A DNA stretch of 64,000 bases from Octopus sinensis (Eukaryota): positions 38,378,001-38,442,000 of the forward strand of contig NC_043015.1 in assembly GCF_006345805.1 (NCBI RefSeq), given 5' to 3'. The position numbers and the translations under genes were made by a program. Positions 1 through 64,000 of this stretch are shown here, piece by piece. Under the pieces are notes generated by a model. The model did not search any database and was not told the origin of the DNA. It was given only the letters and a program-made list of their open reading frames with translations. The stretch's first letter is position 1, and each line of letters starts with the position of its first letter.

Positions 1-474
1 CTTGTGTGGCATGGTGCAGAGTCCTGTTGCTAGACACAGGGTCTTGCAGCATCCACCCTCTTGACCCAGGGCAGCACTACCTCCTCCAGAGAGAGAGAGA
101 GAGAGAGATCAGGAAGGAAGAGCAGGAAAAGGAGAGAGAGAGAGAGAGAGAGAGAGTGTGTGTGGAGACAACAGGATAGAGATGGTGGCAAAGTGCCGGG
201 CAATTGCAATGATATAGTGAAACAGGGCATGGTTGGAACACAGGTCAGAAGCTGACGGAGAGCAATGTTACAATGGCACAGGGCCAAGAGGACAGGATGG
301 GTGAGTGGGAGGTAAGCCTAATGCCTGAAGTGGAAATGCAAGGTAGAGATGTAGAGACGTAGTTTGGTTTATTGTGGTAGGGTGTGTGAGATATTTTCTT
401 GTTAAGTGTGGGTGGGACACACAGCGCTTCTGACGTGAGTGGGTCTTCTCAAGAACTTCATATCGTCAGACATC

Positions 475-690
475 TCAGTCCATTGTCATTTCTTCCATGA
501 GGCCCAACATCCTGAGATCAGTCCTTACCACTTCATCCCACATCTTCCTGGGACTCCCTCTTCCACGGGTACCATCCACTTTCAGTGACCGGTACTTCTT
601 TATGCAGCTGTCCTCATTCATACGCATCTCATGTCCAAACCAACATAGTCTTCTCTCTTTCATGCTACAGTTGATTCCTCTTACATACAT
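475..690 (-). mobile_element. RTE-type LINE, 3' end of RT ORF (degenerate fragment)
   Basis: The translation RRLCWFGHEMRMNEDSCIKKYRSLKVDGTRGRGSPRKMWDEVVRTDL matches the 'RLRWFGHV.RM...GKRPRGRPRKRW' C-terminus of RTE-clade ORFs. Similar fragments lie at about 23420-23660 (+) and 33700-34090 (-). Confidence 0.7.
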
Positions 691-924
691 ACACGCAAGA
701 CCAGCTTCCATACAGTTTTTACCTACCAAATTCACTGAAGGCATTGGTCAGCCCAGAGAAGCATATGGCAAAAGACACTTGTCAAAAGTGCCACGTAGTG
801 AGATTGAACCCAAAACTACACGGTTGCAAAGCGAGCTTCTTAACCATACAGCCATGCATGCACACCTTTTCTTCCTCCTTCACTTCTAATTCAGAAATTC
901 TCCTCCCAACATATTCTCAGAGGT

Positions 925-941
925 ATACACACACACACATG

Positions 942-972
<31 letters not shown>

Positions 973-983
973 TGTTTGTTTAT

Positions 984-1050
<67 letters not shown>

Positions 1051-1074
1051 TCTCTCTCTCTTTCTCCCTGTCTA

Positions 1075-1105
<31 letters not shown>

Positions 1106-1181
1106 TCTCTCTCTCTCTCTTTCTCCCTTTGTCTATCTCTCTCTCTCTCTCTCTCTCTTTCTCCCTCTGTCTATCTCTCTG

Positions 1182-1217
<36 letters not shown>

Positions 1218-1224
1218 CTGTCTA

Positions 1225-1258
<34 letters not shown>

Positions 1259-1280
1259 CTCTCTCTCTTTCTCCTGTCTA

Positions 1281-1313
<33 letters not shown>

Positions 1314-1629
1314 TCTCTCTCTCCCTACACACACACTCTCTCTCTTTCTCCCTGTCTATCTCTCTCTCTCTCTACACACACACACACACTCTCTCTCTCT
1401 CTACACACACTCTCTCTCTTTCTCCCTGTCTATCTCTCTCTCTCTCTCTCTACACACAGACACACTCTCTCTCTCTCTCTACACACACACTCTCTCTCTC
1501 TCTCTCTTTCTCCCTCTGTCTATCTCTCTCTCTCTCTTTCTCTCTCTCTCTACACACACACACACACTCTCTCTCTCTCTCTACACACACTCTCTCTCCT
1601 CTCTCTCTCTCTCTCCCTCTGTTTGTTTA

Positions 1630-1696
<67 letters not shown>

Positions 1697-1718
1697 CTCT
1701 CTCTCTTTCTCCTGTCTA

Positions 1719-1749
<31 letters not shown>

Positions 1750-1825
1750 TCTCTCTCTCTCTCTTTCTCCCTTTGTCTATCTCTCTCTCTCTCTCTCTCT
1801 CTTTCTCCCTCTGTCTATCTCTCTG

Positions 1826-1861
<36 letters not shown>

Positions 1862-1868
1862 CTGTCTA

Positions 1869-1902
<34 letters not shown>

Positions 1903-1924
1903 CTCTCTCTCTTTCTCCTGTCTA

Positions 1925-1957
<33 letters not shown>

Positions 1958-2272
1958 TCTCTCTCTCCCTACACACACACTCTCTCTCTTTCTCCCTGTC
2001 TATCTCTCTCTCTCTCTACACACACACACACACTCTCTCTCTCTCTACACACACTCTCTCTCTTTCTCCCTGTCTATCTCTCTCTCTCTCTCTCTACACA
2101 CAGACACACTCTCTCTCTCTCTCTTACACACACTCTCTCTCTCTCTCTCTTTCTCCCTCTGTCTATCTCTCTCTCTCTCTTTCTCTCTCTCTCTACACAC
2201 ACACACACACTCTCTCTCTCTCTCTACACACACTCTCTCTCCTCTCTCTCTCTCTCTCCCTCTGTTTGTTTA

Positions 2273-2339
<67 letters not shown>

Positions 2340-2361
2340 CTCTCTCTCTTTCTCCTGTCTA

Positions 2362-2392
<31 letters not shown>

Positions 2393-2506
2393 TCTCTCTC
2401 TCTCTCTTTCTCCCTTTGTCTATCTCTCTCTCTCTCTCTCTCTTTCTCCCTCTGTCTATCTCTCTGTCTATCTCTCTCTCTCTCTCTCTCTCTTTCTCCC
2501 TGTCTA

Positions 2507-2540
<34 letters not shown>

Positions 2541-2563
2541 CTCTCTCTCTTTCTCCCTGTCTA

Positions 2564-2594
<31 letters not shown>

Positions 2595-2889
2595 TCTCTC
2601 TCTCCCTACACACACACTCTCTCTCTTTCTCCCTGTCTATCTCTCTCTCTCTCTACACACACACACTCTCTCTCTCTCTACACACACTCTCTCTCTTTCT
2701 CCCTGTCTATCTCTCTCTCTCTCTCTACACACAGACACACTCTCTCTCTCTCTCTACACACACACTCTCTCTCTCTCTTTCTCTCTCTACACACACACTC
2801 TCTCTCTCTCTTTCTCCCTCTGTCTATCTCTCTCTCTCTCTTTCTCTCTCTCTCTACACACACACACTCTCTCTCTCTCTCTACACACA

Positions 2890-2920
<31 letters not shown>

Positions 2921-2945
2921 CCTCTGTCTATCTATCTATCTCTCA
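925..2945. repeat. Compound (CT)n/(CA)n microsatellite array with a ~645-bp higher-order repeat, about 3 copies
   Basis: The marker 'gtttgtttatc' occurs at 974, 1621 and 2264. 'ccctttgtctat' and 'cacagacac' recur at about the same period. Confidence 0.9.
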
Positions 2946-3132
2946 CCACACCAACAGAATTCAAAGTTTCATATAAATTCACTTACTTTCTCATGGTATT
3001 CTTTCGCCTGAATTTCTCCTACATTCAAGTCAGAAATTCTGCGTTTTCTCTACAAAAAAATATATAAAAAACATTGATGATGATGATGATGATGATGATC
3101 ACCATCATCATCATCATCATCATCCCCACCAT

Positions 3133-3625
3133 TTCTTTATTCATCACTAAGGGTTCACAAAATACACTGGAGACGGTACAGGACAATACAACATGGGGCT
3201 GCATAGAAAAGAAGCATATAAAAAGAAAACAAACAACAATATAAATCCTAAGAATGAATGAACTCCTGACAAGAGGAAGACTTCCAAGAGCATCTCATGT
3301 GGAGACCCCACAAAACCCCCGTTGCCCCGACCACTAGGGCAACTGCCCTCTCCACATCATCTTCCCTCAACCTACAGGCATATGTTGTGTGTAGGACCAT
3401 CCACTCGGGCCATTCTTGCCATATTCACCCACCTATCCACAAAATTGCTGAGAGACAGCATTTACCACTCCACCTTCGTTTTCCTTTTCAAGTGGAACTC
3501 GAAAAAGTTGATGAGGGCCTGGCCAAAAGATGAAAGTTAACTTTGACGCTCATCCTATCTGGATCGGTGAAATCAAACCACAGTCGAGTTCAAATCCCGC
3601 TCTATCACCGAGAAATGGGGGACAC
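3133..3625 (-). mobile_element. L1/Tx1-like LINE 3' fragment
   Basis: The minus strand gives a stop-interrupted 'GQALINFFEFHLKRKTKVEW..FVDRWVNMARMARVDG', resembling a LINE ORF2 C-terminus. It ends in aataaagaaat followed by a (GAT)n tract. Confidence 0.5.
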
Positions 3626-4084
3626 TTATGTCATGAGTTGCACCCGATACACTACACACACACATAAACACACGAAGAAAGCAACTACACACTTGCACAT
3701 AGAGATGTAAACAGAAGTGAACATATATACAAGTATAAACAGAAACGCGTATTTTACGTGTTATCATAAATGCTTACGTACATACATACACACACACACC
3801 CAGGCGCACAAGCACATGCATATATAAATTATGGGACAAACAAGGACAGACAAACGGATTAAGTCGATTACATCCACCCCAGTGTGTAACTGGTACTTAT
3901 TTAATCGACCCCGAAAGGATAAAAGGCAAAGTCGACCTCGGCGGAATTTGAACTCAGAACGTAACGGCAGACGAAATACCGCTAAGCATTTCGCCCGGCG
4001 TGCTAACGTGTCTGCCACACACATGTATATATAAACGATTCGGGGAAGTTTCGCATGCTGCCACACACATGTATATCTAAATAC

Positions 4085-4303
4085 CTTCTTAATCTGCGGT
4101 CGATATTCACCTGGATCGGATCGTAATTTGAGGAATTGTGTATCCATAAGAAACGGTGAATGAATCTTAAACATATCTGTTTTCCATCTGTAAGACCGGG
4201 TACTAGAACCGGGTGGTTCTTCTCTACAACGTCTATATACATCTTGGACAGCTTTAGAATGGCAAACCACCCAGCCTTGCTCGTTTCGGCAGATTATACT
4301 CAT
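4085..4303 (-). CDS. METTL4: First coding exon of a probable METTL4-like N6-adenosine methyltransferase; the rest of the gene was not found and probably lies left of the window
   Basis: ATG at 4303 and a 219-nt phase-0 exon ending AAG|GTATTT. MSIICRNEQGWVVCHSKAVQDVY...TRSYRWKTDMFKIHSPFLMDTQF resembles, from recall, the METTL4 N-terminus (human MSVVHQLSAGWLLDHLSFINKI...TRKFVFRPELFDVTKPYI). The MT-A70 domain itself is not in the window. Confidence 0.6.
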
Positions 4304-4959
4304 CGCCCGGAATTTTCTCTGAGCCAGTGCTTGCCACTTTGCGGAGAGTACAATGTTTGTTTATACTCTCCGCGGTCGGGTTTAACACATGGGGATTAAT
4401 TTTAATCTTTAAGAATCAAACCAATAATAAATAAGGTACTGTTTAAGAAGAGTGGTCCCGGTGCGCGCATCCGCGCTACGTAATCGCGACTAGTCGATCC
4501 TTTGTGTTTTATTTACTTTGTTTAAAAAAATTATTGGTACTACTTGAGAACAGTGATCCCGGTGCGCGTACTCGCATGCTCGCGCATCCGTGCTAGCTAG
4601 TCATGACTAGTCGATCCTACAACGACTACCAAGCAAAGTAAATAAAACACAAAATAAATATTTTTTTTTACATCAGTCTACATCGTGGTACCGCTTATGA
4701 AGTGTTTATGCTTTTTATAATTATCTGAAATTATTAAATAAATTAGCTTAGAAATCTTACTCAGATCACACAAGGAAGCTCGATCAGAAGTGATCTCGGG
4801 GTTAAACAACAACTGCATTTAATAGAAGAATTTATTAAAGGAAGGGAAACGGTATAAGGAGAGATAGAGGAATCGGGAACAATTTCAAAGAGTGGTTTGA
4901 TTACGGGTGACACCGTTTCTGTGTTGACACCGTTTGAACAACACGTGCCTGAGAGGAAA
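4304..4959. promoter_or_regulatory. Putative bidirectional promoter between the METTL4-like gene and RCL1
   Basis: About 656 bp separate the two divergent ATGs. The region is locally CpG-rich, has no recognisable SINE, and contains a duplicated ~65-80 bp CG-rich unit. Confidence 0.5.
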
Positions 4960-7900
4960 ATGTCTGAAAAGAAGTTGTTGGAATACGAAGGATGCAATTT
5001 CTTTCGGCCGAGATTGGTTTTGTCGATATTGAGTGGGAAATCGGTGAGGATAACAAACATACGAAGTCGGGACGATAATCCGGGATTACAAGGTAACATA
5101 TATATATATATATATATATATACACGCACACACAGGCGTATACAAATGTTACGTATACACGCACCTTAGGTAGACACGCATATTACAAGGGTGTTTATAT
5201 ATATATAGAAAGACTTGTGAGTGGATTTGGTAGACGGAAGCTGAAAGAAACCCTTCGTGTATATATATGTATGTTTGTGTGTCTGTGTTTCTCCCCCCTA
5301 GCATCGCTTGACAACCGATGCTGGTGTGTTTACGTCACACGGTTCGACAAAAGAGATCGATAGAATAAGTACTAAGCTTACAAAGAATAAATCGATTTGC
5401 TTGACTAAAAGCGGTGCTCCAGCATGGCCACAGTCTAATGACTAAAACAATATATACACATTCTATGCTGAAGGCTTGATAATTGTTGAGAGATTTCTCT
5501 CAATATGAAACCAATGGTAGCCTTATTAACCTACAAACAAACAAACAAAAAGCGTACACACACACCCACCCACACACGTTGTTATGCCCCATGTTGTTAT
5601 ATGTTCATTTCTTCTCTTCCAGAATTTGAACTCTCTTTCATCTCTTTACTGGAGAAATTGTCAAATGGTTCTAAAGTTGTCATTAACGAGACAGGTAAGC
5701 TTCTTTAAATTAATAACTTTGTGTGTCTAATTAGCATCTTAGTATATTATGTGTTGCAGGAGTGTAATTCTTAATGTGTTGTCTGTCTGCAATTAGTATT
5801 GTGTTACTAATTAATATCTTAAGTAATTGTATATTTATTATGTAAATAATGTTATTGTTTGGCCCCAGGTCAACCTTTTTTCATAATTAACAATCTTTTC
5901 ATTGCGGTTAATATTTAATCATAATTACCATACTTTTAATTATAATTAACAAAAACTATTAAACATATTATAACACATTAATAAACTGTTACTGATATTA
6001 AACCAGTAGAAGTTAATGACTTTTGTGATTTGTGTTTCTGCAGGAACGACCATTCTCTTCCACCCGGGTATGCTCTCTGGAGGAAGCTTCGATCACGAAT
6101 GCAGCATAGGCCGAGCCGTTAGCTATTATATTGAACCCCTCTTTTGTTTGGCTCCCTTCGCAAAGAAACCCCTCAAAGTCGTGTTACGGGGAGTCACCCA
6201 CAATTTAGATGATGCCTCTGTAAGTTCACTCTTTCTTTCATTTAATTTTCTTTTTTAATTAATTAGTTTCAGGAAGACAAGGGTTGGCAGCCATGATGTT
6301 TAGCACACCACACCCCTACCCACTCAGGTTGGTGTGGATGCTGGTCACTTATTCACTTGGCTATCCTTGACCATTCCAGTTCTGATTGCTGCTGTCTTGT
6401 GTTAGACCAGCTGTTGACACCCCCTCCTCTATGTCCGGTGGTCAACTTACAAGAGAAGAAAGCGAGAACTATTCTCTTAATGGACAGTGACATGGAGTGA
6501 GGTGTCTGGTCAAAACTGGGCCACAAATCATCTGGATCGGACAAATATACAGTTGTATCTGTAACAGAATAAATTAGCAGATGAAGGGACAGTTTGTCCC
6601 CCGACTATCGCTTGACAACCGATGTTGGTGTGTTTACGTTCCCATAATTTAGCGGTTCAGCAAAAGAGACCAATAGAATAAGTCCTGGGGTTGACTTGTT
6701 CGACTAACAGCAGTGCTCCAGCATGACCGCAGTCAAATGACTGAAAGAAAGAACATTCTGAGGAATTGTCTCGCTTGTCTTCCTCAAACTTATTCAGATG
6801 ATGATGATGATGAACGATCCTTCCTGCTGTGGGTCGTAGTTTTAAGTTCTTTCCTTTTTACATTAATTACATTGGCATCTCATTCCATTACTGTTTGATT
6901 GATTACTATTTGACTAACGATGGTCTAATTACTGTTCCAGGTCGATCACATGAAGTTCTCCAGTTTACCGGTGCTAAAAAGATTCTTAGGTACAGACGAG
7001 GATCTTGAACTAAAAGTAAGTTTGCAGACTTTTATTTAGATTTTCTTGTATTTTATGAGGAAAGGAAACCCAAGGAGACCTGATATAATGTGGTGAGGGC
7101 TGATGTTAGGACCTTGAGCCTCCTGGGGCTGATGACAAGGGACTGAGAAGGCTAATGCTGTGTGGTTCTTGAGAAGACCTGCCTAATCAGTGCCAAGTTC
7201 TCAAAGCATTGTCTGTCTGTGAATTTATACAGAACTGGGTCTCTCGCCCGATTTCCTTCTCAAGACAGCCTCACCACTTACCTTTCTAACTGCAGATTTT
7301 CCTTGATACCACTAAATTTTCCCGTTTTACGTCAATCTCCATCCTTCATCTTCAATCTTTCCCTTTCATCCCTATCTTACAATGATCGTTCCACCAGGTT
7401 ATCTCTCCTCAACCACCCCACCTCATGCACTATGTCTGCCATTCCCCCTCCTACTCTTTTGGATCCTATCATCCAATCACTTGTCCTCACTCGTTCTCTC
7501 ATCCTTCTTCTGTCTACTCTATCAATATTACTATTCTACTGCTCTGCACACACACCCACTCCCATCCACTATTTCCTACATCAACCCCTCAACACTTACT
7601 CCTCATTTATTTCCCCTCCCCACCTCACCCGTTCTCCGTCTCTCACTCTCCCATACACTTCTACAACCCTAACCCACCCAAATCCCCAGTGTCCCTGCCC
7701 CACCTTTCACTTCTATTCATTCCATACCTCCAGGGGATTATTATTCCAGTTCTATATTTAAGAGATGAGGAATTATTTACATTTGATGGATATTTGTCCT
7801 CATCTTGTTTGTTGTTAACACAACGTTTCAGCTGATATACCCTCCAGCCTTCATCAGGTGTCTTAGGGAAATTTCGAACCTGGGTTCTCATTCCTAAGGT

Positions 7901-10900
7901 ATTTTTTCAATGTTATTATTATTTTTCTGGTCACTGCCTGGAATCAAACTCGGAATCTTGGGGTTAGTAGCCCACACTCTTAACCACTACACCATATGCC
8001 TGTGAAATAATAATAACATTGAAAAATACCTTAGGAATGAGAACCCAGGTTTGAAATTTCCCCAAGACACCTGTTGAAGGCTAGAGGGTATATCAGACGA
8101 AATGTTGTGTTAACAACAAAAAAGATGAGGACAAATATCCACCAAATGTAAATAATGGGATTGTTGTTGTTGTTAAAACAACAGTAAGCTGGCACAATGG
8201 TCAGACTGTTGGAAAAATTCTTTGAAGGCAGTGAGCTGGCAGAATTGTTAGCATGCTGGATGAAATGCTTAGGGGTATTTCACCCATGATTATAGTCTGA
8301 GTACAAATTCCACTGTGGTTGACTTTACCTTTCATCTTTTTGGGGTCAATTAAATAAGTACCAGTGGAACGCTGGGGTCAATGAAATCGACTAGTCCTCC
8401 CTCCCCCAAATTCCAGGTCTTCTGCCTAAAGTAGAAAAGATTTATTATTATTGATTGTCGTCACTGCTGGTGTGTTTGCGTCCCCGTGGCTTGGCAGTTC
8501 AGCAAAGGAGACCGATAGAATGAGTACTAGGCTTACAAAGAATAAATCTTGGGGTCAATTTGCTCAATTATAGATGGTGCTCCAGCATGGCCACAGTCAA
8601 ATGACTCAAACAAGTAAAAGAATAAAAGAGTATATGCATACACACACACACACGCACACAGACATATATATATCACTGTTTTACTATTTCTCCATGAGTC
8701 TTCTTTTCAGAATAGCTTTTCCTGATGGCAAATGGAACTCACAGCCTTCCACAACTACCACTCCCACAAACACCACATCTCCGTACTCATATGTATCTTT
8801 CCTTCTGTCTCTCTCTACCAAATTCTACTCCCAAAGTATTGGTCAATAACAAAAGCCACTTGTCCATGTTGCCACCCTGTGGGATTGAACACAAAACCTC
8901 TTGATCTTGAAGTGAGCTTCCTAACCACACCCCCACTACCTCTAGATAATGCTTATATTTGTTTAATTCTATTCTTTTTTGTAGATAACTCGTCGTGGCC
9001 CGGCTCCTGACGGAGGGGGTGAAGCAGTGTTTTCCTGTCCTTGTCGACAAAAGTTACGACCAATCCAATACACAGACCCTGGAAGGGTGAAGAAGATTCG
9101 TGGAATTGCGTATCCTTTCACTTAGATGGATCAGTTGCTTTCAAGAATACGTGTTCTAGTTCAATACATATGTGTGTGTGTGTATATATATATATATATC
9201 TGTTGATTCACTGAGAAGTGATAAATTACAGAACTCAATACCTAAGTGTAGAACATTCTTTAATACATTATTATAACAGAAAGATTCCTGTTTCCACTAC
9301 TCTGAGTTACATCAGGATTCTGGTCATTCTGCTGCTAAACCAAGCCTACCTCATATATATATCATCATCATCGTTTAACGTTTGTTTTTCATGCTAGCAT
9401 GGGTTGGACAGTTCAACCGGGGTCTGGGAAACCAGGAGGCTGCATCAGGCTCCAGTCTGATCTGGCAGTGTTTCTACAGCTGGATGCCCTTCCTAATGCC
9501 AACCACTCCAAGAGTGTTGTGGGTGCTTTTTACATGCCACCAGCACAGGTGCCTGGGGAGGCTGGCAACGGCCACGTTTGGTTGGTGCTTTTTACGTGCC
9601 ACCTGCACAGGTATCACAACTACAATTTCCATTTGATTTTTTGATGTTGATGTACTTGACTCCTCAAGCACAGCAGATATATATATACACACACACACCA
9701 GCAGTAATACCCATTGTTGCTCGAGTAATTACTTTTACTGTTTCTCGGGAGCTACATTCATCATCTTCATCATTGTTTAACGTCCATTTTTCATGCTAGC
9801 ACAAGTTGAATGGTCTGACTGGGGACTAGCAAGCCAAAAGGCCGCACCAGGCTCCAGTCTGATCTGGCAGTGTTTCTACAGCTGGATGCCCTTCCTAATG
9901 CCAACCACTCCAAGAATGTAGTGGGTGCTTTTTACGTGCCACCAGCACAGGGGCTATTCATATTATTATTATTATGTTATGATATAATATAATTTACTCA
10001 AGACATTTTTTGATTAAGAATATCAATTGGATGGTTTGACTGGGGACTGGCAAATACCTTGTCTTTGGCCAACCAAAGCCTTGTGAGTGGATTTTGGTGG
10101 AGAGAAACTGGAAGTAGCTTGTTGTATAGGAGGGGGTAGCTGGTGTTGGTGTGTTTACATCCCCATAACTTAGTGGTTTTGCAAAAGAAAATGGGAGAAT
10201 AACTATCAGGCTTTAAAAAAATAATTACTGAGGTCAATTGGTTTGACTAAAATTCTTCAAAATGGTGTCCCAGTATGGCCACAGTCTAACGACAGAAACA
10301 AGTAAAAGATATGGAAAAAGAAAAAGATCAATCACTGACTTAAGTTTGTTTCCTTCATTATGGTAATCGTCCTTAACATTGGCCAGTTGGTGCGCCAAAG
10401 TGTCTCCAGGGACACTCAACAGATTAATGGAATCTGCCAAAGACGTCCTTTCAGAGTTCATCCGTGACATTTACATCCATTCCGATCACTGCAAGGGGAA
10501 AGAATGCGGAAAGTAAGTTGAATTTTGATTATTCAGAGTTGGTCTTGTTGTTTAACCCCAGGTCAGCCTCCACGAAACAGCTCTGTCGATCAAAGAATCA
10601 AAGACATTCCAACTGTGACCAACCTTTATTTCACTGAGCTTCAATGCTCTGAGTTCACTTTATCCAATGTTGTACATTGCTAAGCTGATAAAACATGATT
10701 CAAGCAATATCCGGCTGCTTGTGCCACTGAGAGCATTTAGCCCTTGTCCTGTAGCCAGGGGTCCCTATGTTATGTCATACATTCTACACTGAGGTGGGAT
10801 TGAACCTGGAAACAAAGATTTCTAACATTGACACAAGATCACAAATTTGAGGTAGATCTTATAATAACGAGAATAGTTTCCTAATTTATCACAAGGCCAG

Positions 10901-13696
10901 CAATTTTTTAGTGGTTGGGGGTTCGGAGTTAATACATCAACCCCAGTATGTGACTGGTACTTTATTTTATTGATCTGCAGACGGATGAAAGGCAAACTTG
11001 ATGTCTGTAAGATTTGAACTCACTTCATAAAGGAACTGCAAAACATACCACTAAGCATTTTACCCAACATACTAATTACAGGACTCAATACCTAAGTCCC
11101 TGTTAGCTTACTGCTGCTCTAAGAATAATAATAATAATAATGATTTCAAATTTTGCCACAAGGGCAGCAAGTTTGGGGAGGGGGGGTTGATTACATCAAC
11201 CCCAGTAGTTAACTGGTACTTATTTTATCGACCCTGAAACGATGAAAGGCAAAGTCGACCTCGGTGGAATTTAAACAGGTGAAATATTGCTAAGCATTTC
11301 GCCCAGCATGCTAACGATTCTGCCAGCTTGCCACTTTAATAATAATAATAATAGATACATATAGTTTCATCTTTGTTGGATGGAAGAATCAGCATCCATG
11401 ACATTGGCAAGTCTTCTGATGTGATGGTCATGACTATGTTGTTGACTTTCCTCTCTCCCTAGTTATTAAATGTTTGTCTTTCTCCCTTCAGATCACCTGG
11501 ATTTGGTTTGACCCTTGTAGCAGAGACAACAAAAGGGACCTTCCTAGCTGCTGAGGCTATTTCAAACCCTAAAGGATCAGACAAGGGACCATCTGTTGCT
11601 GAAGATGTCGGCAAAAAAGCAGCTTATTTATTATTGGAAGAAATATATCGGGTAAGTAGAGCCTGAATTTATTGATCCTGGGGGATGTGAGGGCTTTCAT
11701 TCTGGTCATTGAGACTGCTGATCAGCGGTCCTGAGTTCAAAGCTTACTTGGGTCACTCTTTTTTCTATGGTGTCCCTTTAATATTGTTTTGTTGAATGTC
11801 TCCCTGATTCCCATTACATTAGTTTCTGAAGCATTGTGTAAAGGAGAAACACACTTTCCCCTGGAGAGGATGCCAGACTAAACTTTACCTATAAAGACAA
11901 TATAAAGAACTGTGAACTGAAAGATAACAAAACACTCGTTAATTTCATAGTGTTGCCACTGCCTATCATTTGCGAACTATGCCCCTCACCGCTAGCCGGA
12001 ATGGTGGCAAACAAAACTATGAACTGCACCACAGTGGTACCTACATTCAGTCAAGTAGACTGGGCTCCCTAATCAGCTCAGCTCATTAAGCCCCCCCCCC
12101 CTCCACTTTTTACTTCAGAGTTCAGTGCTTAGTGACAGTAATGACATTTATTAATTTCCTGGTTGAGCGATTTGGTGTAATTGGGGACATTGCATAAATA
12201 ATTAAAGGATATCTTACTCTGTTTTCCATCATCACCATCCTCATCATTTAACATCCATTTTCCATACCTGTATGGGTTAGATGGCTATAGAGGAACTGGC
12301 AAGACCAGGAACTGCATCAGGTTCCACCATCCATCTCGGCTTGGTTTCTATGGCTCAATGCCCTTTCTAATGTCGACCACTTTGCAGAGTGGTCAAGATG
12401 ATTTATACATGGCACCATCGCCAGTGCTTTCACTCGGCACCATAACTAGTGTTCTTTTACATGGCACCAGCTTAGACTTGGTCACCAAGTACTTGTATCA
12501 AGAATAAAAACAATTTGATGTAAACAAAACTCTAGCAATTTCTTTTTTAAAACTTTTTCCTTTGCAGGGTGGCTGTGTAGATTCTCTTAACCAAAGTATG
12601 GCGGCATTATTTATGGTTCTTGGCTCTCAGGATGTGTCAAAACTTCAAATTGGACAACTCACTCCATACACGTAATGATGGAAATTTTTTCTTTTTTTCT
12701 TAACATCTATTATTCCGTTTTCTAATTGCTACAAAAACAATATCTCCACTCATAGACATTCTAAAATCTGTAAGTACATTTTAGTCTAGACTTTGCTAAT
12801 GAGGCCTAATGATACAGGAACATATAATGTTATTACCATAGCTACCAAAAATCGAACCCATTCTAGACTACATCTCTATTTAAATTTCAGAGTTGTCTCT
12901 CTTGCTTTACTTAGTAACCATTGTCATTAACACTAAATATGTTTTCTTGTCATTAACCCTGCTATGTCAGTTGATACCAAAATTATCTTTGCTCCAACTA
13001 CATTAAGCATGTTAATCCGTTTTGTGGCATATTCTTTGGCTAGTTTCATATTCTCACAATACTGCCAGCTGTTTACAGACACCCCATTATTTATCATTGA
13101 ATGCAACAGAAACAGATTTTGATGAAACACTGCTTCTGTTGCATTTATCATGATCGATGTCCTTGCTCCTTGCTGGAATAAAGGACACTGCTTGTATGAC
13201 AGGGATACTCGTTTACAACCACCACACAATGTTAAGACAGGAGATAATAGTGCATTCATCGACGTTCACATGTGACAGGCTTCTTTCAGTTTCCATCTAT
13301 CTCTTCCACTTTGATCAGCCTGGGCTATGAGTGAAGGCATCCAAAGTGCTACTGCATGGCACCTTGGCTAAGTTAGTACTGAGTACATGGTGCTCCAGCA
13401 TGGCCACAGTCTGTTGACTGAAACAACTAAAGGAGATATACACCATAGACATGCTTCCTCTTGTCTCTTCCGTTTATTCCAACCAAAAATATTTCAACAT
13501 TTTTTTATTTTTATTTTTTTCCTCAAGGATCGGCGTGATGAGATTAATCAGAGATTTCTTCAAAGTCTTGTTTAAAGTGGAAGAAGCAAAAGAGGAAGAC
13601 AGTTACGATGAAGAAGAATTAAAGACAGGTGACAAAAGGCTCTTATTGACCTGTGTTGGGGTCACTTACACAAATGTTAGCAAACCTATTTTATAG
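4960..13696 (+). CDS. RCL1: RNA 3'-terminal phosphate cyclase-like protein (18S rRNA processing), 9 exons, 379 aa
   Basis: Exons 4960-5092, 5623-5694, 6044-6219, 6941-7015, 8985-9109, 10387-10512, 11492-11651, 12568-12671, 13528-13696 total 1140 nt. All introns are GT-AG with consistent phases. Motifs include YEGCNFFRPRLVLSILSGKSVRI, RRGPAPDGGGE, SPGFGLTLVAET and EEIYRGGCVDS. Confidence 0.96.
5215..5450 (+). mobile_element. tRNA-head SINE family 'B' (representative partial copy)
   Basis: The shared body 'gtgagtggatttggtagacggaaactgaaagaagccc...gcggtgctccagcatggcc.cagtcaaatgactgaaac' recurs at roughly 6595-6750+, 8465-8630+, 10060-10310+, 21235-21365+, 21935-22190-, 24505-24790-, 38065-38380-, 40900-41245+, 45918-46255+ and 57440-57740+. 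Confidence 0.85.
7772..8156. repeat. ~150-bp inverted repeat in RCL1 intron 4, each arm carrying a hammerhead-like motif
   Basis: Arms 7772-7924 and 8005-8156 are reverse complements with a few mismatches. The ~80-bp spacer reads as a tRNA-like SINE head on the - strand. Confidence 0.9.
7817..7862 (-). ncRNA. Minimal type I hammerhead ribozyme motif (Penelope-type)
   Basis: Minus strand reads GACAC-CUGAUGA-aGGCUG..CAGCU-GAAA-CG-UU-GUGUU. Stem I is GACAC/GUGUU, stem II is GGCUG/CAGCU, and stem III is reduced to the palindrome ACGU. Confidence 0.7.
9110..10386 (+). other. U12-type (minor spliceosome) GT-AG intron 5 of RCL1
   Basis: 5' splice site GTATCCTTTC at 9110 and branch point TCCTTAAC at 10370-10377, 9 nt before the intron end (CAG at 10384-10386). 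There is no polypyrimidine tract. Splicing here restores the frame (…RGIA/WCAKVSP…). Confidence 0.92.
9363..9670 (-). mobile_element. SINE/short retroposon family 'C' with a (GAT)n tail (representative copy)
   Basis: The shared 'catcatcgtttaacgtc..ttccatgctagcatgggttggac...tacagctggatgcccttcctaa.gccaaccactcc' recurs at roughly 9760-9950, 12240-12480, 27980-28280, 31270-32100, 48200-48470, 48485-48680 and 57980-58135. Opposite-orientation copies lie at 32830-33085 and 53190-53645. Confidence 0.8.
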
Positions 13697-16599
13697 AAAG
13701 CATATTTTTATAAATTAAACCATGAAAAAAACTATCCACAGTGTTTTGTTGTTATTTGAGGACAGCGGGATTAGATCAGGGCACCTGGGTAGAAGACACT
13801 TGGATGGGTAGGACTTGAAGGTGGCAGGGTTGGTGCTGTTGTTGTTAAGCAACAAGACGGGTAAGGGTGATTAGGTGATGGTCTAGGGCTTAGGGGTGAG
13901 AGACCCCAGACCTTGGAAAAAAACAAAAAAAACTTTGGTTGTCTTGTTGTAGTCGAGGGCTCTTCATTGATGCCCGACACCACTGGGAGGTGGCCCTTAA
14001 AGTCGCTGGAAATGGAGATCTCCAGGTCCAAATTCTTGGACGGGACAGGGTTAGTGCAGAGCCCCTTGGTGATTTGTCATTGAGAGTGGCACAGTCAGTT
14101 GAGGGCTTCGGATGGTTGTCACTTGAAGGTGGTGGGTTGGTTCAGTAGAGATTGTCTGAGCAGTTAGTACTTGAAGGTGACACGATCAGTAGAGGACATT
14201 TGGGTGGTTGGTTCGTTCTCGATGGTGACTGAATCGGTTGAGGGCATCTGAATAGTTTGTACTTGGGAATAGGCGGCTCTTGTATTCGATCTGGCTGAAA
14301 CCACTGGCATAGCTAGAGTGTGTGCAACCCTTCCATTTTCCACTCTCTAATACAACAAAAACACACAAAGCCTACAGCAGACCCAAAGGTGGTGCCTGAG
14401 GCAGACACTCCACCCCATGCCCATGCCTCTATAACAATCGAATCAATATTTCTTTAAAAATAAGAAATTTTAATTCAGATAATTTCCATTTATTTTCTGA
14501 AATGTTTCATCATCATAATCACAGGAAATAATGATGGGGGCTGTTTTTCTTTATTATTTTACAAAATTTTATTGGTATGGGTGGATGTTTTCGAATTTAA
14601 ATAAATATCTTGGAAATTTAATTCAAAGGTTTGGAGGTGGGGGGAAAAAAAAGCAAAGCTAATAATTTAAGGTTTGAATTTTATGGTTTGGTAATTTAGT
14701 GAGAGTCTCCTTAAATTCGTCAATATTTGTAATTTTAATACATTTAGCTTCTGTTGGGGACAGTGCACAGTTGCAGGTCAACATGGTATGGGCAGACTGA
14801 ATGACTTGCCCTACCGTTGGGTCACCTGATGCTTCAGGGTTAGTTTCCACACTTGACGATGCATCATTCTTTTTGTTGTTCTTCTTAATTGATTTCTTGC
14901 CAATAACCTGTAAGTGCAGAGAGAGAGACTGAGTCGTCTTTATAATTGCAGTAACCAACAGGGAGGTGGTGGCTGTGGGATGGAGTTGAACCTTAGGACT
15001 CAGAACTGGTTTCTCAGTTTCTGTGGTGCACAAGGGACTGAGATTTTGACCTTCTCTGCTGGACAGAATGTCATACAGCTGAGTGGACTGGAGTAATGTG
15101 AAATGAAGTGTTTAGCTCAAGAAAACAATGTACTGCCCATTTCAGGAATTGAAACCCTGATCTTGCAATCATCAGTGCAACACCCAAACCACTGGGCCAC
15201 GCACCTTCATAAAGTTAAATAATGGAAACGAGAATTTACTGATCGAGTGAAGAGATGCAACAAGAGGCTGCTTGTTTGGTGATGGCCTGCAGTAACCAAT
15301 GGCAACAGATTAGCAGTCGGGTGTAGAGAGCTGCAGTAACCAATGGCAACGGCTGGGTGGAGTAGAAGAGGGGAACGAGTGATTAACTTACCTGCAGACT
15401 GACCACTCTGCATTCATTGAGGCGAGAGAAATGGTGAGAAAGAGTAAACAATGCTTAACTTTTTAGCATTCAGATTCCTTTACCAAATGTAATCCTTTAA
15501 TTATTGTTTTGAATTAATCGTGTATTATCTCTAAGTTTTGAGATTTTGATAATGTGACTGTTTATTTTTATAATGGCATTGTAGGGTAGGTGTGAGAGGC
15601 TGGATCTGGTTGGTTTCAGCATAAAAAAATTAAAACAAATAGGATGTTTAGGTTAGATGTGGCTGGTTTAAATGTTGAAGAGTTAAGGTCAGAAAGGATT
15701 ACAAAAAAAGAAAGAGAGAGAAAAGGGAGTGAGTTTTGGAGTTGAAGGACAGACTGGAAATAATGCTACCATTTCATACAAAAAAACAGTGTCACATGTT
15801 TGCAATGTTGCCTCAAAACATGTCTGACCGTTGAGTTGTTCTTGTTTGAAGGACTTAAGAGAAATATTACCTTATTTGGAAATAGGTAAGTGTGGGTGAC
15901 AGGAAGAGCATCCAGTGATGATGATGATGACTGATGGATTCTGTCAGCTTCAAAGATAAATATTGCAGTTGTACAATCAACACGAAAAATTGTGATTGAA
16001 GTGGCTGAGTACTCCACAGACACATGTAGTTTCAATGTAATGCTCAGGTAGAATCAGTATGGCTCAGTGTATGACTAGGCTGTACTACATGAAATACAAA
16101 CACCATCCATTTGATAGGCTTCTCTACAGTTTCCATCTACCCAAGGCGTGGGTCAATCTGAAGTAGTAAAAAAACAGTCGACCAAAATGTTGCACAGTGA
16201 AATTGAACACTGGACCTCGTGATTCCAAAGCAAACCTTTTAACTTCTTGGCTCCACTGGCATCTGAGATTGGTTTGGCAAAATTATTGAAGTATTGGAGA
16301 AAATGCCTTGTTGTGTTTAGTTACAGCTCTTTATGTTCCGAGTTCACATCCCTCCCGAGTCAGCTTCACCTTTCTTACCTTACAGCGTTGATATCATAAG
16401 GTACCAGTGAAATACTGGGCTCAATTAGATTGACAATATCCTCTCCTTTCATAAAACTTGTGTCCTCACAAAGCTATCAAGCATTTTAGGGGAAGTAACT
16501 AGAAGACATTTTTCATGAATTATCTCCCCCTCAGTCAAACTCTTCTGCTGAAATAGTCACTTTATATGCATTTTAGGAAGATTTCCTGGTTAATCTTAG

Positions 16600-19285
16600 C
16601 TCCTGCTACCGTCTCGTATCTTCTGATGGCGTCTTCTACCCGAGGTAGCTACCCTTCATCAAACACGGTGATAGTTACGTCATCCGTATATGCTGTCACA
16701 CTTCTTCCGTAACACAGATCACATGGGTCCACCCCCGTGTCCCTCAGCCTCCGCAGTAGTAGCTCAAGAGCCAACACATTACAGTAGCGGGGACAGAGAG
16801 CAGCCCTGGCGAACCGAACGCTCGATCGCAAAGGGGTTCGAAAGAAACCATTCGCCCGGACTACGGATTCGATGTTGCTATACATGGCGATGATCCAGCT
16901 CCGGAAGGTCGGGCCCAATCCGACCGCCACCAGATACTCGTGGTTCACCCTATCGAACGCCTTAGACTGGTCTAAATCCATCAGTGCTCCACCTTTGCCA
17001 GGAATTTTACCTACCCGCTCTATGGTGTAGCGAATGAGGTGAAGGTTGCCGTGTATCGTCCTTCCTGGGATGGCACATGTCTGTGCCTCTCCCACCAGGC
17101 CGCCCACGACAATCCTCACTCTCTTAGCCAACACCTTGGCCAAAATCTTTAACTCTGTGTTTAGCAGAGTTATGGGCCGGAAGTTATCAATATTATCCCC
17201 CTTGCTCAGGTGTTTTCTGATCAGTGTCACCACTCCTCGGCTCACAGGTTTGGGAATTCTCCCATTCTGCTGCCAATTCATGTACACACTGGCCAGTTCG
17301 TTCCCGAACAAGTCTGGCATACTTTTATAAAATTCGTAAGGTAGACCATCCAGTCCCGGAGACTTGTCCCCGGGGCACTCGGAAAGCCCCTCTATGACTT
17401 CCTTGGCTGTGATCTGTCCTTCACAGCGCTCAGCATCGCCTGCCGAATGACGCGGGCCGCCGGCCGGGAAACGCTGTAAGGCATCCCCATGGTCCACCGT
17501 CCCGTCCCTCCCGAACAACACGGCGAAGTGCACGTGAAAGGCCTCGCATATCTCTTCCTGTCCTTGGATCTCCTGTCCGTGCACATTTACCACAGACCCA
17601 ATTGTAACATCTATGCCAGGTCGGGTTTCTTCCGGGCGAGCCCATCCAGCAACATTGATACCTTCACGGCCCATTGCACGAATTCAAGCTCGGACTCTGC
17701 ATCCCTCGTGCTTGGCATTGAGGTATCGGTCCAGGACCGATCTCGCCGCCAACACTTGTGACGCTGAGCCCGTTCCCAATACCTCTTCTAATGCCTTAAC
17801 TAATTTCCTTTCTACTCTAATCTGCTCTAGACTTAACTGTTTGCTAAATCCAACAGACTCGATACGAAAGGCTCTTTTGAGCGCACTCCACCACCGGTTG
17901 TTGATCACCGCGCCGGTTAGTGTCCTCTTAACTAACACCTTAATCTGGCTATGGAAAGCTTCGCAAGCCAATAGTGTCTTGTTCAGCTTCCAATAGCCAG
18001 ATCCCTGTCTATGAACCTTATCTATGTACACCCTACACGTCACTAATTTGTGATCCGTGTAAGGTACATAGGTAAACTGTGGACAACTAACATTAGACCT
18101 ATCTCTTGTATTAACTATTATCCTATCTATATAAGACCTGATTGGTCCGTCGTGATTAATCTACGTCCACATTGGCACGCTCGGATTAACAAGTCTGAAT
18201 CGATCTGCCCGCCGAAATAGCTTCAGCTGATCGACGAGGTGTGAGTCACATTTCCTATCGTTCGAGCCAACGCTATCCAGGCGTGCATCAAGAATAGCAT
18301 TAAAGTCACCTAACACAACTAAAGTCTTTGACGTCACTAGGAAAATCTCCAGAAGTTGGTAGAACTCATTCTGTTTGGCTGTTGTGATAGGCGCGTAAAT
18401 GCCAACCAGCCTGAAGGCCTTACCTCTGTATGTCAGATCCAGAACCAAAGAAGGAGGAAATTATGGTAATTGAGTAGAAAGCGCAAAATAAATATTTAGA
18501 TGAGGTTTTAACGTCTGGAGAATTTCCTAGTGACGTCGAAGACTTTACTCCTTTTCCTTTTTCCCTTCTTAGGGGAGCCTGTTAATTCCTCTGCATTCTC
18601 TACAGTTTTGACTATTTTAGTTTTGGGAGTCACCTCTTAGTCTTCGATGGCGACTCTATTTTTTGACGGCGTTTACGTGACACCGTCTGGAAGTCCATTT
18701 CTACTTCCGACGGTGTCACGGTTATTTCATTTTCCGCAGATGCCCTCTCAGCCTCCTTGGCTAGGGGCGCCTCTTTGTATTAGAAGGGGTAGACACCCTC
18801 TGTGTAGCCGCCTCCTTGGCGGTGGAGGATGTCTCCTCCTCTTTGCTGGTTACCTTGGCGGCCTCTCTTGTAATGGCCTTCTTGGCTGGGGGCGCCGATG
18901 TATTAGTGTTTGCCGACGACCTCTGCATAACAGCCTCCTTGGCTGGGGGTGCCGGCGTTTTTTTTTTCCTTGGTAGAGGCGGTCGCCCTCTGGGTAATAG
19001 CCTTCTCAGCTGGGGCGCCGCCTCTTCATTGTTCTTTTCCTTACTCGTTGGGCATTTGGACCTTACATGCCCCTTCTTCCCGCACTCGTAGCAACGGGGT
19101 CTTCTTCCCTCTACATTTACCGTCAAAACTGTCTCCCCCCCCCAATATGTATGGTCTCGGGGAGGTTTTCTAAATCTTCAAGTGAAGCTTGGGCCGGGAT
19201 CTCCAGAGTTTGGCCAGATTTATTAATCCTTTTCTACATGGCCACCACCAATGGTGACACACTTCTCCCATCAATTTATACACCG
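16600..19285 (-). mobile_element. Degenerate Tx1/L1-clade LINE (ORF1 zinc knuckle, APE endonuclease and RT)
   Basis: ORF1 has CYECGKKGHVRSKC (CX2CX4HX4C). The APE region has 'VVLGDFNAILD' and 'GSGYWKLN'. The RT region has 'KSPGLDGLPYEFY', 'NFRPITLLNTELKILAK', 'DLDQSKAFDRV' and 'AYTDDVT'. Stops and frameshifts are present, with an internal deletion near 18450. Confidence 0.92.
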
Positions 19286-19390
19286 TGAGGAACTTGCTTG
19301 CAGAAGTCGGTAGGTTGCGTCTGGGGCCAAGACTTTACCTCAGAAATAAGTTTATCATCATACGAAAAGCGCTTCTCCTTCACAAAAACT

Positions 19391-20416
19391 TTATAGTTGG
19401 AAGTTAAATGGTGTGGGGTCAGGAGAGTAAGGGAGATGAGGAAGGAATTCAAAGCCGCAGGAGTGTGCTTTCATTTGGGCAACATGTGCATTGTGAACTG
19501 GGGTGCTGTCTTGGAGGAGGCGGGCTCCTTTGCTCAGCATGCCACGCTTCTCTGCTTTGATGGTGTCCTGCAACTTCTGCAGCAGAGAAGCATGATATAC
19601 CCCATTAATTGTGGTGCCCTTTGCCAGAAAATCCATCATCACTACTCCGCGTTGGTCCCAAAAAACTGTGAACATCACCTTGCCTGCTGAGGGTTGGACA
19701 AGAGCCTTCTTAGGAGGTGGTGAGTTATGCTTCCATTGCTTCGACTAGACTTTAGTCTCAGGACCCTAGTGAGGGCCCCTGTTTCATCCTCTGTGATAAT
19801 CCCTTCGAAAAATCTTCCTCGTTTTCTTGGCACATTGCCAAAAGAGCCTGGGGGCAATTGACTCCTTTCTGTTTCCGAAAAGGTGCGAGCGTCCGGAAAA
19901 TCCATGGTACAGACAGCTTCCGCAAGTGCAAATGGTCGTGAATGATTTTTTTCCATGGACCCTACACTTATCTTCACTTCTGGGGCTACTTGCCGAATAG
20001 TTATACAGCGAGCCTTCAAAATGGCGGCTTCCACTTTATGGACGGCGTCGTCATCAATGGCGGAATGCCGTCGTCCAGCAGTAGGAATGGTTTCCACCGA
20101 TGTCCGACCACATTTGAACTGGCGATACCAGTGCTTCACTACGTCGTATGATGCTACGTCGTCACCATAAACTTCTTTCAGCTCATCAAAACTCTCTTTT
20201 GGTGTGCAACCTTTTAAAGATAAGAACCTGATCATTGATCTGCGTTCAACTGCCTCCATTAAAACACCTAAGTCCACCTCAGCAGCCGTAAAAGACAAAA
20301 CGAATACTAGTGAAAAGCTGAAATTTACAATACACCACATACGGTAATACCCGTACAAGTTCGGTTTCCTGTAATAACCGGAAGTGTCCCAGAGAAAATT
20401 TTAATGTATACCCCGC
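19391..20416 (-). mobile_element. Degenerate mariner (Tc1/mariner DD34D-type) transposon
   Basis: N-terminal HTH 'RSMIRFLSLKGCTPKE..VYGDDVASYDVVKHWYRQFKCGRTSVE', catalytic 'IITEDET', 'MFTVFWDQRGVV' and 'HLPYSPDPTPFNFQL' (YSPDLAP motif). The reading frame is broken. Confidence 0.92.
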
Positions 20417-20674
20417 ATGCATGCAGCGAACTTTGAAAGGGAATTGGTTAAATTTTTTTTCAGAAAATTATTTCCTTCGTAAATTCCTGCACAATTTGTA
20501 GTATACATATATAGACTAAGGTAAGCGGACTTTCCATCGTTTTTATAAATGCTTTTCTTACATATAACTTTAATTAATTTTTAATGATTTGACTTCAATT
20601 TTGTATCATTTTATCTTCAATTATTTTTACACTTTTTTAACCCTCCCGTCGTTATTCTCATTCATTCGTTATTA

Positions 20675-20714
<40 letters not shown>

Positions 20715-21716
20715 ATCTTTATAGAAATAGATACATATATTATATATATACATATATAATATATGTATCTATCTATTGTATAATATGTGTATCCATATGA
20801 AACAAAATTGAAGCTAAAACATTAAAAATTATTGAAAGTGGGTAGAAATAAACACCACGTTGTGTAGTAGTAGTAGTAGTAGTAGTAGTACTAAGCTAGG
20901 GTATCTGTAGGAAGTTGAACGTGATTTTGGAATATAATGAGGAATAAATTCGGATTTGGGGAATGTTCTCAAGTCCTCTCTCCACCCTCCCGTTGCTTTG
21001 CGCGCATTTTTTAAATATTTTTAATATTCGTTTCCTACACATTTTTTTTTACTCTATTTTTTTTCTGATTTTCGTTTCTGGGTCAAGTTTTAAACATTAA
21101 CTGAAAAAATTATGGAGTGTAATTTGACTTCGCTCCTCCTCTGTAATTTTTCTGTTTTGACGTTTTTATTGAAGTTTTCAAATAAAAATTTTAATCTTTT
21201 CATCAGTATTTTCATCCCCGTCAATTAGCGGTTCGGCAAAAAGAGACCGATAGAAGAAGTACTGGGCTTACAAAAGAATAAGTCCCAGGGTCGATTTGCT
21301 CGACTAAAGGCGGTGCTCCAGCATGGCCGCAGTCAAATGACTGAAACGAGTAAAAGAGTAAAGAGAGAGAGTATTTTTTTTCTTTTTTGGTCTCACCATT
21401 CTGTAACTTTTTTAAGAATATTTATTCAATTATGTATCCTATTAAATTCAGAAATATAGGCAGACATCGAAAATAGGTAACACCGAGTTAGAATTTCTTC
21501 ATTTTGACGTTTTTTACCCCACGCCCGTCTTCCCCTCTCCAGACCGATTTCGTGGGCATTGCGCGTGATGAATTTTTGGGATCACTACGCACATAAAAAC
21601 TATAGGAGAAGCCCTTTCGGTTAAAAAAAAAAAAATGTAAGTAGTTTCAGGCAAAAAGGTGTGTGATTTAAACCTTACCATGACCGAAGGGAACGACTCC
21701 CTTTTGTACCCCACCT

Positions 21717-21755
<39 letters not shown>

Positions 21756-22494
21756 CAGAAATCCCCGTTTTCGGGTACGGAGATTACAAATCTGAAAGAG
21801 AAAAATTGGCAAAAATCGGCATTTCAAAATTTCAATTTCCTCCCCTCCCCTTACCCCAATTTCTTCATTTTTGACTTTTTTCAGAATTTTTTTTTTTTTT
21901 GCAAAATATGTGGAAAAAAAATGGAGATTATTATTTACTCTTTTACTTGTTTCAGTCATTTGACTGTGGCCATGCTGGAGCACCGCCTTTAGTCGAGCAA
22001 ATCGACCCCAGGACTTATTCTTTGTAAGCCAAGTACTTATTCTATCGGTCTCTTTTGCCGAACCGCTAGGTTACGGGGACGTAAACACACCAGCATCGGT
22101 TGTCAAGCGATGTTGGGGTGACAAACGCAGACACACAAACACACATATATACATATACACGACGGGCTTCTTTCAGTTTCTGTCTACCAAAGTCCTCTCG
22201 CCACCCCCTTGGGAAAAATCTTCCTTCACCTGCACATAAAAAATATTCATGTGGTCCCTATTCAGCCTTCCTGCCCATGCTGGTAGGAAAAGTGCAAGTA
22301 AACTTATGATAATGAGAGTGGATGAATCAGAGTGGGGAGAACAGGATAGCCACGACTGGAATGTCTCATGGTAAGTCTCCTTAATTAGAACAGATTTGGG
22401 GGTTAAAGGTCAAAAAGTCTCAGTTGAATCCCTGTGAATATCTGTTATGGAGATGGAGGAGACGGGTGGTGACAATGACTCTGTCCAATCTTAT

Positions 22495-22940
22495 TTCTTT
22501 ACTACCCACAAGGGGCTAAACACAGAGGGGACACACAAGGACAGACAAACGGATTAAGTCGATTATATCGACCCCAATGCATAACTGGTACTTATTTAAT
22601 CGACCCCGAAAGGATGAAAGGCAAAGTCGACCTTGGCGGAATTTGAACTCAGAACATAAAGACAGACGAAATACGTATTTCTTTACTACCCACAAGGGGC
22701 TAAACACAGAGGGGACAAACAAAGACAGACAAACGGATTAAGTTGATTACATCGACCCCAGTGCGTAACTGCTACTTATTTAATCGATCCCGAGAGGATA
22801 ACTGGTAAACGGCGGAATTTGAACTCAGAACATAAAGACAAACGAAATACCACAAAGCATTTCGCCCGGCATGCTAACAAAGCATTTCGCCCGGCAGAAC
22901 ATAAAGACAGACGAAATACCACAAAGCATTTCGCCCGGCT
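22495..22940 (-). mobile_element. Tandem partial copies of SINE family 'A'
   Basis: Two head-to-tail ~180-200 bp copies each start 'tatttctttactacccacaaggggctaaacacagagggg'. A further short repeat of 'aagcatttcgcccggc' follows. Confidence 0.8.
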
Positions 22941-24433
22941 CACTGTCTTCATTGTTAATGTCTTTTCTGTTAATGTAAATATTTCACAATTGCTTTTAAT
23001 TATGAAGGAGAAAACGAAGGTAAAACTTTACTCTTTCTTCTCTCTCTCTTTCTCATCCTTCTACTTCTGCTCTTGTCTTCGTCTTCAAAACAGGATGTCT
23101 GTGTCAGTTGCTGCCAAAAATATTTTTCCAGTAATAGGCGAGAGTCCTCACTGGGAAGAAAGTTCCAAATCCCTTCTATTCATTGATATAGTAACTGCAG
23201 GTTACTACAGATGGAATTCCCTGGATGGAACATGTGAGGAAATCCACGCTGGTACGTAACTCGGATCTTTTGGTTTGTTTCATTCAATATTTCTCTCTAC
23301 CTCATTTCCTCTCGTTCACTTCTCTCCAGATGGTACCCCTTTTTTTGGCCCTTATTTACTTATCGTGGGGTACTTCTTGTTCTCTTTATGTCATTGTGCA
23401 TCAACAGCAAAGTGCAAATGTGTCGAGCAAAGACTTGGGCAGAATTGTAGTTTGCAAGAGAGAAGGCTGCACTGTTGTGGACATGTGATATGTATGAGGA
23501 TGGCTGTATGAAGAAGTTCTGATTGCTTAATGTGTGGATGGAGTTTGGAGTTTGCAGAAGACAGAGATCCAGGAAGACATGGGATGAAGTGGTGTAAGCT
23601 AGTCTCAGGACTTAGAACCTTCCATAGATGACAAAAGATTGGTATGACTAGCATTATGCAGTTCCGAAGAAGGCCTATGAAAATGAGGTTCTGGAAGTGC
23701 AGTGTGTGTGTAGAGAGATAGAGAAATTCAAAGAATTGCTTTGATCCAGTGGTAGAATGCCTGTCATGTCTATAGGTAATGAGGGTTTGAGTCCTAGACA
23801 TGCCTTCCATTTTTGTCTCCAGAAGAGTTATTCAACTCGATATTTACCTGCCTTTACACACACATAAAACTTTATGAGTGTGCTTTGAGATGTTCCCAAA
23901 AAGTATTTCACATTCTTTTGAAAATTTACAAAAATTCTCATAACATCAGCAATATATATTTATACTGACACACACACAAGCGCAAACACACACACACACT
24001 CCCTCTCTCTTATGAAGTCTTTATATTTTCTATTCCCCAGACAGTGGTTTGGCTGGTTTCATCATCCCTCGCCAGAGTGGAGGTTACCTTCTATCAAATA
24101 AGGCCAGAATATTACATTTGGATTTTGCCAGTCGCAAACTGGAACCCTTCCTGACGATCCAGCCTGATGAATTAGATCTCCATCTTAACGATGCTAAGTG
24201 TGACAGCAAAGGAAGACTGGGCAGGTAAGATGATGTCACTGACTCACTCTCTCAATTGTTGGTAGCAACATAAACCTACATAGATCATCATCATCATCAT
24301 CTTCATCATCCATTACCGTACATTTTCCATGTTGGCATGGGTTAGTTGTTCTGTCATACGGATAAAGAGATTGACTTACAGATAGACACTCACACACACC
24401 TCTATCTATCTAACTATCCCTCTCTCTCTCTCC

Positions 24434-24492
<59 letters not shown>

Positions 24493-24966
24493 AGATATAT
24501 ATTCTTTTATTTGTTTGTGTCATTTGACTGTGGCCATGCTGGAGCACCGCATTTAGTTCAGCAAATCAACCCCAGGACTTATTCTTTGTAAGCCTAGTAC
24601 TTAATCTATCAGTCTCTTTTGCCGAATCATCAAGTTACGGGGACGTAAGCACCAGCATTGGTTGTCATGTACATACATACATATATATATATGCAACAGG
24701 TTTCTTTCAGTTTCCGTCTACCAAATCCACTCACAAAACTTTGGTTGGGCCATGGCTATAGTAGAAGACACTTGCCCAAGGTACCACATATATATATATA
24801 TATAATATAATATAAATTACAGATAAAACCACTATTAGGCAACTCAAACAGTGATAGATATAAACCAAAACATAAATAACAAATAATATATAATTTTTTT
24901 AAAACATATAACTTATTACTAGATCTCAAAAAGTATAAAAATGAATGATCAATATATAAGTAAAAA

Positions 24967-25174
24967 AACTACATACATTTCATGGCTACAATTAAATTCG
25001 AATTACCCTCTCTCTCTTTCGGAGAGGCACAAGCACCTACACGTACGTATACACACACGGCAGTAACTTCCGCCTGCCGAATTCAATCACAAAGCTTAAG
25101 TTTAAATAAGTCACAATTAAGTTTAAATTTAATTGAAATAAATTCGATTTAAAATTATAGCCAATCTTCAGGTT
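24967..25174 (-). ncRNA. Hammerhead-like motif with a ~150-nt insert in stem II (degenerate)
   Basis: Minus strand reads AAC-CUGAAGA-uUGGCUAUAAUU...AAUUGUAGCCAu-GAAA-UGUAUG-UA-GUU. Stem II is 11 bp and stem I is only 3 bp. Confidence 0.5.
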
Positions 25175-26431
25175 AATGATAATAGTTAAATAAATAAGCA
25201 AATTATCTCTAATTTATATTTTATATATTTATATTGTGAAATTTGATTTAATACTAAACTGAATTTTTCCCTGTAAGTTTGGAGTTATACTCCCTAATAT
25301 TATATATATATACAAACAATATACTTCTATATTACTGTATCTATTATCAGGGACCATGGGACGCTTTAACACTCCTTCTGACTTTGTAAAAGAAGCTGGA
25401 TGTTTGTATCGAATTGAGAAAGGCCTAAAACCATTTGCCTTCAAGGAAAAAACCAATATTTCCAATGCATAACTTGGTCAACAGATGATAGAACCATGTT
25501 CTACACACATTCCATTCCCAGAAAAATATTTTCCTATGATTATGACATCCATTCTGGAGAGGCATGTAAGTTACATTTTTGTCTCTAAACTTTAGACACT
25601 TCTCATTTGTAACTTCTTTTACTGACATTGGAATGATAAACAGTAAATCAAGTTTTTCTTTCTTTTAACAGCAAGAGAAGAAGTTGTTGTGGACTTCACT
25701 GATAAAGAATGGTCAGAGTATGGCATGCCAGATGGAATGACCACGGATGTAATGGATAAGCTTTGGGTAGCAGCATTCAAAAGTAGCCGAGTGTTCCAAA
25801 TTGATCCTGAAACAGGTTTGTTTTTGGTTGTTTGTACCAATAGATACACGCATACGTAGGAATGTGTGTGTGAAGTCACTTTTAAAATTACTGGATCTAA
25901 ATGTTCCCTGGGGCAGATGTGTGATACGTCCTCTGTTGTTTATGAAGCACAGGTTTCAATGAACCAGGCAATGGTTGAACAGATATCCAACATGAGCAAT
26001 GGAAGGGAAATTTAAATCCAGGTAGAAGAAGCACCTCTTGAATTTTAGGCACTGTGATAAAAGACATTCAATGACCCTTTTGGCTTTAATCTGGAGTCTT
26101 AAAGACAGGAGGACCAACTATGACATCATGTGGAAGGAGGAAAGATGGGTAGGGGACAGTGGGATTGGAGGATTAGAAAAAAATCAAAGGAAAAGGTACA
26201 GGGGAGATAAACGAGTGGGAATTAGTGGGAGTTAAAGAAAGAGGGGGCCAAGATATGTGAGAGAGGGGGAATAAAAGATGAAGTAAGAGTCGTACAAAAT
26301 TTAGATACATACCTACTATAAGGTGAGCACAAAGATGTACCTACGCCACTGTATATATACATACACACACACACATATATATATAAATGGAACAAAAATG
26401 CAATAGAGGACATTAAAATGTAGATAAATGA

Positions 26432-26539
26432 TATCACTACAATTGTTTCGAGACATTTCTACACTCATCGTACATTAGTGAGATGATGTGTAATCATTAT
26501 CACGCATCCAAGGTGTAAACTACACTTCCTCAGGTGATA
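26432..26539 (-). ncRNA. Hammerhead-like motif with an extended stem II region (degenerate)
   Basis: Minus strand reads UAUCAC-CUGAGGA-(~75 nt)-GAAA-CAAUUG-UA-GUGAUA. Stem I is 6 bp and stem III is the palindrome ACAAUUGU. The base of stem II pairs poorly. Confidence 0.5.
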
Positions 26540-28667
26540 GTTTAAATAAGTTCTTCGATGGATCCTACTGTCATTTCACTCATTGTAAAGAATGCATGCT
26601 GAAAGGAATGTGTCATTTTCAGGAATTTACAGACAAACCTAAACCCAAAGATATGGAGACGGAGAAAATAAAGAAATGGGTGTGTGTATGTGTTGTGTTG
26701 TGCTGCATTTCATTGCAAAGTGAAGTGAATACAAATTTGTTTCTGAACTCTTTCAGGAAAAATTCTTCAGACTATCAAGTTTCCAGTGTCTGAGATGACT
26801 TCCTGCTGCTTTGGTGGACCAAATTACGATGAACTGTATGTCACATCAAGTCACCTCAGTTTAACCGATGAGGAGTTTAAAAATAACGAACCCCTCGCTG
26901 GAAGTCTCTTCAAGGTCACAGAAACAGGAGCTAAAGGAAGGCCAGCATTTTCTTTCCAGGGCTGATTCTTTTTACAGAATGTTCTAGATTCATGGAACCA
27001 AACCCACCAGCTAAATGAATGAATGAATAAATAGTGATTGGGTATTCTTGGAGTCTCGTGGAATCATGTTATCCAAAATACTTTTGTATCATTCTATTAA
27101 GCATTAAAACTTATACACATTCTATATTCACTTTTATTGCCTTATTATTTTACCAAAATAATTTACGTTTTTTTTGTTAATTAACGATAATCCATTATTA
27201 TAAACTCCTCTGGTTTCCTGGTTATGTGTCTGGAATAATCACGTTTCCTATTGAATCAAATCTTGTGGTTTCTTAATTGGAACATCTTATACAAAAGGAT
27301 TCTTTTGTTTTCAGGCTCTTCTTCTCCACTCTTACATTATATTGAAAGCTTTCAGAATAAATTTTTGTCTGAATTATTATTGCTTCCATTTTATTTCTGA
27401 GGCCATAAAATAGTTAAAAAACAAAAGTGTGATTGGGGAGAGATTGTGCTGCTATTTCTAGCAGATCGGCTGACTGTCTAGACATTCCCTTTATTATCTC
27501 CTGTGATAGTGTTCATATTTAGTTTTGTTATCTCTCTGTATTTTTCCCTCCCTCTCCCCACTCTCTTTATTTCTTCTTACTACTAAATCCGTAAATCTGT
27601 ACGTTTTACTACCACTCAAAACACCCAACACACACAAAATATATTTGTCAAACATCGTCTTGTTAACTCACAAATAAAGTACATACCACCATCATCATCA
27701 TAATAATAATAATGAAATTATTGTATACAGTGCTCAGGTGCACCACAACTTGTCAAAAGTGCGTATAAAGCACATGCAGTAATGTACAAATGTCTGGAAA
27801 GTGAACAGTGCATGAGTCAGATAGATGCTTGCTTGTGTGTATGGAGGAGAGAAAATCAGGTGTAGTGTTGGCGAATCTCAGGAAGCATGGAAGTTTTGAA
27901 GGATGCAGTGCTCCGGCAACTAACAACTGATGCCGGCAGTTTGTTCCATGCTTAATAGAATGATACAAAAGTAATCATCATCATCATCATTTAACGTCCA
28001 CTTTCCATGCTGGCATGGGTTGGACGGTTTGACTGAAGACTGGTAAGCCAGAGAGCTTCACCAGGTTCCATTCTGATTTGACATGGTCTCTATGGCTCGA
28101 TGCCCTTCCTAATGCCAACCACTCTGAGAGTGTAGTGGGTACTTTTTATGTGCCACCGGCATGGGTGCAGTTTACATGACACTTAGCCACAACTACGATT
28201 TCCCAGGTGCCATTTACTGGACGCTGGCAATGGTCATCACTTTTGTTTCACTTGGCTTGACAAGTTTTCTCAAGCATAACATATTGCCAAGGTCTCAGTC
28301 ACTTATCATTGCCAAGTTTGAAGAAAATATCTCTTTTGCATCTTACTTTTTTGGTCTCTTAAATATACTGCATTTTGTGGCATTATTTCAAGCCAGCTGG
28401 CTTTTTTTGCGCAAACTGCACGTGCATTTTTCTTGCATATGCATAGTATCAATCGCAACAGCTGATGTACTTGCGCATACAAATGCACATTCCCACAGCT
28501 TTATCGATTGCATTCTCACCTGGAATCGATATTTGTAATTTTTACAAGACTTATACACCCCCTGATACCGTCGGTATCTACATATCAAATTTGAGCGCAA
28601 TTGAATGGAGGATGCCCGAGATCCTAGAAGACACACACACGCAGACAGACAGAACAGATTTTATATA

Positions 28668-28790
28668 ATAGATAAGAATAAAGCTAAATTTACCCAGCTT
28701 GATATTACAGACTTTTACCCCTCTGTATCTAGATCACTGCTTGATAAAGCTATTGAATTTGCCAATGCATGTTTGGTGACCTCCAAATGA
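28668..28790 (+). mobile_element. Penelope-like element RT fragment
   Basis: DKNKAKFTQLDITDFYPSVSRSLLDKAIEFA matches the PLE RT 'F.QFDI..FYPSI...LL..A..FA' motif as I recall it. Confidence 0.65.
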
Positions 28791-28990
28791 ATAATATTTA
28801 TCTCTCACCAAATGGAATGCTTTTCTTTGTTGAATTTTCTTTCATGGATCAGTACATTGACTTTCATAATTTGTATTCTTATCTTATATCTTATATGTAT
28901 TGAATTATAAGATATATATGTATGCTATTAAGGTTCTCATTTTGTTAAATAAATAAATAATCCAACATTCTAATATCCCAAAGTTGATGA

Positions 28991-29024
28991 ACAAACTAAA
29001 TTTGCTTCTCCATTTTCTTATTTG

Positions 29025-29076
<52 letters not shown>

Positions 29077-29110
29077 CAAATAAGAAAATGGAGAAACAAA
29101 TTTAGTTTGT
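28991..29110. repeat. Palindrome centred on (TA)n
   Basis: acaaactaaatttgcttctccattttcttatttgtat-(TA)n-atacaaataagaaaatggagaaacaaatttagtttgt; the ~37-bp arms differ by one mismatch. Confidence 0.9.
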
Positions 29111-29155
29111 ATCTATCTATCTATATATATATTTTTTTTTTTATTATATAGAAGG

Positions 29156-29206
29156 AGCTTCTACAGGACTAGAACTGTTTCATTCAAAAGAAATCATCAG
29201 GAAGCT
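29156..29206 (-). ncRNA. Type I hammerhead ribozyme motif (complete three-stem form)
   Basis: Minus strand reads AGCUUC-CUGAUGA-uUUC-uuuu-GAAu-GAAA-CAG-uucuaguc-CUG-UA-GAAGCU. Stem I is 6 bp, stem III is 4 bp with a loop, and the cleavage triplet is GUA. Confidence 0.75.
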
Positions 29207-30265
29207 GATGATATATATATATATAGATAGATAGACAGAGAAGCAGATAGATAGATGGATGGGTGGATGGATAGTTAGAGAGAGATATATAGATAGACAG
29301 ACAGACAGACGGATAGATAGATAGTTATAGATATCTATTTATAGATGGGAAAATCACATATGATATAATAGCCCACTTTCAAGTGTAATCGCTGCCTCCT
29401 ATGTCAGTGACAAACCAGTTTGCTGACGGCTGTTTCTCCCTCCTGTGTAACACTATCATCAGCCAGTGAACTTTTGTGATAGAGTGTGTAGGCAGACAGG
29501 CAGGGACAAGAGGCCTTGCTGTGAGAAATATCTCTCTGCACCCCAACTGCTTATATAGCACTTTGTTTGCGTAATACGCTCTACAGATTAACTGCTTATG
29601 TAACACTGTGAACAGACAGACACAAAGTTGCTAAAACATCGCAACAAAAGGTATGAATGTCTTTTGCTCAACTATATGCTATCTCTGCAAGCTAGATTAC
29701 AATTTCGGCAACCTTGCCCTCCTCAAAATATAACTTTACAAATTTTTTATTATACACCCTCTACAAATTTCTGTTCTAAAGTTGTTTTTTTTTAATCTTA
29801 ATTTCCTGTTTAAAATGGAGAATGATTTTGAAAAAAAAAAAGAATTTTCCAAGGCGGTGCCCCAGCATGGCTACAGTCTGATGGCTGTAACAAGTAAAGA
29901 AAGTCTGTAAAGGAGTGATGCCTAATATCGTCTTTAAATCGTGATGTCTGCTATTTTAAAAGAAGATTCAGTCTCATTAAGCTTTCTGAAAAGAGCTGAA
30001 TGAGGAAAACTACAAAGCATAGCAGGGAAAAGATTTATAGGGCAAAAAGGGGTCAAATTTGGGGGTGATCACTGGGGTACAAAATTATAGATATGCTTGT
30101 GGGGGAGGGGAGAGAACTACAGTCTACATTGCTCCATCCCCTTGCCTTCAAAACAACAACATCCACACCCCAGACATGGAATGTGTCAGCCTAATTGCTC
30201 TCAACCTCCCAACCTCCCTACATCAAATTAGGAGAGAAATTTTCTGCCCCACCCCTTTTTGTTAA

Positions 30266-30669
30266 CCCTTTCGTTACTGTATTTATTTTGAGAGGCTCTG
30301 TGTTTCTTTCAATCAATTTAAAATCTAACAAAGAATTTAGTAAAATAACTTAATTATCGTTAAGCTGGTATTAGGAACATAAATTGTGACAAAGGCTTGG
30401 TGGAAGATTTTAATTCAAAACTTATGAAAACAAGACATTTGCCTTAACCCTTTTGTTACCATATTTCTGTTGAGATGCTCTGTGTTTCTTTCAATTAATT
30501 TTAAATATAACAAAAGAATTTAGTAAAATAACTTAGTTATCATTCAACTAGTGTTAGAAACATTAATTGTGACTAAGGTTTGGTGGAAGGTTTTAATTCA
30601 GAACTTATGAAGACAAGACATTTGTACTCAGAGCCAGAACCGGTTTCAGCCGGGTTGATAATGAAAGGG
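30266..30669. mobile_element. piggyBac-like MITE with an internal tandem duplication
   Basis: TTAA|CCCTTTC ... GAAAGGG|TTAA termini. It contains two ~180-bp units (30262-30441 and 30444-30623), each beginning TTAACCCTTT. Confidence 0.7.
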
Positions 30670-31479
30670 TTAATGAGAAAAGAAAATATGAAAGTTTAAC
30701 AGGTTTCAAATTGTCTCTTAAAAAATCAACACAAAAACACCATTTCAGCTTTCTGCCCAAAACATTAATTTAATATGAATTTATAAAATTAAAGATTTGT
30801 TATTTTTCTCAATTGATGAATCTTCACAAATTCTTTTTCACTGGCAATTGGTTCTGCTCCCAGCCAAAATAGTTCCCTCCCACTTGGTTATGGTTTTTTT
30901 TTTTCTTTCTCTGTTCTTCAATATTTGATTTATCTCTAGGATATATTATGGAAGTGCTTTTCTTTGGGAGTAAAAGAGGAGTGAGAAGAAGATGAAGGAG
31001 GGGAGGAAGAGGAGTGAAAAGAGGGAGGAGGCGGAGGAGGGGAGGAGTGAGAAGATGAAGAAGGATGGAAGGAGAAGAAGAAGAAGAAGATGGTGATGAT
31101 GAGGATGATGAAAGCTTTATTTTTTTTTCGCTTTTGAAAGTGCCCCTAGCACTTTAATTCCCAGGGTAAGCACTCTGGATAGATCCACCCATAATGCATT
31201 ATTTACCCAGCAATTTACGTATTAAGAACAAAATAATGTTAGTATCCTTATTTTGATTTTAGCAAGAAATCATCATCATCATCATCATCGTTTAACGTCT
31301 GTTTTCCGCGCTAGCATGGGTTGGACGGTTCAACCGGGGTCTAGGAAGCCAGGAGCTGCACCAGGCTCCAGTCTGATCTGGCAGAGTTTCTACAGCTGGA
31401 TGCCCTTCCTAACGCCAACCACTCCGCGAGTGTAGTGGGTGCTTTTTAAGTGCCACCTGCACAGGTGCCAGGGGGGTCC

Positions 31480-31795
31480 GGCATCGGCCAGATCGGTTGG
31501 AACTTTTAATGTGCCACCGGTATGGAAGCCAGGCAAGGCGGCACTGGCAACGGCCACGTTCGGATGGTGCTTTTTATGTGCCACCAGCACTGGAGCCAGT
31601 CGAGGCAGCGCTGGCATCGGCCACGTTCATATGGTGCTTTTTATGTGCCACCGGCACTGGAGCCAGTCGGGGCGACGCTGGCATCGGCCACGTTTGGATG
31701 GTGCTTTTTATGTGCTACCGGCACAGAAGCCAGTCAAGGCGGCGCTGGCAACGGCCACGTTCGGATGGTGCTTTTTATGTGCCACCAGCACAGGT
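31480..31795. repeat. ~64-bp minisatellite (about 5 copies) inside a family C retroposon
   Basis: Unit 'ggcactggcaacggccacgttcggatggtgctttttatgtgccaccagcactggagccagtc..'. A related ~3-copy array lies at about 47810-47990. Confidence 0.85.
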
Positions 31796-32123
31796 ATCAC
31801 AACTACTATTTCCATTGATATTTATTTTGATGTTCATGTTCATGTACTTGATTCAACAGGTCTCCTCAAGCACAGCGGGACGTTCTGGAATCCAGGGTAC
31901 TTTGAATGGGCAGGGGCTATGCGGAACTGGTGCAGGAAGCAGCCCGGGTCTTTGCAGTCACAGCATATCTCCAGAGATCTCGGTCCTTTGCCATTGCCTC
32001 AGTGAGGCCCAATGCTCTGAGGTCATGCTTGACTACCTCATCCCATGTCTTGCTGGGTCTACCTCTCCCCCGATACCTTCAACTGTTTGGGAGTGGCACT
32101 TCTTCACACATGATAAATAAATA

Positions 32124-32571
32124 TCCCCTGACTTGCAGCGATGTCCATGAGCAGGCTAAGATTTCTCCCTTCTATTTCATACATACATACATACATACAT
32201 TTGTCTACCGTTTAAATGTTTTGAACTTATAACCACCAATCTGCTTTGCTTCCCTTTTCTTTCTACATGCCACCCTAAAAACATCGCCATTCCCGCCCGT
32301 TTCTCTAAAGTTCAACCTTCGCATATTCCCTTTAATTCGATCTCCACCATTCACTATCATTTCTTCCCCTGACTTGCAGCGATGTCCATGAGCAGGCTAA
32401 GATTTCTCCCTTCTATTTCATACATACATACATACATACATTTGTCTACCGTTTAAATGTTTTGAACTTATAACCACCAATCTGCTTTGCTTCCCTTTTC
32501 TTTCTACATGCCACCCTAAAAACATCGCCATTCCCGCCCGTTTCTCTAAAGTTCAACCTTCGCATATTCCC
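32124..32571. repeat. 207-bp direct duplication with a 34-bp spacer
   Basis: 32124-32330 matches 32365-32571 and looks identical by eye. Confidence 0.9.
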
Positions 32572-33050
32572 GGTGCACCCGCCCTTGCCCACCCCCACCA
32601 CCAATACTGGATATCTCTATATTTTTGTTCCATCTATACCGGATGTCGCTTCTCCCACCACCATTATAGGTGTCTACTCTTCGAACCCCCCTCTTCAACA
32701 CGCTATTTCACCTTGCATTACCCCTCTCTTGATATCCTACGTTCTACTTGCCTAGAACCTGTCATCATTTCTCTGAACCACCCTCCCCACTGGTGCTCCC
32801 CTATATATTTCTATACCCCCCCCCCACATAAAAAGCACCATCCGAACTTGGACGATGCCAGACCCCTCTGGCACCTGTGCAGGTGGCACGTAAAAAACAC
32901 CCACTACACTCGCGGAGTGGTTGGCGTTAGGAAGGGCATCCAGCTGTAGAAACACTGCCAGACTAGACTGGAGCCTGGGGCAGTCCCGAGCTCCCCAGAC
33001 CCCGGTCGAAACCGTCCAACCCGTGCTAGCGCGGAAAACGGACGTTAAAC

Positions 33051-33084
<34 letters not shown>

Positions 33085-33117
33085 TATTTATTTATTTTCA
33101 GTTCCTTCAGAGACAAG

Positions 33118-36100
33118 ATGTCTGTATCTGTTGCGTTGAAGAACGTCTGTCAGGAAACTGGTGAGGCACCGCACTGGGAGGAAAGTACCAAGACTTTGTT
33201 GTTTGTTGATGTACAAATTGGAGGGATACACAAGTGGAACACGGTGGACAACGCACATACAAAGTGTAATGCTGGTATGTATGCATATACGCATGTATAC
33301 TGAGAAATGTGTTTGTGTGTGTGTCTGTGTGAGGGAGAGTCAAAAATTATATGCATTCTTGTTTTTTCAATGTATTTACAATGTATTTGAACTCAAAGGT
33401 CGACTTTGCCTTTTGGCCTTTGGGGATCGATAAATTAAGTACCATATATATATAAGAGACCAATGTGTATGTACACTGCTATGTGCATATGTATGATGGG
33501 CTTACTTCAGTTTCTTTCTACCAAATCCATTCGCAAGGCTTTTGTTGGCCTTGGGCTAAAGTGGACGACACTTGACCCCTGTATGGCATGGCGAGGGTCA
33601 TCTATTGTAGCCCTAAGCTGGCCAAAGCCTTGAGAACAGATTTGGCAGGTGGAAATTGAAAGAAGTGTATCATACACACTCCATCATCATTCATCATTGT
33701 TCGACCGTGGTTGAGACAATGGAATTTACCATGCTACGCCAGACTTCATGGTCCATCATGGCATTATGGAGGTCCTGTTGCTTGATGCCTGTATCCCTGG
33801 AGATTACATCAGTGTAGGAGAGTGTGTGCCCTCTGGTATCGCGAGTAGATGGCTTCCAGAGGAGGAGAGTAGAAATTACCTCTTTTTCAGCTCTACAACA
33901 ATGTCCAGCAAACTGGACTCTCTACCTTTCACAAGAGATGACACAGGTGGTAGTTTCCCATATATTTGCATTTTAGTTGGATGGCGCCTCCACAAGAGAT
34001 TTTTGAGCTCCCGTAAGGAGGCGAGTGTAGGTTCCATCCAACTGCCTCTCAAGCTTCTTTGATAACATCCAGGTTTCTGGACACACCACCGCTTGACAAT
34101 ATATATCATCATAAGATATCAATATATTTTCACATGGTATAAATCTGTTATCACATTGTATCATATCCTTATTTTACACATCATAATGTGTTTTTATCTT
34201 CTCTTGTGTATTTAATAATTTGCCAGATGGAACAGTCAGCTTCATCATTCCTCGGGAATCTGGTGGTTATGTTGTAAGTTGTGGCACAAAACTTGCTGAT
34301 TTTGACTGGGAGAGTCAACAGGTGAAGCCATTCGTTGATGTGGAACCGGACAAACCAGAGAATAGATTCAACGATGGTAAATGTGACAGCCATGGCAGAC
34401 TGTGGGCAGGTTTGTATTTCTTTGTTTTACATATCAGACTCTCTTTTATACTTCCTATTTACAGCATTGTTGTTGTTGTTTGACACCAAGTCAACTCCGA
34501 GTGGTGAATTGACCTGTAATCACAGACACTCCAGCTATGACCACCTCAGCCTTCTTTCTTGACTCCATTTATCATTCTGATTATTCTCCCAAAACTTATT
34601 CCTCATTATCTCCAATTAAACAGGCTTTGTTTTGTAGCTTCAAACTTTCAATGATGTGATTGTTTACTTTTACAAGGACATTGTTGGGTAGGTATGAAAG
34701 ACCAGATCTAGCCTGTTTGAACATAAAACAAGTAGAGTATTTTGGTCTGATGTGGCCAGATTAAATGCCAAAGGGTTAAGGCACTCTATCTTCGCCATTC
34801 TCATCCACTGCACATGGACACACATTGAGTTTGTCCATGAGAGTGACGAGGACCGTCAAGTCATCCTGAGTCAAGGACGACTGATGACGACTTGTGTGAA
34901 GAAGAGTTGTGCACTGTCAACTTCACTCTTTCATCTGTGATCATCTTCAATCCAGCAGCAAGACCCAGTCAAGATGACCAGGGATGGAGACGGATGCAGG
35001 GAATGACCAAGATGTTTTACTTGCCTCATCTTGCTCTTTGCGCTCCACAGTGAGTTGCTACGGTTGTCTTTCCCTTCACTGAACCATGAAGGATTCTCTT
35101 CAGGGCCCGCCAGACCCAATCTTCACACGCATTGTTAGGTAAGCCCTAATATGCTAATTAACCCACAGCTGGGACAATCAACTAATTAGGTCACTAATGA
35201 TTCGAGAGAACATCAGCAATCAGACCCAAAACTGGTACACAGACCCAGCACACAAAGTTATTTCAGATAGGTCACTGTGATCTTTATTCCACTGTACTAG
35301 TTGTACTATTAACTATCATGTCTACTCAGGTGGTCAGTATTTCCCTGTACTAGTTGTACTATTAACTATCATGTCTTCTCATGTGGTCAGTATTTCCCTG
35401 TACTAGTTGTACTATTGGCTATCATGTCTTCTCATGTGGTCAGTATTTCACTGTACTAGTTATACTAATCTATACTAGTCTAATCTTGCTCTCCACACTC
35501 TACAAGGTGTTGCTGCAGCCATGCTCTCCTTGATTGAACCATGAAGTTATCTTCAGCAGAGTTTGCTGGATTTTGTCTTCATATGCATAAGTAGATAGGC
35601 AAGTTCTAATATACTAATCAACCCATAGCTGGGGTTAATTAGCATATTGCTGGCTGCAATCCAATGAGTGAAACAAGCAAAAGATTAGTGATAAAAGGAT
35701 TGGGGCCAGCAAGGATTACAGAAATTTTGTGAAAAAGTCTGTTTTTAATTTTTCTACTTTTAGGTACAATGGAAGAATTCAAGGGTACACTCGAGATGAA
35801 TGGAGCTGGGCATTTGTACCGAATTGATAAAGACCGATTTGTGCATCCCATCAAAGATAAGGTCAATATCTCCAATGGCATGACGTGGACAATGGATAAC
35901 AGAACAATGTTCTACACGGAATCTGTTCCGAAAAAAGTGTATTCTTATAACTACGATATTCATGCAGGACAAATCTGTAAGTGTTACCAGTCTCAAGTAG
36001 ATATTAATAATATCCACCTCTTCCTCCTCCTACCACAAAGGTTTAATGATGTGTAATTCCATTGTATAAAATTAATTACTTTTGTATTTACCATTTTTTA

Positions 36101-38292
36101 TTCTTGAAATAATTTTCATTTCCTTCAGCGATTAGTGTACAATCTTATACAAATATGACAGAATCTCGTATTTGTCATATGTGAGATGTTAAAGAACTTT
36201 AATGGAGATTATCTAAACAATCAGCAAAGTTCTTGGTAACAGTTTAAATCATGAAATCCCGTGGACAAAGTATATGATTAATCCTTCCAGTATTGTCATG
36301 GAAATATTTTATTTTAACAGTAAATATTTTCTGTTTCCTTCTTTAGCCAGAGAACAAGTGGTTATCGATTTTGAAGGCAAAGAACTCCACGAATTTGGGG
36401 TACCAGATGGAATGACAATTGATGTGAATGACAAGATATGGTTGGCTTGCCAATTCAGTAGCCACGTATTCCAGATTGACCCAGAAACAGGTACGGAACA
36501 CGTATTTCTTTCCTCAATCATTTTCCCCAGCTGAGCCAATGAAATCTTCTATTTCTGCGGATTTGATGTTTCTTCTTAAGTATACAAAGGATTGAGCGTT
36601 TGAAAAAAAATATCCAAAGGAGTAAACCCCTACAGAAAATCTGGTGGGAGGAATCTTAAGGCATATACACACAGTTATCTTTAACCAATATATGGAATCT
36701 GCGGCAGCTCCAGACATGCTGTGTACGTAATGACTTATCTTTCCTTCATCGTGTGTAGATGAGTGGAGAGGTTGGAAGTGTACATAGGCATTTGTTTCTG
36801 GAAACAGCCCAAACACAGCATAACCTCTGCAATACTGTTAACCAATGATAACGCCAACTAAATGTGGTGTGAAAGAAGGAAAGTTGTAAATCTAGTTGAG
36901 TTAACGGTTCCTCATGAAGATAGCAGGGACGCCGCTCGAACTCGAAAGATTGGCTGTTATGTAAACCTCCTCGAGGAATGTGAAGATGCAGGCTGGAAAG
37001 CAGAGCATTTTCTAATCGAAGTCAGATGTAGAGGGTTTGTTGGACACAGTGTGAGATGACTGTTGTTATTGTTAGGCCTAACTCATCGTAAAGTCAATAC
37101 CACCATGACTGATATCCAATCTAGAGTGGAGAAGGCTGACCACTGGATTTGGTTAAAAAGAGACGATGAGCGGTGGCTAGAAGGATATTGAGCTTTATTT
37201 GATAACCAGCTGATCTAGCAAGCGGGGCCTCATATTAGTGAGTGGGGGGCGGTGCACATTGATTCCATAGAAAAGTAGGCCCCCAAAACAGCTCGCATTC
37301 TCTCCTGATGACCCCATATTCTTGCTGGCTTCCGGTATGCAGAGTTTTTGACTGGTAGCACTTGCATGCACAAGTTGTTTGCATGACATCTAAGGGTTCT
37401 ATAAATCTTAAGGTCTATTGTTTGTGTTTGAGTTCTCTTTTAATTGTATCAGAAGTGTTTAGACTTTGCATAAATATAAAGACCATTTCCCTCGGCCGTT
37501 TTTCCAACAAGGTCACATAGAAGAATGACAGCATTTGAGATGGAGCCTGTAAAAAGAAGAATGATATGATTGGAATAATCTGCATCAATTATGCTGTGGC
37601 TGGGTGATGAGAAGAGTTATTGCTGTAGTTATTATGATTACGGTCATAACTGCCAAATAACACAGTTTATTGTAATGAGAACATCACCTGAACCATTAAT
37701 ATATTAATTAAGGTTGCCACAGGTGATTTTATGTTTCTGGGGTTGTGGCAAGGACAAGCTACTGTCTCTGAAAATAATTCCTAACAACTTTAGGATCTCA
37801 GCCCTTTGCCTCTTCTGTGTACCACATGTGATATACAGGAACTATTTCTTTAGCATCTCTACATCATAGATGATACACATTTCCGATATTTGTTCCTACC
37901 ACCAATGGAATTTGGGATTTATGGAAGGTAAGCTTTGTATTACACAGAACATATGAAACAAGGGTTAACTAAAAGGTCTGAAAACAAGTACGGAAGTTTA
38001 GGACAAACTTATAAAAATGCTTTGGACAGGCAAAGGGTTAAGTACTTAAAACCCCAAATATATCTCTCTTTTACTCATTTACTTGTTTCAGTCATTTGAC
38101 TGCAGCCATGCTGGAGCACCACCTTTTTAGTTGAGCAAATCGACTCCAGGACTTATTCTTTGTAAACCTAGTACTTATTCTATCGGTCTCTTTTTCCGAA
38201 CCGCTAAGTAACAGGGACGTAAACACACCAGCATCAGTTGTCAAGCGATGTTGGGGGGGAGGACAAACACAGACACACAAACACACACACAC

Positions 38293-38331
<39 letters not shown>

Positions 38332-39545
38332 CGACGGACTTCTTTCAGTTTCCGTCTACCAAATCCACTCACAAGGCTTTGTATCATAGAAAGTATATAA
38401 CATTTAATTGAATGAATTTGACTTGCATAATCTTGAGCTGTACAACTGATATATCTTCTAAATGCCTTGTAAAATGTCAGTTCCTTAGCAAAATAGCAAA
38501 TGGCTAAACTTTTTAAAAACAGATTGATTTACATTGTTGGTTTTTACACCCAGTTACTTCTCCTTTAGTTTATAGCAAGTGTAAAATTAAATTACCTGTA
38601 AACATTGGGCAAAGCTGTTGCAGGTAGCTTTTCTTGCTGACAGAATTGAACACAACATGACGACTCCAAAAAGAAAATATCTAACTGAAAGTATTGACTC
38701 TAAATACAACAGCGATATTCAACCTATAGTAGCCCCGATTAACAGCTAGATGGACTGAGTTGTTGGCTATGTTTACCATGGATACTTCAGTATCAGTGAG
38801 AAGATATGCACCATGAGCTCTTATCAATACATGCTACATGTTTCTGCTTTAAAGATTTGTAGAAAAACATGAATGGCTGAGTGGATAAAGTACCAGTCTG
38901 CCAGCAGTGAGTCCAGTGGTTCACATCCCAGCACCGGTAACATTGTATCTGTGGCCAAGACACTTAACTTTCAGATGGCCAAGTCCACCTAGTTTGTAAA
39001 TAGGTATCAGATGAGAGGAGCAACTTAGTACTGTGAGCGGTGACAGCTCTGTAATAAGTAATGGTGTTTCATGAACTTATAGTGCAGAGTTCAATTTTTG
39101 TTGGGAGCAGTGCAGAGCACAGGACAAGAAGGCAATCTTCACTGATGTTTTCGTGCTTCTTTGAGCTCAGCCATACACTACACTCAAAGATCTCAAATTA
39201 ACTGCATACATTAATAAGTTCATTTAGTAATGATATTACTATTGTTATGACTAGTAATAAATACTGTCCTGCTTTAGATGTTACAGGGTTTTCTACATTT
39301 CTTTTTCACCTTTTTCAATTTTAAAACCAATTTCAGGTAAAATTATAAGATCAGTCAAGTTTCCTGCAAGTCAAGTCACATCCTGCTGTTTTGGGGGTCC
39401 AAACTATGATGAACTCTACGTGACATCGAGTGCCAATTATTTAACGGAGCAACAGTTGCAGAATGAAGAGAAATTTGCTGGAAGTGTCTTCAAGGTTACC
39501 GAGTTGGGGGCTAAAGGTATAGCAGCCTCTGTCTTCTGGGGATAG
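33118..39545 (+). CDS. RGN: Regucalcin/SMP-30 (gluconolactonase, SGL family) copy 2, 301 aa, intact
   Basis: Exons 33118-33274, 34227-34409, 35764-35976, 36347-36490, 39337-39545 total 906 nt, with all introns phase 1 GT-AG. Motifs GEAPHW, NRFNDGKCD, ISNGMTW, PDGMTID and TSCCFGGPNYDELYVTS are present. Confidence 0.95.
35292..35468. repeat. ~52-bp minisatellite, about 3.5 copies
   Basis: Unit 'ctgtactagttgtactattaactatcatgtct.ctca.gtggtcagtatttc'. Confidence 0.85.
36850..37200 (+). mobile_element. RLE-type (R2/Hero-like) non-LTR retrotransposon 3' fragment
   Basis: VNLVELTVPHEDSRDAARTRKIGCYVNLLEECEDAGWKAEHFLIEVRCRGFVGHS…VEKADHWIWLKR fits a restriction-like endonuclease C-terminus. It contains one in-frame stop. 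Confidence 0.8.
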
Positions 39546-40458
39546 TATACAACACTATCCAAGTATATATGGTAATCTAAAAATCTACAGATGCAGTAAA
39601 CATGTTTTACCATAGCTACAACTGTAGCCATATTGTCAAAATAAATAAGAATTCCTTTTAAAAATACAGAAAATGTTTTTCTTAATAAGATAAATGAAGT
39701 CAGTATATGCCATAATCTTTACTACAAATATATACACCATGATGATGATGATGATGCTCAATATTCACTATAATTTATATACTACACACACACACATGCA
39801 TATATACATACATATACATATAAAAGGTTGTTTAGGTGAGTAAAGAACTGTGTGTGTGTAGACATGGTGTATGACAAAGAAGTTTTCTTCCCAGCTACAT
39901 GAAGTCCGCAGTATATGTGTGTGTGTATATGTGTGTATGTTTGTGGCGGGGGTGTATACATCCCGGGGTCTGGGAAGCCAGGAGACTGCACCAGACTCCA
40001 GTCTGATCTAGCATTAAACTCTGTTGGACTTTTGGATTTTATTCAAAGGATATTGGAATATTGCATATATACCATTATGCCTATAAAACGGATTTACAAA
40101 TTCAATACCCATACATAACTTACATCTATTTTCTTTCCTCCAACTCACTCTCTATTTTGTATCACATCGAAACTGACTATGACTTAATTTTACCTCTGAT
40201 ACCATCTCCGATGAAGGGATATTATTAATTAATATCCTAGAAACAGCTGTAAGACCTTCTATCTATAAATGATCTAATATCTATACAGCCTTGGTTTTTT
40301 TATCTTATTACGCCAAAAATTCTTATATACACACACTGACATAGAACCAACGTTGAACCCTTTATTCACAATATTACCGAATCTGGCACTTAATTATGGT
40401 CTGTCTATAGCACTTCTTCAGCATTACCTGACACCTTTGGGTCTCAATGACACCATTA

Positions 40459-40515
<57 letters not shown>

Positions 40516-40527
40516 AACATATATATG

Positions 40528-40558
<31 letters not shown>

Positions 40559-40912
40559 ATGTATACACACACTCACACGATTCCTATAAACACTCACTGT
40601 CTGTTGTTACTCTGACAAAGCCTGATAAACACATCTTTCTATTCACTTTCATTTTACTTTTTCTACTGTCACTCGCTTACTCTCTATTTGTTCTTTGAAA
40701 ACCTCCGACTTCCACTCTGCTTCTCTTCTGTGACACCAATAAATGGAGAAACCTAATGAAATCATTCCATCTGGCTGTCAAATAAAACGATAATAAAATA
40801 AAACTAAATGTGAAAAACAATCTTGTTTGTTTTCTGTGTTCTTTATGTGTACAGGCACAACTGTGAGATTAAGGAATACTCACCCTGAACTTCGCAGGTT
40901 TGTTTCCCAACA
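39288..40912 (+). repeat. Segmental duplication A (RGN copy 2 last exon plus 3' flank); partner at 54933-56381
   Basis: Long near-identical stretches in the same orientation, differing mainly in microsatellite length and a 111-nt exon deletion. Confidence 0.92.
40205..40254 (+). ncRNA. Hammerhead-like motif with a CCGAUGA core variant
   Basis: UCU-CCGAUGA-aGGGAUAUU..AAUAUCCUa-GAAA-CAGCUG-UA-AGA, with palindromic stem III ACAGCUGU. A duplicate lies at 55720-55771. Confidence 0.55.
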
Positions 40913-41699
40913 ACATGATACTGGGTTCAGTCCCACTGCATGGTACCTTGGGAAAGTGTCTCTTACTGTAGCCCCAGGCCAAACGAAGGCTTTTGAGTAG
41001 GTTTGATAGACGGAAACTGAAAGGAAACCATCATATGTATATGTGTGTGTGTGTGCGTTTATGTTTGTTTGTTTCCCCCCACCACTTGACAGCCAGTGTT
41101 GGTTTGTTTACATCCTTGTAAAGAGGCTGATACAACATGTACCAGGCTTAAAGAAATTAAGGACTGGGGTCAATTTGTTTGACCAAAACCCTTCAAGGTG
41201 GTGCCCAAGCATAGCTGGAGTCCAAAGTCTGAAACAAATATAAAATATATTTGTCTATTCTTGAAGTTTCTTCATCTCATAGGAATAAAAACATAGCCTT
41301 ATAAACATTTAGGAATTAAGATATACGTAGGGGGTGGGGGATGGAGTCTGAGAAGTTTCTGGCTTTGAGTAAAAGAAAATACAGGTGGATCAGTTAATTA
41401 TGATTTTATTCAACACCTTACCCTCTCAGATTCACACACTTATTGCAATGGTCCTTCAATTTTACTAAGCTCTGTAGAAGAACTCAGAAGGCTGGGCTTC
41501 CAACAAAGGTCTTTCACAATACTCTTAAAGCCAGGGACTTTTCAGTACCCCCTTACATATATCTTAATATAACCCCATGGAAGAAAATGATAAAAGTATT
41601 GTCTCACATAATGGAATGACAGAAATATTTCAAATTTTGGTACAAGGCATTTTAGGAGGAAGATGAAAAACCGCTATACATTTCGCCGGCGCACTAATG

Positions 41700-42054
41700 T
41701 TTCTGCCAGCTCGCCGCCTTTATTATCACTGTTGGCAATAAAAATCAATTAACTATAAAAAGGGGGTAAAAAAAAGTGCACCTAATTTGCGATCAAATCC
41801 GACACTGATTTCTGTTCCTTGTTTTTCTTTTTCCCTCAATCCCTGTTTTCTATTTCTCGCCCTGTCACAACTCCGTCAAGGTCAGCTTATGCTTTTTTTA
41901 CATGTTGATCAAGATAAAAAACCAATACAAGAGAGGCACTTCATTTATCAATGCTACTTGTTGACCTTTCTCTCTCACATGTTACCACTGAATAATTAAA
42001 ACAGAAACATTTATCTCTTGCTCTCTCCCTCTCCTTCTCTCTGTCTATATCTAT

Positions 42055-42098
<44 letters not shown>

Positions 42099-43027
42099 CT
42101 ACTTGTATATAAAAAAGAAAAAAACAGCCCATCTGTACTACCACGACAAAAAGGGTATGTTGTCCTTTTTTTTCCTTCTATCACAGGTATTTTTATTTAC
42201 ACACTTCCACCTTGCTAAACATAGCAACCGAATCTCCCACCAATCTTTGGAAAAAGAGGAATTTCAGGTCCATTCTCTCCATCTGAATTTATTATCACTA
42301 ATTTCCGTAACTTTTGCATATTTCACTTTTTCTTTTTCATTTTTATATGGAAAACCTACAGAAATGTAATTCTGCAAAATGTTAGGTAAAAGTATGCATT
42401 TTCCAAAAAGTTATAAAGAAACAAACTGGGGGTGGTCGAACATGAAATTGTAACACGGTGTAATGTAAGCATCGATATATCAATCAGAGAAAGACGTCTC
42501 TGATAAGATCACTACTTCTTACAGCTTGCAATTAGATTAGTTCGATTTTCATTTCACCATTTCATTTATATGTTCCGTTTCCTTTTTCTCTTTTAATTTG
42601 CCTCACCTGAGAGTCTTACCTGGTGTTTTGTCATGCTTGAATTAGCAACTTTCAACTTGTAAAACTTCAATATTATCAAGAACTATAAAAGAACGAGGTA
42701 TTTATAGTCACATCTTGATGATTAAACATGTCAATACTTCTTGCAACATCAAAACTACAGAATGCATCTTAGACTGATTCGGTTTTTTTATGTAGCAATT
42801 TTACTTTTTTACGTACAGTGTCCCCCCCCCCCTTATTCGCGGTCCCGATTATTCGCGGAATCGTAAATATCCTCCGCGATCTTTTATGGCATTTCGTGGC
42901 AATATATAGTTTTTCAAACTTTATAAGGCTAAATTATTAATACGTCCCTTGGCAGCTGAAGGTCGCTCTAATTAGAATCGCCGCGTACGTTGACACTTGA
43001 ATATCTCCTTGTATATCTCATTTCTGC
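41700..43027 (+). repeat. Segmental duplication B (upstream region of RGN copy 3); partner at about 62710-64000
   Basis: 42220-43027 is nearly identical to about 63180-64000. The partner runs off the window end. Confidence 0.92.
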
Positions 43028-43213
43028 TTTCAATCAAACCTTGCTAATTAGACTAATCACATCTATACTTCACACAAACTCTTTTTTAAAAATCATTGCT
43101 TCATTTGCTCATACAAATTTTTTTTTATTTCTACAGGATAATTTTTAAAGTTGTGACCCATATAGCATCATTGAAATTAGGTTACCTGTTGGTCCCCCCT
43201 CTCTCTCTCTCTC

Positions 43214-43284
<71 letters not shown>

Positions 43285-45545
43285 GTAGAGATTACAGTAT
43301 CCAGTTGTAATACAAAGTAAATTATTCAAAAATCATGATTATTTTTAATCTCTGCTCAATCTTCCATTGGTGGTATGTGCATGTTAAGGGCGGCGAGCTG
43401 GCAGAATCGTTAGCACGCCGGGCGAAATGCTTAGCAGTATTTCGTCTGCCGCTACGTTCTGAGTTCAAATTCCGCCAAGGTCGACTTTGTCTTTCATCCT
43501 TTTGGGGTCGATAAATTAAGTACCAGTTATGCACTGGGGTTGATGTAATCAATTTAATTCGTTTGTCTGTCCTTGTTTGTCCTCTCTGTGTTTAGCTCCT
43601 TGTGGGTAGTAAAGAAATAGGTATGTGCATGTTAGACGCAATGAAGATGATTTTGTAGGTTTTTCTTTTGGAAAGCCTGCGTCCAGTAGCTATCTCCAGT
43701 ATTTTGTTGCGTGATGTGTTTTTTGTAGCATGTTATTAAAGCCCTAAGATCCCGCCCAAACGAACTACACCTTCTAAGGCTCCTGGCTGTGAACATAAGC
43801 GCCAGTAAAAGGTTATAACTCTCCATGGGAAGGCACAACTGCTGGATATGTTCCGGGAAGGTAAAAGTTATGCTGCAGTAGGTCGCTGTTATGTTCTCAA
43901 CGAAAGCACTGAAGCGTACAACTTGAGGGAAATTCCTCTCTCTTTCTGTTATATATGCATAAATACGGACGTAGTAGATAACAGCTAGTCCTCGGCCACC
44001 TTTTTGGACCCTGTTGTGTCCACTACTCTGATTGGTTGGTATTGGCACCAATTTGTCTCTTGCTCTATTGCCTGCCAATATGCAACCCAACCAATCGCAG
44101 TCTTCAAATAAGGTCACGTGAGACGGTCTCTTCTAAATCTCAGTTTGCACAAACTGCTCACTATAAAACTCTAGCGACACATCGAGTCGGTGTCTTTCGG
44201 TTCCAGACCTTTTGAAGTCTAGCCACTGACCACACAGGACACAGCCAGTTCTAGCGACAACACAACAGAAGCCACATAGAGATCCATCAACATCGTCCAG
44301 CAGCATTCAGTGGCCTCCATCACTGTTGCCAGCATTCTTCCTAACATCAACATCATCTCTCTACGTACACAGCAACAAGCAACGCTCGCACAGGTTTCAA
44401 CACGACACTGTTTGTGAATCACTTCACCATGGTTAGCAGCAAAATACAACCTGCGAGAACTTCCTGTATCAAGTGACCGGCAACAGCATAGTAGCCACAA
44501 CTTCTTGTACGACACGTACCGCACAGGCTCTGCTTCTTCCCCACAACTTCTTGGTGCAGCACTTCATCTATCGTTTACCTTGACTACGAACTGATATTTA
44601 TCATCTTTGTGTCTGAACATTCTTCTAGCGTCATATTATAGACTCTTTCAATGCTCTGTACTTAATACACACACATACACATTATGTATACATGACGGCC
44701 TGTCTATTATTATGTATATATGACGCACACACAGACACACATTAACCTATCAATAAAATCTTCTCTTAAACATTCTACCCAGTTGTGTCTCTCTTTTCCT
44801 TCTGCCATTCATACGCATTTAGTCTCTTCATATATATTGTATCAACCGTGTAATGTCCAAAGGAGCCATTCTCGTCACCTTCACTTCGCTTGATCGTTTA
44901 CAGCACCATACGCTACATAAAGGAGAACAAGGTGACAATCAGGACTACCATAGCAATAAGTTTCTGTGAAAGGCCAAAAAAATAACGATAGTGAGAAATA
45001 AACACATTGTCTGGACGAAATCTGCCTTGGGAGTGTAGATCAGTGACTGCAAGAAAAAACACCCCCTTCAGGGGTAACATCACCCGTGAGAAAACAGAAT
45101 TTATACCAACAGTTCAACAGAAGAGGAGCAGAAAGCATTGAAGAACCGTAACCAGAACCAAAACCATTGACAAAACCGTAACTAAAACCATAATGTAAAC
45201 CATTGACAGCACCAGAGCCCAAAGATTTTCAAACCAGTAAGGGATACTTTGACTGTTCCCAGAAATGGTTTTAAATAAAGTGTGTTTCCCTACATGGAGA
45301 GACAGCATCAGCCAACAAAGAAGCCATCGAGAAGTACCCCGAGACCTTCAGGCAGATCATCGAGGACAAGGGATACAAATCGAAACAGGTTTACAATATG
45401 GACAAGACTGGCTTGTTCTGGAAGAAGATGCCTTCCAGAACATACATCATAAAGGATGAAGCCAGATCCCCAGGATTTAAGGCACTGAAAGACAGAGTGA
45501 TGCTAATTACGTGTGGTAATGCTGCTGGCTTCATGATGAAACCAT
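42816..45545 (+). mobile_element. Fragmented Tigger/pogo DNA transposon with nested insertions
   Basis: TA|CAGTGTCCCCC..TTATTCGCGG TIR-like start. The N-terminal HTH 'KRQ*KVITLHGKAQLLDMFREGKSYAAVGRCYVLNEST' lies at about 43790-43915. The DDE region 'QVYNMDKTGLFWKKMPSRTYI..PGFKALKDRVMLITCGNAAG' lies at about 45380-45545. Confidence 0.8.
43388..43619 (+). mobile_element. Full-length tRNA-derived SINE family 'A' with a 15-bp target-site duplication
   Basis: A-box-like tggcagaatcg, B-box gagttcaaattc and central 'tttcatccttttggggtcgataaattaagtaccag'. The TSD ggtatgtgcatgtta lies at 43372-43386 and 43620-43634. Other copies occur at roughly 3835-4015-, 8227-8400+, 11185-11335-, 57757-57960+, 61930-62130- and 62565-62731-. 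Confidence 0.9.
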
Positions 45546-46479
45546 GTAATAACATCTACGTATTTTTGCAAATGGAATATTCAAAATATTCCCATTCTTC
45601 AAAACAAATGAATAAAATGAAAGGTAATAGAAAAATACTTGACAAGAATTCTGAATCCAAATCTAAACTGGAAATAGGAAAGACTGCTGCTACAAGCAAC
45701 TACTCATATACCAATTACCTTATGAAAATATGTGTGTCTGAGAAGCTGAAAACAGTGAAAGCATTTAACACAAAATATTCCTTCCATTAAGTCTGTATCA
45801 GTATTTATTTAGATAGTTTTTCATATGATTAATAATTTCTAATTACAGAAAATCTTTCTTCAGATATTGTGACTGTATCAAGAATTGTTTATAAAATATT
45901 CTTAGAATAATTATATAGGCACGGGTGTGGCTATGTGGTAAAAATCTTGCTTCCCAACCACATAGTTCCGGGTTCAGTCCCACTGTGTGGCACCTTGAGT
46001 AGATTTGGTAGACAGAAACTGAAAGAAGCCCATCATGTGTATGTGTGTGTGTTTGTCCACCTACCATTGCTTGACTACTGATGCTGGTGTGTTTATGTCT
46101 CCATAACTTAGCGGTTCAGCAAAAGAGACCGATAGAATAAGCACTACGCTTACAAAGAATAAGTCCTGGGGTTGATTTCTTTGACTAAAACCTTTAAGGT
46201 GGTACTCTAGCATGGCCACAGTCAAATAACTGAAACTAGTAATGGAATAAAAGAAAGATATATATATATATATATGCATAAATATACATACATACGTATC
46301 TATATGCATGTATCTGTCTATCTGTATATGCATGCATACACACACTCTTTCTCTCTTGTGTATATATGTGTCTGCCTGTTTGTGCGCATGTGTCTGCACA
46401 CACAAATGCACATGCATATGCTATATATAAATGTTTCTTTGCATTTTTTTCTAAATGTAATTTTGTTTTCAGAAACAAG

Positions 46480-48112
46480 ATGTCTGTATCTGTTGCCCTG
46501 AAGAATGTCTGTCAAGGAATTGGTGAGGCACCTCACTGGGTGGAAAGTACTAAATCATTGCTGTTTGTTGATGAAGAATTTGGAGGCCTCCACAAGTGGA
46601 ACAGCATTGATAACACACATACCAAGTTTAATGCTGGTATGTATGTTTGTATATCTATCAACATGGGTGAGCAGAAAATTTCATAGACTGAAGGAGTGAT
46701 GCTAGAGCTGTGAAATCTTGCATGCATTCATTTCAACCTTTCTTATTAATAACTCCATTGTTTCTTTCCAGGTAAACTGACATCTGAATGTTGAAAGAAT
46801 ACTTCAAAAGTAATTAGTTGCAACTTCCATTGATGATGATGGTAATGATCAATATATCATGCTATCATATGATATAAGACCTCTTATACGTTATTATATG
46901 ATATGAACCATTTAAAATCTATTGAAAGATATCAATATCTTATCACATGAAGCTTGTGTTATATCTTTTACATCACAGTTCGTATCTTCTCTTGTGTATT
47001 TTACCAGATAAAAATGTCAGCTTCATCATACCTCGTGAATCTGGTGGTTATGTCGTATCATATAAGACCCATCTCGCTGATTTTGACTGGGAGAGTCGAC
47101 AGGTGAAACCATTCCTTGATGTGGAACCAGATAAACCAGGAAACGACTTCAATGATGGCAAATGTGACAGTTATGGCAGGCTTGTGGCAGGTGAGCATTT
47201 CATTGTTTTTTTTTTTGTGTAGGAAACTGTCTCTCATAGTTCGTATTTTCAGGGTTGTTGTTAAACCCTGGGCCATCTCTTACAGGATTGTAACTTCAGA
47301 GTTTCATCAGGGGCCCTACCCCCAATGTACCTAACTTTCACTCTGAAGGTACTGACCATTGATCTATTTTGGGCAGTTTTGGTATTTGCAATGGCCAGTC
47401 TATGAGGTTTCCTGGTCAGAATGAAATCAATCTACCTTGTGTGTTTGCTGGAATGGTAGGTGGTGGGGTGCCTGGTCGCTTTCTGGAAGTGGGTTGTTGC
47501 AAATTGTTTGATGAGTTCCATAACAGAACTCCAAGAGTCTTACATCCTCACCATATTCATTCTCCTCACGGACATCACAGTAGCCATCGTGTTTTTGACC
47601 AATATGTCCTGTAAAGTCACCAGGTATGATGACTGTCAAAGGTTGTCATAGAAACACTTCTGTTTGTATATTTATACAAATCTTCATGTATGGTGAGTGT
47701 TCCATAGATGCTTGGCATCTTGTGCCATTTCTGACTTTCCATCCATGACCTCTCAGATGACTATTCAGTCTTGCTGTTTTGTAACTGTGCATATCGAGTG
47801 CATATATATATGCCAGACAGAGCTGGCAACCGGCCACGAACGGACGGTGCTTTTACGTGTCACCGGCATGGGGGCCAGCCGAGGCTGGCAACGGACGCGA
47901 ACGGATGGTGCTTTTACGTGCCACCGACACGGTTGCCAGACAGAGCTGGCAAACGGCCACGAGCGGACGGTGCTTTTACGTGTCACCGGCCAGTTTATGG
48001 GTAATCCCATAAACTGGTTTTCCCTAATTTAAAAATAAATGCTACGATACACCTTAGAGTGTGCTTCTTCTTCAGATTTATGCTTTCTACAAACGGTAAA
48101 TATGTATATATA

Positions 48113-48170
<58 letters not shown>

Positions 48171-51100
48171 ATCATCATCAACATCATCATCATCAACATC
48201 ATCATCATCATTATCATTTAACATCTGCTTTCCATGCTGGCAAGGGTTAAACGGTTGAACTGGGGGTCTTGGAAGCCAGGAGGCTGCACCAGGCTCCAGT
48301 CTGATCTGGCATGGTTTCTACAGCTTGATGCCCTTCCTAACGCCAACCACTGATTGAGTGAAGTGAGTGCTTTTTACATGCCACCGGTACGGGTATCACA
48401 ACAACAATTTCCGTTTGATTTTCATTTTGATGTTGATGTACTTGACTCAGTAAGTCTCCTCAAGCACAGTATATATATATAATCATCATCATCATCGGAT
48501 AATGTCCGTTTTTCATGCTGACATGGTTTGGACGGTTTAACTGAGGACTGGGAATCCAGGAGGCTGCACCAGGCTCCAGTCTGATCTGGCATGGTTTCTA
48601 TGGCTGGATGCCCTTCTTAATGCCAACCACTCCAAGAGTGTAGAGGGTGCTTTTTACATGCCACCAGCACAAATGCCCATGCATGAATGGTGCTTATGTA
48701 TAGGAGTGTGAGTATATGCACTCATATGTATATATATATATGTTGCATTGTGGGTACGCACCCACACCCATGTGGGTATATGTGTAGACTGTGTTATATT
48801 ACATAATCTCCGAAGAGGCCTTGTGATATTTTTGTTAATGTCTCATTTATATCTATATATTGACCAACCATAAAGGGCTAATATTGGTAAAATGAGACAT
48901 AATTATCGACATGGCCGAAACAGCTGTAAGATCTAATTTATACTTATATTTATATTTACTTGTATTTATATTCTTTTTTATATATATTCTACTTATTATA
49001 CAACATTACTCTCTTATGTACACTTTTTTATGTACATTCCTTTATGTACACTGATTTGTTCTGCTTTTTATATTTAACCCTACAGTCTCTTATGTGGTGA
49101 TTTAATAAAGTATGTGATTGAGTATTATCTGGTAATTGATATTTGATTCAGAAGTATTTCTCTATTTTCTTATCTTGTATATATATATATATATATATAT
49201 ACATACATTAATATCGAACAATGGAAATGAGTGCTCAATACTGCATTGGTGGATGTAATTGTTTTGTTTGTTTTTTTGTGAATTAAGGTATACACAACAT
49301 CTGGAATCATTCAGAACCAAAAACAAGAAACATGCAATATTCCTGTCAAATATTATATGGATATTGAAAGGAAGTAGAATAAGTAACCGCCAAATAGAAT
49401 GGAACATCATTGCTAAAGTTAAACAATACGGAGGACGGCCTGCCAAATGTGAACTCTGCATTAGTGAAAAGTTAAACATTATACAATCCACAGATAACGT
49501 CCTAAACATTAGAGAGGAAACCTTCTCTCCCTGCATACAAAAACAATATTTTACACTCAAATATTTCAAAGAAGAGCCTCTCTATGTGAGGTTAACCTTG
49601 CCATAATAGCCCATTTCCTAAACCTAAACACACAAACTTTGCCCCAATGACGAATTACCTCAGTGCACAGGTATAAGAACACCGTGCCCAGGACCAAAAC
49701 AAAATAATGCAAACAAATTGATCACAAAAGAAATTTGTCCAAAAGATAAATTCAAGGGAAACAAACACCCAAAAAAATGCTACCCAAGAGTAATGTCCCT
49801 TGATTCATTGTTTTATTTATGCAAATTTATGAGAAATCCCGTAAATGAAGTGAGACTCATCAGAAATATTAAATTTCTAAATATCTCATAGAGATATGTA
49901 CGGTGGTGGGGCGATAGAATGGTTGTATACTGTCAATTTAACGTGACAGTAGGGGATTACACCACCGCTGTTTAGCCCTAGGAAGCATCGACGCTTCCTG
50001 ATGGCTTTGACACATTTTTCCCTGTGTCCTTATATATTTACGAAGGGGAGACAAACACCCCCAGCAGCCAGGCCTGCATCTAGAGACACACATGTTTCAG
50101 GATCTTTGCCCATCATCAGTCTAGAGTAGCAGAAGCCCGCCAGCCGCAGATATCTGTCTCGATTTCGCAAATATATATATCTAATTTTCAGTGAAGTTTA
50201 TTCAGGGCTTCTGCTACTCTAGACCGATGATGGGCAAAGATCCTGATACATGCGTGTCTCTAGATGCAGGCCTGGCTGCTAGGGGTATTTGTCTCCCCTT
50301 CGTAAATATATAAGGACACAGGAAAAAATGTGTCGAAGTGAGGCTGTTTTCCAGAATGGTGGTGAACACCTTCCTCCATATGATTGGCTTGGAAAATTGT
50401 TAACACACCAGGATACTTTCCTACTTTACTTAACATGAAACCACACACACACACACACTCACACACACACTCACACACTCTCACACACACACACATATGT
50501 AGATATATATATCTTGTAAATGCTTTGGGATGCATTATCAGTTTGTTTCTGAAGTGTTGCAGGGTTAAGGGAGTTTCAGTATTAGACCTCTTCGTCTAAT
50601 TTTTTGCTTAACCCCAAGTCAGCTCTGGCCTAGCTCCCCTTTCATTGTCAAGTGTGCACAAATTCTGAAATAATAGAATGTAATGTAAAGGAAATTTGGC
50701 TGCTATTTCTAGCTTTTAGACTTGTCACTAGATTTCAATGTGGACAGAATAACATACTCTAACTTTTCTCCCATTAGGTACCATGAAAGCAGTTACAGGC
50801 ACATCTAAAATGGATGGAGCTGGACAGCTATATCGGATTGATAAAGATCTCTCAGTTAAAGCCATCAAAGACAAGATCAATATATCTAATGGCATGACAT
50901 GGACATCAGATGACAAAACCATGTTCTACACCCATTCTCTTCCAAGAAAAGTGTTTTCTTATGACTATGATATTTCTACAGGAGAAATCGGTAAGTATTG
51001 TCAGCCTTAATTATTTTCTTAATTACTAACTTAACGATCCAAGCAGAATTTCAACTCAGAATCTAAAATCTTGCTTTGGAATAACAAAAACGCATTTGGT

Positions 51101-53116
51101 CTGCTGTTCTTCCAGTTTTGTGACAAATATTTAATAATATTTAATTCAATTCAATCAAATTTATTGTTTTTGTATTTACAAAGATTTATTCTTGATACAA
51201 TTTTCATTTGCTTCTCCAGTTGGTGTACAATCTCGTTAGAATAAGATTTAGTCTTGTATTTGTAATTTGTGAGATGTTGGAAAGCTTTAACTAAGATTGT
51301 CCATGCGATCAGAAGACAAATTTCTTAGTAACAGTTTAAAACATGGAATCCAAAAGGCAATGAATTTAATTAACCCTTCCAGTGTTTTCATGAAAATATT
51401 TCATTTTAACAATAAATATTCTCCGTTTCCTTCTTTAGCCAGAGAACAAGTGGTTATCGATTTTGAAGGCAAAGAACTCCATGAATTTGGGGTACCAGAT
51501 GGAATGACAATTGATTTAAATGACAAAATATGGTTGGCTTGTTATTACAGTAGTCAAGTATTCCAGATTGACCCAGAAACAGGTACAGAAAATATTATTT
51601 CTTTACCCAAAAGCCTTGCTAGATGAGACAAGAGAGTTCTCCCTTTCTTGTAGCCATTTTCCCTACCAAAATTTCCTGGCAAACCTCCTTCAAATCATAT
51701 TCTGTTATCCACACTGTGTCTGTATAAAAGATGAGGTGGTCACAGCTGGAACAGCTTTGATCGTAGATAGATGTGACTGATCCGGGCTTATCAACAACTG
51801 ATTATTCGTTCTCCTGATATACTTTGCAAGCAACACATCCATGTGGAGGAGGCAAGGGACAAACATGGCAGCTGATTAAGAGAGAGACTGGTGTACATCA
51901 GATGCCTGTCATCATCATCATCATCAACATCACTTCTGCCACCACCATCACCACCACTTCTGCCTGCCACCACCACCCCTGCCACTCATTACAGCCATCA
52001 TCTTCATTGTTTTGTCTGGATTTCAGTAAAAAGTGTTTATTACACACATGTGAGTGAGAACACTGAGAGATATTTTTGGTATCTAACATATGTCAGATAC
52101 TGCGAGCGCTGCTTCTGATTGGTCAATCCATGGTGATGACCCGAGGTCACGGTGACAGCGCTGCTTCTGATTGGTCAATTCATGGTGATGACCCGCGGTC
52201 ACGGTGACGGCACTACTTTTGTCATTCATAAGTTACAACTAAACGTGAAGAATTTAGTTATTGGGTTAATAAAATATGCTCGTTTATTCGTGTGTAATAA
52301 ATAAAATACCAAACTCATTCCCTATGGATACCGTATTTATTACAACGAGTGGCTTGTAAACGTATCTAACTCACTTTCGCTCGTTAGATACGATTACAAG
52401 CCACTCGTTGTAATAAATACGGTATCCATAGGGAACTCGTTTGGTATTCTCTATTTGTTAATACCAAAATAAAAAGGTATTTAGTATGACTGCTAGGTGA
52501 ACTTAGTAGTTGGCTATGTCTACCTTGGATAAACACTTCATATATAATAAGCACGGATGGCTGAGTGGATAGAGTCACAGACTACCAGCAGTGAGGTGAG
52601 TGGTTCACATCCCAGTGCTAGTAGCAGATTGTGCTTGTGGCCATGGCACTAAACTTTCAAATGGCCAAGTCCACCTAGTTTGCAAAGGGATACCACATGA
52701 GAGGAGCAACTTAGTACCGTGAGCAGTGGTAGAACTGTAACTGTGTAAAGTTTTTCATGAACATGCAGTGGAGAGTTCAAATTTCATTGAGGGCAGTAAA
52801 GGGCAGAGTGCAGGAAGGTACTTCTGATGGACCAGCACACAGTACAATACAGGACAGAAATAGGGAAGGTAATTACGTTCGTGCTAATGAGGGTAATTAG
52901 GAGAGAAATACAAAAGATAATATTAGAGCAATAAATGTGAGGATGTTACTAGGTTTCTTGACTGTGACCATGCTGGAGCACCGCCATCAGTTGAACAAAT
53001 TGACCCAAGGAATTATTCTTTGTAAGCCTTTTACTCATTCTATCAGTCTCTTGTGTCGAGCAGCTAAGTTACAGGAATGTAAATACACCAACATCAGTTG
53101 TGGGAGGACAAATACA

Positions 53117-53161
<45 letters not shown>

Positions 53162-54104
53162 ACACACACACACACACATACACACACACATTGAATTCGA
53201 AATCGAACCAAATTCGTCGACTGGCACCCATGCCAACCTCCCTTCATTGGACACTAAACTCTGCCTGCGAAGACCTGTTGAGGCAAGTGAAATCGAAATT
53301 GAACCAAATTTGATGTCTGGCACCCGTGCCAGTGGAGCGCTGACAGCTCCATCCGAGCGGGGTCACTGCCAGAGCAGCTGTCTGGCTTCTGTGCCAGTGA
53401 CACGTAAAATGCACCATTTGAGCTTGGCCGTTGCCAGTACCGCCTGACTGGCCCTCGTGCTGGTGGCACGTAAAAGCACCCACTACACTCTCGGAGTGGT
53501 TGGCGTTAGGAAGGGCATCAAGCTGTAGAAACTCTGCCAGATCAGATTGGAGCCTGGTGTAGCCATCTGGTTCACCAGTCCTCAGTCAAATCGTCCAAAC
53601 CATGCTAGCATGGAAGGCAGACAGTAAAATGATGATGATGATGATACATATATATATATATATATGTATATACGATGGGCTTCTTTTAGTTTCCATTTAT
53701 GAAATCCACTCACAAGGCTTTGGTCAGTGCAAGGCTATAGTAGAAGACACTTGCCCAAGGTGCTATGCAGTAGGACTGAACCTGCAACCATATGGTTGAG
53801 AAGCAAGCTTCTTACCATGCAGCCACTCCTGTACCAATGTTTTTCAATTTTGGACAATTCTTTTTACTTTTTCCCATTTTGAAAACTATTTTCAGGTAAA
53901 ATTCTGAGTTCAATCAAGTTTCCTGTCAGTCGAGTCACTTCCTGTTGTTTCGGAGGTCCAAACTACGATGAACTGTACGTGACATCAAGGGCCAATAACT
54001 TAACAGAAAATCAGTTGCAAAATGAAGAGAAACTTGCTGGAAGTGTGTTCAAGGTTACCGAATTGGGGGCAAAGGGTAAAGCAGCTGCTGTCTTTCAGGG
54101 ATAG
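46480..54104 (+). CDS. RGN: Regucalcin/SMP-30 copy 3, 301 aa, intact
   Basis: Exons 46480-46636, 47008-47190, 50778-50990, 51439-51582, 53896-54104 total 906 nt, with the same exon sizes as copy 2. Motifs GEAPHW, NDFNDGKCD, ISNGMTW, PDGMTID and TSCCFGGPNYDELYVTS are present. Confidence 0.95.
47380..47640 (-). mobile_element. LINE (RTE-like) APE endonuclease fragment
   Basis: VIIPGDFTGHIGQ…EYGEDVRLLEFC resembles the 'GDFNGHVG…GERLLEFC' motif. Confidence 0.6.
48806..48932 (+). ncRNA. Hammerhead-like motif (CCGAAGA core, ~90-nt stem II insert) upstream of a Penelope-like endonuclease fragment
   Basis: AUCU-CCGAAGA-GGCC…GGCC-GAAA-CAGCUG-UA-AGAU. Confidence 0.55.
49280..49575 (+). mobile_element. 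Penelope-like element GIY-YIG endonuclease C-terminal fragment
   Basis: RYTQHLESFR…LSNIIWILK…IEWNII…AKCELCISEKLNII…VLNIREETFSPC matches the PLE pattern 'RY..H..SF…LS.YIW.LK…W.I…C.LC..EK..I…LN.R.E…C' as I recall it. Confidence 0.75.
50005..50338. repeat. ~135-bp inverted repeat in RGN copy 3 intron 2, each arm carrying a hammerhead motif
   Basis: Arms 50005-50138 and 50205-50338 are reverse complements with a few mismatches. Confidence 0.9.
50079..50125 (-). ncRNA. Type I hammerhead ribozyme motif
   Basis: Minus strand reads UCUAGA-CUGAUGA-uGGGcaaagaUCCu-GAAA-CAuguGUG-UC-UCUAGA, with a 6-bp stem I and a GUC triplet. The mirror copy at 50218-50264 (+) has a mutated core (CCGAUGA/GAUA). Confidence 0.7.
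52105..52208. repeat. 52-bp tandem repeat x2 containing CCAAT-type boxes
   Basis: 'agcgctgcttctgattggtcaat.catggtgatgacccg.ggtcacggtgac' occurs twice. Confidence 0.8.
52305..52448. repeat. ~65-bp-arm hairpin (foldback) in RGN copy 3 intron 4
   Basis: aataccaaac..ttccctatggataccgtatttattacaacgagtggcttgtaa.cgtatctaac, a 12-nt loop, then the reverse complement. Confidence 0.9.
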
Positions 54105-54981
54105 TCTACACCTCTCTCCAAGTATATATGGTAACTGAAAGACCACAGATATTATAATAATTATGTTTTATCACAGTTATATTTTATAAAATTAATAATG
54201 AAATAAATGTAAATTAAAATAAAATAAATTTTTTTGTATTCTTTCTCCTTTATGAGTGCATGTGTGGCTGTGTGGAAGATGGACCAAATCGTTTCAGTTT
54301 CAATCCCATTGCATGTATCTTCTGCTACATAACTGGTTGATGACCAATGCTTTGGGAACGAAGATTCATGGACAGGTAATGTGCAAAAGCTATTGTACTT
54401 ACAGGTGTGTTTGCATTTACTCCTCTTAAAAGCTGGTTTTGTTGTTTGAGTTCCATAACTTAGTAGTTTGACAAATAGAAATCAATAAAATACGTACTAA
54501 ATCACTGAAATTAATATGCTTGACTAAATTTTGAAGGCAATACAACAGCAAAGTCGTGGTCCATTGAATGAAACCAATAAAAGCACATTGGTCCATATTA
54601 ATCCTTTCATAGTATTACGTCCAGTGTTGTATTGGAAGATATCAGCGGAAGATATTTACAAACCCTATTTCACTGGGATCCCTGAAAACTGAGTTAAGAT
54701 CCTAAAGGGGTTGTGACAAGGGGTTTTAGAATGGATGGACTGATCCTAGGACTGAGTGATGGGTTGTGTCCTAGAAATCAAATAATTTCTCCCTTTTTTT
54801 TTTGTTATTTAACCAGTGATCGCTATGGTGGGAGAGGTTTGTCCTTTCTAGACAAACCGGTCGTAGAAACTATATGAAAACTATGTGTAGGCAAGTCTGT
54901 GTGTAGTAAATGGCACGTTTGGATATAAAACAGTTTTCTACATTTCTTTTTCACCTTTTTCAATTTTAAAACCAATTTCAG

Positions 54982-55079
54982 GTAAAATTATAAGATCAGT
55001 CCAAAAATTTGCAGGAAGTGTCTTCAAAGTTACTGAGTTGGGGGCTAAAGGTATAGCAGCCCCTGTCTTCTGGGGATAG
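54982..55079 (+). pseudogene. Orphan duplicate of RGN copy 2 exon 5 with an in-frame 111-nt deletion
   Basis: The acceptor tttcag| is intact. It reads GKIIRSVQKFAGSVFKVTELGAKGIAAPVFWG*, 98 nt against 209 nt in the parent. Confidence 0.85.
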
Positions 55080-55719
55080 TATACAACACTATCCAAGTAT
55101 ATATGGTAATCTAAAAATCTACAGATGCAGTAAACATGTTTTACCATAGCAACAACTGTAGCCATATTGTCAAAATAAATAAGAATTCCTTTTTAAAATA
55201 CAGAAAATGTTTTTGTTAATAAGATAAATGAAGTCAGTATATGCCATAATCTTTACTACAAATATATACACCATGATGATGATGCTCAATATTCACTATA
55301 ATTTATACACTACACACACACACACATGCATATACATATAAAAGGTTGTTTAGGTGAGTAAAGAACTGCGTATGTGTAGACATGGTGTATGACAAAGAAG
55401 TTTTCTTCCCAGCTACATGAAGTCCGCAGTATATGTATGCGTGTGTATGAGTGCATGTTTGTTGGGGGGTGTATACATCCCGGGGTCTGGGAAGCCAGCA
55501 GGCTGCACCAGACTCCAGTCTGATCTAGCATTAAACTCTGTTGGACTTTTGGATTTTATTCAAAGGATATTGGAATATTGCATATATACCATTATGCCTA
55601 TAAAACGGATTTACAAATTCAATACCCATATATATCTTTCATCTATTTTCTTTCCTCCACTTCACTCTCTATTTTGTATCACATCTAAACTAACTATGAC
55701 TTAATTTTCCTCTCACACC

Positions 55720-55771
55720 GTCTCCGATGAAGGGATATTATTAATTAATATCCAAGAAACAGCTGTAAGAC
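55720..55771 (+). ncRNA. Hammerhead-like motif (duplicate of 40205-40254)
   Basis: GUCU-CCGAUGA-agGGAUAUU..AAUAUCCaa-GAAA-CAGCUG-UA-AGAC. Confidence 0.55.
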
Positions 55772-56668
55772 CTTCTATCTATAAATGCTCTAATATCTAC
55801 ACAGCCTTGGTTTTTTTATCTTATTACGCAAAAAATTCTTATAAACACACGCTGACATAGAACCAATGTTGAACCCTTTATTCACAATATTACCGAATCT
55901 GGCACTTAATTATGGTCTGTCTATAGCACTTCTTCAGCATTACCTGACACCTTTGGGTCTCAATGACACCATTATCTCTTGTATATATATATATATACAT
56001 ACATATATATGTATGTATGTATATGTATACACACACACTCACACGATTCCTATAAACACTCACTGTCTGTTGTTGCTCTGACAAAGCCTGATAAACACCT
56101 CATCTTTCTATTCACTTTCATTTTACTTTTTCTACTGTCACTCGCTTACTCCCTATTTGTTCTTTGAAAACCTCCGACTTCCACTCTGCTTCTCTACTGT
56201 GACTCCAATAAATGGAGAAACCTAATGAAATCATTCCATCTGGCTATCAAATAAAACGATAATGAAATAAAACTAAATGTGAAAAACAATCTTGTTTGTT
56301 TTCTGTGTTCTTTATGTGTACAGGCACAACTGTGAGATTAAGGAATACTCACCCTGAACTTCACAGGTTTGTTTCCCAACATATTTTTGTCCAACATGCT
56401 TACGCTTCGGTCACTTGACCACCTGAACAGGGATAAAATCTTATAGATTCCTAAAGATTAGCCTTTTGTTGCTTAATACTGTATTTGACAGATTATAAGG
56501 CCCACAGTGAAGGCATGTGGCCGAAAGTTAGAGTATTGAGGTCATGAATGTCAAAGCTATGGGTTCAATTCCAGGACCAGGCAGCATGTTGTGTCCCTAA
56601 ACAAGGCACTTCACATCACATTATTCCAGTCTGCTCAGCTGAAAGCGGGACCAGTTAATTACTGGTGG

Positions 56669-56741
<73 letters not shown>

Positions 56742-59700
56742 CTCTCTACCTCCATCAGTCACATTTTCAGTATTCCAGTGGGTGAAAACCGAGAGGATAG
56801 TGGGAGTATCTTCATCTGCTCATCCCTATACAAGCATCTAAAACAACTAGAGCACGGTACAAGCTACCAAGTCGTACATAATTGCTAATTATGACAGAGC
56901 AAGTCACACTATTTTCCTAAAAATACCCACCACCACCGCCGCCATCATACACACAATTTGGATCGGATGATTGCCATGTGATCATTCTTTTACTGCTGTG
57001 GCCTCTAAAATAAACGACAAACACCTCTCTCTTACAAAAATGTAATTGGGAAGTATTTTCTAGCGCAACAATGTTTACCAATGGTATTTTGTTTCGTATA
57101 AAATAACAATCAACCGGAAGGAAATTATGCAACAAGGCTTCATATACCAGTCAACAAAATGTTTAGAATTATTCTCTTCCAGACTCTTCAGAAACCAGAT
57201 ATAAGTTCTGGGATTGTCAAAGATCAAAACACATTAAGGGTTCACTTATAATTCTCATTGTTTTTCTTTCTCATTTTATGTGTTTCATTTAACAAGAAGA
57301 GAAACAAATATCTTCTCGAGAAGAAAATGGGAAAAAGAGGACAGACTGAGTGAAATGAGGACATGCTTGTCACAAATCAGAGAGAGTGAGTGAACCATAT
57401 AAAGTAAGTGGACCTACTTGATGTAATGTGTAATGTAAGAGGCATGGAGGTGGAGTAACAAAGTTCATTTTGCAGCACTGCGGCTTCAGGTTCAATCCCA
57501 CAGTGCAGAACCCTAGGCAAGTGTCTAGATATATATGCATGTTTGTGTGTCAGTGTTTGTCCCCCACACCATTGCTTGACACCGATGTTGGTGTGTTTAC
57601 ATTCCCATAATATAGCAGACCGATCGAATAAGTACTAGGCTTACAAAGAATAAGTTCTGGGGTTGATTTGTTTGACTAAAGGTGGTGCTCCAGCATGGCT
57701 GCAGTCAAATGACTGAAACAAGGAAAAGAATAAAAGAGTATAAGTGTAGTTGTTCAGGTGGTGAGCTGGCAGAATCGTTAACACACGGGGAAAAATGCTT
57801 AGTAGTATTTTGTCTGTCTTTGTGTTCAGAGTTCAAATTCTGCTTGGATTGACTTTGCTTTTCATCCTTCTGGGGTCAATAAAATAAATACCAGTCGAAC
57901 ACTAAGGTTGATGTAGTCAACTTAGCTCCTCTCTTGGAAACACTGACTTTGTGCCAAGATTCAAAACCAATATCATTATCATCATTATTTAACGTCCGCT
58001 TTCCATGCTAGCATGGGTTGGACGATTTTGACTGAGGGCTGGCGAAACCAGATGGCTGCACCAGGCTCCAATCTTGATCTGGCAGAGTTTCTACAGCTGG
58101 ATACCATTCCTAACGCCAGGATGCCCTTCCTAACGCCATATATTTGTAGTTATTGCTGTTTAGCCCAAGGCAGTCCCTGAATCAGCAGGCATATGATAAT
58201 AAACAATCCAACCAGATCAATGTTTCTTTTTAAGGGCACATATCCCCATGATAACCATCACCTCAAATATTATCAGGTGTTGTTGTCATTGTTTAGCCCT
58301 AGGTAGCCTAGATTCGACAGACATTCCAGCTGTGACCACCACCACTTCTTTAGAGTATGTCTAGAAGAAATTTCCACCGTGTCCTTTTTTGTATACAATG
58401 GACACAGCCATGGTTGTGTTGTATAATTAAGAGATTCACTTAATTATGTGGTTTCCTGTCCAGTTCCATTGAGAGGTACTTCGAACAAGTATCTTTCATC
58501 ATAGACTTGAGCTGACCACAAAGCTTGTAGATGTTATCATTAGTTTCTCTGTTGTTGTCAAGGATGACCAAAGACATCAAAGGGTAACAAAAAGAAAGCA
58601 AAGTTTCCTTCTCAATTAATGTTGCCTCACAAGGACCAGTTTTTCGGTTTCATGGCATATAGATTCCACACCAGGACAGGATGCTGGTCTGTCGCAGGGT
58701 CACTCATTTTTGCCAGCTGAGTGGACTGGAGCAACGTGAAATGAAGTGTTTTTGCTCAAGAATATGTGTCGCCCTGTACAGGAATTGAAACCACAATCTT
58801 ACAATCATGAGTCCGATACGCTAACCACTAAGCCACGCATCTCCACAAGACATCACATGAAAAAAAGAAAAAAGGCTTGGTGTGTCTGGCTGTGGCCAAT
58901 CAGTCTGATGTGTTTTGCCATGGGTCAGGCATTGGTGATCTGTGGGGACAGAAGGCAAGAAGCTGGCTCTGGACTTGTGTAGTTCATGTCTTCTTCATGC
59001 TCCAGCAATCCTATTCTCTTCGTAGGAGCTGGCCCCTCTGTTGGTGCAGCTTTGCAAGGCAAGGGCAGCCCTGTGCTTGTATTTCCCAGGTGTTGGGGTT
59101 GATCTCAAAGCTTTTCAGTGAGGCCTTAAGTGTGTCCTTAAAGCACTTTTTCTGTCCACCTTCTGTGTGTTTACCTGCCACTAGTTTGCTGTAAAATAAT
59201 CTCCTGGAGAGTTGTGTGTCAGGCGCACAATGCTTTTAAAAAATGTGATTGAAGGAAGATTTGGGTGTTATTTCTAGCAGATCAACTACCCGTGTAAAGA
59301 TTCCCCTCATTGTTTTGTGTTTATGTGTAAAATCCTTTTCATATATCTGCCCCTCTCTCACCCCACTTTACTTTCACTCTCTCTCTCTCACTCATTCTCT
59401 CTTTATTACTCCTTACACTCACGCTAACACTCTAACTCAGTTCTCCACCTCTCTCTCTCCCCCCTCTCTCTCTCTCTCCCCTCTCTCTCTCTCTCTCTCT
59501 TCCTCTCTATATATCTATCCATCTGCTAAGACCTCCACAGGTATTCTCTCTCTCTTTCACTAGCAATTAAAACCCTGGGGTTTCGTGTATCAGAAATTAA
59601 TAAAAGCTGGCAGTTCATCAGAAGGAACAAGTTAGTTTGCTGTGAGGAAGAGGAGTCTGTCATCCTGTGCAATGCCGTTCACCATAATAACTCTACACAG

Positions 59701-60209
59701 ACATATACTACAACTGGGCTTACTAAAACACCAACAACTAAAAGGTAGATCCTTCTCTTCTCTACTTCCTTCTTCTTGGGCTTTGCACTGTGGTTGGGGG
59801 TAAGCAAGGGCCATGCTCCCAGCAGAAAATCCAGCTCAAAAGAAGCCTCATGATAGCAAAGGAGAACGGGTACCAGCCAGTCCAAAGGTTGGGGTGGGCT
59901 ACACCTGCCTACGTCGGTTGCTATGGCATTGAGGTAGATAAGCCCCCCCCCCGCCCTTAACGGGGACAAAACCCGGATTTAAAACACTGGATGATGATGA
60001 TGACGATGATGATAGTGGTGGTGGTGGGGGTGGTGGTGGTGACGATGATGATGACGATGACGATGACAATGATGATGACGATAATGATGATAGTTGTGAA
60101 GCTAGCTTTTTAAACCCTGCAGTCATATATAATACATTTAATTAATCCTCTCTCTTTTTGCATGTCAAAATATATTTCAACAGCAAATATTTGCTTTTTC
60201 TGTCTTCAA

Positions 60210-60314
60210 CCAGAGAACAAGTAATTATTGATTTTGAAGGCAAAGAACTCAATCAATTTGGTGCACCAGATGGAATGACAATTGATTTAAATGACCAGGT
60301 TGACCCAAAAACAG
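60210..60314 (+). pseudogene. Orphan RGN exon 4 with an in-frame 39-nt deletion and a mutated acceptor
   Basis: REQVIIDFEGKELNQFGAPDGMTIDLND-QVDPKTG lacks the KIWLACYYSSQVF segment. The acceptor AG is changed to AA and the donor gtacag is intact. The flanks resemble the copy 3 introns. Confidence 0.85.
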
Positions 60315-62142
60315 GTACAGAATACTCAGTAATTTTGCTTGCTGTACCAAGAAAGCCTCTATATCTAGTGGCCATTCTACCTACCAGTAATAGCAGCTAA
60401 TTTCCCTCAAATCATATCCTGTTATCCACAAATACTAACCAAAAATGTACTGGATTACTGCTGATCCGGAGTCAAACAGCAAATTCTTACCAGTGATGTT
60501 GAAGAAGGTTCTATGAGTCGGCCCCAAATATTAGAAAAAGCAGATCAATTTCAAAGTCAATTCTCAAATCACACACCTTCACAAGCTTTAGAAGAATGAA
60601 GAATGCATTAGATAACATAGTCTTGGATAAACGATGTGGATAAAAAGAAAGAAAGTAGTTGTGGCTGATGGTTGGAACTCTTTGATCATAGGACTTCCTG
60701 ATCAGGGCTAATAAAGAACTGAGAGCAGCTATTTATATCTTTTTACATTCCAATCTTAGATCCTACATAGATCGAAGCAGGATCCTATATCCTTCTGGTA
60801 GAGATATGGTGGAGGTGGGTTGAGGTACAATAATATTCACATCAGACAAATTCTAGGGATCAACTATCATAGAGTCAAGCTTGACCCTGATCCTCCGCTC
60901 ATCTCTATCTTCCATGACATGTGATAATCTCTCTCAGCACCATCCACTGATCGACATAGATTTGTGTGAAGTGAGATTCAACAATTAAGTTTCTGAAAGC
61001 TAAAATATGTCCACCTCGGTATCAATGAATAATTTTTGATAGGTTTTCAGTCACAAGTTCATCGTTGGAGGTTCATAATATTACGCAGGGGGTGTATGGT
61101 GGCAATATTTATTTGAGTTTTCCTAAATGTTTATTAACTTGTAACATGTTTGTATTTACATCCATGAGATAAGGAACATAAGAGCTAGAGTCTTCTCTAC
61201 TGCATTCCGTTGGATAATATTAGGAAAGAAGTTCATAGTTATTGAAAACAGAATAGCCAGAGTGAGAACCATTGCAAGTAAGTGATGTGTCCATGAATCA
61301 ACATTATAACTTAAGACTGGGAACTTTGTCGAATGTGACACAAACATGTGAAATAAGAAACAATAGAATAAGCATGAGAGGTTATCTCATTGTGAAAAGC
61401 AATAAAGCTCTGTGTGACTTCTGAATGGTTTTTGTCTGAAGTTGAATTCATTCGCTTTTTATGAGAGTAAACCAAACATTCTAGCAATTTCAATTATTTA
61501 GCAGGTAACCTCACACTTCTTTTAAAGTTTACTAGGTCAAACTTAGAAGTCACTCAATGCTGATTGGTCAAGCGATATTTGGTAATGCAATCACCTACCC
61601 ACTCTCTCACAATTTCAGCCCTTGTACCTATATTAGAAGGAATTTGTAAAAGTTATAAAAAGATAATAAAAGATAAGAGGATAAAAAGATAAAGTTTTAC
61701 AGAGATTCACCTGAAGAAGACTCATAAAATGAAGTGGTAAGGGGTTTGGTAGGGGAATAAGTTAAAGGGGCCAAATCTAGGAAGACCAAACAAGAAAACC
61801 ACTAATTAAATTTAAATAAAATAACACTAATTGGTTAACAATTGTTAAGTTGTGTTATTATGGCATGGATAATTAGATAAAGTAAGGGGTGGTTTATTGA
61901 CAGTGACTTTGAATATTTTATCAAAATATTTGTTTCTTTATTGCCTACAAGGGGCTAAACACAGAGGAGACCAACAAGGACAAACAAAGGGATTAAGTCG
62001 ATTACATCGACCCCAGTGCTTAACTGGTATTTATTTAATCGACCCTGAAAAGATGAAAGGCAAAATCCACCTCTGCGGAATTTGAACTCAGAATACCCAG
62101 CGTGCTAATGTTTCTGCCAGCTCACCGCCTTATTTTATCAAC

Positions 62143-62542
62143 ATACTAGCAGTATCGCCCGGCGTTGCTCGGGTTTGTTTCGACCCTTTAGAATTGGAAT
62201 TTTTGAAAAGTAAAAATTTTGCATTATGTAGTTTGTTATTCTCTTTAAGTGAACATTTTTTCTGGTTGAAATACACCGAAAAATGGCGACACAGCAGTCC
62301 AAAAATTGTAAAATATAGGGATTTCCATAGAAAAAAAAGCACCTTTTTTATGTAAATATTTTTTGGTGTTAACATGGTCCGATTTTAATTTTTTCTTCTA
62401 CGGAAGAAAGAGCAAGCCTTCTTCTATCATACTCTCAACTTTGGTGAACTTGCGCTGCAGGCTCTCGGAGGAGATAGTGTTAGTTGAAAGCAACCAAACC
62501 TGCCACACACAGACAACTTCAGCTTTTATATATATAGAGAGA
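62143..62542. mobile_element. Non-autonomous Helitron/Helentron-like element
   Basis: It starts 'tactagcagtatcgcccggcgttgctcggg' (ACTAG plus a hairpin) and ends 'cacacagacaacttcagcttttatatatataga'. A similar end is seen near 28640-28675. Confidence 0.5.
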
Positions 62543-64000
62543 TAGATTGGTTAAATAAAATCAAGTGATCTTACATCGACCCCAGTGCATAACTAGTACT
62601 TAATTTATCAACCCCGAAAGGATGATAGGCAAAGTCGACCTCGGCGGAATTTGAACTCAGAACATAACGGCACACAAAAAACTGCTAAACATTTCGCCCG
62701 GGGTGCTAACCTTTCTGCCAGCTCACCGCCTTTATTATCACTGTTGGTAATAAAAATCAATTAAGTGCACCTAATTTGCAATCAAATCCGACACTGATTT
62801 CTGTTCCTTGTTTTTCTTTTCCCCTCAATCCCTGTTTTCTATTTCTCGCCCTGTCACAACTCCGTCAAGGTCAGCTTATGCTTTTTTACAAGTCAAATAC
62901 AATACATGTCAGGCAACTCATTTATCACTGCCGTTCACTGACCTTTCTCTCTCACATGTTACGACTGAATAATTAAAACAGAAACATTTATATCTTGCTC
63001 TCTCCCTCTCCTTCTCTCTGTCTATATCTAATATATATATATACACACATATATATATATATATATACAGACTACGTGTATATAAAAAAGAAAAAAACAG
63101 CTCATCTGTACTACCACGACAAAAAGGGTATGTTGTCCTTTTTTTTCCTTCTATCACAGGTATTTTTATTTAAACTGTTCCACCTTGCTAAACATAGCAA
63201 CCGAATCTCCCACCAATCTTTGGAAAAAGAGGAATTTCGGGTCCATTCTCTCCATCTGAATTTATTATCACTAATTTCCGTAACTTTTGCATATTTCACT
63301 TTTTCTTTTTCATTTTTATATGGAAAACCTACAGAAATGTAATTCTGCAAAATGTTAGGTAAAAGTATGCATTTTCCAAAAAGTTATAAAGAAACAAACT
63401 GGGGGTGGTCGAACATGAAATTGTAACACGGTGTAATGTAAGCATCGATATATCAATCAGAGAAAGACGTCTCTGATAAGATCACTACTTCTTACAGCTT
63501 GCAATTAGATTAGTTCGATTTTCATTTCACCATTTCATTTATATGTTCCGTTTCCTTTTTCTCTTTTAATTTGCCTCACCTGAGAGTCTTACCTGGTGTT
63601 TTGTCATGCTTGAATTAGCAACTTTCAACTTGTAAAACTTCAATATTATCAAGAACTATAAAAGAACGAGGTATTTATAGTCACATCTTGATGATTAAAC
63701 ATGTCAATACTTCTTGCAACATCAAAACTACAGAATGCATCTTAGACTGATTCGGTTTTTTTATGTAGCAATTTTACTTTTTTACGTACAGTGTCCCCCC
63801 CCCCCTTATTCGCGGTCCCGATTATTCGCGGAATCGTAAATATCCTCCGCGATCTTTTATGGCATTTCGTGGCAATATATAGTTTTTCAAACTTTATAAG
63901 GCTAAATTATTAATACGTCCCTTGGCAGCTGAAGGTCGCTCTAATTAGAATCGCCGCGTACGTTGACACTTGAATATCTCCTTGTATATCTCATTTCTGC

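What the first reader, a model, noticed from the sequence alone, without database searches (positions are those of the whole stretch)
7817..55771. Dispersed, structurally diverse hammerhead ribozyme motifs across the window
About nine motifs share stemI-C(U/C)GANGA-stemII-GAAA-stemIII-UH-stemI: 7817-, 8066+, 24967-, 26432-, 29156-, 40205+, 48806+, 50079-/50218+ and 55720+. Their stem sequences are largely unrelated, so they represent at least five or six families. All copies with a canonical CUGANGA/GAAA core are on the - strand, antisense to the + strand genes. Every + strand copy has a core change (CCGA, CUGUUGA or GAUA). That pattern fits purging of active self-cleavers from host pre-mRNAs, though the sample is small. 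They may mark Penelope-like elements or non-autonomous retrozymes that make circular RNAs.
Basis: partly seen in the sequence, partly recalled or inferred. Interest (0 to 1): 0.75.

Follow-up and report, generated by a model that had tools for sequence, protein, structure and literature searches.

The report
Penelope retrotransposon ends carrying hammerhead ribozymes
The self-cutting-RNA motifs scattered through this animal genome window are real and sit in the tail ends of very abundant repeats, two of them traced to protein-coding Penelope-type jumping genes and the rest likely of the same kind; their odd core letters are mostly family traits rather than damage, single copies are likely almost inactive, and introns of other genes showed no significant sign that the host purges them from its own transcripts.

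Summary
The motifs are real type I hammerhead folds (6 descriptor hits against 0.31 in shuffles). All ten listed are present, plus one missed, but they are only about eight independent insertions. They are 3' ends of repeat families with hundreds to thousands of copies. Family A (7817/8066) is the end repeat of a protein-coding Penelope/Poseidon-type element, family F (48806) of a Hydra-type element; back-to-back pairs, tails and (TA)n ends fit Penelope-like insertion. The purge reading fails: CCGA is the family core in B, D and F, the 'canonical' 50079 copy is likely CpG decay from CCGA, and a complete U3-A8 motif sits sense in intron 1 of spliced RCL1. In 1.4 Mb of dynein/myosin spans intact motifs were 13 sense:25 antisense (p=0.07), decayed 27:25; a modest bias stays open, strong purging does not. 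Cleavage is untested. Octopus Hydra hammerheads are in print, and this scan noted U4C cores, long stems and a tRNA-headed end repeat before on other DNA. Residual oddity: 21 of 29 family A copies start at a tRNA-type A/B-box head.

The parts
5471..5524 (+).
   Evidence: fold; family of >=40 scored copies, 396 candidates; core TTGATAA in 10 of 11 other copies; intron from spliced contigs of runs X9, X14
7742..8006 (-). Family A end repeat (pLTR): tRNA-type A/B-box head (about 8000-7931), (AAT)n, hammerhead, 3' end and about 30-nt tail; antisense in an RCL1 intron (7016-8984)
   Evidence: intron
7817..7862 (-). Minimal type I hammerhead, canonical CUGAUGA/GAAA, palindromic AACGUU stem III (dimer type)
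8022..8157 (+). Inverted 5'-truncated partner of family A; hammerhead 8066-8111 with decayed core CUGUUGA; predicted to be buried in a long hairpin with the left arm
   Evidence: fold
24967..25174 (-). Family H hammerhead: CUGAAGA core, 11-bp base of stem II, 183-nt domain II that includes an about 90-nt insertion, weak 3-bp stem I; antisense in a regucalcin intron
   Evidence: exon positions
26432..26539 (-). Family E hammerhead: 6-bp stem I, CUGAGGA, 77-nt domain II with a poorly paired base, palindromic ACAAUUGU stem III; antisense in a regucalcin intron; no close relative among my loci
28665..28850 (+). Fragment similar to the reverse transcriptase of Hydra-type proteins
   Evidence: tblastn to P0022, E=7e-6
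29019..29206 (-). Family C: canonical hammerhead 29156-29206 followed by a 3' end that runs into (TA)n and resembles the 3' end of family F; 2.2 kb downstream of a regucalcin stop codon
40205..40256 (+). Family D hammerhead, CCGAUGA core (family trait), stem I weakened to 3 bp; about 0.66 kb downstream of a regucalcin stop codon
48695..49180 (+). Family F: young (mostly 96-98% identical copies), 5'-truncated 3' end of a Hydra-type element, ending in (TA)n; sense in regucalcin intron 47189-50775
   Evidence: intron spliced in run X14
48806..48932 (+). Hammerhead with CCGAAGA core (family trait), 100-nt stem II hairpin, palindromic ACAGCUGU stem III
   Evidence: (z=-2.3)
49259..49606 (+). Separate fragment: C-terminal endonuclease region of an old Hydra-type element, next to the same (TA)n
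   Evidence: (11,859 candidates); motif comparison with the Craig et al. supplement
49859..50204 (-). Family B element (about 345 nt, partial tandems in other copies); hammerhead 50079-50125 with CUGAUGA, which departs from the family's CCGAUGA
   Evidence: (1,775 candidates)
50205..50338 (+). Inverted truncated partner of family B; hammerhead 50218-50264 with family core CCGAUGA and a decayed GAUA
55720..55771 (+). Family D hammerhead, duplicate of 40205 within the 39471-40912/55005-56381 duplication
4928..12672 (+). Host gene RCL1-like (RTC family), spliced
23137..54120 (+). Three tandem regucalcin/SMP-30 host genes (about 23137-26965, 33160-39545, 46472-54120)

Best explanation
The motifs are type I hammerhead folds in the 3' ends of about eight high-copy repeat families, two shown to be ends of protein-coding Penelope-like retrotransposons and the others likely mobilised by the same machinery, and single copies are likely close to inert in host pre-mRNA. 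Shown: family A continues upstream into a Penelope/Poseidon-type reverse transcriptase and GIY-YIG frame, family F lies 1.9 kb behind a Hydra-type endonuclease stop codon, copies are 5'-truncated, often back-to-back, with tails or (TA)n ends, and CCGA (U4C) and UUGA..A (U3-A8) are family cores. Inferred: the element's protein nicks AT-rich DNA and copies the RNA from near its 3' end, so mostly the ribozyme-bearing end is left behind; the palindromic, unstable stem III would need a partner copy (or the element's protein) to cleave, and back-to-back pairs would bury the motif in a long hairpin. Host genes would therefore tolerate them in either orientation, with at most weak selection against intact sense copies.
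For: Descriptor excess over shuffles. Copy numbers: 1,775, 1,728, 1,095 and 396 first-look candidates for B, F, A, I. Family A: copies L262, L263, L271, L282 run 0.75-1.3 kb upstream into RT and endonuclease frames, RVT_1 at E=1.6e-9, motifs matching the Penelope/Poseidon rows of the Craig et al. supplement. Family F: L240 holds an endonuclease frame with a CxCX5C linker ending 1,902 nt before the hammerhead, and L241/L018 share the sequence from that stop onward; full-length relatives hit it at E=5e-15 and resemble the Hydra rows of the supplement. Cores: B CCGA in all 12 descriptor rows outside the window and its duplicate (10 distinct copies); F 22 CCGAAGA, 3 CCAAAGA, 1 CTGAAGA of 26; D 3 of 6 CCGATGA; I 10 of 11 TTGATAA. 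Perfect stem III palindromes in 13 of 35 real against 3 of 23 shuffled hits. 21 of 27 F copies read through the predicted cut by more than 10 nt. Orientation: canonical+U3-A8 9 sense:16 antisense (p=0.23), decayed 27:25, Fisher intact vs decayed p=0.13; 8 of 21 gene spans hold an intact sense motif. Literature: minimal PLE hammerheads show no activity as monomers and low activity as dimers (PMC4209133); the anole PAc hammerhead cleaves only with the PLE protein and is dispensable for insertion in vitro (PMC11167929).
Against: No cleavage assay. For B, C, D, E, H and I no copy joined to a coding frame was found, so their Penelope link rests on insertion anatomy. Intact motifs of all core types lean antisense (13:25, p=0.073; sense fraction CI 0.20-0.51), and the one 12-copy tandem array met lies antisense. 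The sample is 16 dynein and 5 myosin spans inferred from Pfam hits, probably many of them tissue-restricted. Two of 27 F copies begin within 2-3 nt of the predicted cut, a weak hint of cleavage in vivo. Pfam did not name the endonuclease fragments; clade labels come from motif comparison by eye.
Confidence: 0.82

Rival explanations
1. Partial purge: intact hammerheads do cut host pre-mRNA at some rate, so selection removes or disables sense-intronic copies, giving a modest (up to about twofold) antisense excess.
For: Every intact class leans antisense or is even (canonical 8:12, U3-A8 1:4, A6U 1:6, U4C 3:3), pooled 13:25, p=0.073, while decayed copies are 27:25. The 491-nt array, the only arrangement that could form cis dimers, is antisense. 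Xenopus retrozymes are depleted from introns (10.64898/2026.07.22.740005; strand not examined there).
Against: Not significant; solo canonical copies 8:11 (p=0.65). The strongest lean is in the A6U class, expected to be the least active (recalled mutational data). One of four SINE controls showed a similar lean by itself (97:133, p=0.02). Intact sense motifs lie in spliced introns of RCL1 and regucalcin. The raw 7:23 signal (p=0.005) came from one array counted 12 times.
Confidence: 0.3
2. The window's motifs mark non-LTR retrozymes: tandem units that self-cleave and circularise.
For: Family B has an about 345-nt unit with partial head-to-tail repeats in other copies; a 491-nt unit in 11.6 tandem copies with a canonical core exists elsewhere in this genome.
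Against: No window copy is a tandem array; A and F are ends of coding elements; F copies show no circular permutation. No circular RNA data.
Confidence: 0.15
3. Family A is an independent tRNA-derived SINE with a hammerhead, like schistosome SM-alpha.
For: A- and B-box-like motifs in 25 and 28 of 29 heads, 21 of 29 copies start within 0-8 nt of the head, no TTTT in the short unit; head followed by the body in 24 of 29 loci.
Against: The head is the direct continuation of a PLE open reading frame whose stop codon lies just after the A box, so it is part of the element's own end repeat. Rfam gives no tRNA match; ARAGORN calls it only at a threshold that also gave many unrelated calls.
Confidence: 0.12
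4. The motifs are chance matches or host regulatory ribozymes.
For: Rfam finds none; isolated folds of the short motifs are not unusually stable (z -0.1 to -2.1).
Against: Excess over shuffles; eight of the families or motifs were checked and all but E have relatives elsewhere in the genome, conserved around the motif and unrelated in flanks.
Confidence: 0.03

Closest known systems
Minimal type I hammerheads of metazoan Penelope-like elements (Cervera and De la Pena 2014, PMC4209133; read parts 1-2 of 4)
   Same: Type I, short palindromic or absent stem III, 4-6 bp stem I, unpaired base before stem II, many families per genome, mostly single truncated copies, pairs 100-700 bp apart on opposite strands, U3-A8 core variant as a family trait
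   Different: The parts read describe no U4C families and stems II of 7-8 bp, not 77-105 nt hairpins
Hydra clade of PLEs, including Hydra-1_Obim (Craig et al. 2021, PMC8557442; read passages, section 11, supplement rows from Files S1, S2 and alignments)
   Same: C-terminal endonuclease with CxCX5C linker, (TA)n insertion, hammerhead near the 3' end; the published octopus motif has the same acca-a-tggt stem III as 5471
   Different: Family F has a 3' untranslated part of about 2.3 kb, a CCGAAGA core and a 100-nt stem II; my search of the supplement showed no CCGA or TTGATAA core among the first hits in the File S2 table (first five places per term)
Penelope/Poseidon clade, PAc of the green anole (Frangieh et al. 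2024, PMC11167929; read abstract and main text)
   Same: RT + GIY-YIG frame, end repeat with hammerhead, optional tail of about 30 nt, AT-rich targets
   Different: In family A the hammerhead lies about 140 nt after the stop codon and the repeat begins with tRNA-type A/B boxes, which the text read does not describe for PAc
Schistosome SM-alpha / Sj-alpha SINE-like elements (as reviewed in PMC6765202; passages)
   Same: Polymerase III-type promoter followed by a hammerhead
   Different: Family A is the end of a coding PLE and inserts as single or inverted copies, not tandem arrays
Non-LTR retrozymes (Cervera and de la Pena 2020, PMC7229834, passages; Li et al. 2026 preprint, part 1 of 5 and passages)
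   Same: Short non-coding units with a type I hammerhead; fits family B loosely and the 491-nt array outside the window well
   Different: No tandem array in the window; circular RNA untested
U4C natural core variant (Perreault et al. 2011, PMC3088659; passages)
   Same: Same core change; reported to lower activity in vitro yet permit viroid infectivity; U10.1-U11.1 mismatch as in family B also reported
   Different: There a rare viroid variant; here the core of several families with on the order of a thousand copies each

Membership tests
Type I hammerhead | Core CUGANGA / GAAA / UH joined by three helices, open ends on stem I | tested here: met
   canonical core in 7817, 24967, 26432, 29156, 50079; known variants U4C and U3-A8 in the others; decayed in 8066, 50218
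Type I hammerhead | Excess over chance | tested here: met
Type I hammerhead | Match to Rfam hammerhead models | tested here: not met
   no hammerhead family at gathering score or E<=10
Type I hammerhead | Site-specific self-cleavage | not testable with these tools
   only contigs were available; genomic footprint weak
Penelope/Poseidon PLE (family A) | Single frame with RT and C-terminal GIY-YIG upstream of the end repeat | tested here: met
   all four long copies seen are broken by stops or frameshifts
Penelope/Poseidon PLE (family A) | 5'-truncated, inverted partner copy and optional tail | tested here: met
Penelope/Poseidon PLE (family A) | Placement in the clade by RT phylogeny | not tested
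   motif comparison only
Hydra clade PLE (family F) | C-terminal endonuclease with CxCX5C linker | tested here: met
   L240; definition
Hydra clade PLE (family F) | (TA)n insertion and hammerhead near the 3' end | tested here: met
Hydra clade PLE (family F) | RT domain with DKT and RWK motifs in the same element | tested here: inconclusive
   no F copy reaching the RT was found; relatives P0022, P0068, P0073 carry DKT and RW
PLE (families B, C, D, E, H, I) | Joined to a PLE coding frame | tested here: inconclusive
   none found with Hydra-type queries; inverted pairs seen for B, C, I
Non-LTR retrozyme | Two or more tandem units each with a complete hammerhead | tested here: not met
   no window copy; met only by the 491-nt array at G000:C1:32.654-32.659 Mb
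Non-LTR retrozyme | Monomeric circular RNA | not testable with these tools
   contigs cannot separate circles from tandem DNA
tRNA-derived SINE (family A) | A and B boxes at tRNA spacing | tested here: met
   25 and 28 of 29 copies; box consensus recalled, not from a call
tRNA-derived SINE (family A) | Homology to a tRNA | tested here: inconclusive
   Rfam none; ARAGORN only at relaxed threshold
tRNA-derived SINE (family A) | Head independent of any coding element | tested here: not met
   head continues the PLE frame

The most novel reading that the evidence does not exclude
The end repeat of a Penelope/Poseidon element (family A) carries its own tRNA-type RNA polymerase III promoter, overlapping the stop codon, and makes a short hammerhead RNA that the element's protein copies into thousands of SINE-like insertions; and several independent families have fixed a weakened U4C core and very long stem II, making ribozymes that would cut only when switched on by a partner copy or the element's protein, which is how they could colonise host introns in both orientations.
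Probability: 0.3. Interest if true: 0.55.

Novelty: new member of a known kind. Interest (0 to 1): 0.3.

Why it matters
As it stands this is an ordinary but instructive result: a cephalopod-type genome holds tens of hammerhead folds per megabase (36 raw descriptor hits per Mb in the sample, one array included) that Rfam misses, they are retroelement debris, and strand patterns read from one window mislead unless family consensus and copy independence are known. If the U4C and long-stem families prove switchable, or the family A promoter proves to be polymerase III, they give natural test cases for the open question of what PLE hammerheads do and for how a SINE can arise from a PLE's own end repeat.

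Tried and rejected
Rfam at gathering score and E<=10: no hammerhead. First descriptor required a closed stem II base and loop 3 and found nothing. Raw orientation count 7:23, p=0.005, rejected because 12 of 23 are one array. One search gave 35:47 after I dropped two families and weak singletons by hand; one search repeated it without hand-picking (hits covering under 60% of a seed were dropped). Idea that 24967 and 26432 are permuted hammerheads: rejected, both are type I with long domain II. Idea that F is a fixed 486-nt element, that the endonuclease fragment at 49259 belongs to it, or that these are Neptune-type: rejected. Idea that A is a stand-alone SINE: rejected. Cleavage footprint in F: 2 of 27 copies start at the cut, 4 more within about 7 nt by BLAST but two of these ambiguous in TA repeats; about 0.1 ends per base nearby, so weak. 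Word-index protein searches for longer relatives found none. Sequencing runs: no RNA holder listed on record. Pfam did not name the endonuclease fragments. The Lunse et al. 2017 paper on dimer cleavage was not held (title seen only in a reference list). The orientation sample could not be enlarged beyond 1.4 Mb. Literature searches that found no paper on octopus hammerhead orientation, U4C in PLEs, or a polymerase III promoter in a PLE end repeat; the library lacks most subscription journals, Repbase/Dfam entries and bioRxiv supplements, any of which may bear on these claims.


Full report
Setting. The window is G000:C19:38378001-38442000 of a 2.72-Gb animal assembly. It looks like an octopus (repeat types recalled; earlier scan notes say the same; not tested). 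Host genes are all on +: an RCL1-like gene, spliced in two coded runs whose RNA status is the tool's guess (exons 4928-5089, one ending 5691, 6041-6219, 6941-7015, 8985-9109, 10387-10512, 11492-11650, 12567-12672), and three tandem regucalcin genes; the intron 47189-50775 is spliced in run X14.

Observation. All ten listed motifs exist. A strict descriptor gives 3 hits (7817, 29156, 50079, all -) against 0.00-0.08 in 25 shuffles; allowing long stem II and the CCGA and U3-A8 cores gives 6 against 0.31, with 0 of 200 shuffles reaching 6 (two of the six are one duplicated weak hit). 26432 and 24967 have canonical cores with 77- and 183-nt domains II, the second swollen by an insertion. An eleventh motif, 5471-5524(+), was missed. 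Rfam sees none. Two pairs are inverted repeats and one pair is a segmental duplicate, leaving about eight insertions.

What they belong to. Searches of the genome gave 1,775 (B), 1,728 (F), 1,095 (A) and 396 (I) first-look candidates, 40 scored each; C, D and H have relatives among my loci, E has none. Family A: of 29 loci found with the head alone, 24 have the hammerhead body behind it and four run 0.75-1.3 kb upstream into a reverse transcriptase and GIY-YIG frame (RVT_1 E=1.6e-9) whose motifs match the Penelope/Poseidon rows of the Craig et al. supplement. Family F: copies are 5'-truncated at scattered points and mostly share a 3' end at (TA)n, some with an about 190-nt extension; in L240 an endonuclease frame with a CxCX5C linker ends 1,902 nt before the hammerhead, and the copy in L241 shares the sequence from that point, which fits the Hydra clade as defined in PMC8557442 section 11. 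Family B is an about 345-nt unit with partial tandems, inverted partners and an optional extension; no coding donor was found. Inverted 5'-truncated partners and tails are the published PLE signature.

Core letters. B has CCGA in all 12 descriptor rows outside the window and its duplicate (10 distinct copies), although the query carried CUGA; the 50079 copy also differs from the family at a second CpG, so its canonical look is likely CpG decay (inference). F has CCGAAGA in 22 of 26 copies, D CCGATGA in 3 of 6 with the rest one or two CpG-type changes away, I TTGATAA in 10 of 11. U4C is known from a viroid as a weaker but viable core (PMC3088659) and U3-A8 as a PLE family variant (PMC4209133). 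True decay is seen only in 8066 and 50218, both the short arms of inverted pairs, which are predicted to pair into long hairpins that bury the motif.

Orientation test. I defined 16 dynein and 5 myosin spans from Pfam exon hits and read 1.4 Mb inside them. The raw canonical count was 7 sense:23 antisense (p=0.005), but 12 of the 23 are one 491-nt tandem array; collapsed it is 7:12 (p=0.36) and stays non-significant at five stringencies. With family-based search, 107 places collapse to 90: canonical 8:12, U3-A8 1:4, U4C 3:3, A6U 1:6, decayed 27:25; all intact 13:25 (p=0.073, sense fraction 0.20-0.51), Fisher against decayed p=0.13; 8 of the 21 spans carry an intact sense canonical or U3-A8 motif. 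Four SINE controls gave 109:111, 97:133 (p=0.02), 84:69 and 85:96. In the window itself, 5471 is sense in RCL1 intron 1 and the young F copy is sense in a spliced regucalcin intron. Strong purging is excluded; a modest bias is not. Limits: small n, spans inferred, probably many tissue-restricted genes, intactness judged by descriptor and not by activity.

Mechanism. Shown: anatomy, family cores, link to coding frames for A and F, read-through of the predicted cut in 21 of 27 F copies. From the literature: single minimal PLE hammerheads are inactive and dimers weak in vitro; the anole PAc hammerhead cleaves only with the element's protein, its mutation does not affect insertion, and reverse transcription starts at two internal sites that explain the tail. 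Inferred: reverse transcription from near the 3' end with frequent truncation leaves ribozyme-bearing stubs; palindromic stem III (13 of 35 real against 3 of 23 shuffled hits perfectly palindromic) needs a partner, so solitary intronic copies would be nearly silent and tolerated in both orientations. Against: 2 of 27 F copies begin at the cut, and the antisense lean above.

The odd part. The family A end repeat begins with A- and B-box-like motifs (25 and 28 of 29; consensus recalled), the element's stop codon falls just after the A box, 21 of 29 copies start 0-8 nt before the head against 8 that go further, and the short unit has no TTTT in the copy checked. The query demanded a whole head, so starts inside the head could not be seen. 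This fits a transcription start at a tRNA-type promoter, but tRNA homology was not confirmed and polymerase III use is untested. One search found no paper on this. An earlier scan note on another genome (e1-8669850) reported the same design and prompted my test.

Verdict. Real motifs, known kind: PLE hammerheads are described as massive in metazoans (PMC4209133) and an octopus Hydra hammerhead is tabulated in PMC8557442 File S2. The scan has noted U4C cores, long stems and Hydra links in this genome before and an unproven orientation bias in a mussel. The purge hypothesis, the interesting part of the finding, is not supported by its own evidence and not significant in a larger sample. Interest 0.3.

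Papers seen: PMC4209133 parts 1-2 of 4; PMC8557442 passages, section 11, supplement search rows; PMC11167929 abstract and main text; PMC3088659, PMC6765202, PMC7229834, PMC6962438 passages; 10.64898/2026.07.22.740005 part 1 of 5 and passages; others as search listings only.

Noticed in passing
L106 region, G000:C1:about 32,653,640-32,659,350: 491-nt unit in 11.6 tandem copies, 99% alike, each with a canonical hammerhead (8-bp stem I, 68-nt domain II, palindromic stem III), ending in (TA)n, antisense in a dynein span: a retrozyme-like array.
   Followed up: partly
L043-L182 (e.g. six dynein/myosin hits); L237:6112-6147: A very common family has an A6U core (CUGUAGA/CUGUUGA) as its shared trait, with a sister group carrying CCGACGA; one copy lies 0.7 kb behind a PLE-like frame in L237.
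   Followed up: partly
L246:7664-8034(-): Endonuclease end 63% identical to the window's 49259 fragment is followed about 190 nt later by a canonical hammerhead of another family.
   Followed up: partly
G000 small contigs such as C8702, C12461, C12462, C9183, C2502: Many compact dynein, myosin and RTC genes with very short interruptions on unplaced contigs, unlike the chromosomes: likely a co-sequenced small-genome eukaryote.
   Followed up: no
window about 42025-57000 and G000:C19:+20,967 nt: The third regucalcin gene region recurs 21 kb downstream with 100% identity at three probes: very recent duplication or assembly artefact.
   Followed up: no
window 23137-54120 and G000:C19:38.40-38.52 Mb: Cluster of about eight regucalcin/SMP-30 genes in both orientations; the first copy in the window appears frameshifted in its third matched exon.
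   Followed up: no
window 28991-29110: Two near-identical 3' ends face each other across one (TA)n tract (98% inverted repeat), both resembling the family F 3' end.
   Followed up: partly
window 16649-19177(-), 19391-20400(-), 45275-45790(+): Decayed LINE (RVT_1, E=1e-9), mariner-like transposase (HTH_48) and a pogo/Tigger-like fragment (the last by recalled resemblance).
   Followed up: no
window 900-2960: About 2 kb of CT/CA microsatellite with a 644-nt higher-order repeat.
   Followed up: no
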